Shown piece after piece: positions 1 through 64,000 of a DNA stretch of 64,000 nucleotides. The stretch covers positions 38,277 to 102,276 of the IMG/VR virus record IMGVR_UViG_3300027986_000008; one strand, written 5' to 3'. Made by a program: the position numbers and the translations under genes. This stretch comes from a virus (taxonomy: Duplodnaviria; Caudoviricetes). Below the pieces are notes generated by a model. The model ran no database searches. It saw nothing but the letters and a program-made list of their open reading frames with translations, and had not been told where the DNA came from. Every line of letters begins with the position of its first letter. Position 1 is the stretch's first letter.

Positions 1-87
1 ACCGTCGCTCAAAAGGGCAGCAGCCGACCTCTCATAGACACCGGAGAGCTGCGTCGTTCGATCACGTGGGTCAGGACGCAGAAATAG
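1..87 (+). CDS. 3' end of phage neck/tail-completion protein (partial)
   Basis: Frame 1 reads TVAQKGSSRPLIDTGELRRSITWVRTQK*; the KGSSxPLIDTGxLRxSI motif is typical of these neck proteins. Confidence 0.75.
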   Translation, partial: TVAQKGSSRPLIDTGELRRSITWVRTQK

Positions 88-122
88 CTAAGGAAAGGAT
101 GGCGCGGTAGAATTCCCAGAGC

Positions 123-159
123 GACTTCGGCTCTTACCTGATCAGTAGGAGCCGAAGTC
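123..159. other. intergenic hairpin, about 15-bp stem
   Basis: GACTTCGGCTCTTAC ... GTAGGAGCCGAAGTC inverted repeat (one G-U pair); no U-tract. Confidence 0.6.
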
Positions 160-179
160 ATAACTCCCGCTCTCCTCCG

Positions 180-692
180 ATGCCTAGTTGGTCTCTGTCT
201 GATCTCGCTCTCGATCCGGATCTCGGCGAGGCACTAACGATAGTCCGCTCAACCGGCTCCTTCGCGGCCGGAGGCTTTCAGAGCAGCACGGTATCTCTCG
301 ATTGGTGGGGGATACTGGCCGTCGCGGAAGATGAGATTCTCCGCCAGTTCTCTGAGGGAGATCGGATCACCGGGGACCTAATTCTTTTCTCAGCAGATCC
401 TCTCTATGAGACCTCTGAGCAGAGATCCGGATTAAGCGACCAAGTTGCGTGGAACCAGGGTCTCTATCGCATCGTCAAGGTCGGACCGTGGAAGGATTGG
501 GGATTTTATGCCGCAGTGCTGACGAGGATCGGAGATTACACCCCTCCTCTTCCGACGTTCGACGAGCAGCCAGGCACGTTCGACTTCCAGCAAGGAACGT
601 TCGACGAGGCCGGAATGCCGTCGTATGACGAGCATGCTGGCTACCATGATCAGGCGGAGGGAACTTTCGATGAGGCTCAAGATGAAAATTAA
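180..692 (+). CDS. head-closure/head-tail joining protein with C-terminal acidic GTFDE repeats
   Basis: Position in the neck module; EGDR...SDQVAW...YRIVKVGPWxDWGFY pattern; C-terminal TFDEQPGTFD...GTFDE repeats. Confidence 0.6.
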   Translation: MPSWSLSDLALDPDLGEALTIVRSTGSFAAGGFQSSTVSLDWWGILAVAEDEILRQFSEGDRITGDLILFSADPLYETSEQRSGLSDQVAWNQGLYRIVKVGPWKDWGFYAAVLTRIGDYTPPLPTFDEQPGTFDFQQGTFDEAGMPSYDEHAGYHDQAEGTFDEAQDEN

Positions 693-3600
693 GATCGCCC
701 TAATTTCATTAGCGTCTGCTATAGCAGCAACCGCTCAGATCCAAGTCATTCCCGACACGACGTTTCCGACCGTCCGGTCCCTCCTCAACTCGAACTTCGG
801 ATACATCAGCAATCAGTTAGGGCTGAAGCAGGGCCTGATCTCCGGCGCTCCGTCCGTCTGGCCGAATATCTACTATCAGACGGTAAAGGTCAACGGGAGC
901 ATCCAACCTCAGCAGCCGACGATCAACTTCGTTCCAGGAACGAACATCGCCTTCAGTTGCACGAACAATATCGGACTGAGCCAGAGTGACTGCACGATCA
1001 GTTCCACGGCCGGAGGAAACGTCACCAGCATCGGCATCGCGGTTCCGGGATGGCTCTCCGTGTCCGGATCTCCGGTTACTAGTGCGGGGACGATCACGAT
1101 CTCCGAGGCTTCGGCCCAATCTCCGCATCAGGTTATCGGTACGTGCGGAGCGAATACGTCCTTCGGACCGTGCGCGCTTGCGATCTCCGATCTTCCGGCC
1201 GGACTCCTCCAGTCGGGAAATAATCTCTCCGAACTTTCGAGCGCGTCTGCCGCGAGGACGAATCTCGGTCTGACGTCTACGGCCACCGCCTCTCTCGTCA
1301 CTACGGTAGGAAACCCTGGAAGCAACCTGAACGTTCCGACCGAGGCCGCTGTGAGAGCAGCCGTCGGTGCGGCGGGATTCGTAACGAGCGTCGGATTGGC
1401 TGCTCCGACGTGGTTGACGGTGTCCGGCTCTCCGGTCACGGCCTCCGGCACTCTAACCTTTGCTGCCGCGTCCGGACAGACATCTCACCAAGTAATCGGC
1501 ACGTGCGGATCAGCGACGTCCTTCGCGCCCTGCTCTCTCGTTCTCGCGGACCTTCCAGCCATCACTACGGCGAACGTCTCCGAGAGCGGTAACCTCTACT
1601 TCACGAATGCGCGAGCCATCGCAGCCTTTTCCGCTACTGCTCCGATCCTCCTCAACTCCGGAGTGATCTCCTGCCAGACTGCCTCCGGTCTTCAGGCCGG
1701 TTGCCTCACGTCTACGGATTGGTCAACCTTTAACTCTAAGCAGACGGCTATCTCCGGCGCTCCGGGAACGTGGCCGACGACGTTCGCTCCTCCGGCTCCG
1801 ACTCCGTCTACCTTGGGAGGATTGTTCTCTGCGACCGCGGCCTCCCATCGGTGGGTAACGAACATCGACAATACCGGAACGCAGCAACTCTCTCAGCCGT
1901 CTTGCGCAGACCTCAGCAACTCCTCTGCGAGTTGCTCGACCGATGCGACGAATGCCGATAACATCGCCAGCGGCACCATCGGAGCCGCTCGGCTCCCTCA
2001 ATTCACCGGAGGAGATGCCACGACGGCCGGAGTAGGATCTACTGCTCTTAGCGTAATTAAGGTGAACGGAGCCGCGGTTCCGGCCTCCGCTGCAGCTCTT
2101 GCGTCGAACGTGTCGAGCCAATTAGTCGCGGCCGCTACGACAGGCTCCGGCAGCACGGTCGTTCTCTCGACGTCTCCGACTATAACCAATCTAAAAGCGA
2201 CGGCTATCCAGGATGCGAACGGCAATCCTTTCTTCACGTCCAGTGCGACCGCTTCGGCTGTAGATTCCGTAACGGTAACGAACGCAGCGACAGCGAATCC
2301 GGCAACGGTAAGCGTCGGCAGCAGCGGAAGCGACGGGAACATAAACCTGAATCTAACCTCGAAGGGAACCGGAGTCATTCAACTGAACGGCTCTCCGGTG
2401 GTCGCGTCTGCAACTACGGATGCCACGAATGCGAGCAACATAAGCAGTGGTACTCTTCCGAACGCGAGGCTCTCAGCGGTTCCGAATTCTGCTCTGGCCA
2501 ACTCATCTACTACGCTCAACGGTCAGACTGTGGCTCTCGGAGCGACCGGAAACGTGAATGCCGGGGCAGCAGCTCACTCGGTATCGATCAACCAAGGTGC
2601 CGGATCTGCCATCTCTGGCGTGGCTATCGGAACAGCCGGACGAGTCCTTATAGACCAAGGAGTCGGAGCTGATCCTGCCTTCGACGCGGTATCGGGAGAC
2701 GGAGCACTAAACGGCTCCGGCTCTTTGACGGTGACGAAGACTAACGGAGTCGCCTTCGCGACCTCGGCGACTACCGACGCGACGAACGCGACGAACATAA
2801 CGAGCGGTACTCTGCCGACCGCTCGACTGGTATCGGTCCCTAACACCTCTCTCGCTAATTCGGCCACGACGGTGAATGGGCAGACTTGCACGTTAGGGTC
2901 ATCCTGCACGGTGACTCTCTCCGCGGTGAACCCTCAATCGGCTACGTACCAAGTTCTTGCCGCGGACTTCTCGAACTACAAGACGATCGTCGTCTCATCC
3001 GGGACGTTCACCATCACCTTAGTGGCATCCGGATCGCAACCTCCGGCGGGTCAATACGTCACCATCATTAACTACGGTTCTGGTCTGGTGACGATCGCGA
3101 GGAGCGGCCAGAATATCAACGGCGGGACTTCCTCTCTGACTCTTAATGCGGCCTCGGCAACGTCGCCGACGTCGTCGTACGTCATATCGGACGGCACGAA
3201 CTATTTTGCTTCTATGAACTCCGCGGCATCTAGCCGCACGACGAACCTCTACTACGCGCCTGGTGCGAAGACGGTGAACGGCGTCGGAGCCTCCGTCTTT
3301 CAATGCAACACGAGCTGCCCCACGCCGACAGCAATTACGGGAGGAACCGATGTAACGGCATCCCTCCACTTCGCTGGAGCAGGAAGCGTATTCGACGAGT
3401 TCGTGATTCCCACGAACTACGCAAACCAAACGATCACGATCGAAGTGATGGCTCGAAGCGCCGATAACGGAGCGCATAGTGGAACGGTCACGTTCACGAG
3501 TAGCCAGATCGGAGCGAACGGAGACGTATCTAATCCGACGCTCGCGAATTCGACGGCGATCACCTTTACTCCTTCAGGGACGGCCAGCGGCTTAGTGATC

Positions 3601-3726
3601 GCAACGGGAACGTTTACGCCGAGTTGGACGGCGGGCAATCGCGCCTTTTGGAAAGCAGCAGTCGCCCTCGGCACTCTCACGTCTGATCTTGAAATCGTAT
3701 CGGTTCGTTTCTATGCGACGTTTTAG
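682..3726 (+). CDS. large Ser/Thr/Ala/Gly-rich fibre/adhesin-like protein with signal peptide (fibre 1)
   Basis: ATG 682 after GAGG; MKIKIALISLASAIAATA-Q; repeated VTSxGxxxPxWLxVSGSPVTxxGT and TDATNAxNIxSGTL fibre motifs; SDGTNY module; Cys pairs. Confidence 0.7.
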   Translation: MKIKIALISLASAIAATAQIQVIPDTTFPTVRSLLNSNFGYISNQLGLKQGLISGAPSVWPNIYYQTVKVNGSIQPQQPTINFVPGTNIAFSCTNNIGLSQSDCTISSTAGGNVTSIGIAVPGWLSVSGSPVTSAGTITISEASAQSPHQVIGTCGANTSFGPCALAISDLPAGLLQSGNNLSELSSASAARTNLGLTSTATASLVTTVGNPGSNLNVPTEAAVRAAVGAAGFVTSVGLAAPTWLTVSGSPVTASGTLTFAAASGQTSHQVIGTCGSATSFAPCSLVLADLPAITTANVSESGNLYFTNARAIAAFSATAPILLNSGVISCQTASGLQAGCLTSTDWSTFNSKQTAISGAPGTWPTTFAPPAPTPSTLGGLFSATAASHRWVTNIDNTGTQQLSQPSCADLSNSSASCSTDATNADNIASGTIGAARLPQFTGGDATTAGVGSTALSVIKVNGAAVPASAAALASNVSSQLVAAATTGSGSTVVLSTSPTITNLKATAIQDANGNPFFTSSATASAVDSVTVTNAATANPATVSVGSSGSDGNINLNLTSKGTGVIQLNGSPVVASATTDATNASNISSGTLPNARLSAVPNSALANSSTTLNGQTVALGATGNVNAGAAAHSVSINQGAGSAISGVAIGTAGRVLIDQGVGADPAFDAVSGDGALNGSGSLTVTKTNGVAFATSATTDATNATNITSGTLPTARLVSVPNTSLANSATTVNGQTCTLGSSCTVTLSAVNPQSATYQVLAADFSNYKTIVVSSGTFTITLVASGSQPPAGQYVTIINYGSGLVTIARSGQNINGGTSSLTLNAASATSPTSSYVISDGTNYFASMNSAASSRTTNLYYAPGAKTVNGVGASVFQCNTSCPTPTAITGGTDVTASLHFAGAGSVFDEFVIPTNYANQTITIEVMARSADNGAHSGTVTFTSSQIGANGDVSNPTLANSTAITFTPSGTASGLVIATGTFTPSWTAGNRAFWKAAVALGTLTSDLEIVSVRFYATF

Positions 3727-6505
3727 CCTGTGGTTCTTCATCGCCTGCGCGTGCTCCCTCGCGGCTGGCAACACCTGCACGCTGAAGGACGGCGGCGGTG
3801 GGTCCTGCACCGGGTCCAATCCAACAGTCTGCTCGTTGGCCTCTATCGCCGCAGATAGCACGCACAGTTACTGGACGGGGACCGGGTGCACGGCGAATGG
3901 CTACACGCCATCCAGCGATTATCTGGTAGTGCCCGAACCTTTCGTGCTCAAGTTCGATCAGGCAGCAGGGAGCACGGCTGGTAACTCGACCGCGCCCATT
4001 TATCCGTATGTCGTTTCGCTGAACGTCACGAACGGCGGGACGCTTTGCGGCAGCGCAACGGCGGCCATGACAATCGGCAGCGCGTCTGCCATCGCGAATG
4101 GCTCCATCACGTCGTTTCCGCACATCACATTGGTCATCTCCGGCGGCGTAGTGCAGTCGGCTTACATGGAGGCGAGCGGCGGCGCGGGACGGCCTCGATT
4201 CGCGCCCGGCAGCGCGGCCCCGACCGTCACAGTCAGCGGCTGCACTGGCACGACGGCGGTAATCTCTCCCAACTTGGTGACCGGCAGCGGGACGGCAGCG
4301 ATCGAGATCTCCGGTGCGGCAGGCGGCACGGCGTACGGCGGAATCCAGGTGACCACCAGTTTGACAATCAAAGGAGACGTCAGCATCGGCAACACTTCGG
4401 GCGGGGCGAGTACGAGCACGCCGATTGTGCAGAAGCGCGGCTCGACGATCACGTTCGACTCCTCGGCCAGCGCGGACGGATTCTCTGGGCACTACATTTA
4501 CGGCCTCGTGCCGATCTCCGGGTATAACGGATTCGGCGGCGGGAAGTGGAAGTACGACAGCAGCGATTGCACCTCTGCTCAGCAATGCACCCTGACGGCG
4601 AACGCGGCGGGAGCAAATACATACTTCGATTATTCGAGAGTCGCGGATTGGGTAGTCAACGCCACGTATACCAATTTCTCATACGTCGGGAGCTACCTGG
4701 ATTTCTTGCTCAACGACGGTCGCGAAGACTGGACGGTGACGCACTCGACGTTCAGCCACCACGGATTGACGCTCATCGGTGTTGCAGCGACCAACAACAT
4801 CGTACATCAGTACAACAGTTATTCGAGTCCGGCATCCTTCGGAGATCTGGCCGTCAATGATTCCTCGATCGCGTATGTGAGCGGTACGCGCAACGTTTCG
4901 TATAACGTCTTTAACTTATGCGTCAACGCGACCCAAGCGAACTCTGGGAATCTAACGCCGTCTCTCGCAGGCTGTAATTCCACTGGTCAGGTATCGCCTG
5001 CTAATTTCACTTGGACCGGGAACTACTTCCCAACCGTGCCTACGGGACTCGGGACGAATTCTACCGCCACAAATAACTTCTTCATCTTTCCGCTTAGTTG
5101 GGGATCTGTGTCTGGAGCCGGAGCGCGCAGCGCGAACTACTTCTGGTATCCGGCCATCGCGTTTAATCCTCACCTGACGGCTCTCGGCAACGGGCAAAAC
5201 AGCACTGGAGATATCTTCGATATTACAGAGGACGGAACCGGAGGAGGGGACGCCTCTCCGGTCCTTGGTCCGCAGTCGGGATCAGGAACGAATAATCTTT
5301 ACAACGAAATCATTCTTCCGTCTAAGCAGGGTCACGGTAATGGGTGGGCCTCGTTGATCTATGACGGATCGTATCCGAGCGGCAACACACTAAACATGAA
5401 TCATGCCACGTTCTGGGGGCGGAGCTATACCGCTGGAAACGGCCAGAATTCGGTGCTCGCGAACGGTCACAACTCGAACTGCGGCGGAGTCGGCACGGTA
5501 GGTTCATTCAAAGCGAACCTCGTCTACGGTCTAGGAGGATCGAATACGACTTTTAAGTTCGCGACGATCCTTCCGGCAGCTACGGCTTGTTTGGACCTCT
5601 GCACGGCTTCGACGTGCGACTACAATGCGGCCTACAACTTCACGCTGACGGCGACGTGCGTATCGTGCAACCCAGCCGGAGGAGGGAGAGGATACCTCAG
5701 CAACACGACGAGCGGAGTCCTTCCAGGACCTCACGATCTCGATGTCGTTTTGAATCCCGGTTCTGCGGTAGGCGTCAATCCGAGTTTCGCAGACAGCAAT
5801 CGTAATGCTTATCTATGGGATACGAAATACCTCGGCCACGCTCTGAATGCGGCATGGGTGACGAGCACTTCCTATACTGCCGGAAGCTCTGCCGTGTCGG
5901 ATTCTCACGCCGGAGTCTACGGCAATGCGGGAATCAATTACAGTTGCATCCTCAGCCATACGTCCAACGCGCAGACGGAGCCGGAAGCCGCGCCACTGGA
6001 GACGAGCGATATCGGCTCTGGGTTGACGAGCATCGTGGTATCCGGGGGGATCGCAACCGTCACGACTGCGGCAGCTCATCAGCTCGCCGTTGGATCAGAG
6101 GCGGTCATCGTCGTATCGTCTGCTCCGGCCGCTTTCGGAGCTTCTGTTCTGAGCGTACCGTCAAGTACCACGTTCACGGCTAACGTAAGTTGTTGCCTTG
6201 CGGATGCGACCTATACGACCGCGAGCAAGCTTTACCTCTGGCAAGCATTTTGGGAGCCTGCGTCGCTGGTCTCTCTTCGAAGTGCCATCGCGGCCGGGAC
6301 TCTATATACAGACGTCTCTCTCGGGGACTCTTCTACTCACCTCGCCGTTGATGCTTTAGTGAAGTGGGTCTCGGCGGGATTAGCTCCTCAGAATCCGGCG
6401 TTTTACTACACATTTCCAGGGGATACGAATTCCGTCACGAACGTTGGAGCAGTTCAGATGCTCGATCGCACGAAAGTCGGCGGGATCGCTCCGATGATCC
6501 AGTAA
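3713..6505 (+). CDS. exported beta-rich (beta-helix-like) partner protein with CBM-like module
   Basis: MRRFSLWFFIACACSLAA signal peptide; Asn/Thr-rich beta repeats; AWVTSTSY...YSCILSHTS resembles CBM5/12-like modules; many Cys. Confidence 0.55.
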   Translation: MRRFSLWFFIACACSLAAGNTCTLKDGGGGSCTGSNPTVCSLASIAADSTHSYWTGTGCTANGYTPSSDYLVVPEPFVLKFDQAAGSTAGNSTAPIYPYVVSLNVTNGGTLCGSATAAMTIGSASAIANGSITSFPHITLVISGGVVQSAYMEASGGAGRPRFAPGSAAPTVTVSGCTGTTAVISPNLVTGSGTAAIEISGAAGGTAYGGIQVTTSLTIKGDVSIGNTSGGASTSTPIVQKRGSTITFDSSASADGFSGHYIYGLVPISGYNGFGGGKWKYDSSDCTSAQQCTLTANAAGANTYFDYSRVADWVVNATYTNFSYVGSYLDFLLNDGREDWTVTHSTFSHHGLTLIGVAATNNIVHQYNSYSSPASFGDLAVNDSSIAYVSGTRNVSYNVFNLCVNATQANSGNLTPSLAGCNSTGQVSPANFTWTGNYFPTVPTGLGTNSTATNNFFIFPLSWGSVSGAGARSANYFWYPAIAFNPHLTALGNGQNSTGDIFDITEDGTGGGDASPVLGPQSGSGTNNLYNEIILPSKQGHGNGWASLIYDGSYPSGNTLNMNHATFWGRSYTAGNGQNSVLANGHNSNCGGVGTVGSFKANLVYGLGGSNTTFKFATILPAATACLDLCTASTCDYNAAYNFTLTATCVSCNPAGGGRGYLSNTTSGVLPGPHDLDVVLNPGSAVGVNPSFADSNRNAYLWDTKYLGHALNAAWVTSTSYTAGSSAVSDSHAGVYGNAGINYSCILSHTSNAQTEPEAAPLETSDIGSGLTSIVVSGGIATVTTAAAHQLAVGSEAVIVVSSAPAAFGASVLSVPSSTTFTANVSCCLADATYTTASKLYLWQAFWEPASLVSLRSAIAAGTLYTDVSLGDSSTHLAVDALVKWVSAGLAPQNPAFYYTFPGDTNSVTNVGAVQMLDRTKVGGIAPMIQ

Positions 6506-6518
6506 ACGACTTCCTCAA

Positions 6519-7448
6519 ATGTCTAGCGTCACGTGGCCGAACGGCCAAACATTCGCCTCTTCGGCGCTATCTCCGGACGGATTCAACGTCTTGATGCAGC
6601 CGCTCGTCGCTTCGATCCTTGGAATCGACCCGGTAGCAAATCCGAACGCGGCGTATAAGACCGTCCGCGTGGCCTGGCAGACGCAGGGTCAGCCGGAGTG
6701 GGCCGTAGACGAGGACGTCTGCGTCGTGCGTTCGACTCTGAAAGATACCGGCTTCTCTCGCACTCACGACAACATCCGCGGACAGAACGACTCGACCTCT
6801 CTTGCTGATGTTTCTTCATTCACTCAAGTATGGAACTTTCGCTGCGTGCTTTACGGGCCGAACTCGGCAGATAAGGCGCGCTTGATCCTGTCAGCGATAC
6901 GAGAGGATTGGGCAGCTCAGTGGATCGTATCTCCAATTACGGATTGCTCTGTAGTCGCTCCCGGCATCAATTATCAGGTGGGAGACGTCGTCGGAGTCGT
7001 TCAGCCCGGAGCCTTCGGAGGTTCTCTTAAGGTGACCTCTTTAGGTCTCAACGGAGCCGTTGCCGGACTCGCGTTGGTTCCGGCCCAGCAAGGATATGGC
7101 TATCAAACGACGGGAACTATCGCGGCGATCTTCGACGAGACTCTCGGAACGTTCGATGAGCACTCAGGAAACTTCGATGAAGCTACCCAAGCTCTCTCAA
7201 CGACTGGCGGCTCCGGAACCGGTCTGACGGTGAACATAGTGGCAAGCAACGTGTTTTTGGTTCCCGGTCCGCGCAGGCCGACGTACTCCGGAGAACCTTT
7301 CAAGAGTTTGTGGTTTAAGCGGGCTGACATCGAGATCGAGTTCAACGAACTCGTGATCGAATCGCTCATCAATCCGTCGGCAGCAGGATTAGACATCGTT
7401 CTCCTCAAGGATACCGGACTCTCGACGACGCTCGTCCTGAGGCCGTAA
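6519..7448 (+). CDS. tail terminator/completion protein with inserted domain
   Basis: Directly upstream of the sheath; VRVAWQTQGQP, YGPNS, WFKRADIEIEFNE; internal GxxYxVGD insertion. Confidence 0.65.
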   Translation: MSSVTWPNGQTFASSALSPDGFNVLMQPLVASILGIDPVANPNAAYKTVRVAWQTQGQPEWAVDEDVCVVRSTLKDTGFSRTHDNIRGQNDSTSLADVSSFTQVWNFRCVLYGPNSADKARLILSAIREDWAAQWIVSPITDCSVVAPGINYQVGDVVGVVQPGAFGGSLKVTSLGLNGAVAGLALVPAQQGYGYQTTGTIAAIFDETLGTFDEHSGNFDEATQALSTTGGSGTGLTVNIVASNVFLVPGPRRPTYSGEPFKSLWFKRADIEIEFNELVIESLINPSAAGLDIVLLKDTGLSTTLVLRP

Positions 7449-7467
7449 AGAAAGGAAGCACCATCAA

Positions 7468-8895
7468 ATGTCGTTACCTCTTCCACTCTCTAACATATTG
7501 AGCGTCGCCACGTTCGTATCGCCTGCTGCGGCTCCCACGCCGAGCTTTAACCAGGCCTTGATCGTCGGAGACAGCACCGTTATTCCATCGGTCGGAGCGA
7601 ACTCGCGGACGAGGCTCTATCAATCGCTCTCTGCGATCGCATCCGACGGATTCTCCACGTCGAGCGCGGAGTATCTCGCCGCTGAGCAGTACTTCGGCCA
7701 GACTCCGCAGCCGCTCAACCTGTGGCTCGGACGTAGGGATCAGACGGCGATCAATACTGCGATCATTCACACCGGCGCAGCCGGGACCGGATACGCAGTC
7801 GGGGACGTCGTGACGGTGGTTCAGGGAGGAGCTTCCGGAGGCCAACTCCAAATCACCACCGTCAGCTCCGGAGTCGTCACCGGATTCCAGATCATATCGA
7901 CGGCGCGCGGCACCGGCTATTCCGTGGCATCGGCGTTGAGCACGACCGGAGGGACCGGGACCGGTCTGGAGGTCGACATCACCGTCATCGGAGAGACGCC
8001 TCTGATGGCGGTTCAGGCGTGCCGCCTCACGAATCCTCAGTGGTACTGCTGCGAGTTCGTCGGCACCGCGGTTGATTCGGACCACATCTCTATAGCCGGT
8101 GCGATCGAGGCATTTACTCCCGCATCCACCTATTTCATTACGAGCGGAGAGACTGCGGTCCTCAATGCGGCCGCCAACAACCTCTTCGCTTCTCTTCAAG
8201 CCCTCAAGTACCGGCGCACCTTCTCCGTGTATTCGACCACGCAGGGCGGCAACTTCCCGAACAATGCGTACTCAGCTGCCGCGGTCATGGGGGTCGCGAT
8301 GGGGAGGAATACCGGCGCTCCCGGCTCGTACTTCGATATCATGTTCAAGCCGATTGCCGGAGTGGCTCCCGAGCCTCTGACCGAATCTCAGGTCAACGCG
8401 ATCTGCGGAACGATCGACCGGACGAGCGTCGGACTCTGCGGAAACCTGATCACCCTTTACCAGGGGAACTATACATGGACGCAGCTGGCGGTGATGGCGA
8501 GCGGAGACTTCTTCGACGAGGTGCTGAACCTCGACATGCTCGCCGCAGACATCCAGAACAGCGGCGTCGCTCTCTTGACGTCTGTTCCGGCTCTCCCGAT
8601 CACAGAGGGCGGGATGACCTCGATGAAGGCCACGGTCGCCGGAGCCTGCGACCGCGCCCAGCTTCGCGGATTCATCGCTCCGTCCGGAGTCTGGCTCGGA
8701 GTCACGATCGGAGCCGGAAACGGAGCCATCGTTAACGGACAGGCACTCCCCCACGGTTACGAGATGTACTCTCAGCCGGTGAGCCAGATGTCTCAGACTC
8801 AACGGGCGTCGAGGGTGCTACCTCAATTGACGGTGGTCCTCGTCGAAGCCCAGTCCGGCCACATGCTGAGCGTGACGGTCCAGGTGCAGAAGTAA
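7468..8895 (+). CDS. contractile tail sheath (DUF3383-like)
   Basis: 475 aa; EYLAAEQYFGQTPQP, MFKPIAGVAPEPL, MASGDFFDEV, RGFIAPSGVW motifs; followed by the tube gene. Confidence 0.85.
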   Translation: MSLPLPLSNILSVATFVSPAAAPTPSFNQALIVGDSTVIPSVGANSRTRLYQSLSAIASDGFSTSSAEYLAAEQYFGQTPQPLNLWLGRRDQTAINTAIIHTGAAGTGYAVGDVVTVVQGGASGGQLQITTVSSGVVTGFQIISTARGTGYSVASALSTTGGTGTGLEVDITVIGETPLMAVQACRLTNPQWYCCEFVGTAVDSDHISIAGAIEAFTPASTYFITSGETAVLNAAANNLFASLQALKYRRTFSVYSTTQGGNFPNNAYSAAAVMGVAMGRNTGAPGSYFDIMFKPIAGVAPEPLTESQVNAICGTIDRTSVGLCGNLITLYQGNYTWTQLAVMASGDFFDEVLNLDMLAADIQNSGVALLTSVPALPITEGGMTSMKATVAGACDRAQLRGFIAPSGVWLGVTIGAGNGAIVNGQALPHGYEMYSQPVSQMSQTQRASRVLPQLTVVLVEAQSGHMLSVTVQVQK

Positions 8896-8930
8896 ACGCT
8901 AAAATCCATTCGCGAAGGAGACTGATTTAA

Positions 8931-9392
8931 ATGTCCACAAACATCTTAGGAACTTACAGCGCGAAGGACATGACCTTCACGTTCACGCATCCTCTCATCG
9001 GAATCATCGAGGGAGGAGGCATCCAGGAGAAGGGTATCGACGAGATCGTGGTCCGCTTGCTGACCGACAGGACCACGATGAAGATCGCCGCAGACGGCGG
9101 AGTCGTTCCGAGCGCGGTACCCGGAAATAATGGAGAAGTTGACCTCAAGTTCTTCCAGACGTCTACCCTCCAGAGCGACTTCATCGCCTGGTTCAACGCG
9201 ATGATCGCAGCGGCCGATGCCGGAGACGTCTCGACGTGGGCTGCGGGAACTCTCCTCATTAAGAACACCGTCGATGGTTCCGGCCACTACTGCCGTGGAG
9301 TAGCTCCGAAGAAGCCTGCGGACAAGAGCTATCAGGCCGAGGCACAAGCCTTGACCTGGACTATGGCGTGCGCCGATATCACGAATTTATAA
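8931..9392 (+). CDS. tail tube protein (DUF3277-like)
   Basis: 153 aa after the sheath; TYS...IAADG...QTS...KPADKSY...LTW pattern. Confidence 0.8.
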   Translation: MSTNILGTYSAKDMTFTFTHPLIGIIEGGGIQEKGIDEIVVRLLTDRTTMKIAADGGVVPSAVPGNNGEVDLKFFQTSTLQSDFIAWFNAMIAAADAGDVSTWAAGTLLIKNTVDGSGHYCRGVAPKKPADKSYQAEAQALTWTMACADITNL

Positions 9393-9445
9393 AAAGCATT
9401 CCCACGTCCGAAATAAAAAGGAGCGGACGCTAAACACTCACCACA

Positions 9446-9838
9446 ATGTCAGAGAAATCGAAAGACGTCACGATCGGCGAGCGGAGATTTCGGATAGACC
9501 TAGTTCCTGCCGACGTCGGCAATTGGATCGTGCTCCAGATCGGCAGCGGAAAGATCATCCAGGAGGACGTATTCGCGAAGATCCAGAGCCATCTCCTGAG
9601 CCGTTGCTCGATCTATCATGATGACGAGACGCCGGTCCGGATCTATCAAGACGGTAAATGGACTGACCCCAAGCTCGGTCTCCAGTATGACCTCATCACC
9701 GTCAACGACCTGATGACAGAGGCCATGGCTTTTAACTTCGACCCTTTTTTCGCCGAGATGCAGCGCCGCAATCCGGCAGCCTTCAAAGGCGGCGAAGCAG
9801 CCTCGGCTACACTCCAGTTAACTTCCCAGACCACCTGA
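9446..9838 (+). CDS. tail assembly chaperone (gpG-like)
   Basis: Between tube and tape measure; NFDPFF motif overlaps a slippery site. Confidence 0.8.
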   Translation: MSEKSKDVTIGERRFRIDLVPADVGNWIVLQIGSGKIIQEDVFAKIQSHLLSRCSIYHDDETPVRIYQDGKWTDPKLGLQYDLITVNDLMTEAMAFNFDPFFAEMQRRNPAAFKGGEAASATLQLTSQTT

Positions 9839-9993
9839 GTCCATACCTCTGGAGGCCGGTCGTGGCTGGCCTCTGGAGGCAAAGCGAACTCAGCCTCTAC
9901 TCCATCCACGATCTCTATGATGTAAACCTCGTCATAGACGTGCTCGAAGAGAACCGCTGGCGCGCAGCGGATGCCGCAAGGCAGAAGAAATAA
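9742..9993 (+). CDS. -1 frameshift extension of tail chaperone (gpGT-like)
   Basis: Heptamer C CCT TTT at 9742-9748 in the correct frame; the -1 frame is open to TAA 9991-9993 and encodes YLWRPVVAGLWRQSEL..YSIHDL. Confidence 0.8.
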   Translation, partial: PFFRRDAAPQSGSLQRRRSSLGYTPVNFPDHLSPYLWRPVVAGLWRQSELSLYSIHDLYDVNLVIDVLEENRWRAADAARQKK

Positions 9994-9996
9994 TAA

Positions 9997-12120
9997 GTGA
10001 AGAACGTAATCCAGGAATATCTCGTCAAGATCGGCTTCGATTCAGACGACCCGTCTCTGCGAAAGATGACGGGTACGCTCGAACACGTCGACAAGTCCGT
10101 CACCTCTCACACCGGAGGCATGACGAAGAGAATCCTGGAGTTCCAAGGTACGATCGTCGGAGCATTCACCTCCGTCTCCGCGGCGATCATCGGTACGGTC
10201 GATAAGGTCGCCATGGCCGATCAATCATACCGGCTCCTCGGCCTCCGGATGTTGATGACGACGGACAGCGCGCGCAAGATGGACATGATCACCAAGGCTC
10301 TCAGAGCAGACCTTGCGGAGATCGTGTGGGACCCGGAGCTTCATGCGCGAGCAGTTCAGATGGCTCAAGATATCGATCGGTGGAAGGAGTCTCTCGGAGG
10401 AGACTTTGAGGAGAAGATGCGCGGACTCCGCGATATCCGATTCGAGATCTCCCGGCTTTCTATAGCTGCCAAGTTCCTCTCGATGAGCTTCGTATCTCAC
10501 CTTGCCGAGAGACTAGGTATCGGAGACCTGGGAGCGAAGCTCCGTCAGTTCGTCGACGGATTAGATCCGGAGAAGATCAGCAAGTTTGCCGATATGCTCG
10601 CCTCTTATGCCGTTCCGGCACTGAAGGCGACGTGGACCATGATCACGCAGATGGTCGAGGTGCTGAAGTCTGCCGGATTGATGTTCACGAATTTCGTTGG
10701 CCTCCTCTCCGGAGACCGATCGATTCAAGGAGCCGAGTTCAGCTTCGAGCACTTGGCTGGGGCTATCGCTCACGTCGGCTCGTGGATGTCTCGGCTGTTC
10801 GGATGGATCGCTCACGCAGAGGAGATGCTAGCTCACTTCGCTTCCGCGCTATCTCTGACCTTATCCGGAAAATTCGGAGAAGCCGCCACAGAATTCAAGG
10901 CCGGTCTAAAGGACTTGACCGGTGGAAGCGGCTTACTCACCGGGATGGTGGGAGGAGCGGGAATCGGAGGATTGATCGGAACTCTTCACGGAGGAGCGGC
11001 CGGAGCAGCGGCTGGAGCCTTCTTGGGGCCTCCTGGAGCGATCGTAGGGGGACTCATAGGAGCAGGGACCGAGGCGACGGTTGGAACTGTTGCCGGGAGT
11101 GCTATCGGAGCCGGAATCGGAGCAGCTCTCGGAAAATTAAGGAAATGGTCCGGCATCGGCTCTACCGAGCAGCAACCCTCCCCAAGCCAGTCTTCAGTGG
11201 CTCCGGCCATCAAGCCTGCTCCGACCGTTCCGACTCCGGTAATATCCGGACCGCCGCAGCTGGAATCTCCGACCTTTCGCATCCTCGTTGCTCCTCCGGA
11301 GCAGCCGACAGCCGTTAAAAGTACTCCGGTTGAGCCGGAGAGGACGTATACGGCTGCGGAAGCCGTGCGGACCTCCGGAACTACGGACGGTCTGGTCGAT
11401 CGAATATCGGCTGCTATAACGCGGTACGAAGCCGGTACGAAGCCGAATCCGATCAGTATCAGGAACAACAATCCTGGGAATCTGCGGCCTTGGTGGAAAG
11501 GCTCCGGTCCGTTCCCCGTCGACGAGCACGGCTTCATCAAGTTTCCGGATTGGGATACCGGCATGCGCTACCTGCGAAAGCAGGTCGAACTCAACGCATC
11601 ACGAGGACTGACTCTGCGTGAGTTTTTCGGAGGAAAACGAGGCGTCTATTCGGGATATGCTCCGGCCGCTGACCGGAACAAGCCGGAGACGTACGCAGCT
11701 ACGGTCGGAGATTGGGTCGGCATAGACGTTAATACTCCGCTTAACCGTCTGATGAACTCATACTCTTCGGGCCTCGAAGCCTCACGTGCTCCGGCTCAAA
11801 AGATCTCTCAGTCTCCGATCGCCGCATCCTCTTTCGTCGCTCCAGACGATCGCCGAAATATTCAAGGTCCTAGCCCGATTCCGGCCCTGGATAGAGATTG
11901 GAGGTCCGTCATGGAAGACTTCCAGAGGCCGATCCCCTCATCATCTAATTCGAACGTTTCGAATAACCGTCAGGAGGTCCACGTGGACGTCGGCGGAATC
12001 CACATAATGAATCCTGGCGCAAATCCGGCTGAGATCAGCCGCGCCGTCGAGGATGGAGTGAAGCGTGCCTTAGACGGCCAGCTTTTGTCGGACATGACGC
12101 AGCTCTCTCCTCAGTTCTAG
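9997..12120 (+). CDS. tape measure protein with C-terminal lysozyme-like (RNNNPGNLR) domain
   Basis: IQEYLVKIGF N-terminus, helical body, Gly-rich hydrophobic segment, then SIRNNNPGNLR...F...YAPAADRN. Confidence 0.8.
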   Translation: MKNVIQEYLVKIGFDSDDPSLRKMTGTLEHVDKSVTSHTGGMTKRILEFQGTIVGAFTSVSAAIIGTVDKVAMADQSYRLLGLRMLMTTDSARKMDMITKALRADLAEIVWDPELHARAVQMAQDIDRWKESLGGDFEEKMRGLRDIRFEISRLSIAAKFLSMSFVSHLAERLGIGDLGAKLRQFVDGLDPEKISKFADMLASYAVPALKATWTMITQMVEVLKSAGLMFTNFVGLLSGDRSIQGAEFSFEHLAGAIAHVGSWMSRLFGWIAHAEEMLAHFASALSLTLSGKFGEAATEFKAGLKDLTGGSGLLTGMVGGAGIGGLIGTLHGGAAGAAAGAFLGPPGAIVGGLIGAGTEATVGTVAGSAIGAGIGAALGKLRKWSGIGSTEQQPSPSQSSVAPAIKPAPTVPTPVISGPPQLESPTFRILVAPPEQPTAVKSTPVEPERTYTAAEAVRTSGTTDGLVDRISAAITRYEAGTKPNPISIRNNNPGNLRPWWKGSGPFPVDEHGFIKFPDWDTGMRYLRKQVELNASRGLTLREFFGGKRGVYSGYAPAADRNKPETYAATVGDWVGIDVNTPLNRLMNSYSSGLEASRAPAQKISQSPIAASSFVAPDDRRNIQGPSPIPALDRDWRSVMEDFQRPIPSSSNSNVSNNRQEVHVDVGGIHIMNPGANPAEISRAVEDGVKRALDGQLLSDMTQLSPQF

Positions 12121-12132
12121 GACAAAATCCCG

Positions 12133-12930
12133 ATGGGAACTCCTTCCGTAACGGCTCTCTCGGCATTCAGCCAAATCTATTACGCAAGCGGCTCTGGGTT
12201 TGCGAACTCTATTCTCGGAGCGTTCGCATATCGTCCTCCGCAATGGGTTAAGTCTCAACCGGCTCTAGTTATGACGGTAGCCGATCAGACCTCCGGAACC
12301 ATAACGGCCTACGTCTTCGACGGCACTGAGAGAGCGGAGCATGAGCAGAGAGCCGTCATCACCCAGAATCCGATTCAGACCGGCGCGTCTCTCTCAGACC
12401 ACATGTACACCCTTCCTCCGGTCGTCACCGCCAACATCCTGATGAGCGACTGTATGCAGTCCTTCATCGCTGGACAGTTCGCTTCCGGTCCGTCAAGGAG
12501 CGTATCGGCATACCAAACTCTCGTCGATCTTCAGCAGAATCGGAAGCCGGTCTCGATCTCCACGCGGTTGAAGCAATACGACAATATGATGATCTCTTCG
12601 ATCATCACGGAAGAGACGAAGGATACCCTCTATGGACTGAGGGCGACGGTCACTTTCCAGAAAATCCTCACGGCCTCAATCGAGATCGTATCCTCGACGG
12701 TAAACTTCAACGTCAACCCTCTCACTTCCGAATTTCCGCAGCAGACCGGAGCCACGATCGGAGGTCAAGCGCAATCGACTCAGGTTCCGACTGGGATCTT
12801 CAACCAGAACAACGTATCGGGTTTGCTCGCGACAACGTTGGCATCCGTTCCGAAGGTTCCGGGAGCCGGAGTATGGACGAGCACCGGTAGCGGAGTTCTC
12901 ACGCAAATGGTGTCTGGATTGGGACACTAA
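12133..12930 (+). CDS. Dit-like baseplate/tail-tube initiator protein
   Basis: EHEQRAVITQNPIQTGASLSDH ... AYQTL ... TRLKQYDNMMI motif; position after the tape measure. Confidence 0.8.
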   Translation: MGTPSVTALSAFSQIYYASGSGFANSILGAFAYRPPQWVKSQPALVMTVADQTSGTITAYVFDGTERAEHEQRAVITQNPIQTGASLSDHMYTLPPVVTANILMSDCMQSFIAGQFASGPSRSVSAYQTLVDLQQNRKPVSISTRLKQYDNMMISSIITEETKDTLYGLRATVTFQKILTASIEIVSSTVNFNVNPLTSEFPQQTGATIGGQAQSTQVPTGIFNQNNVSGLLATTLASVPKVPGAGVWTSTGSGVLTQMVSGLGH

Positions 12931-13265
12931 TGTCGGCTCAACTCGTCCCGCTCACCATCGCTCCAAACCAGAGTTTTCCGGTGAGCCTCAGCGTCAACGG
13001 AAACGTAATCATCCTGAATCTCAAGTTGAGATATAACAGCCAGGGTCAGTTCTGGACCCTCGACATCGCGGACAGGCTGAACAATGCTCTCATCTCCTCG
13101 GTGCCTCTAATCACTGGAGTGTGGCCCTCCGGTAATATCCTCGGTCCGTTCGAGTACATGCAGATCGGCTCGGCATTCATCATAAACGCGAACGGAGCGC
13201 TCACCGATTGGCCGGACGACTCTAACCTCGGGAGCGGATTCGTCCTGCTCTGGGATGACAATTAA
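12930..13265 (+). CDS. small baseplate protein (DUF6983-like)
   Basis: 111 aa; LRYN..FWTLDI..VPLITG; synteny. Confidence 0.7.
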   Translation: MSAQLVPLTIAPNQSFPVSLSVNGNVIILNLKLRYNSQGQFWTLDIADRLNNALISSVPLITGVWPSGNILGPFEYMQIGSAFIINANGALTDWPDDSNLGSGFVLLWDDN

Positions 13266-13268
13266 CCC

Positions 13269-14369
13269 ATGGCTTCTCCGGCTCAACCATCTCCGGCCCA
13301 GGCTGTTCCGTTCTTCGGCCGCGCTTGGTCGATCGGAATCGATACTGCTGACGGTAGCCATTACGTGGTTCGCAGCTCCGTCGGAAAGGGGGAAGACCCT
13401 CTCCGCGTCAGGTTCTCGGTGAACACCTTCATGCTTCTTGCGTACTGGACCGCCGATGTGACGATCTATAACATGAGGTCGGACGTTGCGCAGAGCATCA
13501 TAAGCCAGGGATCTATCGATCTCCAAAACTTTTGGAAGTATAACCAGAACGTCCAATTGGGGGACTCTCTGACGTTGAGTGCTGGTTATAGCGGAGACTC
13601 CGGAACGACCTTCGATGCGGATGCCAATCTTCTCTTCTCCGGGCAGGTCATCCAGCCTGTGTGGACGAGGGAGAGGGTTGTCGATTTCTGCTTGACGCTT
13701 CGCTGCGTCACCGGTCTCCTTCAGGATGCCTTCAACTATGCCAGTTTCCCTCTCTCTAAGGGAGCGACTGCTTACGACACGGTAACGAAGCTCTGCAACC
13801 AGTGCAGCATTTCTCAAGAAAATATCGATCCGGCCTCGAAGGCCGCTCTTACTCAGTCCAAGGCACCTCGCGGACAAGTCGTATTCGGTCGTCCATACGA
13901 GACCATCCGCCAGATCGCGAAGCAGAATAACCTCTCCGCATGGATAAGTCCGAACGGGCTGAACATTAGATCATTTGATCCGAAGAAGCCACCTCCAGAT
14001 CCGGACTATGCGTATGGACCGGCAAATTTAAGCGGAGCCTATACGACGTCCGGAACCCAACAGGGAATCGTGAAGAATACACTGCTCGGAACTCCGGAGC
14101 AGACTCAGAATGGCGTGATCTTTCGAGTTGAGCTTGACTCCTCCGTCAAGATCGGAGACACGGTTCAGCTGGCTCCTGGAACTCTCATAAGCCCGTTTCC
14201 GGTTCAGATCGGAGCATTGCCTCCGGTGCCGAGCCGAAATGGAATTTACGTCGTAGCTGGCGTCAAGCATTCCGGTGATTCGAGGGGACGTGGAGATGAT
14301 TGGGTGACGGAGATAACCGGAGTTACGATGGACTTCTTCGCAGATTTCTTACAGGCGCACAATGGGTAG
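13269..14369 (+). CDS. baseplate hub protein
   Basis: ADVTIYNM, LSAGY, LFSGQV, LLGTPEQT, GDSRG..W motifs. Confidence 0.8.
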   Translation: MASPAQPSPAQAVPFFGRAWSIGIDTADGSHYVVRSSVGKGEDPLRVRFSVNTFMLLAYWTADVTIYNMRSDVAQSIISQGSIDLQNFWKYNQNVQLGDSLTLSAGYSGDSGTTFDADANLLFSGQVIQPVWTRERVVDFCLTLRCVTGLLQDAFNYASFPLSKGATAYDTVTKLCNQCSISQENIDPASKAALTQSKAPRGQVVFGRPYETIRQIAKQNNLSAWISPNGLNIRSFDPKKPPPDPDYAYGPANLSGAYTTSGTQQGIVKNTLLGTPEQTQNGVIFRVELDSSVKIGDTVQLAPGTLISPFPVQIGALPPVPSRNGIYVVAGVKHSGDSRGRGDDWVTEITGVTMDFFADFLQAHNG

Positions 14370-15048
14370 CGGAAATTTTGGACTCGGACTAGATCAGAGG
14401 CTCTTGCCTTCGATCGCACGTTCTCAACGATTCTTAGATTCCCTCCTTCAAGCCATGAGGTGTGCGGTTCCGGCGATCGTCCAGTCTTTCTCGGCCGGAC
14501 CTCCGGCGACGGTATCGGTAGTCATCGCGACGAATGAATTGGTCACGAAGGCATTAGATGACGATCCGTTCTCGGTGCAGAGCGAGGCTCTTCAGATTCC
14601 GGTTCTTACGGACGTTCCCATTTTGATTCCCTCTGCTGGAGGCTTCAGCTTTACGGTTCCGATAACGCAGGGTGACGAGGTTCTGCTAGTATTCTCAGAT
14701 ACGGAGATCGACTCGTGGCTTCAATCCGGAGGAATGAATAACCATCCGACGTCCCAGAGAAGGCATAATCTTTCAGACGCCGTCGCAATAGTCGGATTGA
14801 GATCTGCTCCGCGAGCGCTCTCCTCCTACTCAACCACTTCTGCACAGGTGAGGAGCGACGACGGCACGGTGGTAATCGACCTTAAGCCGGATCAGATCTC
14901 TGTAACAGCCCCCACGGTGCTTGTGACCGGGAGCACGACCGTTACGATCTCGGGAAACAACACTACCTCGATCGACGGTAAAGATTTTCTTCTCCACAAG
15001 CACAGCGGAGTTGCGGCCGGTTTAGCGACGACCGGGCCGGTGGTATAA
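14362..15048 (+). CDS. baseplate spike (Gp138-like)
   Basis: PAIVQSF, GDEVLLVFSD..IDSW, RRHNLSDA, C-terminal HKH metal-binding tip. Confidence 0.9.
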   Translation: MGSGNFGLGLDQRLLPSIARSQRFLDSLLQAMRCAVPAIVQSFSAGPPATVSVVIATNELVTKALDDDPFSVQSEALQIPVLTDVPILIPSAGGFSFTVPITQGDEVLLVFSDTEIDSWLQSGGMNNHPTSQRRHNLSDAVAIVGLRSAPRALSSYSTTSAQVRSDDGTVVIDLKPDQISVTAPTVLVTGSTTVTISGNNTTSIDGKDFLLHKHSGVAAGLATTGPVV

Positions 15049-15429
15049 ATGGCGACGATCATCGTGAGAGCGCTCGACAAAAACGGAGATCCACTCCGCG
15101 GTAACGGGCTTGCCAACTTCGTTTCAGATTCCGATGCTATAGCGCAGATCATCTCGACTCGGCTCCAGCTTCTCCAGGGCGAATGGTTTGAGAACACGGC
15201 CGACGGAACTCCGTTGTTTCAGCAACTTCTCGGACACCCGATCACGTCGGAAGCCGTCGCTCTGATTCTCCGGACGCGCATCCTCGGTACGCCGTACGTA
15301 ACCGAAATCTCGAACATCTCAGTTCAGTATGGGAGGGCGAGGAGAACATTCGCTTTCTCTGCTCTCGTTCAAACACAGTTCGGTCTCGTAAGCGTAACGA
15401 ATCAGATTCCATCATTGACGAATTCGTGA
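15049..15429 (+). CDS. baseplate wedge/sheath initiator (gp25-like)
   Basis: RALDKNGD...TRLQLLQGEWF...G.P; synteny. Confidence 0.8.
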   Translation: MATIIVRALDKNGDPLRGNGLANFVSDSDAIAQIISTRLQLLQGEWFENTADGTPLFQQLLGHPITSEAVALILRTRILGTPYVTEISNISVQYGRARRTFAFSALVQTQFGLVSVTNQIPSLTNS

Positions 15430-15436
15430 AAAGCTA

Positions 15437-17008
15437 ATGAGCTACGTTCCTCCCGCAATCGGCTCGTCCGGCCTGACGATTCCGCAATATACAGAAGTCC
15501 GCGACAACTTGGTCGCGTCATTTCTGTCCATATTCGGATCAGCCTCATACCTCGGTAATGACTCGCTCGACTACCAAGATATTGCCGTCAGGGCCAAGGC
15601 TATATCGGACGTCCTCCAGGCTCTTCAGGCCGTCTATCTCTCGTATAATCCGCAGACGGCGATCGGAACGAACCTCGATCTTATCGGCCGATTGATAGGA
15701 ACTCCGCGAAAGGGGGCGTCGTTCTCAACCGTCGTTCTGACGCTCTCTGGGACTGCCGGTTCAGTGATCACGAACGGGATCGCGAAGGACATAAGCGGAC
15801 AATTCTGGGACCTTCCATCATCGGTGGTGATCGGTGGAGGAGGGACGGCGACGGCAACCGCGACGGCTCAGAACATCGGAAACGTCACGGCCAACATCGG
15901 AGACGTTCAGATCATCGCGACTCCGACTCTCGGATGGACGAGCGTCACGAACGCGGTTCCGGCCGTGGTCGGATTGCCGGTTGAGCCGGACTCGACCTAT
16001 CGAGCGCGCCTGCTGATCTCTCAGGCCGAGCCTTCGCTTACGCTTTTGGCTGGCTCCGTCGCTGGAGTAGCAGCCGTTCCTGGAGTAACGCGCTCCGTCG
16101 TATACGAGAATCCGCAAGGGTTCACGGCAAGCTCCGGACTATGCAGTACCTCCGGAACGTCCGTAACCGGCTTGACCGGCTATCCAACCGATTCTTCCGA
16201 CGATGCGCAGAGTATAACGATCAGCGGAGTATCGTACACGATATCTGCGGCCTCCGGATCATCTCTTACGCTCACGTCATCCGCTGGCACTCAGACATTA
16301 GTTCCGTACTCGATCGGATCGGCTGGAACACTCGGACCGGCTCACTCGATAACAGCCGTAGTCGAGGGAGGAGCATCCTCAGCGGTCGCTCAAGCGATCT
16401 ACAATAATCGCGGAATCGGTTGCCTCACCAATGGGACGACGAGCGTGACCGTCACTGATCCTCTGAATCCGGCCATAACGATGGTGATCTCTTTCGACGT
16501 GGTGGCCTATCTACCGATATGGGTTCAGATCCTCGTCCATCCACTTCCCGGATTCACGAGCGCTACTCAAGCAGCCATTGCTCAGGACGTAGTGAACTAT
16601 CTAAATTCGCTTAGTATTGGTGAGAATGTCGTCTTCAGTGAGGTATACGGCTCCTGCTTGAATGCTCGACCGAACCCTACCGTTCCTCTTTTTTCGATCC
16701 GCGGCTTCGGCGTCTCCGCGATGGTCGTGGAGACGACCGGCACACTCAACGGAACGACGGCTGTTACGCTCGCGAGCGGAACCTCTACGGCAAATGGTCA
16801 GATCGTCTCCGGCAACGGGATCGTTCCCGGAACGACGGTCGCATCCGGAGGAGGAACGACGTCAATCGTGTTGAGTGCGGCGGCAACGATAACGGCCTCC
16901 GGAGTTCCGCTTCAATTCTTCACTCCTCTCGGAGTCATAGACATATCAATGCCATTTAACTCGGCAGCGCAAGGAACTCTTCTCAACACGTTGGTGTCGA
17001 CTACGTAA
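15437..17008 (+). CDS. baseplate J/gp47-like wedge protein with inserted beta domains
   Basis: P.TA.G..LD, GWTSVTN, E.D..YRAR, VYEN, HSITAVVEGG motifs. Confidence 0.85.
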   Translation: MSYVPPAIGSSGLTIPQYTEVRDNLVASFLSIFGSASYLGNDSLDYQDIAVRAKAISDVLQALQAVYLSYNPQTAIGTNLDLIGRLIGTPRKGASFSTVVLTLSGTAGSVITNGIAKDISGQFWDLPSSVVIGGGGTATATATAQNIGNVTANIGDVQIIATPTLGWTSVTNAVPAVVGLPVEPDSTYRARLLISQAEPSLTLLAGSVAGVAAVPGVTRSVVYENPQGFTASSGLCSTSGTSVTGLTGYPTDSSDDAQSITISGVSYTISAASGSSLTLTSSAGTQTLVPYSIGSAGTLGPAHSITAVVEGGASSAVAQAIYNNRGIGCLTNGTTSVTVTDPLNPAITMVISFDVVAYLPIWVQILVHPLPGFTSATQAAIAQDVVNYLNSLSIGENVVFSEVYGSCLNARPNPTVPLFSIRGFGVSAMVVETTGTLNGTTAVTLASGTSTANGQIVSGNGIVPGTTVASGGGTTSIVLSAAATITASGVPLQFFTPLGVIDISMPFNSAAQGTLLNTLVSTT

Positions 17009-17034
17009 ACGCTTAATCTGGAGAAACGATCATC

Positions 17035-17442
17035 ATGGGCAACACGCAACTTGCAGACGCGTCCGCGAATGCCGGAGTTAATGCTCTCGCAGCTCTCGCG
17101 AATAGCGGCTTTCTGAAGATCTACACCGGACCGCAACCGGCAAACGGAAACACGGCGATAACGACGCAGACGCTCCTCGCATCGCTCGCTTTATCCGCGA
17201 CCGCATTCGGCTCTGCTGCGGCTGGAGTCGCGACGGCAAATGCGATTACGAATGCCGTAGCTGCGGCCACCGGAGCTGCCGCGTGGTTCCGAGTATTTAA
17301 GTCGGACGGCACGACGGCCTTATGGGACGGAAACGTCTCAACGTCGGGCGCGAACTTGAACCTCAACTCAACCTCTATCCAGTCCGGAGCTACGGTCTCG
17401 GTGACGTCGTTCACGTTCACGCTTCTCGAAGCCGGGAGTTAA
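17035..17442 (+). CDS. small virion structural protein
   Basis: LKIYTGPQPA...LLASL...AAWFR...DG.V..SGA.L.L motif common in phage tail regions. Confidence 0.65.
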   Translation: MGNTQLADASANAGVNALAALANSGFLKIYTGPQPANGNTAITTQTLLASLALSATAFGSAAAGVATANAITNAVAAATGAAAWFRVFKSDGTTALWDGNVSTSGANLNLNSTSIQSGATVSVTSFTFTLLEAGS

Positions 17443-17457
17443 TACCCTTAAGATCCC

Positions 17458-18450
17458 ATGTCATCTCAAACGTGGAGTGCGGCCGGAAGTTATACCTGGA
17501 CCTGTCCGTCCGGCGTGACTCACGTTCAGGTAGAGTGTTGGGGTCCGGGAGGAAACGGAGGAAACTTTCAGTTAGTCGGAGGCGTCGGTCCGCTTGGTTT
17601 CGGTGGTGGAGGTGGTGGAGGTGGTGGATATGCAAAGGTCAATGCGGCTTCAGTGGTTCCCGGTACCGTTTACTCTGTGTTCGTTGCCGGAGCCGGTAGC
17701 GGCCAACAGACCTCGTTTGCCTCGACCGTCTGCATAGGAGATTTCGGCCTCGTTGGACAAATCGGAACCGATAACAATCCGGACGGAGGTTTCGGAGGTT
17801 CCGGGGGAACGAACAATACCGGAGACTCTACGATCAACGGAGCCTCTGGAACGAACGGAGGAGGCCGCGGACAATGGGGCACCGGTAATCAACAAGGAGG
17901 AAACGGAGGAGCTGGAGGCAATGGAGGTAATGGAGGAGCCGGAGGCGGAACTCTCGGAACGAATACCCCGCAACCCGGTGTATCTCCCGGTGGCGGAGGT
18001 GGCGGTGGCGATGCTGATTTCAGTACCCTCGGAGCCTCCGGTTCAGACGGACAGATAACGCTTACATGGACCCAGGTATTCTCAGGTCCAGCCTCCTCGA
18101 CCACAGCTTCGCAGACTTCTGGTTCTGGCCAAGAGATCTTCGCTGGAGCCGCGGACTCACGGACGTCTACTGCCGTTGTCGCGTCTGGCCAAGAGACGTT
18201 CTCCGGAACGGTTCATAGCGTTGCCTTAGTTCAGACTTCCGGCTCTGGAGGTATACCTGGGTTGGTGTTGGGAGCGGGAGGATCAACTATTTCTTGTTCA
18301 TCCTCTGGAACCGGGACGTACACTTCGCTCGCGATATCAGGAACGGGAGCGAGCAGTATATCACCGTCCCAATCAGGAGTCGGGAGAAGTTCGAACCTTT
18401 CTCGGTGGATCGACCTCATAACATCGGAGTATCAGATTGCCAGCTCCTAA
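17458..18450 (+). CDS. glycine-rich tail protein ending in the N-terminus of a DUF2612 domain
   Basis: WTCPSGVT.VQVECWGPGG Gly-rich domain; ends WIDLITSEYQIASS*. Confidence 0.7.
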   Translation: MSSQTWSAAGSYTWTCPSGVTHVQVECWGPGGNGGNFQLVGGVGPLGFGGGGGGGGGYAKVNAASVVPGTVYSVFVAGAGSGQQTSFASTVCIGDFGLVGQIGTDNNPDGGFGGSGGTNNTGDSTINGASGTNGGGRGQWGTGNQQGGNGGAGGNGGNGGAGGGTLGTNTPQPGVSPGGGGGGGDADFSTLGASGSDGQITLTWTQVFSGPASSTTASQTSGSGQEIFAGAADSRTSTAVVASGQETFSGTVHSVALVQTSGSGGIPGLVLGAGGSTISCSSSGTGTYTSLAISGTGASSISPSQSGVGRSSNLSRWIDLITSEYQIASS

Positions 18451-18955
18451 AAATATCGCGTGGCTCGCTGCGAACCTCCAGCCATTGGACGACATCCTAA
18501 ATTGCCTGCTCCAATTTCCGGCTGCGTTCGACATCAATACAGCTATCGGAGTTCAACTCGACACGATAGGTGTGATCGTCGGACAGTCACGCACGGTGGG
18601 ATTCCAGCCGAGCGGATCGGTCAGTCCGACTCTCGATGATCCTACGTACCGTCTACTTCTCCGAGCAAGGATTTATCAGAATCACTGGACCGGTAAGATG
18701 GACGCCCTCCTCAACATCTGGAGGAATCTATTCCCAGGAGGAACGCTCATCGTCAACGATCACCAGGACATGACGGTTGCGATCTTCGTTGCCGGATCAT
18801 TCAGCTCGATCATTCAGGACCTAATTCTGAATGGCTATATCATTCCTCGTCCTCAGGGAGTCCTCTACACGATAACGATGGCAACGCTTCCGATGCTCGG
18901 ATTCGATCGCAACGATGCCTACGTTGCCGGTTGGGACACCGGAAAGTACATCTAG
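18437..18955 (+). CDS. DUF2612-like baseplate wedge protein (N-terminus lies in the upstream frame)
   Basis: FDINTAIGVQLDTIG.IVG.SR, LDDPTYR.LLRARI..NHW.G, DHQDMT, PRPQGV. Confidence 0.8.
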   Translation: MPAPKNIAWLAANLQPLDDILNCLLQFPAAFDINTAIGVQLDTIGVIVGQSRTVGFQPSGSVSPTLDDPTYRLLLRARIYQNHWTGKMDALLNIWRNLFPGGTLIVNDHQDMTVAIFVAGSFSSIIQDLILNGYIIPRPQGVLYTITMATLPMLGFDRNDAYVAGWDTGKYI

Positions 18956-18956
18956 T

Positions 18957-19868
18957 ATGTCATCTAATTTTTTGCAGTGGAATCCGACGGCGGCGAATCA
19001 GGAGAGCGACTCGACGTACAACGCAGACGCGCTAAGAACCGGAGGGGCGACGACCGGAGCGATCCTGCCGTCTAATCTCGACAACAAGTTCCGCTTCCAG
19101 ACCTCCACATTCGTCGCCGCTCTCGCTCAGGCTCTGGCGAACAAGGGCTATAACCTGTCCGACGCCGTCTTCTCGACACTCGTCACCGTCCTCTCAAACA
19201 TAAAGACGTCGGCTGATTTTCCGGCCTCTCAGATTCTCGTTCCCTATGCCACGTCGATGGTGTTCGACGCAGCCCAGTCGTTTCAGTTCGTCGTAGCGCT
19301 TACCGGGAACGTGTCCGCCGCGTCTCTAATAAATATAGCCGTCGGGCAGCAGTTGCTCTTCATCTGGGAGCAGGATGGCGTCGGCTCCAGAACGTTTCCC
19401 ACGATGACGGCATCTGGATATACCTGGGTCGGCCAGGGAGCTATCTGCCCGATCGCGAGCAGCGTCAGCCTCCAATTCTTTGACGTCGTCTCAGGAACCG
19501 GCCTCGAAGGTCCGCTGATCATTCCGATAACACCTATGATGTGGCTTTCCGGAGGCGGCATCATCACGCTCACCGATACGTCCGTCATATCGACGAGCGT
19601 TAGCGGAACGGTCGCGTCTGGGTTCCGAGAGATCACGGAGAAGGTAGATGCGAGCGGCGGTACCGTCACAAGGACGTTCTTTTCGGCGAATCCATCGCGC
19701 ACTGGCGTGAAGATCAATATAAAGAAGATGGACTCATCGCAAAATGCCGTGGTGCCGACAGCGGCAGGCGGACAGTTCATCGACGGAGCGTTCGCAAACT
19801 TCCCGATCTCCGTCCAGTACAATTCTCTCACGTTCCAATGCGACGGTTCCGGCTGGATTCTGATTTGA
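18957..19868 (+). CDS. tail fibre (baseplate-anchored, no signal peptide)
   Basis: NFLQWNP..N...Y.A..LRTGG..G...S...NK...Q...VAALAQ anchor domain; KKMDSSQN..V, DGSGW. Confidence 0.75.
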   Translation: MSSNFLQWNPTAANQESDSTYNADALRTGGATTGAILPSNLDNKFRFQTSTFVAALAQALANKGYNLSDAVFSTLVTVLSNIKTSADFPASQILVPYATSMVFDAAQSFQFVVALTGNVSAASLINIAVGQQLLFIWEQDGVGSRTFPTMTASGYTWVGQGAICPIASSVSLQFFDVVSGTGLEGPLIIPITPMMWLSGGGIITLTDTSVISTSVSGTVASGFREITEKVDASGGTVTRTFFSANPSRTGVKINIKKMDSSQNAVVPTAAGGQFIDGAFANFPISVQYNSLTFQCDGSGWILI

Positions 19869-19878
19869 GGATAACGTC

Positions 19879-20616
19879 ATGAGCTTCATAACCGGCAAGA
19901 CTCCGAAGCAACAAATTTTCGCCACGAGTGGCACGTTCATTCCCTCGACGGCTCTCCTGATCAATTCTCAGGGTTGGATAGAGGTAACGGTCGTAGGAGG
20001 AGGAGGAGGAGGAGGAGGAGCGAGCGGCTCGTTTCCCGGAGGAGGAGGCGGCGGTGGACAGTACTCTCGCAAGAAGGTCCAGATAGCCGGAAATATCACC
20101 GTCACGATCGGTGCCGGAGGAGCCGGAGGAACTGGAGGGGGATCTACACCGACTGCAACTCAGGGAACTCAGGGCGGCACGAGTTCGTTCGGAGCCTTCG
20201 TCTCGTCCACCGGAGGTTTTCCGGGAAGCGCTGCCACCAATAGTCCGTCAGTCCTCAACGGTGCTGGCGGAAACTGCGGAGACGGAAGCGGCGGGCTGAT
20301 CTGCCCCGGAGCTTCAGGAGGAGCGGTTTCCGGTGGTGGAGGAGGAGCCGGAGGAGCCGCCTCAACTCCCATCGGTAACGTCGGATCTGCGGGAGGTCCT
20401 GGAATAGCCGGAGTCGCTGGAGGAGGAGGCGGAGGAGCCGGAGCAGCCCCCGGTCCTGGAAGCTCGGGAGGCGGCGGCGGAGGTGCTAACAGCCTCTCGG
20501 GCGGAACCAACGCCAATCCTAATAGCGGTTCCGGCGGAGGAGGAGCCGGAGGGCCAGGGACCGCGAACGGAGGAAGCGGAGGAAGCGGCGTGGTTATCAT
20601 CGATTGGTGGGAGTGA
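19879..20616 (+). CDS. glycine-rich tail fibre-associated protein
   Basis: F.TSGTF.P..V.VVGGGGGG ... GGSGGSGVVII.W. Confidence 0.75.
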   Translation: MSFITGKTPKQQIFATSGTFIPSTALLINSQGWIEVTVVGGGGGGGGASGSFPGGGGGGGQYSRKKVQIAGNITVTIGAGGAGGTGGGSTPTATQGTQGGTSSFGAFVSSTGGFPGSAATNSPSVLNGAGGNCGDGSGGLICPGASGGAVSGGGGGAGGAASTPIGNVGSAGGPGIAGVAGGGGGGAGAAPGPGSSGGGGGGANSLSGGTNANPNSGSGGGGAGGPGTANGGSGGSGVVIIDWWE

Positions 20617-20618
20617 CG

Positions 20619-20777
20619 ATGTACGCCATAATTCAGAATGGAGAAGTCGAGAACGTTATCGTAGCTGCTAGCATAGTAGCCGGAGAATTATATCCGGGAT
20701 CAGTCAGGATCGATGATTTGAATCCGATTCCTGGAATTGGATGGACGTATTCGGGCGGAACTTTCTCTCCGCCTTAA
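20619..20777 (+). CDS. small tail-fibre chaperone-like protein (52 aa, not in ORF track)
   Basis: Translated by hand: MYAIIQNGEVENVIV...PGIGWTYSGGTFSPP*. Confidence 0.7.
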   Translation: MYAIIQNGEVENVIVAASIVAGELYPGSVRIDDLNPIPGIGWTYSGGTFSPP

Positions 20778-20817
20778 GGGACCTTTCCCACCTTTGATTT
20801 AAAAAAGGAACGTGAAC

Positions 20818-23664
20818 ATGAAACGCTCTTTAGGGTTATGGGTTCTATTTGCGCTTTCGTTGCCTCTGTTCTCTCAGCCGATTCAGCAACAGGTATTCCA
20901 GGAGACAGACGCCCCGAAGCTCTCTCCTTCTCAGGGCTTCTCAATTTGCTGGTTCGACAACGCTGATCACCAATTCGAGTGCATAAATTGGGCAGGGACC
21001 GTCGTTAAGCTCGGTTCTGGGTATTCTTACGTGGGAACCTTTGCGGAGCGTCCTACGAGTCCCGCAACCAACTCTACGGCGCTGTTTACGGACGCAACCG
21101 TCACTGGAGCTTGTCCTCCGACCGGCGGAGGGTCGAATTTCTCGATCTGTGCATGGAGCGGATCGGCTTGGGTTCAGGTGGCTTCCGGATCTTCGTCGGG
21201 ATCAGCGAACGTAACGGCTACTTGCAACGGAACGACGACGTCATGTGCTGTTACGATCTCGTCTCTTAACTTGACGGTGTTTGATCCTGCTCTAGCTCAG
21301 TGCCATACCGGATCGGCCTTCGTTCCGCTTACAGGGTACTCTACTACTGGATCGTCTCCTATAACGAGCGTTGCGTTAACCTACAGCAGCACGGTGGGCC
21401 CGGTAATCTGCGCCGTCAACAGTAGCGGCGCGACAGGTCCTGCTGGTGCCGCTGGTGCCACTGGAGCGGCCGGACCGACAGGAGCAACGGGCGCTACCGG
21501 CGCGACTGGCCCAGCTGGTCCTACCGGAGCAACGGGAGTCGCCGGTCCTACGGGCGCAACAGGCTCAGCGGGCACGGCTGGACCTACCGGCGCAACTGGC
21601 GCGACCGGACCTGCTGGAGCCACAGGACCAGCAGGACCAACCGGAGCGACGGGAGCTACCGGAGCAACTGGCGCGACTGGGCCTGCGGGGTCAAGCGCAT
21701 TTAGTGCTCTGACGAGTTCTACGAACACGACGGCCGCAATGGTTGTTGGCTCCGGAGCCTCACTGGCCACTTCCGGAACAGGATCAATCACGGCAAGCGC
21801 TGCCGTCACAAGTATTCCTCTGACCACTCCTAAGATCACTACCGGTATCACGGACGCGAACGGGAATGTGTTCGTGGCGACATCTTCTACCGCGTCGGCG
21901 GTTGATTCAATCACCGTCACGAATGCAGCGACGGCGAACCCGGCGACGGTGGCAGTGAGCGCAACGGGGTCGGATTCGAACATTAACCTAAACATTGTTT
22001 CCAAGGGAAGCGGTGTGGTGGAGTTGAATGGAACGGCAGTCGGAACTGCGTCCACACAAAATACCGGCACGAGCGGCGCGACGCTCCCATTTCTCAATGG
22101 CGCGAATACCTGGAGCGGTAGAAACACTTATGGCGGCGGTAATCTATTCGCTGCCGGAGTGAACGCGCAGACTGGAACAACCTATACGATTGTGACTACG
22201 GACGAATTCAAGCTCGTCACGTATAGCAATGCTCTGGCAATTGCCGTCACGCTTCCGGTTGCGACCACGGCTGGATTCGGAGCCGGGGCCTTATTCCCGC
22301 AGAAGAACATCGGAGTCGGTACCGTCACGATCACGCCGACTACCAGCACGATCAACGGGAACGCGACGTTGGTTTTGACAACTAACCAGGACGCGACGAT
22401 CTACTCAGATGGGACGAACTATTTCGCGACGGTGGATACCGGAACCGGAAATACAGTGACGGGCGGAACCTGCACCAATCAATTAGCCTCGGCTATCGCG
22501 GCGGTGACGGGAGTGCCTACCTGCTCGACGGTCGTATCAACGATGACTGATTCGTCCATTGCCCATACCGGTGTGGACGTGAACACCTCCTATCAAGTGA
22601 CGGCAACACATTTGGCGGCGGCGCTCCCGATTAACCAAGGCGGTACGGCTACGACTACAGGCGTGGCGGGTGCGATACCGAATTCTTCTACGACTTCGGC
22701 TGCGACCTGGACGGCAACACCAACCCTCGGTGCTTCTGGCACTCTTGGCTCCGTCACGATGGGGAACGCAACGAGCGGACTACTGACTCTGGAGCCTGCA
22801 ACCGGGGCGCTTGGGACCGTTACGGTATCTATTCCAGCCGCTACCGACACGCTGGTCAATCTCGCTGGTACTCAAACTCTCAGCAATAAGACTTTCGTGG
22901 CTCCGGCACTCGGGACTCCCGCAAGCGGCGTAGCAACCAACCTAACTGGGACCGCAAGTGGGTTGACGGCGGGAACCGCAACTAACGTCGCGGGAGGAGC
23001 AGCAGGCGAGATCCATTACCAGACTGGATCAGGAACCACGGGATTCTCTGCGGCGGGGACGGCAAACCAGATCGCACTTTCTGGAGGAACGGGAGCACCA
23101 ACGTTCATCGACTTTCCGGAGCGCTTCTATATACCGGCCGCAAACTGCAACAACACCACGGCAGGTGCAGGATGGTCCATCGGGTCGGGCGGTACAGTCA
23201 CATGCCGCGCCGGAACCAACAATCTTGGCGGGTACATCACAATCACCGATACCTCTTCCACGTTCGCTCAATTTACCCTTACTCTTCCGGAGGATTGGGA
23301 CACAGCCACGCGTCCCTATATTCGGTTCTTCTTTTCGTCCGCGACCGACACGACGAACGGGCACACAGTCATTCCGCAGATCAAGGTATCGTGTCCGACC
23401 GCGGCAGACGGAAGCGTCTCGGACGATGCCACGTTCTCAGCGGCGCAGTCCTCCAGCACGGTGACTTTCGGAGCAAGTGCAGTTGCAAATGGGTTCTATA
23501 ACGGATCTAACGTCCAGATTGGCTCGACGCAAATGACGGGCTGCATTGCGGGCGGTCTGATGATCGTTCAAGTTGGCCGTGCCACGGATACGGCGACCGG
23601 AAACATCAACTTCTACGGCGCTGCCGTGACATTACCACGGTTGCTGGCGGTACAGGCAAACTAA
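20818..23664 (+). CDS. collagen-repeat fibre protein with signal peptide (fibre 2)
   Basis: [20 protein letters not shown]; G-X-Y run; [10 protein letters not shown]...SDGTNY module; [14 protein letters not shown]. Confidence 0.75.
21427..21690 (+). repeat. collagen-like (Gly-X-Y)n coding repeat
   Basis: GAT/GPA/GPT triplets. Confidence 0.9.
21664..21900 (+). repeat. dispersed repeat, copy 1 (copy 2 at about 25499-25735)
   Basis: Near-identical DNA (gggcctgcggggtcaagcgcatttagtgctctgacgagttc...gacgcgaacgggaatgt). Confidence 0.9.
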
Positions 23665-23666
23665 AG

Positions 23667-25214
23667 ATGAAGCTGAAACTTTTAGCCATTTTGCTCACCG
23701 GGACTTCGTTCGCGTCCGCCACTCCCAGCTGGAGTGCTTATCAAATGCTGCGGGAGTTGCTATCCCCGTTCTTTCCGCAGTGGGTGCCGACTATTCCAGC
23801 TACGTCATCCGCCGCAGCTGGCACATGGACTATCGTTCAAGGCCCAAAGTATTGCACTGTATCTAGCGGTGCAAATAGTTGCACTATCACTCTGGCAAGC
23901 GCCTTGGTCGCGGGAAATTTATACGCCTTGGTTGGTTACGCCAACAACGGAGGATCAGGCGAATCTAAAATATCAAGTCTGTCACCATCGGTCGGAACAC
24001 TTGTAACCGAGGTCGGCTGTACTGGATTCATCCCTGGTGGCGTAAACTTCATGCCGTTGTGCGCTTATGTGCTGCCGTCTGCATCTACAGGTATGGCTGG
24101 AACTTCTCTTACTGTCAACCTGGATAATAACACGGGAGGAGTGGCCACCGAAATATCAATCTGGGAAGTCCACCCAAGCGCCAATGGAGCAAATGTGGCT
24201 CTCGACAATTCAGGCGCTATTGCTTATACGTCCTCTACTACGTCGCAAACCGGCCCATCATTCACGGTATCTGGCACCAACGACGTTTCATTTGTCGGCT
24301 GGGGTCCTGGGACCGCGTACGTCCATATAAGCTCTGTTAGCGCTCCATATAACACCCTCGAACACTTTGAGTCGTCAAATAGCTACTGGGGATCATCGGC
24401 GTCTATATCCACGTCAACTCCTACTTGGACTCCAGTCTCAAGCGTAAATGGGCTACCAGTATCATTTTCCTTCGGCTGGAATCCCACCGCTGGCAAAGAG
24501 GAACAGTTCAATGATTTTGAAGGGGGCACGAGCGGATCAACTGTTACTGCATCGGCAATAACCACATCAGCGCGTGGGTGGCAGGGTTGCACCTACACGC
24601 TAACGGGGACAATAACGTGGAACACGTCGGCCAGTCTTCCTTTGCTAAACACTTCACCTAGGCTATATGGCAATGGCCTCACTTATGCTTCGGGAGCAGG
24701 GACGCTTGGCGTAGTGCAAACCGGGTCTGGCGCATCAACCGCTAACCACATAGATTGCAGCGTTACGTATAGCAACCTACAAAAAGTAAGTGATAGCGTT
24801 AACTTTCAGTCAAGCCTTGCCGTCAATGATTCAACGAGCGTAGATATCTTCTACATCAAAGGTTCGGCAGCAGCGGTAAATTTTATGTTCAAGGGAAATG
24901 GCGCTAACAGGTACGTACAACTTGAATGTAACGATACATCTACGGTCTCCAGTGGTACGGTAACGATTGCTCCAAACACCGAGTATACGCTAGAGATTCT
25001 CTTTGATTCCGCTGGCGGGACTCACAGGGGTCGTGTCTATAGCGCATCTCAGTCTTTGGTCGGAAGTGAGATGACTTGTTCCGCATTATCCAGTAACCGT
25101 TTTGCGGGATGGTCAATTGGAAACACCGGAGCACAAGTCGTTACGAATGGCGCAACTAATTTGTTTGATAGTTTGCAGGTTGATCTTTCTGGAACGTGGC
25201 CGATAATCCAATGA
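23667..25214 (+). CDS. exported two-domain beta protein (partner of fibre 2), atypical composition
   Basis: MKLKLLAILLTGTSFASA signal peptide; lectin/ConA-like C-terminal half; visibly AT-richer codons. Confidence 0.6.
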   Translation: MKLKLLAILLTGTSFASATPSWSAYQMLRELLSPFFPQWVPTIPATSSAAAGTWTIVQGPKYCTVSSGANSCTITLASALVAGNLYALVGYANNGGSGESKISSLSPSVGTLVTEVGCTGFIPGGVNFMPLCAYVLPSASTGMAGTSLTVNLDNNTGGVATEISIWEVHPSANGANVALDNSGAIAYTSSTTSQTGPSFTVSGTNDVSFVGWGPGTAYVHISSVSAPYNTLEHFESSNSYWGSSASISTSTPTWTPVSSVNGLPVSFSFGWNPTAGKEEQFNDFEGGTSGSTVTASAITTSARGWQGCTYTLTGTITWNTSASLPLLNTSPRLYGNGLTYASGAGTLGVVQTGSGASTANHIDCSVTYSNLQKVSDSVNFQSSLAVNDSTSVDIFYIKGSAAAVNFMFKGNGANRYVQLECNDTSTVSSGTVTIAPNTEYTLEILFDSAGGTHRGRVYSASQSLVGSEMTCSALSSNRFAGWSIGNTGAQVVTNGATNLFDSLQVDLSGTWPIIQ

Positions 25215-25234
25215 GAGTGAGACGGACATAATTC

Positions 25235-26925
25235 ATGACCACGCGATATAGCCTCATCGCCGTGCTGTTGTGCGCTGGCGCTCTCCACGCGCAGCCTACG
25301 ACGGTTGAGGTGAAGGATACTGTCTATCGCGCCGTGGATACGAACAGCGGAACCGGAACACATGCCGATTGGAATATCAACCTCGCAGGTAACGTAGGAG
25401 CAACCGGAGCGACAGGAGCGACAGGGCCTTCCGGACCCACAGGACCCGCCGGTCCTACTGGAGCAACGGGCGTTGCTGGACCAACCGGCGCAACCGGCGC
25501 AACTGGCGCGACCGGGCCTGCGGGGTCAAGCGCATTTAGTGCTCTGACGAGTTCCACGAACACGACGGCCGCAATGGTTGTTGGCTCCGGAGCCTCACTG
25601 GCCACCTCCGGAACAGGATCAATCACGGCAAGCGCTGCCGTCACAAGTATTCCTCTGACCACTCCTAAGATCACTACCGGTATCACGGACGCGAACGGGA
25701 ATGTCTTCGTGGCAACGTCTTCTACGGCATCGGCGGTCGACTCGATAACGGTCACGAACGCGGCCACTGCGAATCCCGCCACGGTAACGGTCGCGGCATC
25801 CGGGAGCGATTCCAACATCAACCTCGCGTTGGCCGGTAAAGGAACGGGAGGCGTCCAGGCTCCCTCGCTGACCACCACCGGCTCGACCGCCGGCACCATC
25901 TCGATGACCAACAATGTCACACCGGGAACGGTCGTCGCGAACTCCTGGGGATTCACAGCACCAACCACGATCACGACAAGCTGGTACGGCGAAGCCCCTA
26001 ATGCCAGCCCGGCTGCGAACCAGATCATGCTTTTTCCGGCCCCGACCTCCAACGTGAGCCAGTGGGCATGGACTACATTCGCTAGCACCAATCTCACCGA
26101 CACGGCCAGTCTGCTCTACACCAACCTGAACCGGACGCTGGCAGCAGTGCTGACCATTCCCGGTGGCGATCTATTCAACGGTGGCATCGACGCACAAACC
26201 GGCACCTCCTACACGATGGTCACCGCAGATGAAAACAAACTCCTGACGTTCAACAACGGCAGTGCGGTAGCCGTAACGCTTCCACAGGCAACTACGGCGG
26301 GATTCACGTCAGGTGCATTCTTTACGGTGTTCAATCGAGGGACTGGAGCGGTCACGATCACCCCCACAACCTCGACCATCAATGGCGGATCGACTGCGGT
26401 ACTGAATCAAAACCAGGGCGCGCCTTCATTGTCAGTGACGGCACCAACTATTCGGCCTGGATCAGCGCCGCCCCCTCGGGATCGGGTACGGTAACCAGCG
26501 TCGCCACGACGAGTCCGATCGGGGGCGGGACGATCACTAGCACGGGAACGATTACCTGTACCACCTGCGTGGTTGCAAGCTCTCCCGGCGCGGGTATCGC
26601 TCACTTCGCAGGCTCGACTCAGACCGTTACGAGTTCAACCATCGCCACGGCGGATATTGCTGCCAACGCCGTCACCTCCGCAAAAGAAGCGGTCGTCAAC
26701 ACGCGCCGGGTCTGCGATATGGCAGTCGGCGACGCATCCGGATCAGCGCTTACGAACGGCCAACTTGGTCCTCAGAAGCGCATGTGTTACATCCCAGCGG
26801 CCTCGACCATCGTTGAGATGGATGTGGCGGCGGACGGCGGAACCCCAAACGTGATCGTCGGCAATAATGCGGCGGATATCCCGGGGGGTGGCCGCACAAT
26901 TTCCTGTTTGACGCCGGAGGATTGA
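25235..26925 (+). pseudogene. frameshifted paralogue of fibre 2 (fibre 3) with signal peptide
   Basis: [20 protein letters not shown]; removing an extra GC at about 26419 (GGCGCGCC) restores [13 protein letters not shown] and joins to ORF 26569-26925. Confidence 0.75.
25499..25735 (+). repeat. dispersed repeat, copy 2
   Basis: Matches 21664-21900 with a few synonymous changes. Confidence 0.9.
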
Positions 26926-27812
26926 GCAATGGCGCAGTCCCCACCAGCGCCACGCTCGAAAGTAGTTCACATTGTTCCGTTAGTGGGCCCGCGCAGTTTC
27001 AGCCGACTTATGTTGCGGGATCGGGCGGGGATGTAATGGAGGGAGCCAATTCCCCCACCATCGTGTTTCCCGCGAATGCGACGGCCTGTAATTCCGGATA
27101 TTCCGGTAATACTGGCCTGACGCTTCGCCATCATGTGGCAAGCACGGTTACGACGCCAACAGCGTTTGTCAATCTCAATTTCCAGACCACTTATGCGTCT
27201 GGTGTCTCATTCGGAATGTATTGGCAGAAGAACGCTGGGGGAGTTCCGCACCAGGGATTCGACGCCCTGCGCTTTCAGGGAGGAAACGGCGGCGGAACAA
27301 ATACTGGACCGGCATTCACGCAATGTTGGGATAACGTGCGTGGAGTTTGCCAAGCTACCGGCGGCACGACTTACAACGAGTTGTGCATGGAGGTTACCCC
27401 TCTCAGCGGGCCAGCCTCCAACGCGGGATGCTTCGATTACACTGATGGAGTCTGGTACTGGTTCACTGTGGACTGGACTACGACCGGAGCGGACGCCTGC
27501 TTCTATAACGTCGATCAGACTACGGGAGCGCTTGGTAGCCAAGTGATCGCGCATCTACCGAATGGCACGACTTCATCTTGCGTTAACTCCACCGCGCAGG
27601 CACCATTTGGGCCAGGGGGCTTCGCAACGCTGGTTTTAGGCGCAGTAGGGGCCGCACCTCCCACCGTCACCGCCGATACGTATTACAGTAATGTTTTGAT
27701 GGATTGGATTGATAGTGAGTTCCCACTATTGCCGCCATCATCCGCTACTACTACTGGCCCAATGACCGTATCTGGATCTGTCATAGCAGGCGGAAATGTG
27801 ACGATCAAGTAA
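26868..27812 (+). pseudogene. 5'-truncated partner protein of fibre 3
   Basis: Frame open from 26868 without a good start or signal peptide; FLFDAGGLSNGAVPTSATLESS resembles FNDFEGGTSGSTVTASAITTS of 23667-25214. Confidence 0.55.
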
Positions 27813-27856
27813 ACGATATTGTTTAGTTTGATAAACTATAGCTGAGGTTTCCCCTT

Positions 27857-28300
27857 ATGAACGCACAAGACTTCAACGACCGATATTTCGGACCGAATGC
27901 AACGGATCAGCCGTTCCGTTCTGACCTGACCGTCAACTCCATAATCGACCCCGCAGAAGCAGCGGGCACACCGACCCAGACGCCCATCAACCCGCAGTAC
28001 TGCGCTTCGTCTGCGTGCGCGTTCGATCTCGCCGCGCTCCTTTCGGACGTCGGGACCGTCACGGTGTACGAGGATTTCCCCTTCGCTGGATGGCCGACAA
28101 CCAATGACTACATCCAGTCGGGGAAAGTGCCGTGGCTGAAAATCACCGATGCCAACGGCAACGTGATGCAGTACAACGCCGGGCAGCTCGCCGTATTTTT
28201 CACTCACGGATTCAATCCGACGCTCGCGGGATCGCTGCTTCACAATAGCGTCCAGGCAGACCTCGACGCTCTCCAGCAGGCCAAGGAGGCGTCGAACTAA
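27857..28300 (+). CDS. hypothetical protein
   Basis: 147 aa, GAGG RBS, coherent codon usage. Confidence 0.7.
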   Translation: MNAQDFNDRYFGPNATDQPFRSDLTVNSIIDPAEAAGTPTQTPINPQYCASSACAFDLAALLSDVGTVTVYEDFPFAGWPTTNDYIQSGKVPWLKITDANGNVMQYNAGQLAVFFTHGFNPTLAGSLLHNSVQADLDALQQAKEASN

Positions 28301-28409
28301 CGACCTTCCCTCATAAGGGGAAGCCCGCCCGCCGCTTCTATTCACCCCCGTGTGAAGAACGGCGGGCGGATCAATAAATAAGGCTTCCCCTGTTCGGAAA
28401 AGAGCCACT

Positions 28410-28853
28410 ATGCGCCGAAAACTATTCTTTATGCTTCCGGCCCTCCTGCTGCTCGCGGGTTGCGCCAGTAAGAATGTCAGTACCTCCACGCCGACCGCTC
28501 CTACACCACCGCAGTTAATGGTGGAGAACGCCGTTAGCGGTCTCGCCAATGCGGTGAACGGAACCGCCAAGTCTGCCATCGTCGCCCGCGACCAAGGCAA
28601 GTGCAGCCAACAGGATCTCAACGCCATCGACGCGTTTCTCATTCCTGCCGCCAACTTCGGAAAGGCTGTTGACGCCGAGATGAAAACGGCTGACGCTTGG
28701 CCTGTCCAGAAGGCAAAGATTATTACGCTATCCGCGAACGCCGGACTCGCGCAACTCAAGGGTCGCATTAGCCCGACGGCTCAGGCGATTATTACCGCCG
28801 TTGTCGCGGCGGTCAACCAGATTACAACCGCTGTCGGAGGACCGCAGATATGA
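28410..28853 (+). CDS. lipoprotein (possible lysis/spanin-like role)
   Basis: MRRKLFFMLPALLLLAG-C lipobox. Confidence 0.75.
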   Translation: MRRKLFFMLPALLLLAGCASKNVSTSTPTAPTPPQLMVENAVSGLANAVNGTAKSAIVARDQGKCSQQDLNAIDAFLIPAANFGKAVDAEMKTADAWPVQKAKIITLSANAGLAQLKGRISPTAQAIITAVVAAVNQITTAVGGPQI

Positions 28854-29122
28854 GCAGCAACACAAGCGTGATCGGAACCGCCATCGGAACGGCGTTGAGC
28901 GCGGGTGCTGCGTTCAATCCGATAATTGCTATCGCCGCCGCTGCCGAGCCTGCCGTGGTCGGCATCATCAACGCGATCCGCGCGCTCACGAAGAAGTATC
29001 CTTCGCTGACACCGGAACAGATTGCCGCGATGGTTCTCACCATAGCAACGCAGAACGACGCGCTGTTCGACGACGCGCTCGCAACTATTGCCGCCGATAA
29101 GGCGGCTCATCCGGGGACGTAG
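28850..29122 (+). CDS. small hydrophobic protein
   Basis: ATGA-coupled to the lipoprotein gene; Ala/Ile-rich N-terminus. Confidence 0.65.
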   Translation: MSSNTSVIGTAIGTALSAGAAFNPIIAIAAAAEPAVVGIINAIRALTKKYPSLTPEQIAAMVLTIATQNDALFDDALATIAADKAAHPGT

Positions 29123-29138
29123 AAAACTGCTACGAAAC

Positions 29139-29170
29139 TTTCCGGAGGCTGGTCTCACGGCCTCCGGAAA
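29139..29170 (+). terminator. hairpin, possible terminator
   Basis: TTTCCGGAGGC / GCCTCCGGAAA 11-bp stem; weak U-tract. Confidence 0.45.
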
Positions 29171-29236
29171 CGGTTCTTCTGCAAGTAAGTATTCCTTCTC
29201 CTTTCACCATATTCTCTTCCTTCGAGGACATCTAAA

Positions 29237-29629
29237 ATGGATCAGGACATATCTCTCGGCCATCAGGCTGGAATCTCCGTTGCCACGGTATTCATCATCG
29301 ACTGGCTCAAGAAGTCGGCTTGGTTCCCGTGGATCAACAACAATACCGAGACCATCAACAAGATCGTCTCTCTATCCGTCGCGCTCTTCACCGCGGCTGG
29401 CCTGAAGATCGTCTCTCACGAGGGAAGCATATCGGCAGGAGGAATCGTCACGATTGCGGTCCCTCCGATCAGCGTCGTGCTCGATACTATTCTCCACGCA
29501 GCCGGTCAATTTGGAGGGCAGGAGGTTCTTCACAAGCTGTTGGGGAACCACGTGATGAGCAAGGCGATGCTCGATAAGGTGAACGCGATCGAGCAGAGCG
29601 TTAAGAGCATTCAAGGAGAACAGAAATGA
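29237..29629 (+). CDS. holin-like membrane protein
   Basis: 130 aa with 2-3 hydrophobic segments; IDWLKKSAWFPWI; located after the tail genes. Confidence 0.55.
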   Translation: MDQDISLGHQAGISVATVFIIDWLKKSAWFPWINNNTETINKIVSLSVALFTAAGLKIVSHEGSISAGGIVTIAVPPISVVLDTILHAAGQFGGQEVLHKLLGNHVMSKAMLDKVNAIEQSVKSIQGEQK

Positions 29630-29844
29630 AGACGTCGGAACTGATAAGACAACTGCGGTTGAAAATGGCTCACATAGCGGGAGCCGAGGAGCACTTGAAT
29701 GCTCTTCAGGACGTGGCTCCGGCCGACGATCCGACGGCCTCCGATCCTCCGCCTCCCGCGATTCCTCCCGGCGGAGACAGCGAGTGAGTGTAGAAGATGA
29801 TCCGCATCGAAGGTTCGGGAGATTCTGCTACTAGGGGACCGCTC

Positions 29845-30069
29845 ATGGATTGGATCAAGACCGGCGCTATCGTCGTCTCTGTGGCCTCCGGATTAAGGGA
29901 GATCCTTCGCTTCTTCCGGGCATATCGCGCGATGAATCAGCCGCGACCAAATACTCATTACGGCAACGGGGAGATTACGAAAGTCTTCAGGCAGATCGGA
30001 GAGATCCACAAGCGGATCGATCACGTTGTCGCGAGGATTGATTCTATCGAGTCGCGATTATCCACGTGA
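29845..30069 (+). CDS. small membrane protein with coiled-coil tail (holin/XhlA-like)
   Basis: N-terminal hydrophobic segment; C-terminal RIDHVVARIDSIE. Confidence 0.45.
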   Translation: MDWIKTGAIVVSVASGLREILRFFRAYRAMNQPRPNTHYGNGEITKVFRQIGEIHKRIDHVVARIDSIESRLST

Positions 30070-30670
30070 CGATGATCGCGGCTCTTGCTATGTGAAGCCA
30101 CGGATCTGCTGAGTGCCAACTCGCCCACGTCCAGTTCGGGTTAATCGTGAGGAGAGACGGGGCAGCAAAGGTCAAGACGTAGAGGAGTACGAGGGAGATG
30201 TGGCGGCATCCGGCACACCTCAACGTGAACTTTGAGATCGAGGCCATCGCAGCAACTGTGAGAAGCAGAGCTACGGCTGATCCGGTTCTCGCATAGGCTA
30301 CGAAGACGATGACCTCATGGAGCCGGTCCTGGGCCGTCGTAAGCGTAGAGATGGCCGCTCCGAAGGCGATCAGGCTAACGGCACGCGATAGCTGGATCAC
30401 TCTCGGATAGGCTGCGTGGGAGAGGATGGCCTCGACCGTAGCGACTCCCTGAAGGACCGTCATCGGGATGACGAGCGGCATCCATACGGTCTCCTGCCAC
30501 GGAACGTCGGCTCCTCGGAGTGGAGGATCGAGGTTCGGGTGCCAGAGGAAGAGGACCGGGAGCCACGGAATGAGCGAGAAGCACCACGCTGGGCGCCTCC
30601 TCCACCGTCCGGTCGCAAACACCACTATGATCACGAGGACTTGAACGCTTGCCGCGATCGTCGTAACCAT
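30044..30670 (-). CDS. polytopic membrane protein, opposite orientation
   Basis: 208 aa, about 6 hydrophobic helices. Confidence 0.65.
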   Translation of the reverse strand: MVTTIAASVQVLVIIVVFATGRWRRRPAWCFSLIPWLPVLFLWHPNLDPPLRGADVPWQETVWMPLVIPMTVLQGVATVEAILSHAAYPRVIQLSRAVSLIAFGAAISTLTTAQDRLHEVIVFVAYARTGSAVALLLTVAAMASISKFTLRCAGCRHISLVLLYVLTFAAPSLLTINPNWTWASWHSADPWLHIARAAIIVTWIIATR

Positions 30671-30702
30671 TTAACTCAAGCTTAAACTTGGACCTCAAAA
30701 AT

Positions 30703-30753
30703 GGCCGGTCGATTTAATCTCTTCGGAGGTTAAATGGACCGGCCTTCTTTTTT
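30703..30753 (+). terminator. rho-independent terminator
   Basis: GGCCGGTC-ATTTAATCTC-TTCG-GAGGTTAAAT-GACCGGCC then TTCTTTTTT; A-tract on the other side. Confidence 0.8.
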
Positions 30754-30757
30754 CCGG

Positions 30758-30786
30758 TAGACGGAAATATAGTAGTTTCGTAAAAT
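30758..30786 (+). promoter_or_regulatory. sigma70-like promoter
   Basis: TAGACG-N17-TAAAAT upstream of AGGAG RBS and the early operon. Confidence 0.6.
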
Positions 30787-30806
30787 TATAAATATAAGGA
30801 GTAGGA

Positions 30807-31025
30807 ATGTTCATCTGCAATAAGGGTCACGTCTCAGCGTATCGACGATGTACGATCTGCGGAAGGAACTGCACGGGCCTCGATAATTCGCGGGCCGGAG
30901 ATCACGGTCCGATCATCGTCACCACGAAGGCCGGAAGGCAGCGCGAGGTATCCGTAAGGGAGTTCCGTGCTCTACTTCGAGAGCGAGCCGCCGGAGGTCC
31001 TTACGGAAGGAAGAGGGCATCGTGA
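30807..31025 (+). CDS. small Zn-finger-like protein
   Basis: CxxGH...CxxC. Confidence 0.55.
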   Translation: MFICNKGHVSAYRRCTICGRNCTGLDNSRAGDHGPIIVTTKAGRQREVSVREFRALLRERAAGGPYGRKRAS

Positions 31026-31204
31026 AGTCCCTCATCATATCGGATCAGTGCCATGACGCTCTCCGCGACCTCGCTCACGAGCAGAGGAAGACGATCTCAT
31101 ACTTCCATGCGCAGGCGCTGAAGCTGCTACTCCGCGAGCGATTCCCGGAGGATAGCCCGGAGGGGAACCGGCTCCGAGCGAAGGACGGAAGGATCAAGAA
31201 GTGA
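31022..31204 (+). CDS. ribbon-helix-helix-like regulator
   Basis: 60 aa; SLIISDQCHDALRDLAHEQRKTIS pattern. Confidence 0.5.
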   Translation: MKSLIISDQCHDALRDLAHEQRKTISYFHAQALKLLLRERFPEDSPEGNRLRAKDGRIKK

Positions 31205-31602
31205 CGAGCTTGATGGTAGATGCCTTCGTTGCAACGGCAGAGACGGCAAGGGAAAGAGTTCTCTTGGGGCTTATCGCCGGACTCGAACTAAAACTTGCTG
31301 ACGTAGAGAATAAGCAGCGGAGAGCCATATCGAAGCTCGTCGCTCAGCTCGACCGTCTGAAGCTCGATGCTCCGAAGCCGGTCCGAAGGACGGTCCGAAC
31401 TCTTCGGCCTACTGAAGGTATCTAAATGGCGCTCCCAGGCCTGTCTTATCAAGAGATCGTGGCGCTGCAGCCGAAGGCTTTAGGTGAGTACTTCATGGCG
31501 AACGCCCGCTACATCCCGGATGCTCCGAAGGGCCGCGTCTGCCAATACTCGATACGCTTTGGCTCTTAAAGCAGGGAAAGCTAGTGGAACGGCAAGAGCA
31601 AG

Positions 31603-32715
31603 ATGATCGACCAAATTCTTAGATCGAAGGGAATAGGAGCCTCCGAGATCGCGGCCATCGCCGGACTCGACGAGAACCGAGATGCGCACGACGTGTGGGC
31701 CGTAAAGACCGGACGGCTGAAGCTCAAGACTGCCGACCTGAACTCCCGACCGGCCTGGGGCCTTCGTCTCCAGCAAGCGATCCTTCAGGGATACTCAGAG
31801 ATCACGAAGGTCAAGACCGTCTTCGTTGATGAGACCTACCGAAATAAGGATCGAGAGTGGCAGCTCACGAGTCCGGACGGATTTGCAATCGGAGCCGCGG
31901 GACAGGGAAGGCACCTTCAGTTTCCGAGCGGCACGATAGTGATGAATGCGCTCTTCGGGATCGATGCGAAGAACTGCGGCCTCGATCAATCGACGAAGTA
32001 CGGCAAGGAAGGAGACTCGGTTCCAGATACGGTCGCGTGCCAGTGCCAGTGGAGCTGCTCGACGTTCGACTCTCCGTGGTGGGACGTGGCTGCGCTGATC
32101 GGCGGGAACAGCTTGAGGACGTTCCGTATCTACCGTGATGCCGGAATCCAGGCCGACCTTCTCCAGATCGGAGAGGACTTCTGGAAGAGATACATCGAGC
32201 CGGACGTCGAGCCTCCGATCGGATCGACGGAGATGGCTGCGGAGTATATCCGTCAGAAGTTTCCGCGTCACGTCACGAACCTCCGTCTTGCGACTGACGA
32301 AGAGGCTGAGGTCCTCGACCAGCTTCGAATTACTCGCGATCGGTATAAGAAGGCCGAGGCCGAGAAGGACCGGCTCTCGAACGTCATCAAGCTCGTGATC
32401 GGAGACGGAGAGGGACTGCTCTGGGGCAAACGGAAGGTGACGTTTAAGAAGGATAGGGACTCCTTCGGAGTCGATTGGGAGGCCGTGGCCAGAGAATCAC
32501 TGACTGCTCTTGATGGAGCGAGGACGGTGATCGACCGAGCGTATAGTATAGCCGCGTGGCTTCAATCCGGAAGGACAGAAGAAACTGATGCCGTTCACGA
32601 ACTCTTGCAATCGCTCACGCTTCAGGATCTCCTCTCTCGGCATCAGGTGAAGAAGAGAGAGGGAGCGAGGAAGCTGATGTGCTACGGATTCGGAAAGGAC
32701 GGCAGTGACGAATAG
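31603..32715 (+). CDS. YqaJ/lambda-exonuclease family recombination nuclease
   Basis: GIGASEIAAIAG, WAVKTG, SPDG, IDAKN, QCQW, AALIGG. Confidence 0.9.
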   Translation: MIDQILRSKGIGASEIAAIAGLDENRDAHDVWAVKTGRLKLKTADLNSRPAWGLRLQQAILQGYSEITKVKTVFVDETYRNKDREWQLTSPDGFAIGAAGQGRHLQFPSGTIVMNALFGIDAKNCGLDQSTKYGKEGDSVPDTVACQCQWSCSTFDSPWWDVAALIGGNSLRTFRIYRDAGIQADLLQIGEDFWKRYIEPDVEPPIGSTEMAAEYIRQKFPRHVTNLRLATDEEAEVLDQLRITRDRYKKAEAEKDRLSNVIKLVIGDGEGLLWGKRKVTFKKDRDSFGVDWEAVARESLTALDGARTVIDRAYSIAAWLQSGRTEETDAVHELLQSLTLQDLLSRHQVKKREGARKLMCYGFGKDGSDE

Positions 32716-32721
32716 TTTTTA

Positions 32722-32751
32722 TAGACAGTTCCTGTATCTATCCGGTAAGAT
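32722..32751 (+). promoter_or_regulatory. sigma70-like promoter
   Basis: TAGACA-N18-TAAGAT just before ATG 32756. Confidence 0.4.
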
Positions 32752-32755
32752 AAAT

Positions 32756-32938
32756 ATGAGGATAACAAAAAGCGAGCGCGAGATTCTACGCCGGATCGGT
32801 TCGAGCGGCGGAAAGAAAGCCGCTAAAAACATGACTCCGGAACAACGAAAGGAAAGGGCTACGAAAGCAGTACGTGCTCGCGAAGAAAGGCGGAAACTTC
32901 GCAATGAGCATTCCGCGTCGGATTCACGAAATCTATAA
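32756..32938 (+). CDS. small basic protein (GG..A..MTPEQR.E.A.KA motif)
   Basis: IGSSGGKKAAKNMTPEQRKERATKA. Confidence 0.55.
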   Translation: MRITKSEREILRRIGSSGGKKAAKNMTPEQRKERATKAVRAREERRKLRNEHSASDSRNL

Positions 32939-33581
32939 GCAATACGAAGACCGAATCCGGATACTAAAATCCGAGCGTGATGCTAAGATTTTAGCTCTCC
33001 GAGAAGCAGAGGCATCAGAGTTCGAGGAAATGATGAAAAACGGGGACGTAGTATTCCTTGATCGGCTCGGCTATCCGTATCATTTTGCAACTCGTGATGG
33101 CCGCATACTATCCCGCAGAGCAAGAGGATCAAATCAACATAAAAGGATTTTGTCAGCCCCTCGCGAGGTAATCGGAGGAAAGGGGAGTCACGGCTATCGT
33201 ACTATTCAATTGCGGAACGAGATCGACGGGAAGAAGCGCAGCCTTTGTATCCACGTTTTAATAGCCCGAGCATTCCTCGGAGATCCTCCTGAGTGGCACG
33301 AAGAATACCGCCATCTCGATAGTAACAAAATGAACTGCTCCGTATCGAACCTTAGCTTCGGTACTCGTAAGCAGAATGCCGCTGATCGCATAGCTGCCGA
33401 CACCCTATACCACCCGCCTATTAAGATTTCACCCGAATCAGTAGAGTCTATAAGGATTCGCCTTTCTAACGGTGAAAGGGGTTGTGATCTAGCACGAGAA
33501 TTCGCGGTAGCTCCGAGCTTAATATCCAGTATTAAGAACGGCAAAGGTAGATTTTCTAGGAGAGAAAAGAATAACTTATGA
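32904..33581 (+). CDS. HNH homing endonuclease
   Basis: IHVLIARAFLG..RHLDSNKMNCSVSNL.FGT...N; C-terminal HTH. Confidence 0.9.
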   Translation: MSIPRRIHEIYKQYEDRIRILKSERDAKILALREAEASEFEEMMKNGDVVFLDRLGYPYHFATRDGRILSRRARGSNQHKRILSAPREVIGGKGSHGYRTIQLRNEIDGKKRSLCIHVLIARAFLGDPPEWHEEYRHLDSNKMNCSVSNLSFGTRKQNAADRIAADTLYHPPIKISPESVESIRIRLSNGERGCDLAREFAVAPSLISSIKNGKGRFSRREKNNL

Positions 33582-35059
33582 CACCAACAAGAGATTACGA
33601 AGAGATCCAGGCTGGCATCGCCGTTCGTGACGAGTTCGGAGGCGAGATTGCCAGGACTAATGAAGCATCCGTTGCGGCATTAAGCGCCGAACGCAAAGCG
33701 TTTATCGAGGCTAGGTTCGTAGTTGCGATGCGCTTCCGTAGGAGTACGGAAGACATCAATATGCAAATGCTTCGACTTTGCCAAAAACCTGATTTTGCCT
33801 GCGAGGCCGTCTACATAAAACCCGTAGCCCGGACGCCAAAAGACTGGTCGGAGTGGAGCAAGCGTGACAAGCTCATTAAGAGCGATAAGGACTGGCCGCG
33901 CGGCTTCTCAATCAGAATGATCGAAGCCTGGATTTATTTGGCGGGTAATATCGATGCGGGCTCGATCGTCGTCTCAGATGACGAAATGTCGCGGCGCACG
34001 CGCGTTGACGTTCTCGACCTCGAACGCAATACCGGCTACTCGCGAACGCTCACGACGAAGAAGACCGTCGAGCGCAGGAATCCGCGGAAGATCGACGGAG
34101 AAGAGGTCGAGCCGATCACGACTCGGCAGAACTCCGGAGGCCAGATCGTCTACGTCTACGAGGCGACCGAGGCGGAGGTCGCTCAGGCCGAAGCCGCGGC
34201 GGTGTCGAAGGCCATCCGCACTCTCGGTGAGAAGCTCATGCCGCCCCATCACAAGGCCGAATGGCAGGAGCAGATCTGGAACACTCTGCGGAACGAAGCG
34301 GCTCGTGATCCGGACGGCGAAAAGAAGAAGCTCATCCGGAGCTTCGCGGAGAAGGGCATCACGCCTTCGATGATCGAGCAGTACCTCGGCCATTCGATTG
34401 ACCAGTGCGTGCCGGAGGAACTCGTGACGTTGCGCGGGATCTTCGTGGCGATCTCCGGCGGAGAGGCTCGGTGGTCCGACGTCGTCTCCGGACCTCCGGA
34501 AGAAGGCCAGCCGTTAACTTCGGCCCAGAAGTCCCTCGCGGATCGAATCGCGGCTCAACGACGGAAGGCCGAGCAACAATCGGCTCCGTCCCAGGAGCAG
34601 CCGAAGTCCGAGCCGGAGAAGCCGACTGAGAAGTCGAAAGAGCAGGCCGGGACCGGCTCTCCGGCCGCGGATACGGCCTCCGGGAAGCCTTCCGGTCCTT
34701 CCGGACCTTCGGAAGGACCTCAGGCCAGCCAGCAGGCTCCTACGGCTGCGAAACAGGCAGAAAAACCGGCTGCTGATCCGTCCGGCCAGCAGAAGATGAG
34801 GCCGATCCCGTCCTATTCGGCTCAGGATGCTCCCGATTCAGACCTCTTCGAGGTTGGCCAGAGAATCCGGATCGATGGGAAGCTCGTCGAGAATACGATG
34901 AATCCCGGTGAGGCTCCGTACTGGAAGGCGATCCAGGAGGAAGCTCCGGCTGGTGATACGCAGGCGAACGGAAAGCCGGAGCCGAAGGCTGATGAGAAGA
35001 AGAACCGCCGCTCCGGTCGTAACCCCGGCGCTCTCGACTTCGGAGGCGGAGAGAAATGA
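33578..35059 (+). CDS. YqaJ-associated recombination (ssDNA-annealing-like) protein with disordered C-terminus
   Basis: VVAMRFRR, AVY.KP, GFSIRMIE, DLERN, SKAIR, LRGIFVAI..GE motifs; follows YqaJ. Confidence 0.55.
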   Translation: MTPTRDYEEIQAGIAVRDEFGGEIARTNEASVAALSAERKAFIEARFVVAMRFRRSTEDINMQMLRLCQKPDFACEAVYIKPVARTPKDWSEWSKRDKLIKSDKDWPRGFSIRMIEAWIYLAGNIDAGSIVVSDDEMSRRTRVDVLDLERNTGYSRTLTTKKTVERRNPRKIDGEEVEPITTRQNSGGQIVYVYEATEAEVAQAEAAAVSKAIRTLGEKLMPPHHKAEWQEQIWNTLRNEAARDPDGEKKKLIRSFAEKGITPSMIEQYLGHSIDQCVPEELVTLRGIFVAISGGEARWSDVVSGPPEEGQPLTSAQKSLADRIAAQRRKAEQQSAPSQEQPKSEPEKPTEKSKEQAGTGSPAADTASGKPSGPSGPSEGPQASQQAPTAAKQAEKPAADPSGQQKMRPIPSYSAQDAPDSDLFEVGQRIRIDGKLVENTMNPGEAPYWKAIQEEAPAGDTQANGKPEPKADEKKNRRSGRNPGALDFGGGEK

Positions 35060-35601
35060 CGCAACTCCTCGACCGCCGTTCTTTGCTCAAGTTCTTTGGG
35101 ATCGGAACCGTGATTGCTCCGGTCGGCTGCGCGGAAGTTCGAGCGAGGCTCCTGGCCGAACCTCAAGTCGATATCATTCCGGCCAAGACCTTTCCGGACG
35201 GCCACCAGCCGGAGCTTTTCCGAGACCGGCTCAAGTGGAATCCGTACGAAGCAATCTGGCTCTACATGTGGCAGATTGAGAATAATCCACCAAGCGGAGT
35301 GAACTACGGCATCGGACCTCTGGAGCACATCCTCGGACGTGAACCCACCGATGCCGAGAAGGTAGCAGTTGCCGGACTCATGCAATGGTTCGGGACGAAC
35401 TGCGGGAGCTGCTTTATCCAAGAAACTCTGGAGGCTTGCGGCTATAGCATTGGATGTAATGGTAATCCGCGATCGATCGAACTGCAAAATCTTCGCCACG
35501 CAAACGTATGGCCAAAAGAGCCGAGAGCCGCAGCAGTGAGCTTCCAGTATCGAGGTCGTACGATCTGCCTCCGGCCGAATGAGGAAGGTTTCGTGATATG
35601 A
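35056..35601 (+). CDS. hypothetical protein with twin-arginine-like N-terminus
   Basis: LDRRSLLKFFG. Confidence 0.55.
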   Translation: MTQLLDRRSLLKFFGIGTVIAPVGCAEVRARLLAEPQVDIIPAKTFPDGHQPELFRDRLKWNPYEAIWLYMWQIENNPPSGVNYGIGPLEHILGREPTDAEKVAVAGLMQWFGTNCGSCFIQETLEACGYSIGCNGNPRSIELQNLRHANVWPKEPRAAAVSFQYRGRTICLRPNEEGFVI

Positions 35602-37007
35602 GGCTTGTATCGCTCAGCTGCCGTAATATCAAGGGGTGGGATAAGGACTTCCACCTCTCACCTATCGGAGACGTCGTTCTCGTAATGGGGAGGAACGGAG
35701 AGAATAAGACGAGCGTCCTCGCGCTCGTGACCGGCCTCTTCGGAAAGGCAACGACGCGGATGCTCCGTCCAGGAGCCTCGGAGGGAGAGATCCGAGCCGT
35801 GATCGAGGATGACGGTGAGACGCTAGAGATCGTCCGGACTTTTACTCCGGAGAAGGTCAAGACTCCGGTCGTGAAAAGTTCGACGCAAGGGAAGATCGGA
35901 GCCGCGGCGGAGTACATCAAAGGGATTATTGATGCCGTCTCCATCGAGCCGATCGGTCAGGCGATGAATGCGACGGAGGAAAGGCAGAGGGAGATCCTCC
36001 TGGAGACGATCAAGTTCGACCTTGACCACGACAAGCTCGGAAGCGCCGTCTCCGAAGTCGTCGGAGTGCCGAACCTCTCTGCCGTTCTTCAGAACGCTAA
36101 GAAGCTACCGGCTCTCGATGCGATCAAGGTAGTCGAGGACCTTATCTATGCTGCGCGGAGGGACTATAACCGGGACGCGAAGCGAGAGAGGATTCATGCG
36201 GAGGAGCTTCGTTTGACGGTTACGAAGGCTCCGGAGGGAGAAGCCGAGGATTGGTCCACGGTTGCGTTGAACCTTTCGGAGCAGCTCGAAGCTCTCGCCG
36301 CGGAAGAGCAGAAGCTCAAGCGCGATGCCGACCAAATAGCCGCTACTGACCTGCGCGAAGTCGAATCGATAGCAACCGAAGAGATCGCAGGTATCCGGGG
36401 CGATTACGCCGAGAAGATCGCCGCCCTGGAGAAGGAGCGAGACGGAAAGATCGAAGAGCGGAGAGCTATCCTCGTAGGAGATCAGACCACGCTCCGCGAA
36501 TACCTCAATAACGAACTCCAGGAGATCGAAGAGAAGATCCGTCCTCAGCGCGAGAGCCTGAAGGAGCAGAGAGCTACGGCAATGACGAAGGCCGCGGATC
36601 AGGAGCAGGATTATCGATCTCTCCAGATCGCGGCGAATGCCGACCGTTCTGCGGATCAGGCCGAGAAGAAGTCCGATGCGATCACGTCTTCTTTGAAGGC
36701 TCTCGAAGAACTCCGCATCGGCCTGCTCGACTCGATTCCTCCGGAGATGAAGGGCCTCCAGTTTAAGGACGGAGTACCGTGGCTCGACGGAACTCCTCTC
36801 AGCGAGGTGAACACGGAGAAGCGGGCGAGGTTCTGGGCGAAGGTCGGAGCGCTCCGAGCCGGTGACCTCGGCATCGTGTGCTTCGACGGAGCCGAGTGCA
36901 TGGACGCGGATCACTTCAAGAGCTTCATCAAGGGAGCGAAGGCGACCGGATTGCAGTGGTTCGTCGCCCGCGTCGATGACGAGCCGTTCAGGATCGAGCA
37001 GCTATAA
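35598..37007 (+). CDS. SMC/Rad50-like AAA ATPase with coiled coil
   Basis: Walker A-like GRNGENKTS, long coiled coil, Walker B-like VCFDGAECMD. Confidence 0.75.
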   Translation: MRLVSLSCRNIKGWDKDFHLSPIGDVVLVMGRNGENKTSVLALVTGLFGKATTRMLRPGASEGEIRAVIEDDGETLEIVRTFTPEKVKTPVVKSSTQGKIGAAAEYIKGIIDAVSIEPIGQAMNATEERQREILLETIKFDLDHDKLGSAVSEVVGVPNLSAVLQNAKKLPALDAIKVVEDLIYAARRDYNRDAKRERIHAEELRLTVTKAPEGEAEDWSTVALNLSEQLEALAAEEQKLKRDADQIAATDLREVESIATEEIAGIRGDYAEKIAALEKERDGKIEERRAILVGDQTTLREYLNNELQEIEEKIRPQRESLKEQRATAMTKAADQEQDYRSLQIAANADRSADQAEKKSDAITSSLKALEELRIGLLDSIPPEMKGLQFKDGVPWLDGTPLSEVNTEKRARFWAKVGALRAGDLGIVCFDGAECMDADHFKSFIKGAKATGLQWFVARVDDEPFRIEQL

Positions 37008-37395
37008 TCGAGAATATGGCCTTAACAGCTATGTCGAATGGAAATGGCAAATCCGTTCTCCCAACAACACGATCATCGCTACCGGTTACTCCAATACTTC
37101 TTCGTGTCCAGCGCTCGCAGAACTTGGAGATAAAGGAGAGTGCGTGATCAGGGTTGCGGCTGATGACCGGGCTTCTTCAATAGACGTGTGGCTACAAAGG
37201 TGAACTTAATTTTTTACGAAGTAAGGTAGAGCAGCTATGACTGCTGACGAACGTAAGCATAGTATAAGGTCCGAAGTAAACGCAGAGATCGACGATCGGA
37301 AAGAATTGTATCCGGAGATAATACGTATATTATGGGAAGTTATTGACGACCTCGTAGATGAATGTACTAATCCTTCAGATGAGAAAGGTTAAGCA

Positions 37396-38223
37396 ATGAA
37401 ACCAGAACTAAACCCGGACGGAGTAAGCGTGAAGGGGTGCTCGATCATCTATGCTCCGTCCGGCCAAGCCGGAGAGTACTCTCCTCTCGCTACGAATCCG
37501 TACCGCGGCTGCGGCCACAAGTGCGCCTACTGCTACGTGCCGAACGTCCTTCGTATGAGCCGACAGGAGTTCGACTCCGGAGCCGTACCGAGGCCGAACT
37601 TCCTAGCGAAGCTCGAAGCAGACGCGCGGAAGTATCACTCTCTCGGAATCACGGAGCAGGTGATGCTCAGCTTCACGACCGATCCGTATCACCCCGGTGA
37701 TATCACCTTGACGCGGCGGACTCTAGAAGTCCTCATCGCTTACGGCCTCGGGATCTGTACTCTCACGAAGGGTGGGGTGAGAGCACTTCGCAACATCGAT
37801 CTGTTCCGGCCGGGACGAGATGCTTTCGCCAGCACGTTGACCTCATTGACTCCCGAGTTCTCCCTGAAGTGGGAGCGAGATGCGGCCCTGCCGATGGAAC
37901 GGATGGACGTGCTGCGAGAATTTCACGACGCCGGAATCTTTACGTGGGTATCGCTGGAGCCGGTCCTCGACACCGAGGCAACGCTGGAGATCATCCGGAG
38001 GACTCATACCTTCGTTGATCTGTATAAGGTCGGACGTGTGAATTACGTCGGCCTGACGAAGACGACGGATTGGAGGAAGTTCACGGCTGACGTACTGAAA
38101 GTACTCGCTGAGACCGGCTCGAAGCATTACATTAAGAAGGACCTCCAGCCGTACCTACCGGAGGGATACTCGAATCCGATGCGCGTCGATCAATTCCGAA
38201 AGGAGCCGTTTCCGATCTTATGA
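37396..38223 (+). CDS. radical SAM protein (SplB/DNA-repair photolyase-like)
   Basis: NPYRGCGHKCAYCY, TDPY, LTK, WVSLEP. Confidence 0.85.
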   Translation: MKPELNPDGVSVKGCSIIYAPSGQAGEYSPLATNPYRGCGHKCAYCYVPNVLRMSRQEFDSGAVPRPNFLAKLEADARKYHSLGITEQVMLSFTTDPYHPGDITLTRRTLEVLIAYGLGICTLTKGGVRALRNIDLFRPGRDAFASTLTSLTPEFSLKWERDAALPMERMDVLREFHDAGIFTWVSLEPVLDTEATLEIIRRTHTFVDLYKVGRVNYVGLTKTTDWRKFTADVLKVLAETGSKHYIKKDLQPYLPEGYSNPMRVDQFRKEPFPIL

Positions 38224-38308
38224 TAATCCACGATCATTTCGACGGATCGGCTCACTGCATCGAGTGCAGAGGAAAGCGCATCCGAAAGTGCTGAAGCCGT
38301 AGACTTCT

Positions 38309-38821
38309 ATGAGGAGCCTCTTCGACTCGATCTCTTCCTCGGCTACGTTCTCTCCGTGCCGGAGCTATCGCTATACGTTGACGAGACGGTGGTATGATGA
38401 TCTTCCTCTCCTCAACTGGATCATGCTAAATCCATCGACGGCTGATGAAGTCGAGAACGATCCGACCGTCGAGCGATGCGAGAGGCGCGCCCGGATGTTG
38501 AATTACGGAGGCATCATAGTTACGAACCTCTTCGCGTGGAGAGCCACCGATCCTTCGGAGTTGAAAATGGTCGAAGATCCGGTCGGACCGGAGAACGACG
38601 AGGCCATCGTCGAGTCGGCTTACAGAGCGCAGCTCGTCGTCTGCGCATGGGGGAACGACGGAAAGATCCTCCGGAGATCGACGGCGGTGAAGAAGAGGCT
38701 CCACATATTTTCGACTCTTCATATCCTCAAGCTATCGAAGGAAGGAGAGCCGGTTCATCCGCTCTACCAGCCGTATCACTTGAAGCCGGTTGCGTGGGAC
38801 TTGACCGGATCGTGTAAGTGA
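38309..38821 (+). CDS. DUF1643 family protein
   Basis: YRYTLTRRW, IMLNPSTAD..DPT, NLFAWRATDP, AWG, HPLY. Confidence 0.9.
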   Translation: MRSLFDSISSSATFSPCRSYRYTLTRRWYDDLPLLNWIMLNPSTADEVENDPTVERCERRARMLNYGGIIVTNLFAWRATDPSELKMVEDPVGPENDEAIVESAYRAQLVVCAWGNDGKILRRSTAVKKRLHIFSTLHILKLSKEGEPVHPLYQPYHLKPVAWDLTGSCK

Positions 38822-38854
38822 AGTTACGAAAACTAACTTGGTTACGTATTTCTA

Positions 38855-38883
38855 TAGACAGAATCGTAGTTTGGTAGTACATT
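38855..38883 (+). promoter_or_regulatory. sigma70-like promoter
   Basis: TAGACA-N17-TACATT in an AT-rich gap. Confidence 0.55.
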
Positions 38884-39547
38884 AAGAATCGTCCGGACGG
38901 CCATCCGGATAGTGGCAAACAAAACGGGAACGGGGGCCGGGATTTCTAATCCTCGCCAGCCGCGCCCGAGCCCCCTCGTTTTGTGAGGCGGCGAGGATAA
39001 TCGAAGTGAAATCTAACGATAGACCTGCGTCTTCGGATGCAGCTGCTACATCTACGTTACGTCCTCAATCGGATAATACGGTCCGGTGTTGCTGTCACTC
39101 CTCGGATGCGAGGGAGTGCCTTCGATCCCGGTATCGGATGATCGCCTCCGTCGAAGACTACGATGAGGATTACTCTGAGCATCCCATCGCGCGCAAGTTC
39201 ATGATGGAAGGCGCGGCAAAGCGACGAGCAAGAACGGACGCGGAGGCTACCGGCATGATCGACATCCGTGAGCAGCTTCGAGAAGATCCGTCTCTCGTAT
39301 TCTCCGTAGAGTTCGAGCTGCCGAGCGGCAACTTGATCATCGGATCGGTCAGACCGGCCATTAACTGGATCATCATGGCCAACGTCGGCTTCATGAACAA
39401 GCCGAACGATCAGGACCGAGAGGATGCGAAAGAGGTCCTCAATCTGCTTCTCCAGGAAGAGTCTAAGACGGTCTTTCACTACAGTTCTAAGGAAGGTCTT
39501 CAGGAATGTGCAGCTGAGATCCGGAAGCTCTGCGGCGGAGGACTCGG

Positions 39548-40261
39548 ATGACGAACCTCTGGTCCGATGAAATAATGGATTACGTCGAGAGGACGGACGA
39601 GCAGCTCCTCGAAGATGAACGAGAGCGGATCGATCGGCTGTACGGTAAGGACTCCGAGAATGCCTGCTCCTCTATGGACTGGAGGCTCTCTGGCTGGAGC
39701 CGGTACGTTGAGGACCGAGGCAACGGGTGCCTGGTGTATAATGCTACTCCGGACCAGACGGCTCCTAACGTTATCACGTCCTATCAAGCTGATCTCGATC
39801 GAGAGGCTAAACGAGAGAGAGAGTTAGAGTTCTTCTGGAAAGATGAGAGGCCGTACTTCCACGACCCGGCTCCTCTCGGATTCGATCCTCTTAACCTGAT
39901 CCAGGACGAGACCGAAGAGGGCGTGACGATATCCGACGTTTGGAAGGACCCGCTGGCACGGACGCTCTGGCTAGCGATGAAGGCTCGGCACCTGACGTCT
40001 CAGTACTTCCGGAAAGCCTGCATCCAGCAGGCAGCCGGACTCCGCAAGAATCCTCCGAAGACGGTTAATGAGCTTTACATCTCGACCGGGGATTATGCTC
40101 TCGGAGGAGGCACGTCGTACTACTTCCGCGTTCAGCTGTATCCGTACATCGTTCGTATCTTGATCGACGAAGGACGTTGGCCCTGGTTCCTTCCTCCGGT
40201 CTCTCTCGTCTCTGATCACGTCCTCGGATGGACCGTCAATAAAAAGGAGAAGGCTGCGTGA
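39548..40261 (+). CDS. hypothetical protein
   Basis: 237 aa, GGAGG RBS, coupled to neighbours. Confidence 0.6.
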   Translation: MTNLWSDEIMDYVERTDEQLLEDERERIDRLYGKDSENACSSMDWRLSGWSRYVEDRGNGCLVYNATPDQTAPNVITSYQADLDREAKRERELEFFWKDERPYFHDPAPLGFDPLNLIQDETEEGVTISDVWKDPLARTLWLAMKARHLTSQYFRKACIQQAAGLRKNPPKTVNELYISTGDYALGGGTSYYFRVQLYPYIVRILIDEGRWPWFLPPVSLVSDHVLGWTVNKKEKAA

Positions 40262-41073
40262 GCCAATCCCTACCGTTTTACAAAATGTATCCCAAGGATT
40301 TTGACACAGATGAGAACGTTAAACTCCTCGATGCTCGGGAAGCCGGTATATATCTCTTTGCCCTCAATCATGCCTGGGTAAACGATGGACTTCCAAGCGA
40401 TCCGGCAGAAATAGGACGGATGCTTAAGATCCCGATTCGAGACTTTCGGGCTGCGTGGGCGCGTGTGTCGAAATGCTTTCATACCTGTGATGACGGAAGG
40501 CTGCGCAATAAACGTCAGGAGGAAGAGAGAAATCACGCGAAGGCTAAAAGCGAGCAGGCATCTAAATCCGTAAGGGCTCGCAGGGATCGTTCTCCGGCTC
40601 CGGACGGTCAAGAAGAACTTAACGGAAACTCTACTGCGGCTCTACGTTCGTACGAAGTCAGTAAGCCATCAGTAGGCGTACGTACGTCTGAATCTGAGTA
40701 TGCTTCTTCTTCTGAATGTAGTTCTTCTTTTTCTACTGATGATATTTTTGCTCGTTTTCAGAAAGATTATTTGGCGCTCGGCGGAGCTTTCATCCCGGAT
40801 GATTTCTCAAAAGCCTATTCTATTTGTTGGAGATACCTGGATTTCGAGCAGAAGCTCGATCGCGTCAGGGCACTCAATAGGCACTCCGAAGAATATGCAT
40901 CCGAGCCGCGTTTCATACCGAACCCGTTGAAGTTTTTACAAACGGAGTGGGAGCGTCCGGTGCGGCCACCGAAGACGAACGGAGCAGTTCGTAAGCCGAT
41001 TGCCTCGGTGCCGCCGGGACTTCAAGCGCTTATGGACGATTGTGAAAGAGCCGGTGGAAAGGCATCGAAATGA
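40258..41073 (+). CDS. replication initiator (DUF1376/YdaU-like)
   Basis: PFYKMYPKDF..D, GIYLFAL..AW...GLP, LRNKR. Confidence 0.75.
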   Translation: MSQSLPFYKMYPKDFDTDENVKLLDAREAGIYLFALNHAWVNDGLPSDPAEIGRMLKIPIRDFRAAWARVSKCFHTCDDGRLRNKRQEEERNHAKAKSEQASKSVRARRDRSPAPDGQEELNGNSTAALRSYEVSKPSVGVRTSESEYASSSECSSSFSTDDIFARFQKDYLALGGAFIPDDFSKAYSICWRYLDFEQKLDRVRALNRHSEEYASEPRFIPNPLKFLQTEWERPVRPPKTNGAVRKPIASVPPGLQALMDDCERAGGKASK

Positions 41074-41528
41074 AGGACTGGTACGACGATAACGGCGATG
41101 GAGATCGTGACCTTGAGAAATTCTCGGTTGTTCTTCAGAGATTCTCGACGCTAGAATTTTCCGGGCCGATAACAAAGATTCACTGGAAGGAACTTGCCAT
41201 CGTCCTCGCGGAAGAGAGTGAGATGAACGTACCGTGGGCAAAGTGCTCGGTTGCTGCGTTTCTTATTACAGAGAGATTCAGTGATAACGGACATCCTCGT
41301 CATGACGTGCCGTCGGCTCCGGAGCTTCGCGCGTTCCTTCGCAGGAGAGCCGCGTCTGATCCTCCGGCCGGTCCTCCTCCGAAGCCGTGCGACCTCTGCA
41401 GACCTTTTGAGGGACGGTGGAAGATCATAGTGAAGAACGGAGTCGAGGTTCCGGTGCCGTGCGAGTGCGAACTCGGCAAGTGGCTCGCGAAGCGGAGGAA
41501 GATCGATGAGCAGAGGAGGATCGCGTGA
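41070..41528 (+). CDS. hypothetical replication-associated protein with CxxC...CxC
   Basis: CDLC...W...PCEC; follows the initiator. Confidence 0.5.
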   Translation: MKDWYDDNGDGDRDLEKFSVVLQRFSTLEFSGPITKIHWKELAIVLAEESEMNVPWAKCSVAAFLITERFSDNGHPRHDVPSAPELRAFLRRRAASDPPAGPPPKPCDLCRPFEGRWKIIVKNGVEVPVPCECELGKWLAKRRKIDEQRRIA

Positions 41529-42901
41529 GCAATTCTTACCAGGACTTCCTCGAATCGAAGCGGCTTCGGGTAGTTCCATCCGGCTTCAACGTTAATACTT
41601 CCGCGATTAACCATAAACTCTTCGACTTCCAGAGAGACATAGTGAAGTGGGGAATACGAAAAGGCAAGTGCGCCTTCTTCGAGGATTGCGGACTCGGTAA
41701 GACCGGTCAGGAATTAGAGTGGTCCTCGCACGTCTTCGAGAACACCGGAAAGCCGATCCTTAACGTCGCACCTCTCGCCGTTTCGCGGCAGACAGAGCGA
41801 GAGGGTAAGAAGTTCGACATTCCCGTCAACGTAGTCTGCGAGCAGGCGGAGGTTAAGCGCGGGATCAACATCACGAACTACGAGATGCTGAAGTACTTCG
41901 ATCCGCGCGAATTCTCAGGAATCGTTTTAGACGAGAGCGGAATCCTCAAGGGAGACGGTCCGCTTCGCAAGCGCATCACGGATTTCGCTTACCACGTTCC
42001 GTACCGTCTAGCCGCGACCGCTACTCCGGCTCCGAACGATTATATGGAACTCGGCAACCATGCTGACTTCCTCGGCATCATGTCGAAGACGGAGATGCTG
42101 TCCACATTCTTCGTTCATGACGGCGGCGATACCTCGGAGTGGCGGCTGAAGGGACACGCAGAAGCAGCATTCTGGAAGTGGGTTTCTTCGTGGGCCGTTA
42201 TGATCCGCAAGCCGAGTGACCTCGGGTATGAAGATAGGGGATTTACGCTTCCTCCTATTCACTATCACCAACATACGGTAGACGCGGAATGGAGCGCTGA
42301 TTACCTCTTCCCGGTAGAGGCAAAGACGCTCTCGGAGCGACAGGCTGCGCGCCGAGATAGTATCGAGCCTCGGTGCCGATTAGCGGCAGACCTCGTTAAT
42401 CGTTCGAACGAACAGTGGATTCTTTGGTGCAATCTAAACCCTGAGAGTGAACTACTAGCGTCTCTGATCCCGACTGCGGTGGAGGTCACCGGATCAGACT
42501 CCGATTCTTATAAGGAAACTGCGCCGCTTAAGTTCATCTCTGGAGAGATCAAGGATCTCGTCAGTAAGCCGAAGATCCTCGGTTGGGGGATGAACTTCCA
42601 GCATTGCCGAAATGCTGCCGTGGTCGGCCTATCCGATTCCTGGGAAGCACTCTATCAGATCGCGCGGCGAATCTGGAGGTTCGGCCAAGAACGAGAAGTC
42701 CATATGCATATAATCACCGGAGAACTTGAGGGAGCGGTCGTAAGAAATATTGAACGCAAGGAGCGGCAGGCCGCAGAGATGGCGGAGGCAATGCTCTGCC
42801 ATATGCGCGAGATTAATACGGCAGAGATCCACGGTACGATCCGAGAGTCTGAGTCATATCGTCCGATGAAAGAGATGGTGAAGCCAGTATGGTTGCAGTA
42901 G
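41525..42901 (+). CDS. SNF2-like superfamily 2 helicase
   Basis: DCGLGKT, LDES, TATPAPND, GWGMNFQ, RRIWRFGQ. Confidence 0.9.
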   Translation: MSNSYQDFLESKRLRVVPSGFNVNTSAINHKLFDFQRDIVKWGIRKGKCAFFEDCGLGKTGQELEWSSHVFENTGKPILNVAPLAVSRQTEREGKKFDIPVNVVCEQAEVKRGINITNYEMLKYFDPREFSGIVLDESGILKGDGPLRKRITDFAYHVPYRLAATATPAPNDYMELGNHADFLGIMSKTEMLSTFFVHDGGDTSEWRLKGHAEAAFWKWVSSWAVMIRKPSDLGYEDRGFTLPPIHYHQHTVDAEWSADYLFPVEAKTLSERQAARRDSIEPRCRLAADLVNRSNEQWILWCNLNPESELLASLIPTAVEVTGSDSDSYKETAPLKFISGEIKDLVSKPKILGWGMNFQHCRNAAVVGLSDSWEALYQIARRIWRFGQEREVHMHIITGELEGAVVRNIERKERQAAEMAEAMLCHMREINTAEIHGTIRESESYRPMKEMVKPVWLQ

Positions 42902-43947
42902 TTGAGTCGTTCATTACGGAAAACGCTGCTCTTTACCTCGGAGACTCCTGCGAGATCCTGAAGGAGCTACCTTCGAACTCCGTGGACTACTGGATTTTCA
43001 GTCCGCCGTTCGCTTCGTTGTATACGTATTCGAACAGCGAGCGGGATCTTGGAAATTGCCGGTCTCGGTTCGAATTCTTAGAGCACTACGGGTTCGTTGC
43101 TCGCGAGTTGTATCGAATTCTGAAGCCGGGGCGACTCCTGTCTTTTCACTGCATGAATTTGCCGAGCACGAAGGAGCGCGACGGATTCATCGGTCTGCGG
43201 GATTTTCGCGGCGACCTAATATCGGTTCATGAGCGCTGCCTGAACTGCGGAAGGCCGCGCCAGTCAGAACGCGACGACTCGCACGGATGCCGAAACTACG
43301 AGGGGATGATCTTCCATTCGGAGGTCTGTATATGGAAAGATCCCGTGACGGCGATGCAGCGGACGAAGGCGATCGGCCTACTATACAAGCAGCTTCGCAA
43401 GGATTCTTGCATGTCGCGCCAAGGCATCCCAGACTATCTCGTCACCATGCGGAAGCCGGGGGAGAACGCGAAGCGGGTCACCAAAACCTTCCAGGGGTTT
43501 CCGGTAGATCGATGGCAAGTCTACGCTTCTCCGGTATGGAATGACCTTCAAGAGTACGTCGAATGGCCTCGTGATAACGCGGCGTTTCAAGACATCTATC
43601 CGCAGGGCGCATGGATGGACATCAATCCGTCCGATACGCTCCAGCGTGAATCGGCTCGCGAAGAAGAGGACGAGCGCCATATCTGCCCGCTTCAGAAGGA
43701 AGTAATTAAGCGCGGCATCGAACTCTGGACGAATCCGACCGACATCGTCGGCTCCCCATTTGCCGGGATCGGGAGCGAGATCTACGTGGCGGTGAAGATG
43801 GGACGCCGCGGCATCGGAATCGAACTTAAAGAATCGTACCATCGGCAGAGTTGCCTAAACGTTGCGGCGGCGGAGAAGGAAGCTGGTCAAGCGACGTTGC
43901 TGGACGGTATCGAGGAGGACTCTCTTGAGTTGGCATCCGGAGAGTGA
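42889..43947 (+). CDS. N4/N6 amino DNA methyltransferase
   Basis: SPPF catalytic motif, HICPLQ, SPFAGIGS. Confidence 0.9.
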   Translation: MVAVVESFITENAALYLGDSCEILKELPSNSVDYWIFSPPFASLYTYSNSERDLGNCRSRFEFLEHYGFVARELYRILKPGRLLSFHCMNLPSTKERDGFIGLRDFRGDLISVHERCLNCGRPRQSERDDSHGCRNYEGMIFHSEVCIWKDPVTAMQRTKAIGLLYKQLRKDSCMSRQGIPDYLVTMRKPGENAKRVTKTFQGFPVDRWQVYASPVWNDLQEYVEWPRDNAAFQDIYPQGAWMDINPSDTLQRESAREEEDERHICPLQKEVIKRGIELWTNPTDIVGSPFAGIGSEIYVAVKMGRRGIGIELKESYHRQSCLNVAAAEKEAGQATLLDGIEEDSLELASGE

Positions 43948-44426
43948 GAAAGAGTTTCTGATCCGGCTTGCCGCGACGTGGCTGGCCTGCCGGTGGAGGA
44001 TCATGGGGGGACGGTTGAGCGGTCCGTTTCCGAAGCCGGACCTTGCTTTTGATCTTCTCGGTATGTGGGACTACTCGACGGAGATGAGGCTCTTATGCGC
44101 AGAACGGAGGATCGCGTGAAGATCGGAGAATTAGTAGACCCTGTAAAGAATGCTCAGGAGGCGATCTCTCGCGCCCTGGCCGTCCGCGGATACGTCGTCG
44201 TGGGAATCCCACCGAGCGAGACCAGGCCGATCAAAACCGGAGATCACTTAGATGAGTTCTCCGGTCAGCCGATAATGCATCCTCGATGCCTCCGCGTTAC
44301 GCAGATGACCGGCATCGACGATTGGCGGAAGCAGTTCGAGGTCCTCTTTCCGGGGAAGTCGGATAACAACGTGTACGAAGCCGGGTCGCGGTTCTATCGG
44401 TGCTCATTGGTGGTGAGCCATAAAAA

Positions 44427-44849
44427 ATGAGGAACTGGACGAAAGAGGAGTACGAGAGCAAGGTCGGCATCCGTCCGGCGGCTCCCCCGATGAGCATCGG
44501 GAGCGTCGAGGATGATTCCCCGAAGATGAACAAGACGGAGGCTGCGTTCGCTCTCCACCTCGATCTTCAGAAGAAGGCCGGAGAGATCCGCAACTGGTGG
44601 TTCGAGTCGATGAAGTTCCGGATCGGGAAGCACTGCTGGCTCCTGATCGACTTCCTCGTTGAGACGAACGAGGGAAAGCTCATCGGCTATGACACGAAGG
44701 GGACGAAGAAGCTGGAGAGCGGACGGACGGCTGCTCTCGCCGAGGATGACTCGGCTGCGAAGTGCCATGCTCTCGCAGATAAATATCCGATCCCCACTTT
44801 TTTTGTGTGGAAGGAACGGAACGGCGAGTGGTCGAGACGAAGGATGTAG
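44427..44849 (+). CDS. PD-(D/E)xK nuclease (DUF1064-like)
   Basis: MNKTE..F, WFE, DF.V, YDTKG. Confidence 0.7.
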   Translation: MRNWTKEEYESKVGIRPAAPPMSIGSVEDDSPKMNKTEAAFALHLDLQKKAGEIRNWWFESMKFRIGKHCWLLIDFLVETNEGKLIGYDTKGTKKLESGRTAALAEDDSAAKCHALADKYPIPTFFVWKERNGEWSRRRM

Positions 44850-44857
44850 TGATTCTT

Positions 44858-45068
44858 ATGGCTTGCGAATGTGTTAGCTGCTCGGCTTGCGGAGGGACGG
44901 GAACCGTTTGGTTTTCCTTTCCTGGTCCGGATCGTGGCGGCAAATATCTCGGTAATCATCGCTGTGATGATTTAGACGAACTCGATACCTGCATGGAGGT
45001 GCGGAGGCTCCGGAACGGTCGAGACCTGCGCTGAGTGCGAGATGGCTATGGAAGACGAGGACTATTGA
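44858..45068 (+). pseudogene. small CxxCxGxG zinc-finger protein with 1-nt insertion
   Basis: CSACGGTG...; removing one G at about 44999 restores CMECGGSG..CAEC. Confidence 0.6.
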
Positions 45069-45258
45069 ATGAAGTGCAAGCTCGATGATAACGTCGGAGA
45101 TCGAGGCCAACGTTACGAGGTCCGGTTCTTCGACCGGAGAGACGGAGCCGAGCGCATCATGGGATGGACGGAGCAAGCCGACGGAGGAAAGCTCTTAAAG
45201 GCCGCGAAGCTCTGGCCGACGGCTCGTGATCCGTTCGTCGTAGACAGGAGACGGAACG

Positions 45259-46389
45259 ATGGGAAGTGATCCGCAAAGCTACCTAGCTCATCTCGATGAA
45301 ATGGCCGAGAGGTCGCTCCGTAAGCGTATCGAGGAGCTTGAGCGCGAGCTTCGCATAGCAAACCATACTCGTGACCTCGCGCAGGAAGCCTCTACGAAGA
45401 ACCTCGAAGCCTTGAGGAAGGCTGAAGCTACTACCTTTGAAGCTAATATCTTACGTGATCAGGAGGACACGGACCGTCTTCTTGCGGCAGAAGCAGAGCT
45501 GAAGAAGAAGGTTGAGGAGTTATCCGGAGTCGAGCAGGCAAACCGCGTAGCCACTGACCTCCTGAAGCAGATGGAGAGCCGTGCTCTCTATGCTGACCAG
45601 CAGGCCAAGGACTTTAAGTTCGATGCTGACCGGCTCCGGACTGCGGAACTCTTAGCGCGCAAGGAGAAGGAGGAGCTAGCGAAATACGTCGAGGAGGATC
45701 GCGAGGCAATCCTTCCGTTCGGAGTCAAGGACTCCGAGTATGTAGCCACGGCGATCCGCCGGTGCGTGAATACCGTTAGCGAACTTCAGAAGGATAACGT
45801 CCGGCTGGCCACACTCCTCGAATCGAAGCTGAAGCGGAACGTCTCGGAATGGCAGCAGCATCCGGCCTTCGAAACGTTCTGCGAACTGAAGTACGGCATC
45901 GTCGGCCAAGTTCTCTCCTGCCTCCAGGACGGCCAGATATCGAGCGGACGTGCCGCGGAGTGCCTCGCAGAGATCGCGCACGGAGCTAAGGAGGTCCGGC
46001 TTCCGAATCAGTTCGACGACCCAGAGCACCTCGAAGCCCGCGTAATGAACTGGATCATCTCTCGGATCGGCCAGGACAGCGCTGGACGGAAGAACCGCGC
46101 GATGAGACTCTACGAGGAGTCCGTCGAGCTTCTCCAGGCCGAAGGCATCGACCGAGAGAAGGCGCTTCGTCAACTCGATTACGTCTATGAGAGACCTCCG
46201 GGAGAGCCAGAGAAGGAGATCGGAGGAGTTGCCGTCTGCGTCCTCGGCTACTGCGCCGCGATTTCCGAGAAGTTCGTCGAGGCGGCTCTCCGTGAGATCG
46301 AGCGAATCGAGGCCAAGCCGGTCGAGGAGATCCGCGGCAGCGTGGCTCGGAAGCAGGACCGAGACCTTGAGGTTATTCCGGAACAATGA
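45259..46389 (+). CDS. coiled-coil protein with C-terminal MazG/NTP-PPase-like domain
   Basis: RLYEESVELLQA...YVYERPPGE..KEIGGV. Confidence 0.55.
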   Translation: MGSDPQSYLAHLDEMAERSLRKRIEELERELRIANHTRDLAQEASTKNLEALRKAEATTFEANILRDQEDTDRLLAAEAELKKKVEELSGVEQANRVATDLLKQMESRALYADQQAKDFKFDADRLRTAELLARKEKEELAKYVEEDREAILPFGVKDSEYVATAIRRCVNTVSELQKDNVRLATLLESKLKRNVSEWQQHPAFETFCELKYGIVGQVLSCLQDGQISSGRAAECLAEIAHGAKEVRLPNQFDDPEHLEARVMNWIISRIGQDSAGRKNRAMRLYEESVELLQAEGIDREKALRQLDYVYERPPGEPEKEIGGVAVCVLGYCAAISEKFVEAALREIERIEAKPVEEIRGSVARKQDRDLEVIPEQ

Positions 46390-48983
46390 GCCGAGACCAA
46401 CAGGATCGGATCGAGCGCGGCATGCCGATCAACATCGACGCCGAGCGCTTCGTCCTCGGGTCGATCCTGCTAGATGATAGCCTCTATGCCGAGGCGTCTA
46501 GCTCCCTAGAGTCTGATGACTTCAGCCTCTCCAAGCACCGCCGTATATTCAAGCGCATGGGTGATCTTCAGGACCGCGGCGAGAAGATCGACCGCATCAC
46601 CGTCGCCAACGAGCTGGCCAAGTATAACGAGCTTGAAGCCTGCGACGGTCTGAGCTACCTCGTCTCTCTCGATGACGGCCTGCCGCAGATCCCCAATATA
46701 GATGCCTACGTCGGAATCGTCAAGGATAAGGCTTCTCTCCGCAAGATAATCTTCGCGTCCCAACATTCGATGAACCGTGCGCTGATGGGAGAGGAGTCTC
46801 CGTCCGACATCCTCGAAGCGATGGAGGAGCAGATCCTTGCTCTCAATGACCGGCAAGTGCGCACCGGTCCGATCTCTCCAGCGAAGATCATAGAGAACTA
46901 CGAAGGCGGGTTGAACACCTTCCTCGATCCAACGAAGCGGCCGAAGGGACTGGGGACTGGCTTCGCGAAGCTTGACTCTCTAACCGGAGGACTTCACCGC
47001 GGAGGTCTATTCATCCTGGCTGCTCGACCGAGCGTCGGAAAGACGGCCTTCGCGCTCAACGTTGCAGCCAACGCGGCGCTGAAGACTCATGCTCGCGTGG
47101 CTATCTTCTCGTGCGAGATGTCGAGAGAGGAACTCCTCACGAGGATGGTCTGCTCGACGGCTCGCGTAGACTCTCAGCGCTTCCGCTCCGGCTGGTTGAC
47201 CCAGGAAGAGAGGAACAAGCTCAAGCACGCGCTCTTCGACATCGTGGAACTCGGAGACCGGCTCGTGATCGATGACTCCGGATCTCTCACCGTGATGGAC
47301 GTAAGAGCGAAGGCCGGGAAGCTGAAGGCCGATCCTTACGGCCTCGACCTAGTGATCATCGATTACTTGCAGTTGATGACGAGCAAGGGAAAGTCAGAGA
47401 ACCGCAACCAAGAAGTATCGACGATGTCGCGCGGGTTGAAGCTCGCTGCGAAGGACCTCGACGTTCCGATGATGGTGCTCTCTCAACTCTCTCGTGCCGT
47501 GGAGCAGAGAGCCGGAGATCACAGACCGCGGCTCAGTGACCTCCGTGAGAGCGGATGCCTACTCACAAAAACATCGAGATTATTTGCGGATGATGGTGTT
47601 CGATACGGTACTATATTACGTATGAATACATACTCCTTGAGCAAGGCATCGTCCGTAGTCTCTCGCGTATCGAAATACCTCCCTACCGGGAATAAAAAGG
47701 TGATCAGGGTAGTTTTAGAATCCGGTCGATTCATCGACTGCACTCCTGATCATAAAATTCTTACCGATCGCGGCTTTAAACCGGCGGAGGAGATTTCCCG
47801 CGATTATTCGATCGCCGCCGTTAGAAGGATTCCGGAGCCAGAAGGGAGGATTTACATCCCGGAGTCGAAATGGATCGGTAGGATGCTCGGAAACGGTTCG
47901 ATGCAGGGATACGGAAGTCCGGGGTTTATCTGCTCGTGCGAGGACGTGGCTAAGGATTTTTGCAAGCAAACCGAAGAACTATTCGGCCTCGTTCCTCGAT
48001 ATCATCCTCATCATAAATGTTCTAAAGTCTGGCAGTATGACATAACCGCCGGACCGGTTCGTACGTCCGCCGGGAATCCGGTTAAGAACTGGATGGTCGC
48101 CCATGATCTTTGGGGCTCTAAGGCTCCTCAGAAGCGCGTCCCGGATTGGTTTACCGAGCAGGCCGACAACCGATCGATCGCCGAACTCGTAGCCGGAATG
48201 TGGGAGACGGACGGAACCGTTACGAGAAGATCCCTGAAGTATGCGACGACTAGTAATGAATTGGGATGGCAGTTAATATGGATGCTCACTCGACTCGGTA
48301 TTTTCGCATCTATAAATGACGGGTCTATGGGCGAAAAGTCGACGACTCCTGGATTCACGATCCTCGTTGCTAATTGGAAAGACGTCGAGCGGTTCCGATC
48401 TCTCGTTCCGATGATTGGGCGTAAGGGGCGAGTGTTGCAGGAGTTGGGGCCTCCCCAGAAGCTATCCGGATCAAATCACGGAGATCGAATTGGAATATGG
48501 ATAAACGAAGAGATTACCAAGGCAATCCGTGCCGCCGGAATGTCGTGGAGAACCGCTGGATATCGGTGCCAGTCGAAGCGTATCTCCCAAGCTGATCTCG
48601 GTCGAGTTATCCGAACCGTTCCCGGCCTTAATCACCTAAAGCCGCTCGTTTCTCCGGATATATATTGGGATCGCTTTGATCGCTTCGATGTCGCGGAGCC
48701 TGGAGAAGTATTTGATCGACACGTGATCGGAGGTCCACATAACTTCGTAGCAAACGGGATCATCGTCCATAACTCGATCGAGCAGGATGCAGACGTCGTG
48801 GGATTCCTATTCCGCGAAGAGATGTATGCTCCGGATCGAGAGGACCTGAAGGGACTCGCGGAGTTGATCTTGGCCAAGCAGCGCTCAGGCCCGACTGGCA
48901 CGGTGGATTTAGTTTTTCTTAATAATACGACTCGCTTTGAAAGTCGGGCCGAGGATGTAGGAGACGAATATGGGGAGACCTAA
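46386..48983 (+). CDS. dnaB: replicative DNA helicase DnaB, intein-containing
   Basis: AARPSVGKT, IDYLQL, LSQLSR, LRESG/SIEQDAD, AKQRSGPTG. Confidence 0.95.
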   Translation: MSRDQQDRIERGMPINIDAERFVLGSILLDDSLYAEASSSLESDDFSLSKHRRIFKRMGDLQDRGEKIDRITVANELAKYNELEACDGLSYLVSLDDGLPQIPNIDAYVGIVKDKASLRKIIFASQHSMNRALMGEESPSDILEAMEEQILALNDRQVRTGPISPAKIIENYEGGLNTFLDPTKRPKGLGTGFAKLDSLTGGLHRGGLFILAARPSVGKTAFALNVAANAALKTHARVAIFSCEMSREELLTRMVCSTARVDSQRFRSGWLTQEERNKLKHALFDIVELGDRLVIDDSGSLTVMDVRAKAGKLKADPYGLDLVIIDYLQLMTSKGKSENRNQEVSTMSRGLKLAAKDLDVPMMVLSQLSRAVEQRAGDHRPRLSDLRESGCLLTKTSRLFADDGVRYGTILRMNTYSLSKASSVVSRVSKYLPTGNKKVIRVVLESGRFIDCTPDHKILTDRGFKPAEEISRDYSIAAVRRIPEPEGRIYIPESKWIGRMLGNGSMQGYGSPGFICSCEDVAKDFCKQTEELFGLVPRYHPHHKCSKVWQYDITAGPVRTSAGNPVKNWMVAHDLWGSKAPQKRVPDWFTEQADNRSIAELVAGMWETDGTVTRRSLKYATTSNELGWQLIWMLTRLGIFASINDGSMGEKSTTPGFTILVANWKDVERFRSLVPMIGRKGRVLQELGPPQKLSGSNHGDRIGIWINEEITKAIRAAGMSWRTAGYRCQSKRISQADLGRVIRTVPGLNHLKPLVSPDIYWDRFDRFDVAEPGEVFDRHVIGGPHNFVANGIIVHNSIEQDADVVGFLFREEMYAPDREDLKGLAELILAKQRSGPTGTVDLVFLNNTTRFESRAEDVGDEYGET
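47556..48773 (+). mobile_element. intein with LAGLIDADG-type endonuclease region (406 aa)
   Basis: Starts at Cys after LRESG; block B TPDH; AGMWETDG; ends NFVANGIIVHN before Ser. Confidence 0.95.
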
Positions 48984-49104
48984 AAATCCTTCCATTCCTA
49001 TCGGAAGCCAAGTTCGGATCTCTTACGGTTTTAGAGGGTATAACCACGAGAGGAGGCCAAGACTGGCCTCCTCCTCTAACATTTCGATTCGAGGAATAAA
49101 AAGA

Positions 49105-50883
49105 ATGGCTCAAGACCTTTTCGGAACGTTCGAATCGCAGCGAGATTTCGCCGCGGTGTATGAGAGCATAGAGACGGAGTACCGCTGCGCGTCATGCGGA
49201 TACGAGTGGAGCGGCTCTCCGAACTCGACCGTCCCGGATGATGCTCCGCGCTTCCGAGAAGTTATCGAGAAGATCGAGACTCTCTTCGGCGAGCAAGAGG
49301 TGCCGACGACGGTGCCGATCGTCTATCCGTACCGCTGTCCGAAGTGCAGGCACGAATGGACCGGAGATCCGAAGCCGAAGGGAGCCTCTTCGCCGGAGCC
49401 GGATGCGCTTGAGTTCGGCAAGGTCGGAGACCGTACAGCGCGCGGGATCATCATCCGCGAGGAGGCCGTCGAGAAGCCTCCGTATAGAGTTCCTCTCATG
49501 CGAGAGATCCACGCGATGCCGTGGAACGGATTCAACGCGGTCGGGACCTTCTCCGGCTGCGGCGGCAGCGACACCGGAGTAAAGATGGCGGGATTCCGCG
49601 TCCTCTGGGCCAGCGAGTTCATACCGGCTGCTCAGGAGTGCTTCCGCCAGAACCATCCTGGAACGATCCTCGACGGAAGAGATATTCGCCAAGTTCAGCC
49701 GGAAGAGATCGAGAAGGCAATCGGCCTGAAAGGATCGGACATAGATCTCTTTTTTGGATCTCCGCCATGCTCAGACTTTTCGACGGCTGGTAAGCGAGAC
49801 GAAGGCTGGGGAAAGGTTAAGAACTACAGCGACTCGAAGCAGCGCGTCGATGATCTCTTCTTCGAGTTCGCTCGGCTCTTGAAAGGCTTGCAGCCGAAGA
49901 CCTTCTTCGCCGAGAACGTTAGCGGCCTCGTGAAGGGAGTCGCGAAGGGATACTTCAAGGAGATCCTGGCTCAGCTGAAGGCTTGTGGATATCGAGTCTC
50001 CGTGAAAGTTCTCGACGCTCAGTACCTCGGAGTTCCTCAGATGAGGCAGCGGACGATCTTCGTTGGCGTGAGAGAGGACCTCGTCGGAGTCGAGCCAGCC
50101 TTTCCGGAGCCGCTGCCGTACTCGTACACAGTCCGAGATGCGCTGCCGTGCGGAGGATTCGTCGAGGTTGAGCGAATACCAGTCCGAGCAATTCACGATA
50201 TGAGCGGCCTATTTAGCCAGGGAGATATTACAGATCAGCTATGCCCGGCGATCACGGTCGGAGTAAATGCCTTAAACTCCCGGCATTATCAAATCGAAGA
50301 GCAGCTTATTCACGCGTCGAAGCGAACGACCGAAAACGTCATCGTTGAACGAATCATCGCACAAGGGAATAATGGAGGCTTCGGAGAAGGAGCCATGCAG
50401 TCCGTCGATAATCCTTCTCTAATGATCGGAGCCTCTCCGTCTACAGGAAACGGTAAATTTCCTCCGAGCTTGGTCGAAGTAGAAAAGGTCACGATCTCTA
50501 AAAAGATCGCTCATAGCGAGGCCGTAGAGGAGAACGTCGGCGCATCGCTTGAAGGCTACGCGGTCGGAGAGGAATGGGATAAGCTCGCTCCAGGAGAATC
50601 TTCTGATCGATTCCTTAACCTCGTCAAGCCGGATCAAGAGAAGCCCTGTCCGACGATAACGGCGCAGGGTGCTCCCGGAGGAGTCGCTTCTGTTACGCAT
50701 CCGACCGAGAAGAGAAAATTCTCGATCGCAGAATTAAAGCGCGTCTGCGCGTTCCCTGATGATTTTGATTTCAGAAATCAAACCTATGCTCAAGCCTGGG
50801 AGAGGATGGGGCGAGCCGTTCCTCCGGTGATGGCAATGTACATCGCGGCTGCGATCCGCGACAAGGTCCTCGCGCGATTCTGA
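49105..50883 (+). CDS. C5 cytosine DNA methyltransferase-like (predicted carboxymethyltransferase) with two N-terminal Zn ribbons
   Basis: FSGCGG, GSPPC, ENV, Q.RQR; motif X GRAVPP. Confidence 0.9.
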   Translation: MAQDLFGTFESQRDFAAVYESIETEYRCASCGYEWSGSPNSTVPDDAPRFREVIEKIETLFGEQEVPTTVPIVYPYRCPKCRHEWTGDPKPKGASSPEPDALEFGKVGDRTARGIIIREEAVEKPPYRVPLMREIHAMPWNGFNAVGTFSGCGGSDTGVKMAGFRVLWASEFIPAAQECFRQNHPGTILDGRDIRQVQPEEIEKAIGLKGSDIDLFFGSPPCSDFSTAGKRDEGWGKVKNYSDSKQRVDDLFFEFARLLKGLQPKTFFAENVSGLVKGVAKGYFKEILAQLKACGYRVSVKVLDAQYLGVPQMRQRTIFVGVREDLVGVEPAFPEPLPYSYTVRDALPCGGFVEVERIPVRAIHDMSGLFSQGDITDQLCPAITVGVNALNSRHYQIEEQLIHASKRTTENVIVERIIAQGNNGGFGEGAMQSVDNPSLMIGASPSTGNGKFPPSLVEVEKVTISKKIAHSEAVEENVGASLEGYAVGEEWDKLAPGESSDRFLNLVKPDQEKPCPTITAQGAPGGVASVTHPTEKRKFSIAELKRVCAFPDDFDFRNQTYAQAWERMGRAVPPVMAMYIAAAIRDKVLARF

Positions 50884-51069
50884 GGCTTTCGCCGTGATCC
50901 TCCGAATCGGCGCGAAGAAGGTCATCGATGAGCTTATAAATTTACGGGAGATCATCAATAAAAAACGTGGTGAAATAATTACGATTTTACTATTTACTAA
51001 TCACCTAGCTGTAGTTTATAGTCGGAATCGGAAGGTAATCTCTCACGAAGGAGAATCGGTGAAATAGAG

Positions 51070-51645
51070 ATGATCATACGGATAAACGAAGACATGAACG
51101 TCGAGGCCAGCAGCAAGCCGTTCGATGCGGAGGCCGAGCCGGGAGTAGTCGGCTTTGAGACGAAGCGGCAGATGCAGGCCGCTCTCGCGAATTGGCCGAC
51201 CGGAAAGCTCATCCAGCTCTGGAACAGCTTCGCCGGAGTCGTCCCGTTCGCGGACCTCAAGCCAGTAAAGAAGTTCGAGACGAGAGGAAAGGCTCTCGCT
51301 CGGTTGTGGAACGCCTTCGAAGCTCTCGCGACGGGGAAGCGCCTGGCCGACGACGAACCGGCTGGCGCGCCGGTGGAGAAGCCGAAGAAGGAGAAGAGAG
51401 AGGCGAAGCTGAAGGCAGCCGCGAAGCCGAAGACCTCTCCGAAGCCTGCCGCGGCCAAGAAGGAATCCAAGCGCGAGAAGGCTATGAAGATCCTCGCGCG
51501 GAAAGGCGGCTGCACTCTCGACCAGTTGATGAAGGAAACGGACTCCTCTCGCGGGACGGCGGCGAACCTCATCAACTATGCGAAGAAGCATGGCGACGTG
51601 ACCGTGACGAAGCAGGAAGACGGCACGCGGGTTTACGCTCTGTGA
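51070..51645 (+). CDS. Lys/Ala-rich winged-helix protein (DUF3489-like)
   Basis: LWNSF.GV.P...KPVKKF..R..A..R.W; C-terminal SKRE...LAR.GG.TL. Confidence 0.65.
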   Translation: MIIRINEDMNVEASSKPFDAEAEPGVVGFETKRQMQAALANWPTGKLIQLWNSFAGVVPFADLKPVKKFETRGKALARLWNAFEALATGKRLADDEPAGAPVEKPKKEKREAKLKAAAKPKTSPKPAAAKKESKREKAMKILARKGGCTLDQLMKETDSSRGTAANLINYAKKHGDVTVTKQEDGTRVYAL

Positions 51646-52145
51646 AGCCTCTCGTCATAGGACAAGCTCCGAGCAGGACCAGCGATCCGACGAAGCCGCT
51701 GGCGGGGGAACCTCTGGCCTCCCGCCTCGCCGCTCTATTCGGCATGGACGTAGAATCCTACCTCGCGGCGACGGATCGGAGGAATCTGCTCGGAGCTTGG
51801 CCGGGGAAGTCATCTAAAGGGGATCGGTTTCCGATAGCCGAGGCCCGTAGGATGGCATTTCAGATCGACCTGGATGGAAGGCACGTCCTCTTCGTCGGCA
51901 TCGCGACCGCGGCTGCCTTTGGCCCGGAGGCCGTACGAAAGGCAGCTGAAGGTCAACGCGGCAGGAAGTTATCAGCAGAATGCCGACGCAAGATTAGCGA
52001 GGCTCTACGTGGAAGGCAATTTACTCCGGAATGGAGAGAGAAGATGAGTCTCGCTCACTCCGGAAAGCCGCTCAGCAAAGAGTACGTAGCTAATGCAGCC
52101 GCTGCTCACCTTGGAATGAAATACAACAGGAGAAATTTAAAGTGA
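51642..52145 (+). pseudogene. uracil-DNA glycosylase-like N-half fused to NUMOD3-like tail
   Basis: VIGQAP...NLL..WPG...VLFVG..A.AFG, then RKISEALRG/EKMSLAH repeats; no HPS motif. Confidence 0.55.
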
Positions 52146-52897
52146 GTGAAATCACCAGAGAAAACCCTATCGCCGGAGTCTATGACAATACGAATCCGGG
52201 GGTGAAATGGGAATTTGATGAGAAGGTGACCGAAGCGTTTCCTTCAATGTTAGAAAGATCTATCCCATCATATAACGTGATGCGGAGCCTGTGCTTCGAC
52301 CTGGCCTGCGAGTACGTCCGACCGGGAGCCGACGTCCTCGACCTCGGCTGCTCGCGCGGCGACGCGATCATGCCGCTCGTGGAGAAGTACGCGGTCCAGA
52401 ACCGGTTCTTCGGAGTGGAGGTCTCTCCTCCGATGCTGGAGATCTGCCGCTCGCGGTTCGAGCGCTGGATCAACCTCGACGTCGTGAAAATCCTCGACAC
52501 GGACCTCCGCACGGCATATCCTCCGGTCCACGCTTGCGTGACGATGGCCATCCTGACGATCCAGTTCGTGCCGATCGAGCACCGTCTGAAGATCCTCCGG
52601 AACATCTACAAGCACACGAACGTGAACGGCGCGTTGATCATGGTCGAGAAGGTCATCGGATCGTCCGCGGAGATGGACGGCCTCCTCGTCAAGCACTACT
52701 ACAAGATGAAGGCTGAGAACGGCTACACGCAGGAGCAGATCGACCGGAAGCGGATGGCCCTCGAAGGTGTCCTCGTCCCGGTCGGAGCGGCCTACAACGA
52801 GGACCTTCTCCGGAGCGCTGGCTTCTCTCACGTCGAGCGGTTCTGGCAGCACCTGAACTTCGCCGGTTGGATCGCAGTGAAGGATCGAGCTGATTAA
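52142..52897 (+). CDS. cmoA: carboxy-S-adenosyl-L-methionine synthase (CmoA-like)
   Basis: WEFDEKV..FPSMLERSIPSY, DLGCS.G, LTIQF, EK, KRMALEGVL, W..LNF. Confidence 0.85.
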   Translation: MSEITRENPIAGVYDNTNPGVKWEFDEKVTEAFPSMLERSIPSYNVMRSLCFDLACEYVRPGADVLDLGCSRGDAIMPLVEKYAVQNRFFGVEVSPPMLEICRSRFERWINLDVVKILDTDLRTAYPPVHACVTMAILTIQFVPIEHRLKILRNIYKHTNVNGALIMVEKVIGSSAEMDGLLVKHYYKMKAENGYTQEQIDRKRMALEGVLVPVGAAYNEDLLRSAGFSHVERFWQHLNFAGWIAVKDRAD

Positions 52898-53410
52898 GGT
52901 TTCTAACGGTTCCTTGGCGCGTCGGGGCGGACAACTTTTCTAATCGGGTGGCGACCTAACCGCCAGAAGAAGTCTTTCTAGGTGGAGAAGATAAAACCGT
53001 CCGGCCTGTGCAGATCGTTGAAGGCACCGCCTCGCGCGCTCGGGAAGAGGGAGAGAGAAGGAAATGATGACTCAGGCAGGGTTATTCGAGCCAGTCCTTC
53101 CGAAGGAGTTGACCGGCATACCTCTCAAGGTCGCGTCGATCCTCTATGACAACCGCGGCAAGGGCGCAGTAATGATAATGAGGTCAGAGCCGTGACTTTG
53201 CTTCTACCATGAGGACCGACCGGCCACGCGGGTGATAAATGTTCCCTGTGCTCCCGGAGGAGGACTCCCGGCCTGCGATGAGTGCTTCGACTCTGACGGA
53301 GGATCGGAGCTGCGGAAGGCTCTCTTCGAGAAATACTTTAACCAGCACCATAACCGCGTCCAGGAGATGAGAGCGAAGGACGCCGCACGAAAGATACAGG
53401 AGAACTGATC

Positions 53411-53842
53411 GTGTCGACATCTACGGCGTCTCCGCTCGTTCCGTGCCAGCTGATGCACCTCCATCGAGTGCCGACTCAGATCCGGAGGAGGAGGAATCGG
53501 TCGGAGTTCTTCCTCTGTCCGAAGGGGTGCGGGAAGAAGTTCTGCGGCGAGAAGCGGCTCGCGAACCACGTCACGACGTGCCAGGGCGAAGAGCCTCGCA
53601 CGAATCGACGGTGCTGGTGCGGAGCGAAGTGCCCTCCGGACACGCGGGCTTGCTTCCGTCATACGTTCAAGACTCCGGAGTTCGCCGTCCTCGATGCTCT
53701 CATAGAGATGGGATACGGAGACCGGCGGCAGTACCGGATAGGAAAGAGCGTGATGGCAGAGGCATGGGCGAAGGGAGTAGAGATGACGGAGAAGGCTCGC
53801 CTAGAATGGATTAAGGCCGTGTCGAAAGCGAGAACGTTATGA
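53411..53842 (+). CDS. Cys/His-rich zinc-finger protein
   Basis: CPKGCGKKF.....LANH...C; CWCGAKC...CFRH. Confidence 0.55.
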   Translation: MSTSTASPLVPCQLMHLHRVPTQIRRRRNRSEFFLCPKGCGKKFCGEKRLANHVTTCQGEEPRTNRRCWCGAKCPPDTRACFRHTFKTPEFAVLDALIEMGYGDRRQYRIGKSVMAEAWAKGVEMTEKARLEWIKAVSKARTL

Positions 53843-54174
53843 GCGACGAAGAGATCATCTGCGAATTCATGGAGGCGAGACCGAACGATGCTCCTGGATT
53901 TATGACGGCCTGGAGTTCGAAGGTCGCAGCTTGGTGGATTAAGCGTCCGGACGACGAGGACGGAGTTTTTCGGTGGCATCACAGGTATCTGGGGCTTGAC
54001 GTCCTTCACGAAGTTGAGGCGCGGCTAATAGCTTTAGGATGCCGTGCCAACATCGACAATCTCTTGAGCCAAGAAGTCTGGAGGGACGCTTCGGAGGCTT
54101 CTACTTAGCACGCCTCCGCCGCTCAGAAAATCAGGGCGCTTGCCGCCGTTCTACGGCCGGAGGTGGAGAAGTGA
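53839..54174 (+). pseudogene. hypothetical phage protein with in-frame TAG at 54106
   Basis: Frame continues *HASAAQKIRALAAVLR to a TGA overlapping the next GTG. Confidence 0.5.
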
Positions 54175-54400
54175 AGAGACTGCTTTCGATCTTTCGTTGC
54201 TCTCATGAGAAAATGACCGTACCGATTACTCTAAAGAATTCTCGCGGTATCTCAGGGCAGACCTACATCCGCTGCCTCGATTGCGGGAAGGCTTTCGACT
54301 ATTCATGGAATGAGATGCGCATCCTCGGTCCGTCTGCCGAGCCGGAGATCCTCACGCGTTGTCCAGTTGAGGCTGCGAAGGATATGAACTGGAGGCTAAC

Positions 54401-54856
54401 GTGATCGGAGAGCTTTCGATACTCAACGTAGGAGTCGGAGACGTGAAGATCAGCTTCGATAACGGAGACTTGGCCGATGTGATCCGCGCGAAGAGGATCA
54501 TCGCCGACATGCTGAGGAGAGGCTATGCCCTGATCGTAGAGGTCGAGCGAGATGGAGAGAAGAAGTATGAGCGCGTCCAGGAGTTCGACGAGGCCTGCGG
54601 CGAGTACATCATAGCAGACTTCACTCCCGTTGAGAGCCGATCCGATCCGAGGCCGCTCGGCCCTCAGCCTCCGAGCACTGAAGAGATGGAGCAGGCCGTC
54701 GAGCAGATAGCCGATGCCGTGAAAGCCGAGCGCTATGCAAGCCTTTGCAAGTGCGGACGTCCGGCTCACCACCGAGGAGCTTGCAAAGGTCCGCGGAAGC
54801 GACTCTCTATGGAGACGACGAAGGCTACGGGAATCGGTCGGAGTGCGGGAGGTTAA
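54401..54856 (+). CDS. hypothetical protein ending in SAGG
   Basis: 151 aa, GGAGG RBS. Confidence 0.7.
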   Translation: MIGELSILNVGVGDVKISFDNGDLADVIRAKRIIADMLRRGYALIVEVERDGEKKYERVQEFDEACGEYIIADFTPVESRSDPRPLGPQPPSTEEMEQAVEQIADAVKAERYASLCKCGRPAHHRGACKGPRKRLSMETTKATGIGRSAGG

Positions 54857-55626
54857 GCGGTGCCGGAAGAAGTGGACATCGAATATCAAGAGCGGCTAGC
54901 TGAAGTCCAGGCTGCGATCCGAAGAGGAATCCAGGGACTCGCTACTGATCGGTCAGAGTGGGCCGGAATACCGCTGCCCGTTAAAGACATGCGGATGGTC
55001 ATCCATCCTTCATATCCGTTCGCGGAGCCGGAGCCTGATTAGCCGGATCATCAGGACGTGCCGGTACGGATGTAAGCCGCTGGCGTGCGAAGATCCTCTC
55101 GCGGCCTTCTTCGGCACGTGGAACTTTCCGTCTGACGTGGAGCGCGGAGTGAACCGCTACAAGGTCGGACCTCACGGCTGGATCTATGAGGAGGAGCTTC
55201 GCCGGCTGGAGAGGAACCGACGTGCAGGAATCGTAGCAGAGAGTCCCTTGCAGCCGGGGACCGGAGGCACTTCGGCATAGATCTCTCGGAGGGTCCGGAT
55301 CTCCTCCTCTGAGAGCTTGCGATCGAGCGGACGGACGATGGTCTTCATAGGCACTCCTCCGGTTTGATGATCTGAGGACCGACCGGTGCATCGAGATCCT
55401 CCGGCATGAGGACCTCCGTCGCGGTCGAAGTATCGCTGAAGGTCCGGCCTCTCTTGCCGATAGGTTCCGAACCGAACCGAGTGAAAAAACCGAGCGGCTC
55501 GGATCGCGCGGCTCTTACTGATCGGCTCGTGAAGTCCGATAGAGATGCCTCCGTCAGCTGCGCCGTGACTGACGTATAGCTGCTTGCCGGGATTCTCCTC
55601 GATGATTACCTGGACTTCCTTCTTCG

Positions 55627-56613
55627 TCATGCCGTCTTCTCCTTCCTCTGATTCCACCGTCGATCCCAAGCCTTTCCGTAGATACTCTCCCATATCGGAT
55701 CTCCCACGAGCCGGAGGAAGCAGGCGACGGCCCCTCGAAGCGCCTCATCCTTTAGGTTCTCCTGCTCAATCTCATGGACCTTCGCGGTGCCCCTCTCCTT
55801 GATGTCGATCCGATATTCTCCGGCCTCCCGCATCCCGATCTGCTCCAGGCCCTCGCGGAAGGCTCCGTAATGGCATTGATACTTCGAGCCGAAGAGGGAC
55901 GGATCGACGTCCGCGGCGACTCGGTAGAGCATCCCGGCCACCTGCGTGATCATTACCTCCTCCTGCCAGCAGTGGATGTTCTTCGGCTCGTACAGCCGAT
56001 TGCGGCAGAGAGCGCGGCGGAGCGGCACGACGGATTCTAGCCACTCGCTCTCTCCGGTTCCGGCCCACGTGTCGAGCAGCACGACGTCGTACGACTTCTT
56101 GTTCGGAGCGAGCTGCTTCCCGGCTCCGGCTGCCTTCGAGAACGGGAGGATGTCGGCCTGGATTACCCTGACTGTTCCTCCTCCGAGGTAGTCCTCGATC
56201 ATCTCGATGACCTCCGGCTGCCGCTCGATGATCGTGGCGGAGCGGACGGTCTTCTTCGACGCCACCATCCGCGCAAGAACTCCGAGGCCGAGACCTCCGA
56301 TGAGGACGTGGCCGCGGGCGTACTTAGCTAGCTGAAGCCACATCTGGACGAGTTCGCACGGAAGGTCGCTCATCCACGTTCCGGTCGGACCGTTGAGCTT
56401 GTGAAGGTACGTCTCGGCCTCGATCGGCAAGTCACACGGAGGCATTCCGGAAAGTAGAGCGTCGCGGAAGCTGGCCACGAGGAGCTTCGATCCCGGCTTA
56501 ACGGCCTCTCTCGTTACCTTGTATCGTCCAACCTTCTGCGGCGGAATCATGATGCGGTCTTTCATCAGGCGCTCCGCGAGCGCGAGCAGCTTCTCTTTCG
56601 TAATGGTGTTCAA
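55627..56613 (-). CDS. spermidine-synthase-like SAM-binding protein
   Basis: WMSD, VLIGGLGLG, IIE, DVVLLDTW. Confidence 0.75.
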   Translation of the reverse strand: MNTITKEKLLALAERLMKDRIMIPPQKVGRYKVTREAVKPGSKLLVASFRDALLSGMPPCDLPIEAETYLHKLNGPTGTWMSDLPCELVQMWLQLAKYARGHVLIGGLGLGVLARMVASKKTVRSATIIERQPEVIEMIEDYLGGGTVRVIQADILPFSKAAGAGKQLAPNKKSYDVVLLDTWAGTGESEWLESVVPLRRALCRNRLYEPKNIHCWQEEVMITQVAGMLYRVAADVDPSLFGSKYQCHYGAFREGLEQIGMREAGEYRIDIKERGTAKVHEIEQENLKDEALRGAVACFLRLVGDPIWESIYGKAWDRRWNQRKEKTA

Positions 56614-57293
56614 CTCGATCTCCTTCTTCGAGCTTCCGCTCGACGCTTATGGTTGTGAGGCATTAGGTACGGAGTTCCGGTCCCCTCCGGAAAGAACTCC
56701 CGCAAGGATTCGTGGAACGTGAAGTAGCAGTAGTTGGGATCTTTCAGAGTCGGCAGGAGCATCCTCTGAGCCTCGGCCTTCGAGATCCCGCGAGAGCGGA
56801 TGTAGAAGAGAGCGGCCTCATCGAAGCCTCCGGTCTCCGACAGGAAATGGATGTTGAATCCGTCCTCGTCCGAGAACTGGAGGAACTTCTCCAGATCGAA
56901 GAGATTGTACTCGTGAGGCCAGACGTGGACCGATCCCTTCGGCGTCTGGATGATGGCCTGGTGCAGGCCGGAGTTCGTGGTCATCGTCGGGACCGCGAAG
57001 TAGACGGAGAGGTAAGGGATCTCGATCTCTTCGACGAGCCTCTCCTCTACACGCTCTCCCTCTCTCCCCTCTTTTCCGGAGACCCGTGTGCCTACCAACC
57101 GTCCGACACGGATATTCATCAACGTGATGATCCAGGCTCCGTCATCCGGGAGCTTCTTCCCGAAGTCCTCCGGATAGTCGAACTGCGCTGCGCCGAGTTC
57201 ATATAGCTCGCATCTTCGCTTCCGGTCATACTCGACTCGCTCAGGATTCGGAATCGTCTTCGGAGGAGCCTTCGGCTTCTTCTTCGTCTCCAT
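56610..57293 (-). CDS. hypothetical protein with SufB/SufD C-terminal motif
   Basis: FDEAALFYIRSRGISKAEAQRMLL. Confidence 0.65.
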   Translation of the reverse strand: METKKKPKAPPKTIPNPERVEYDRKRRCELYELGAAQFDYPEDFGKKLPDDGAWIITLMNIRVGRLVGTRVSGKEGREGERVEERLVEEIEIPYLSVYFAVPTMTTNSGLHQAIIQTPKGSVHVWPHEYNLFDLEKFLQFSDEDGFNIHFLSETGGFDEAALFYIRSRGISKAEAQRMLLPTLKDPNYCYFTFHESLREFFPEGTGTPYLMPHNHKRRAEARRRRSS

Positions 57294-57408
57294 GCTTCTC
57301 TCCCTTCTCTCTGGTATCGATCTCCGCTCCCATATCGCGCAAGAGTTCGACCTGCTTGCGCTCCATCTCCTCTAGGTCTGCCGGTCGATGCTCCGGAGCG
57401 AACGGCCT

Positions 57409-57780
57409 CTAAACCGACGACTGGCCTCCGTCAATTCGGATAGAGACGTTCTCCGAGACGGCTCGACCGGAGAAGCCGACCGGGAATCGCTTACCGGGAA
57501 AACACCATAGCCAGAACTGATTCGAGGTGTCGACCAACCGGCTCTCAGCCGGAAAGAGTTGGATGGCCTCCTCCTCCGGACCGATCAGCTCGTTCTTGAT
57601 CCGCTGCACGTCTCTCCAGTCAAAGATCGGCTTCCGGTCCTCTCGCCGGATGGAGAGGCAGACTAGCACGACCTCTCCTTCTTCGTTTCGCTCCTCGCGC
57701 TTGATGGCCTGATACTTCCCGTTGTAGAAGGAGCGGCTGCCTCCGATCAGCCGCCCCTCGATGAAAGGGTTCCACTTCAC
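57409..57780 (-). CDS. conserved phage protein, probably truncated by TAG
   Basis: LSIRR.D..P..DWRD.Q.IKNEL.G.E.EA....PAESRLVD..NQ..LW; frame continues *RPF. Confidence 0.65.
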   Translation of the reverse strand: MKWNPFIEGRLIGGSRSFYNGKYQAIKREERNEEGEVVLVCLSIRREDRKPIFDWRDVQRIKNELIGPEEEAIQLFPAESRLVDTSNQFWLWCFPGKRFPVGFSGRAVSENVSIRIDGGQSSV

Positions 57781-58220
57781 GAGAGTTCCTCCATCTCTCC
57801 GGCTCCGACCTCGTCCTTCCAGTCCGGGAACGGAACGGTCATGATGATCGGTTCGGCATCCTTGACCGGATACGTGACCTTGACTTCACCTTCGAAAGAG
57901 ACCGTGTAGAAATGCTTCGGCCTTTTCCCCTTGCCTTCATAGCGGTCATCTCCGCTCGCAGATTCGCTCGTGATCTCCATCAGGACTCCTTCGAGTTCGA
58001 GATCCGGCTCCGTGACTCCGGCTTTCTTGAGAGACTCGATGATCTCGTCCGTCATATCGATCTCGACGTCGAAGGTCGTCTCCTTGGCTTCCTCCGCGCA
58101 GCAGGCCGTGGTGAGAAACAGCCGGACGGTGCCTGTAACGATGCCGTTCTCGACCTCGATCTCGACTTCCGGCTCCGCAATATCGAACGACGGGAACTTA
58201 TGGCAGGACGGGCAGATCAT
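57777..58220 (-). CDS. acidic hypothetical protein with CxxC
   Basis: 147 aa, coupled ORF. Confidence 0.6.
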   Translation of the reverse strand: MICPSCHKFPSFDIAEPEVEIEVENGIVTGTVRLFLTTACCAEEAKETTFDVEIDMTDEIIESLKKAGVTEPDLELEGVLMEITSESASGDDRYEGKGKRPKHFYTVSFEGEVKVTYPVKDAEPIIMTVPFPDWKDEVGAGEMEELS

Positions 58221-58636
58221 TTATTTCCTCCTTCTTCCGCTACCGAAAGGACGACGGGCTTGATGGAGACCGTCGCGCCTTTAATCGAATAGACCGGAAT
58301 CGTCGATAGCAGTGAATAGCATGAGTACCCGATGATTCCGAGCGAGCTATTCCCGACCACTCCAGTCGTCGCCGGTACGATGAACGTTTGGTACGCGGGG
58401 ATTCCTCCGAGAACATATCCGACCGTTACGGTGACGGATGAGACCTCGTTCTGTGGGTCCGGGAAGCATCCGTTTATGGCCGAGAGATAGGTCACCGAAC
58501 CGCTCGAAGTCTGAACGGTCTGGTGGAAATCGTAAGCGTTGAACGAGGTTCCGTTCTTCGTCAGGTGAATGGGTTGGGCGCTCAGCACGGCGGCGAGAGC
58601 GATCAGGATCGTTGAAATGGCGGCGATGCGTTTCAT
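58217..58636 (-). CDS. small secreted protein
   Basis: MKRIAAISTILIALAAVLSA-Q; two Cys. Confidence 0.7.
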   Translation of the reverse strand: MKRIAAISTILIALAAVLSAQPIHLTKNGTSFNAYDFHQTVQTSSGSVTYLSAINGCFPDPQNEVSSVTVTVGYVLGGIPAYQTFIVPATTGVVGNSSLGIIGYSCYSLLSTIPVYSIKGATVSIKPVVLSVAEEGGNK

Positions 58637-58681
58637 GTTCGTTGGTTTCCTTTTCTTTCTGATTTGAATTCGGATACGGTT

Positions 58682-59683
58682 TTAGTCTTCGAGCGAGATC
58701 GCACGCGTATTGCCTTCGACCACGAGCAGGTCGAGCTGCGTCTTGATCTTCTCGAAGTCGGCCTTCATCATGTCCTTCAGGTCCTGATCTTTCTTCAGGG
58801 TCTTCGGATCGACTCCGGCCAGGAGCTTCTTCATATCTCCGGCGATCTTCGCGAGTTCCTTATCGTCCGCGACGTTCATCACGTCGAAGGAGTCAAGGAA
58901 CTCGGAGACGTTCGTCACCGCGCTCGCGTGGAGGCGCTTCGGCTTCCCGGTCTCGTCCGGAGTGAGCCGCTCGATCAGGTGGTTCGTGAGGTTGAGGAGT
59001 TGGGCGCGCTTCATCTGGATGATCTCCTCCGTTACGGTCTTGATGTCGTTCGCGGCCTTCTCCGCCTCCATCTTGAAGATCTCCTTCTTGATTTCGCGGA
59101 GCTTCGTCGGAGTCTCGAACGAGACCCAATGAAACTCGAAGGCAAACTGATTCTCGACCGATGCCGCCGTCGGGTAGTCGAACGTGCTGCCGCAGCCGCG
59201 GAGCCGGTCCATCGACGCCTTCTTCTCCTCCTCGTAGACGGCGAGGAACTTCTTGACGAGTTCGGCGCGCTTCGGTCCGTACTCGACGAGCCAGTCAGTA
59301 ACCTCCTCGACCTTCGCGTACGGAATCAAGTAGAAGCCGGAGCGGAACGGGCTGGCGAGCGCGACTTCGCGGACTTGATTCTTCATCTGCGAGTCGGCGC
59401 GCTGAATGTTCGTGAGCGGCTTCGACACGAAGAGCTTCTTCGTGACGCGGATGACCTCCTTGTCGGCGTCGATGACGACGGGAGCGGCTTCGAGATCGCT
59501 CTGGCTCTGAAGAAGGTCCTCGGCATCCTTCTCGACGATCTTCGAGGAGGCCAGCCTGCGGCTGTTGCCGAGGAAGCCGAAGTGGAGGTGAAGGCAAAGC
59601 GTTTTCGCCGTAATGTTTGGGGACGGCGGAGGAGCGGTAACCGGTGCTCCGTTCGTCGCGAGGTTTTCCATAGTCGTAGCCAT
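58682..59683 (-). CDS. DUF3150-like helical protein
   Basis: K.L...L..I, PF..G.YLIP, F...Y, DYP....V...F.F. Confidence 0.55.
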   Translation of the reverse strand: MATTMENLATNGAPVTAPPPSPNITAKTLCLHLHFGFLGNSRRLASSKIVEKDAEDLLQSQSDLEAAPVVIDADKEVIRVTKKLFVSKPLTNIQRADSQMKNQVREVALASPFRSGFYLIPYAKVEEVTDWLVEYGPKRAELVKKFLAVYEEEKKASMDRLRGCGSTFDYPTAASVENQFAFEFHWVSFETPTKLREIKKEIFKMEAEKAANDIKTVTEEIIQMKRAQLLNLTNHLIERLTPDETGKPKRLHASAVTNVSEFLDSFDVMNVADDKELAKIAGDMKKLLAGVDPKTLKKDQDLKDMMKADFEKIKTQLDLLVVEGNTRAISLED

Positions 59684-59730
59684 ATCGTTTTAGATTCCTT
59701 TCGTTTCGATCTTGTTCGGTTGGGATTAAA

Positions 59731-60396
59731 CTACTTCGACTTCAGAGGGGAAAGAGGGAAGCCGGTTATCTCGACGAGTCCGCCTTCCTCGACGCTGACC
59801 TCCACCGAGAGCGGAGGAAAGTCTGCGTGAGAGTAGCGAGACGTCAGAAGCTCAACGTGCTGGTTGCTCGAAGAGATGAGCCGAGCATCCGTCCGAGCAT
59901 AGAGCGTAGTGTCGAGAGCCGGATCAACCGGCTTCGTGACGTCAAAGCGTCCGCAAATCGCGAAGTCGAGCTGCCTGCGGAGGAAGTGCCACATAACCGG
60001 CCTCGGATCTACTTCTTCATCCGGAGCAACATTTGCGATCTCCTCTCGCACTTCATACTCTCCGTTTACAAGCTCGCGGAGGTCATAGCCGGTGAAGATC
60101 CCGGCGCTCCAATCCGGCCTCCGCAGCTTGATCTGGTAGATGAGGTGATAGACGGAGAGAGGCTGGTGCATCGGTTCTCCTCCGCTGATCGTGATCCCCT
60201 TCGTGCCGACCTCGGCATCCTGAAGGATCTTCTTGGCCAGTTCGAGCGGATCGTATTCGATTCCGGCATCGAAGGAGTGCGTGGCCGGGTTCCAACAGCC
60301 GGGGCATTTGAGTGAGCAGCCTTGCGTCCAAATGACACTCCGGAGTTCCGGTCCGTTGACGCGGCTGCCGTGTAAAATACTGTGAATTCTGATCAT
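59731..60396 (-). CDS. NrdG-like radical SAM activase
   Basis: NGP..R.VIWTQGCSLKCPGCWNP, GITISGGEP, SSNQ. Confidence 0.85.
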   Translation of the reverse strand: MIRIHSILHGSRVNGPELRSVIWTQGCSLKCPGCWNPATHSFDAGIEYDPLELAKKILQDAEVGTKGITISGGEPMHQPLSVYHLIYQIKLRRPDWSAGIFTGYDLRELVNGEYEVREEIANVAPDEEVDPRPVMWHFLRRQLDFAICGRFDVTKPVDPALDTTLYARTDARLISSSNQHVELLTSRYSHADFPPLSVEVSVEEGGLVEITGFPLSPLKSK

Positions 60397-61785
60397 GTGT
60401 TTTTATGCGTAGCGGTTGCGTACGAAATAGTCGATCTTATAGCGTTTTCCCGTCCACTCAACGGCCTTAGCAAAGGCTTCACGACGGGCCTCTGGCGTAT
60501 GGCTTGATTCTTTGAATACGTAGCAGCCGTAGTCCCAGTGGAATGGACTGGTTTCGGTTCCAAGATTAAACTTCGGACGCCATACCTTCCAGCCATCACG
60601 CCACGAGTTGCGCGTTCCTTGGCATCTGCGTTGGGCATATTGCTACGTCCGGAAGCTGCTTTTCTCGCGCAGCTATAAGCTGGTCGTAAGTATTGATGAT
60701 GCTTTCAATGCTCAAGATTCCCTCCTTGCCGGAGGAACGGAGAGCGTGTCTCCGAAGCGGGTCTCTACCACCTCATGAAGATGGACGAGGTAGCGGAGCC
60801 GGATCTTCTGGTAGATCGAGTCTTCAGATTCGGAATCGACGGAGCGCTTGCGGACGATCTGCTGGCCGCAGGAGCAGTCCGCATGCGCATCGTTCCCGGA
60901 GAGGATCACGAGAGAGTGGTTCATCGCTTCTCCTTTCGAGGATCTTTAAGGTTATAGATCCGCTCCAACGCGCAGAGCTGGACCATGCGGATGCGGAAGT
61001 CTTCGAACGCGAGCGAGCCTCCGCAGGAGCGGCACTTCTGCTCATCGAGTTCGGCCGTGGAGAGTTCGCCGACGCAGTGAGGGCAGATTGACGTGACGCG
61101 ATTCACGAGTTCTCCTTTCCGATGTTCTCCGGATGCCGGAGTCCTTTGTATTGGAGGCCGGGGAATCGATCCTCCGGAACCGGCAGGCCGGTCGTGGGAT
61201 GATCGAGGATGGTTGGGGCATCCGACGACTTCCGGGACGGTATCGAGTAAGCGTCAGCTCGATACCAGGACGGATTCTCCCCCATGCAGAAGACGCGACA
61301 GCCGTGGAGCGTATCGCTGATGAATGGGCTGCCGTGCTTGTCGAGGTAGACCATTCGCTTCGCTATGACCTCCAACTCGAAGACTCCGTTTAGGTAGAAC
61401 CGCTCGGCAACGGCGAACTTGCCGACTCGCTTCGTCTTGTCCATTTACCAGTACCTCCCTTGCGCATGGGCCTTCTCAATCTTCGCGTGATCCTCCTCGA
61501 AGTCCGGAGGAACGTCCGAGAGGTCGATACCCTTCACGCGATACGATCCGTAATTACGAGAGCTGAATACTCCTCGCTTGTCGACCCCCGAGAATGAGGC
61601 AACGCTCGGCCAGCCGGTGTTCCTCGGCCTTATCCGGTCGATCACGTATATGCTGTTCTCGTTATAAGTGGATCGGAGGTCTAGGAGGTAGCGGTCGCAG
61701 AGAGTCTTCAGCTCTCGCTCAAACTTGCGGAGCCGGTCTACGCAGTGATCGTTCGCGATGATGATCGGCTTCTTCTTCGGAGTCT

Positions 61786-61968
61786 TCATAGTCCCTGCTT
61801 CTCCTTCTGCGAGGTCTGCTCGTAGTACTCGCGCTTTTCCTTCATCACGGTCGGCTTCTTGCCGTTCGCGAAGTCCTCGAAGACCTTCTCGCATCCATGG
61901 CCAGAGAAGCCGTTTAAATCTAGCGATACCGAGCCGTCGTCAGAAATCAAAACCGTAATTGTCTTCAT
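61786..61968 (-). CDS. DUF2997-like protein
   Basis: I..DGSV.L...GF.G..C...K.EYY. Confidence 0.75.
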   Translation of the reverse strand: MKTITVLISDDGSVSLDLNGFSGHGCEKVFEDFANGKKPTVMKEKREYYEQTSQKEKQGL

Positions 61969-62274
61969 GGGTTTTCCTTTTCCATTCTGCCCAGCGCCTA
62001 TATGCGGCTGCTGAGAGCAGGAGTCTTCTTCTTCGAAGACTCTAGGTGCTTAGAAAGCCTTTTAGATAATGGCTTCTCGGTTTCCTCGGTCGGACTGGAC
62101 GATTAGGACAATTCCTGAAGTGAGAGCGGATAGAGGATGCGCTTAAGGAAGCTCCGCATCCCCATCCGCAAATCATAGTAGGGCCGATAGGACGGCCCCC
62201 CCATCCTGGATGACCTTTCGGTGCTCCGGCCTTTCGTTTTGGTCTACGCATAATTAGATTCTATCAGAATCTAA

Positions 62275-62679
62275 TTAGCGGACCGTGAAACGAAGGCGGA
62301 CTTTGTTTCCTATGGTTTCTCTACCAGAAAAAACGTATCCTTTTTGCCGACCGATCCGAAGATGCTCCTGGACTCCGTACTCCTGCCGGAGCTTGCCGAG
62401 CCACGAGTCGTTGAACTTCGACGCGCGGTCATAGTCCGAGATGATCGCGGTGATCTTTCCGTCCGGCCCCTTGACGAAGCCGACGTCGTTGCTCGCTCCG
62501 ATACCGGTATGGTGCCGACGGATGATCACCGTCGCCTTCTCCGGCCTCGTCTCTCCGTGCCAGCCGTACATAGTGACCGGCTCGCTATGCGTCTCGATCT
62601 GGAAGCCCATCTCCTTGAGGGAGTCGGCCAGCAGTTTCTCGTCGCACATATTGGTATCAAACTCGCCATATTTAGAGAT
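62275..62679 (-). CDS. DUF1257/Ycf35-like protein (apparent ATC start)
   Basis: D...L...L.EMG, YG..G..R...A..IIRR, SNDVGF, LRQEY, KGY. Confidence 0.75.
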   Translation of the reverse strand: MSKYGEFDTNMCDEKLLADSLKEMGFQIETHSEPVTMYGWHGETRPEKATVIIRRHHTGIGASNDVGFVKGPDGKITAIISDYDRASKFNDSWLGKLRQEYGVQEHLRIGRQKGYVFSGRETIGNKVRLRFTVR

Positions 62680-62803
62680 TTTGTGCCTTCTTTCTTGCGG
62701 TCCATTCTTGGAGCCGCTCTTTGTTACAGGTTCGGCATCCGCGATGCGGACCGTTCTTATTAACTCGATTCCAGAAATCTTCGTCCGTTAGCTTTTTCCC
62801 CAT
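62672..62803 (-). pseudogene. internally deleted HNH endonuclease remnant
   Basis: MGKKLTDEDFWNRVNKNGP joined directly to HRGCRTC. Confidence 0.5.
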
Positions 62804-62815
62804 CGTTCTCCGTCG

Positions 62816-63001
62816 TTAGTACTCCTTTCCTGAATACTCGGCCACGAAGTCCCGGTCGATCTCTCCGCCGACGGCGAGAGCATCATCCAGTTGTATCTGC
62901 TTATCGAAGAGAGGCTGGCACGTGATGCAATAGCTCGCATCCGGAACCGCTTTCAATCTCTTTGCAGAGATCGGCTCTCCGCAGTTTGCGCAGTCTTTCA
63001 T
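62816..63001 (-). CDS. TraR/DksA C4 zinc-finger protein
   Basis: CANCGEPISAKRLKAVPDASYCITCQ. Confidence 0.85.
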   Translation of the reverse strand: MKDCANCGEPISAKRLKAVPDASYCITCQPLFDKQIQLDDALAVGGEIDRDFVAEYSGKEY

Positions 63002-63513
63002 CTCTCGACGTCCTCCTTGTCGAAGTACTGGCCCGTCGTTCCGGTCTTTCCAATGCCCTCTTCGACGTGACCGAGAGCCGGTATCCGGATAACGTATCGT
63101 GCGGTTTCCGGAAGGAGAGTCGTTACGACTCCATCGAACTCCTCCTCCGGCTGCCGGAACTTGCGGCGAGTCGTCACGCGGACCGTAGCTCCGACCGGTA
63201 GAGAGAGGACGATCTTCTCTTCGGCCACCCACTGCTGAACGAGTTCGTCATGAGATTTATTCCGGAAGTAACCGGCCTCGTCCATGATCTCGACGAGTTC
63301 GGAGTCCGGGTCCCAATGGCAATCCCGCTTGAGGTTATAGCAGAGCGTAAATCCGTCATCATCTCCATGACGTAACGCATCGCGGAGGTCCTTACGAACG
63401 TCCTCTTCGTCGGCCCCTGAGTTCTGCCGGAGGTATTCGAGGACCTTCGGAAGGAGCTTCTCGGCCACCATCTCCGGAATCCGCTTGTCGTGATACTTCG
63501 GTCTTTCGGTCAT
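62998..63513 (-). CDS. hypothetical phage protein
   Basis: GGAGG RBS, ATG 63513, ATGA coupling. Confidence 0.65.
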   Translation of the reverse strand: MTERPKYHDKRIPEMVAEKLLPKVLEYLRQNSGADEEDVRKDLRDALRHGDDDGFTLCYNLKRDCHWDPDSELVEIMDEAGYFRNKSHDELVQQWVAEEKIVLSLPVGATVRVTTRRKFRQPEEEFDGVVTTLLPETARYVIRIPALGHVEEGIGKTGTTGQYFDKEDVER

Positions 63514-63553
63514 ACGTTCGTTACCTCCTCTCGGCTCCACTCTTCGTCCATGA

Positions 63554-64000
63554 TTAGCCGACGGCCTGCCGGACTTGCAGCACTGCCGCGATATGCTTCA
63601 GGTGTAGTCCGTACTCCGCGATCTGATCCGGCGTATAGCCCGCCATCTTGCCGATTCCGGCATAATGGTCCATCCAATAGGAAAGCCGGTGTCGCTGACA
63701 CCCGACCATCACATCGTCATCAATCGCGTTGATTTCGTGGCGCGACCCTTGGATGCGGCAGATGTATTGCTTGGCACCGCTCAGGACGGCACCGCTCAGG
63801 ACGGCACCGCTCAGGACGGCACCGCTCAGGTCGGCATCGCGCAGGTCGGCACCGCGCAGGTCGGCACGGCGCAGGTCGGCACCGCTCAGGACGGCACCGC
63901 TCAGGTCGGCACCGCTCAGGTCGGCACCGCGCAGGACGGCATCGCGCAGGACGGCACCGCTCAGGACGGCACCGCTCAGGTCGGCACCGCTCAGGTCGGC
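63554..64000 (-). CDS. pentapeptide-repeat protein (5' end outside window)
   Basis: 15-bp repeats at 63773-64000 encode [15 protein letters not shown]; C-terminus ...VGCQRH....W...GYT..QIAEY*. Confidence 0.9.

Follow-up and report, generated by a model that had tools for sequence, protein, structure and literature searches.

The late structural operon of a contractile-tailed soil phage with a 102-kb genome contains five large genes that begin with Sec-type signal peptides (leaders) and code for fibre- or tailspike-like proteins. These proteins combine secretion signals with paired cysteines, so their folding probably takes place outside the cytoplasm, the compartment in which the virion is assembled. 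That they are exported and oxidatively folded, as a first-pass annotation had proposed, is well supported by sequence comparison, since the leaders are conserved, conservation starts from the predicted cut and, in the fibre family, cysteine content tracks the leader; from these patterns we infer both the export itself and the disulfides. With respect to their role, we tentatively lean towards accessory proteins that are exported and act late in infection by binding or cutting the polysaccharide envelope of the host. The window analyzed here is the whole 64,000-nucleotide stretch (positions 38,277 to 102,276 of IMG/VR record IMGVR_UViG_3300027986_000008), and genes are named by their start positions in it (Table 1).

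All genome matches of the phage (13/13) are to Acidobacteriota MAGs and none is from Bacteroidota; the host probably belongs to Bryobacterales. A search of genome contigs with the sheath protein returned no relative, and no RNA run carried the stretch, its sole holder being the probable source soil metagenome. The phage uses Shine-Dalgarno sites. The tail module around the genes is of the E217/PB1/Pam3 contractile type, in keeping with the myovirus module recognized earlier. All five genes are long open reading frames on the plus strand of the late structural operon, tightly packed with the late genes, with starts that overlap or abut late-gene stops. One cassette indeed splits the neck genes, lying between the head-tail gene and the tail terminator-like gene, which adjoin each other in sister phages. 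The genome holds seven leader-bearing genes, the five considered here and two elsewhere.

Table 1. Features of the window, and one of the genome ahead of it, that bear on the leader-bearing proteins
Feature	Coordinates	Strand	Remarks
Head-tail (neck) protein	180..692	+	phrog_939, E 9e-10; homologues in L001, L002, L004, L006
Leader-bearing mosaic fibre 1	670..3726	+	1018 aa from 670, 1014 aa from 682; 14 Cys
Leader-bearing protein, predicted right-handed parallel beta-helix	3713..6505	+	AF2 model, VIA matches; orthologue P0070
Tail terminator-like protein	6519..7448	+	PF23961, E 1.6e-5, 25.1 bits (below Pfam cut-off 27)
Canonical signal-less short fibre ("stub")	18957..19868	+	
Leader-bearing collagen-like mosaic fibre 2	20818..23664	+	PF01391, 47.3 bits
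Leader-bearing protein, predicted C-terminal ConA-like jelly roll (residues ~281-515)	23667..25214	+	four orthologues
Leader-bearing collagen-like fibre 3, frameshifted near 26420	25235..26925	+	frames of ORFs 25235-26494 and 26569-26925
296-aa ORF, leaderless	26922..27812	+	8 Cys; final gene of the plus-strand structural block
Small leader-bearing protein, 139 aa, outside the finding	58217..58636	-	Gln at +1
Leader-bearing gene in the head module, ahead of the window	genome 30252-31634		

Some of the initial gene calls needed revision. The first gene had been started at 682; position 670, with GGAGGG 9 nt upstream, is the most likely start, and the leader still lies inside the product. Gene 25235 is leader-bearing and collagen-like, as claimed, but it is frameshifted and continues in the frame of the downstream ORF; the frameshifted sequence is identical in an independent contig from the same soil run. 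In the proposed arrangement of three cassettes, each a fibre with a beta-rich partner, the third partner (26922) is leaderless; by their predicted folds, the 3713 and 23667 partners are of glycan type, not plain beta-rich chaperones.

Leaders were called with our own heuristic combined with inspection. In each of the five N-termini, a basic n-region is followed by 9-12 hydrophobic residues and then by a small-x-small site. The heuristic flags 682, 3713, 20818, and 25235, with about 3 false flags among the other ~118 ORFs, while 23667 was accepted by eye and by its orthologues, which have leaders in 4/4 cases. Leaders are present in every orthologue and in sister phages, although the leader sequence drifts, and sequence conservation with the orthologues sets in at the predicted cleavage site. 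A search with fibre 1 gave 63 proteins, 42 of them leader-bearing (the window's own included), with Gln following the leader in about 30 of these 42; among relatives on viral contigs, at least 13 of the 14 evaluable ones carry leaders, usually as part of a row of 2-5 leader-bearing genes. In the window, Gln occupies the predicted +1 position in 682, 20818, and 25235, as had been noted, that is, in three of the five leaders (five of seven in the genome). A lipoprotein reading of 3713, which has a Cys in its leader, was rejected, the orthologue being conserved only from the SPI-type site onward. Neither PEP-CTERM nor other sorting signals were seen in the C-termini.

Alternatively, the hydrophobic N-termini could have arisen by chance, stay uncleaved or lie ahead of the true starts. 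The many signal-less proteins of the beta-helix family speak for this alternative; that 44 of its 76 long members have leaders, and that the signal-less ones start exactly at the mature N-terminus, speaks for exported accessory proteins. In the first two genes, moreover, no alternative start separates the leader from the conserved region. Codon 127 in the first gene and codon 42 in the second are the next in-frame starts, the latter within the region conserved with P0070, so that true starts downstream of the leaders do not fit these two genes. With leaders in all orthologues and a cysteine content that follows the leader, a complete lack of export is highly improbable.

The close Cys pairs that first drew attention (CGANTSFGPC, CTLGSSC, and CQTASGLQAGC) are present, and fibre 1 has a repeated module of 60 aa that contains a Cys pair. 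Among the relatives of this fibre, cysteine content is 1.66% with a leader and 0.38% without (p = 8e-8), and the Cys count is even in 35 of 40 leader-bearing members. Moreover, in one fibre module a Cys pair is found at the positions of Ser and Tyr in signal-less S74-type fibres. In the beta-helix family, cysteine content is the same with or without a leader, which counts against the accessory-protein reading. Families of DsbA and glutaminyl cyclase were sought in the phage and are absent from it.

The phage fibre modules reported earlier are borne out by matches to PHROG tail-fibre families and by collagen repeats (PF01391) that score 47.3 and 32.4 bits in 20818 and 25235, above the Pfam cut-off of 27.2. 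For genes 682, 3713, 23667, and 26922, Pfam, PHROGs, and NCBIfam gave nothing beyond collagen repeats. The Cys-containing N-terminal domain of fibre 2 recurs in L001 and L004, and its C-terminal domain is common to the product of the head-module gene and to proteins of L029 and L013. The S74 chaperone domain occurs in some relatives of the window's fibre; none was found in the window's own proteins. The conventional signal-less fibre is present at 18957, and its first ~100 residues are 55-58% identical in sister phages; L006/L024, L023, L025, and L033 conserve its N-terminal anchor. The leader-bearing proteins lack this conserved baseplate anchor.

On its AF2 model (pLDDT 81.6, pTM 0.88), the 3713 protein is predicted to be a right-handed beta-helix, a glycan-type fold. 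VIA aligns the model over 250-430 residues with a PL6 lyase, the HK620 tailspike, and Pel9A (Z 12-16), and among its solved-structure matches at Z 9.5-12 are bacterial enzymes that are exported, namely WceF (Z 9.5), VexL, RbmB, and AlgG. The fold assignment came from VIA-align; Foldseek found nothing in the PDB at E <= 0.001, and a sequence search of solved structures matched neither 3713 nor 23667. A CBM5/12-like module near residues 713-760 precedes a C-terminal domain. For the 23667 protein, a low-confidence model (pLDDT 47.7 for the whole) predicts a ConA-like jelly roll at the C-terminal end, residues 281-515 giving Z 11-13.7 to PL7/PL14/PL18 lyases and lectin domains; its chromosomal counterpart in L013 passes Pfam Laminin_G_3. 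Prediction of a complex between the fibre 2 C-terminal domain and the 23667 protein was indecisive at a score of 0.00, and Atlas look-alikes, with every score under 0.9, serve as leads only.

In the reading that we tentatively prefer, the genes encode accessory proteins assembled from phage fibre and tailspike modules: three mosaic fibres (two collagen-like, one of these now frameshifted), the beta-helix protein with its CBM5/12-like module and the ConA-like protein. In a phage of Bryobacterales-type Acidobacteriota that apparently does not integrate, they would be transcribed together with the late structural genes and their products translocated by the host Sec system, after which signal peptidase I would cut them, often exposing Gln, and disulfides would stabilize them in the periplasm. 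They would not be incorporated into the particle in the cytoplasm. Instead, they would bind, and partly cleave, the host exopolysaccharide or other glycans of its envelope, acting from the periplasm and, once the cell has lysed, within the matrix around it, leaving progeny freed and not stuck to debris, much as receptor-destroying or receptor-masking agents do. We infer this activity on glycans and the role in egress; cleavage by the beta-helix or ConA-like protein is a guess from the predicted fold. The missing baseplate anchor, the variation of the genes in number and place between sister phages and the presence of relatives next to housekeeping genes in bacterial chromosomes favour accessory proteins. 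Against them count that Sec export in a diderm reaches only the periplasm and that the operons holding the genes are late and stoichiometric, as those of structural genes are.

The leader-bearing genes differ in number and site among sister phages, lying after the terminator in L004, after baseplate J in L001 and at the end in L023, while L024 has none. The contigs that carry P0170 and P0073 are too short to give gene context. Two arrangements are no less compatible with a split virion fibre than with accessory proteins: in L001 a leader-bearing collagen-like gene directly follows baseplate J, and in L033 a signal-less fibre of only 185 aa is followed by four or five giant leader-bearing genes. 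In this scenario, a stub built in the cytoplasm is mounted on the baseplate, and the leader-bearing fibres fold and oxidize in the periplasm and dock onto particles at lysis, timed to the breach of inner membrane and wall. The location of the genes inside the late structural operon, their translational coupling and their modules, which are those of true tail fibres, agree with this model, and particles whose fibres have disulfides and a blocked N-terminus would be well suited to persisting in soil. However, no docking domain is recognizable in the leader-bearing proteins, the stub stands alone in L024 and L025, and the leader of P0007 occupies the anchor position of the stub, which looks like a replacement and not a docking partner. 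Moreover, these cassettes are also found in chromosomes, away from any phage genes. We know of no precedent among tailed phages for split virion fibres that mature in the periplasm. The model is doubtful, and addition to virions after lysis, one of two fates offered in the first-pass annotation, is about as doubtful. The broader proposal, that the long receptor-binding fibres of tailed phages infecting soil Acidobacteriota mature outside the cytoplasm (Sec export, a cut before Gln, periplasmic disulfides and docking on the baseplate stub only at lysis), also appears improbable to a similar degree; to our knowledge, such an assembly route has not been described for tailed phages.

The exported modules could also occupy the receptor on the cell and on debris without cleavage, thereby masking it or excluding superinfection. 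Receptor-binding-type modules that are exported are what such a function would use, late expression suits protection of progeny, and the T5 lipoprotein Llp is a precedent for the principle. Five large proteins would, however, be a costly means, and the exclusion proteins known so far are either small and made early or expressed in lysogeny. We consider masking without cleavage rather unlikely; only the possibilities that assign the proteins to a lysogen or deny export are less probable.

The other fate proposed at the outset was display by the lysogen, as adhesins or decoys. Relatives do occur in bacterial chromosomes and prophage-like regions. In Bryobacteraceae MAGs, the same pair of fibre and ConA-like (Laminin_G_3) genes lies amid housekeeping genes, and another relative adjoins exosortase and sugar genes; PHROG scans of the neighbor genes in L027, L029, L037, and L043 were nearly blank. 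Lysogenic conversion would also agree with the resemblance to exported fibre adhesins, such as the mosaic adhesive trimer (MAT) proteins of Bdellovibrio bacteriovorus, signal-peptide-bearing chimeras that resemble phage tail fibres and swap modules and tips (PMC10769870). A signal peptide and a mosaic fibre are common to both. The MAT proteins, in which a conserved domain of ~130 aa follows the leader, are encoded by cellular genes of the predator (PMC10769870), whereas the genes of the window belong to a phage late structural operon and no S74 domain was found in their products. Display by a lysogen is unlikely because neither a tyrosine integrase nor a serine recombinase was found in a record rated 100% complete, the genes overlap or abut late genes, and the promoter-like signal is not above chance (5 sites against 5.6 expected in shuffled sequence); terminator-like sites are fewer than in shuffles (4 against 11.9). 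Lysogenic conversion accordingly has very little probability as an explanation of the set.

Other known systems share some of these features. Virion fibres and tailspikes (HK620, P22, CBA120, and depolymerases of Klebsiella phages) are likewise encoded in the tail module and have fibre modules, collagen repeats, right-handed beta-helices and ConA-like end domains. They lack a signal peptide, fold in the cytoplasm and bind the particle through an N-terminal domain, whereas the proteins of the window have a leader in place of that domain and are richer in paired Cys. The predicted beta-helix fold of 3713 is shared with WceF, VexL, RbmB, and AlgG. PDB entry titles describe RbmB as a polysaccharide lyase and place VexL and AlgG in the periplasm, and Pantoea WceF is exported via a Tat signal (PMC7949094). 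These are host genes in polysaccharide loci, whereas 3713 is a phage gene. Porphyromonas phage genes have SPI-type leaders followed by Gln, read as an adaptation to host secretion; these genes of temperate Bacteroidota phages are unassigned in function, and no tail parts are named among them (PMC10367356; PMC5837995). The phage studied here differs in having an Acidobacteriota host and fibre- or tailspike-like proteins. It has the Gln at +1 of the Bacteroidetes Q-rule in a host outside Bacteroidota, and this pattern hints that the rule may reach beyond Bacteroidota. Finally, the exported bacterial collagen-like adhesins Scl1/Scl2, Lcl, and BclA also join a collagen triple-helix region to a signal peptide and a globular end domain, but only the repeats match, far below family cut-offs, and neither an LPXTG motif nor another anchor is present in the proteins of the window.

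Tailed phages are taken to fold their host-recognition proteins in the cytoplasm. If phage-encoded fibre- and tailspike-like proteins with export signals do form a widespread class, they would represent either a secreted toolkit that acts on glycans late in infection or a virion part that matures in the periplasm. Either outcome would bear on the annotation of "tail fibres" in viromes and on the production of stable depolymerases, and would touch on how soil phages handle polysaccharide-rich hosts.

Each of the five large genes for which the first-pass annotation had proposed Sec-type leaders (signal peptides) encodes an N-terminus in which a basic and then a hydrophobic stretch lead up to a small-x-small site, and Gln directly follows the predicted site in three of the five, as had been stated. 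These genes encode fibres 1, 2, and 3 (named 682, 20818, and 25235 by their starts) and two "partners," 3713 and 23667. The fibre 1 gene, annotated from 682, probably begins at 670, a start preceded by GGAGGG. The next in-frame starts are at codon 127 in this gene and at codon 42 in 3713, the latter within the part conserved with its orthologue. Thus, the true starts of these two genes do not lie downstream of the leaders.

The leaders are also retained in relatives. All four 23667 orthologues (38-47% identity) carry leaders that differ in sequence, with conservation beginning downstream of them. The one close orthologue of 3713 (51% identity), encoded on a chromosome of 8.67 Mb within a region resembling a prophage, likewise has a different leader, and identity starts at the predicted cut. 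Among the 136 relatives of 3713 from a full HMMER scan, 44 of the 76 long members have leaders, and the signal-less ones begin exactly at the N-terminus of the mature leader-bearing proteins. Fibre 1 has only modules of 60-100 residues in common with its relatives; leaders are present in 42/63 proteins returned (the window's own included), with Gln next in ~30. Relatives on viral contigs carry leaders in at least 13 of 14 evaluable cases, mostly as part of clusters of 2-5 genes that all have leaders.

Cysteine content tracks the leader in the fibre 1 family (1.66% with leader vs. 0.38% signal-less; Mann-Whitney p = 8e-8), and the Cys count is even in 35/40 leader-bearing relatives. Moreover, one common module has a Cys pair in leader-bearing proteins and Ser plus Tyr in signal-less S74-type phage fibres. 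The beta-helix family of 3713 has no such link (1.82% vs. 1.68%). Hence, oxidative folding, which had been proposed for all the exported proteins, is well supported by sequence for the fibres and possible for the beta-helix protein.

Collagen repeats score over the Pfam cut-off in fibres 2 and 3. The fibre 3 gene is frameshifted and homologues show the continuation; the letters are identical in an independent contig from the same soil run. Either the copy is decaying or the shift may be programmed. The end strand of fibre 1 resembles the C-terminal signal of outer-membrane barrels and may merely be the final strand of a jelly roll.

The confident model of 3713 is a right-handed parallel beta-helix (pLDDT 81.6, pTM 0.88). 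The top-scoring structures are a PL6 alginate lyase (Z 16.3, but rmsd 16.3), HK620 tailspike (Z 15.2), rhamnogalacturonan lyase, and Pel9A; lower scores go to the exported bacterial enzymes VexL, RbmB, and AlgG and the tailspike-like WceF (Z 9.5-12). A weak CBM5/12-like signal appears in 8/44 family members and in a viral fold library. The overall model of 23667 is poor; its last 235 residues resemble ConA-like lyases and lectin domains (Z 11-13.7). The partners, described earlier as beta-rich, are by these modelled matches glycan-type proteins. The third supposed partner, 26922, has no leader. Fibres and ConA-like proteins are also paired in other loci. At L029, the C-terminal domain of fibre 2 (39% identity) is in the gene preceding a 23667 orthologue, and in a MAG of Bryobacteraceae this domain belongs to a leader-bearing fibre of 910 aa that stands before a Laminin_G_3 protein, also with a leader, among housekeeping neighbours (PolX, an NadD-like gene, MGMT, and a CMD-family gene). 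Another relative adjoins exosortase EpsH/EpsI and sugar-nucleotide genes.

The window covers bases 38277-102276 of a single virus record of 102,276 bp, and encodes a contractile tail. No close isolated phage was found (best sheath identity ≤35%). The host is most likely a member of Bryobacterales, since all 13 genome matches of fibre 1 are in Acidobacteriota MAGs (Bryobacteraceae, Solibacteraceae, and Korobacteraceae) and the phage genes use Shine-Dalgarno sites. Despite the CUA and UUA tRNAs, structural genes stop at TAA (18), TGA (10), and TAG (6), and the standard code reads the ORFs well.

Coordinates of features (window positions unless marked)
Feature	Position	Strand	Remark
Record end overlap, ~93 bp	genome 1-93 and 102184-102276		resembles circular assembly; classed as linear by the collection
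Two suppressor-type tRNA genes (CUA, UUA)	genome 17513-17690	minus	~20.6 kb upstream of window
Fibre-like leader-bearing gene, 460 aa	head module, just upstream of window		additional to the five
Fibre 1 C-terminus	3685-3726		alternating hydrophobic strand, terminal Phe
Contractile tail module	6519-19868		E217/PB1/Pam3 type
Terminator-like protein	within 6519-19868
DUF3383 sheath	within 6519-19868
KPP10_Orf10 tube	within 6519-19868
Tape measure	within 6519-19868
Dit-like protein	within 6519-19868
Pam3 gp18 plug	within 6519-19868
gp41-like hub	within 6519-19868
Baseplate J	within 6519-19868
DUF2612	within 6519-19868
Short signal-less fibre (18957)	within 6519-19868
Gly_rich_2 (Pfam) glycine-rich proteins	17458-18450 and 19879-20616		either side of DUF2612 and signal-less fibre
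Fibre 3 frameshift	26400-26440 (near 26420)		reads on in frame of 26569 ORF
181-aa ORF	35056-35601		replication region; twin-arginine-like motif, hydrophobic stretch, Cys at start; possible Tat or lipoprotein leader
Leader-bearing gene, 139 aa	58217-58636	minus	additional to the five
GIY-YIG-like ORF (judged by eye)	L033:830-1579		related phage, between baseplate J and DUF2612

Are these proteins part of the virion? The leader itself argues against fibres assembled in the cytoplasm. So does the lack of the baseplate anchor: at its N-terminus the signal-less fibre 18957 has ~100 residues that are conserved in related phages (55-58% identity in L006/L024, L023, L025, and L033) and absent from the leader-bearing proteins, and in P0007 the leader immediately precedes a module that comes after the anchor in the signal-less fibre. 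Moreover, sister phages carry anywhere from 0 to 5 or more leader-bearing genes, and the insertion sites differ: two between terminator and sheath (L004/L005), one directly after baseplate J with the Cys-containing N-terminal domain of fibre 2 (L001), or one at the tail module end (L023). That the proteins are not exported at all is very unlikely. A virion role is favoured by junctions with late structural genes that overlap or abut (692/682, 3726/3713, and 23664/23667), with promoter-like sites showing no excess over chance, and by L001 and L033, where a stub seems to be succeeded by long fibres with leaders. Docking of exported fibres on the short 18957 stub after lysis is rather unlikely, and masking of the receptor is improbable. 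Display by a lysogen is highly doubtful: neither a tyrosine integrase nor a serine recombinase was found in the record, which CheckV rates 100% complete. Weighing the evidence against cytoplasmic assembly and for a virion role, we tentatively place first a free, exported set of proteins that would act on glycans.

The nearest described counterparts are the MAT fibres of Bdellovibrio, cellular chimeras that resemble phage fibres and without exception have signal peptides (PMC10769870), the Tat-exported, tailspike-like WceF (PMC7949094), and signal-peptide genes of Porphyromonas phages that obey the Q-rule (PMC10367356). In the literature covered, which is incomplete, no paper was found that describes fibre or tailspike genes with leaders within tail modules. 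In Acidobacteriota MAG and viral loci (L007-L022, L026, and L032-L049), Gln also follows many leaders of unrelated neighbouring proteins. It is the first strongly polar residue past the hydrophobic stretch in 12/35 leader-like ORFs vs. ~17% expected, a count that covers the MAG loci L007-L022 and L026 only, the viral loci being judged by eye. The pattern hints that the Q-rule extends past Bacteroidota.
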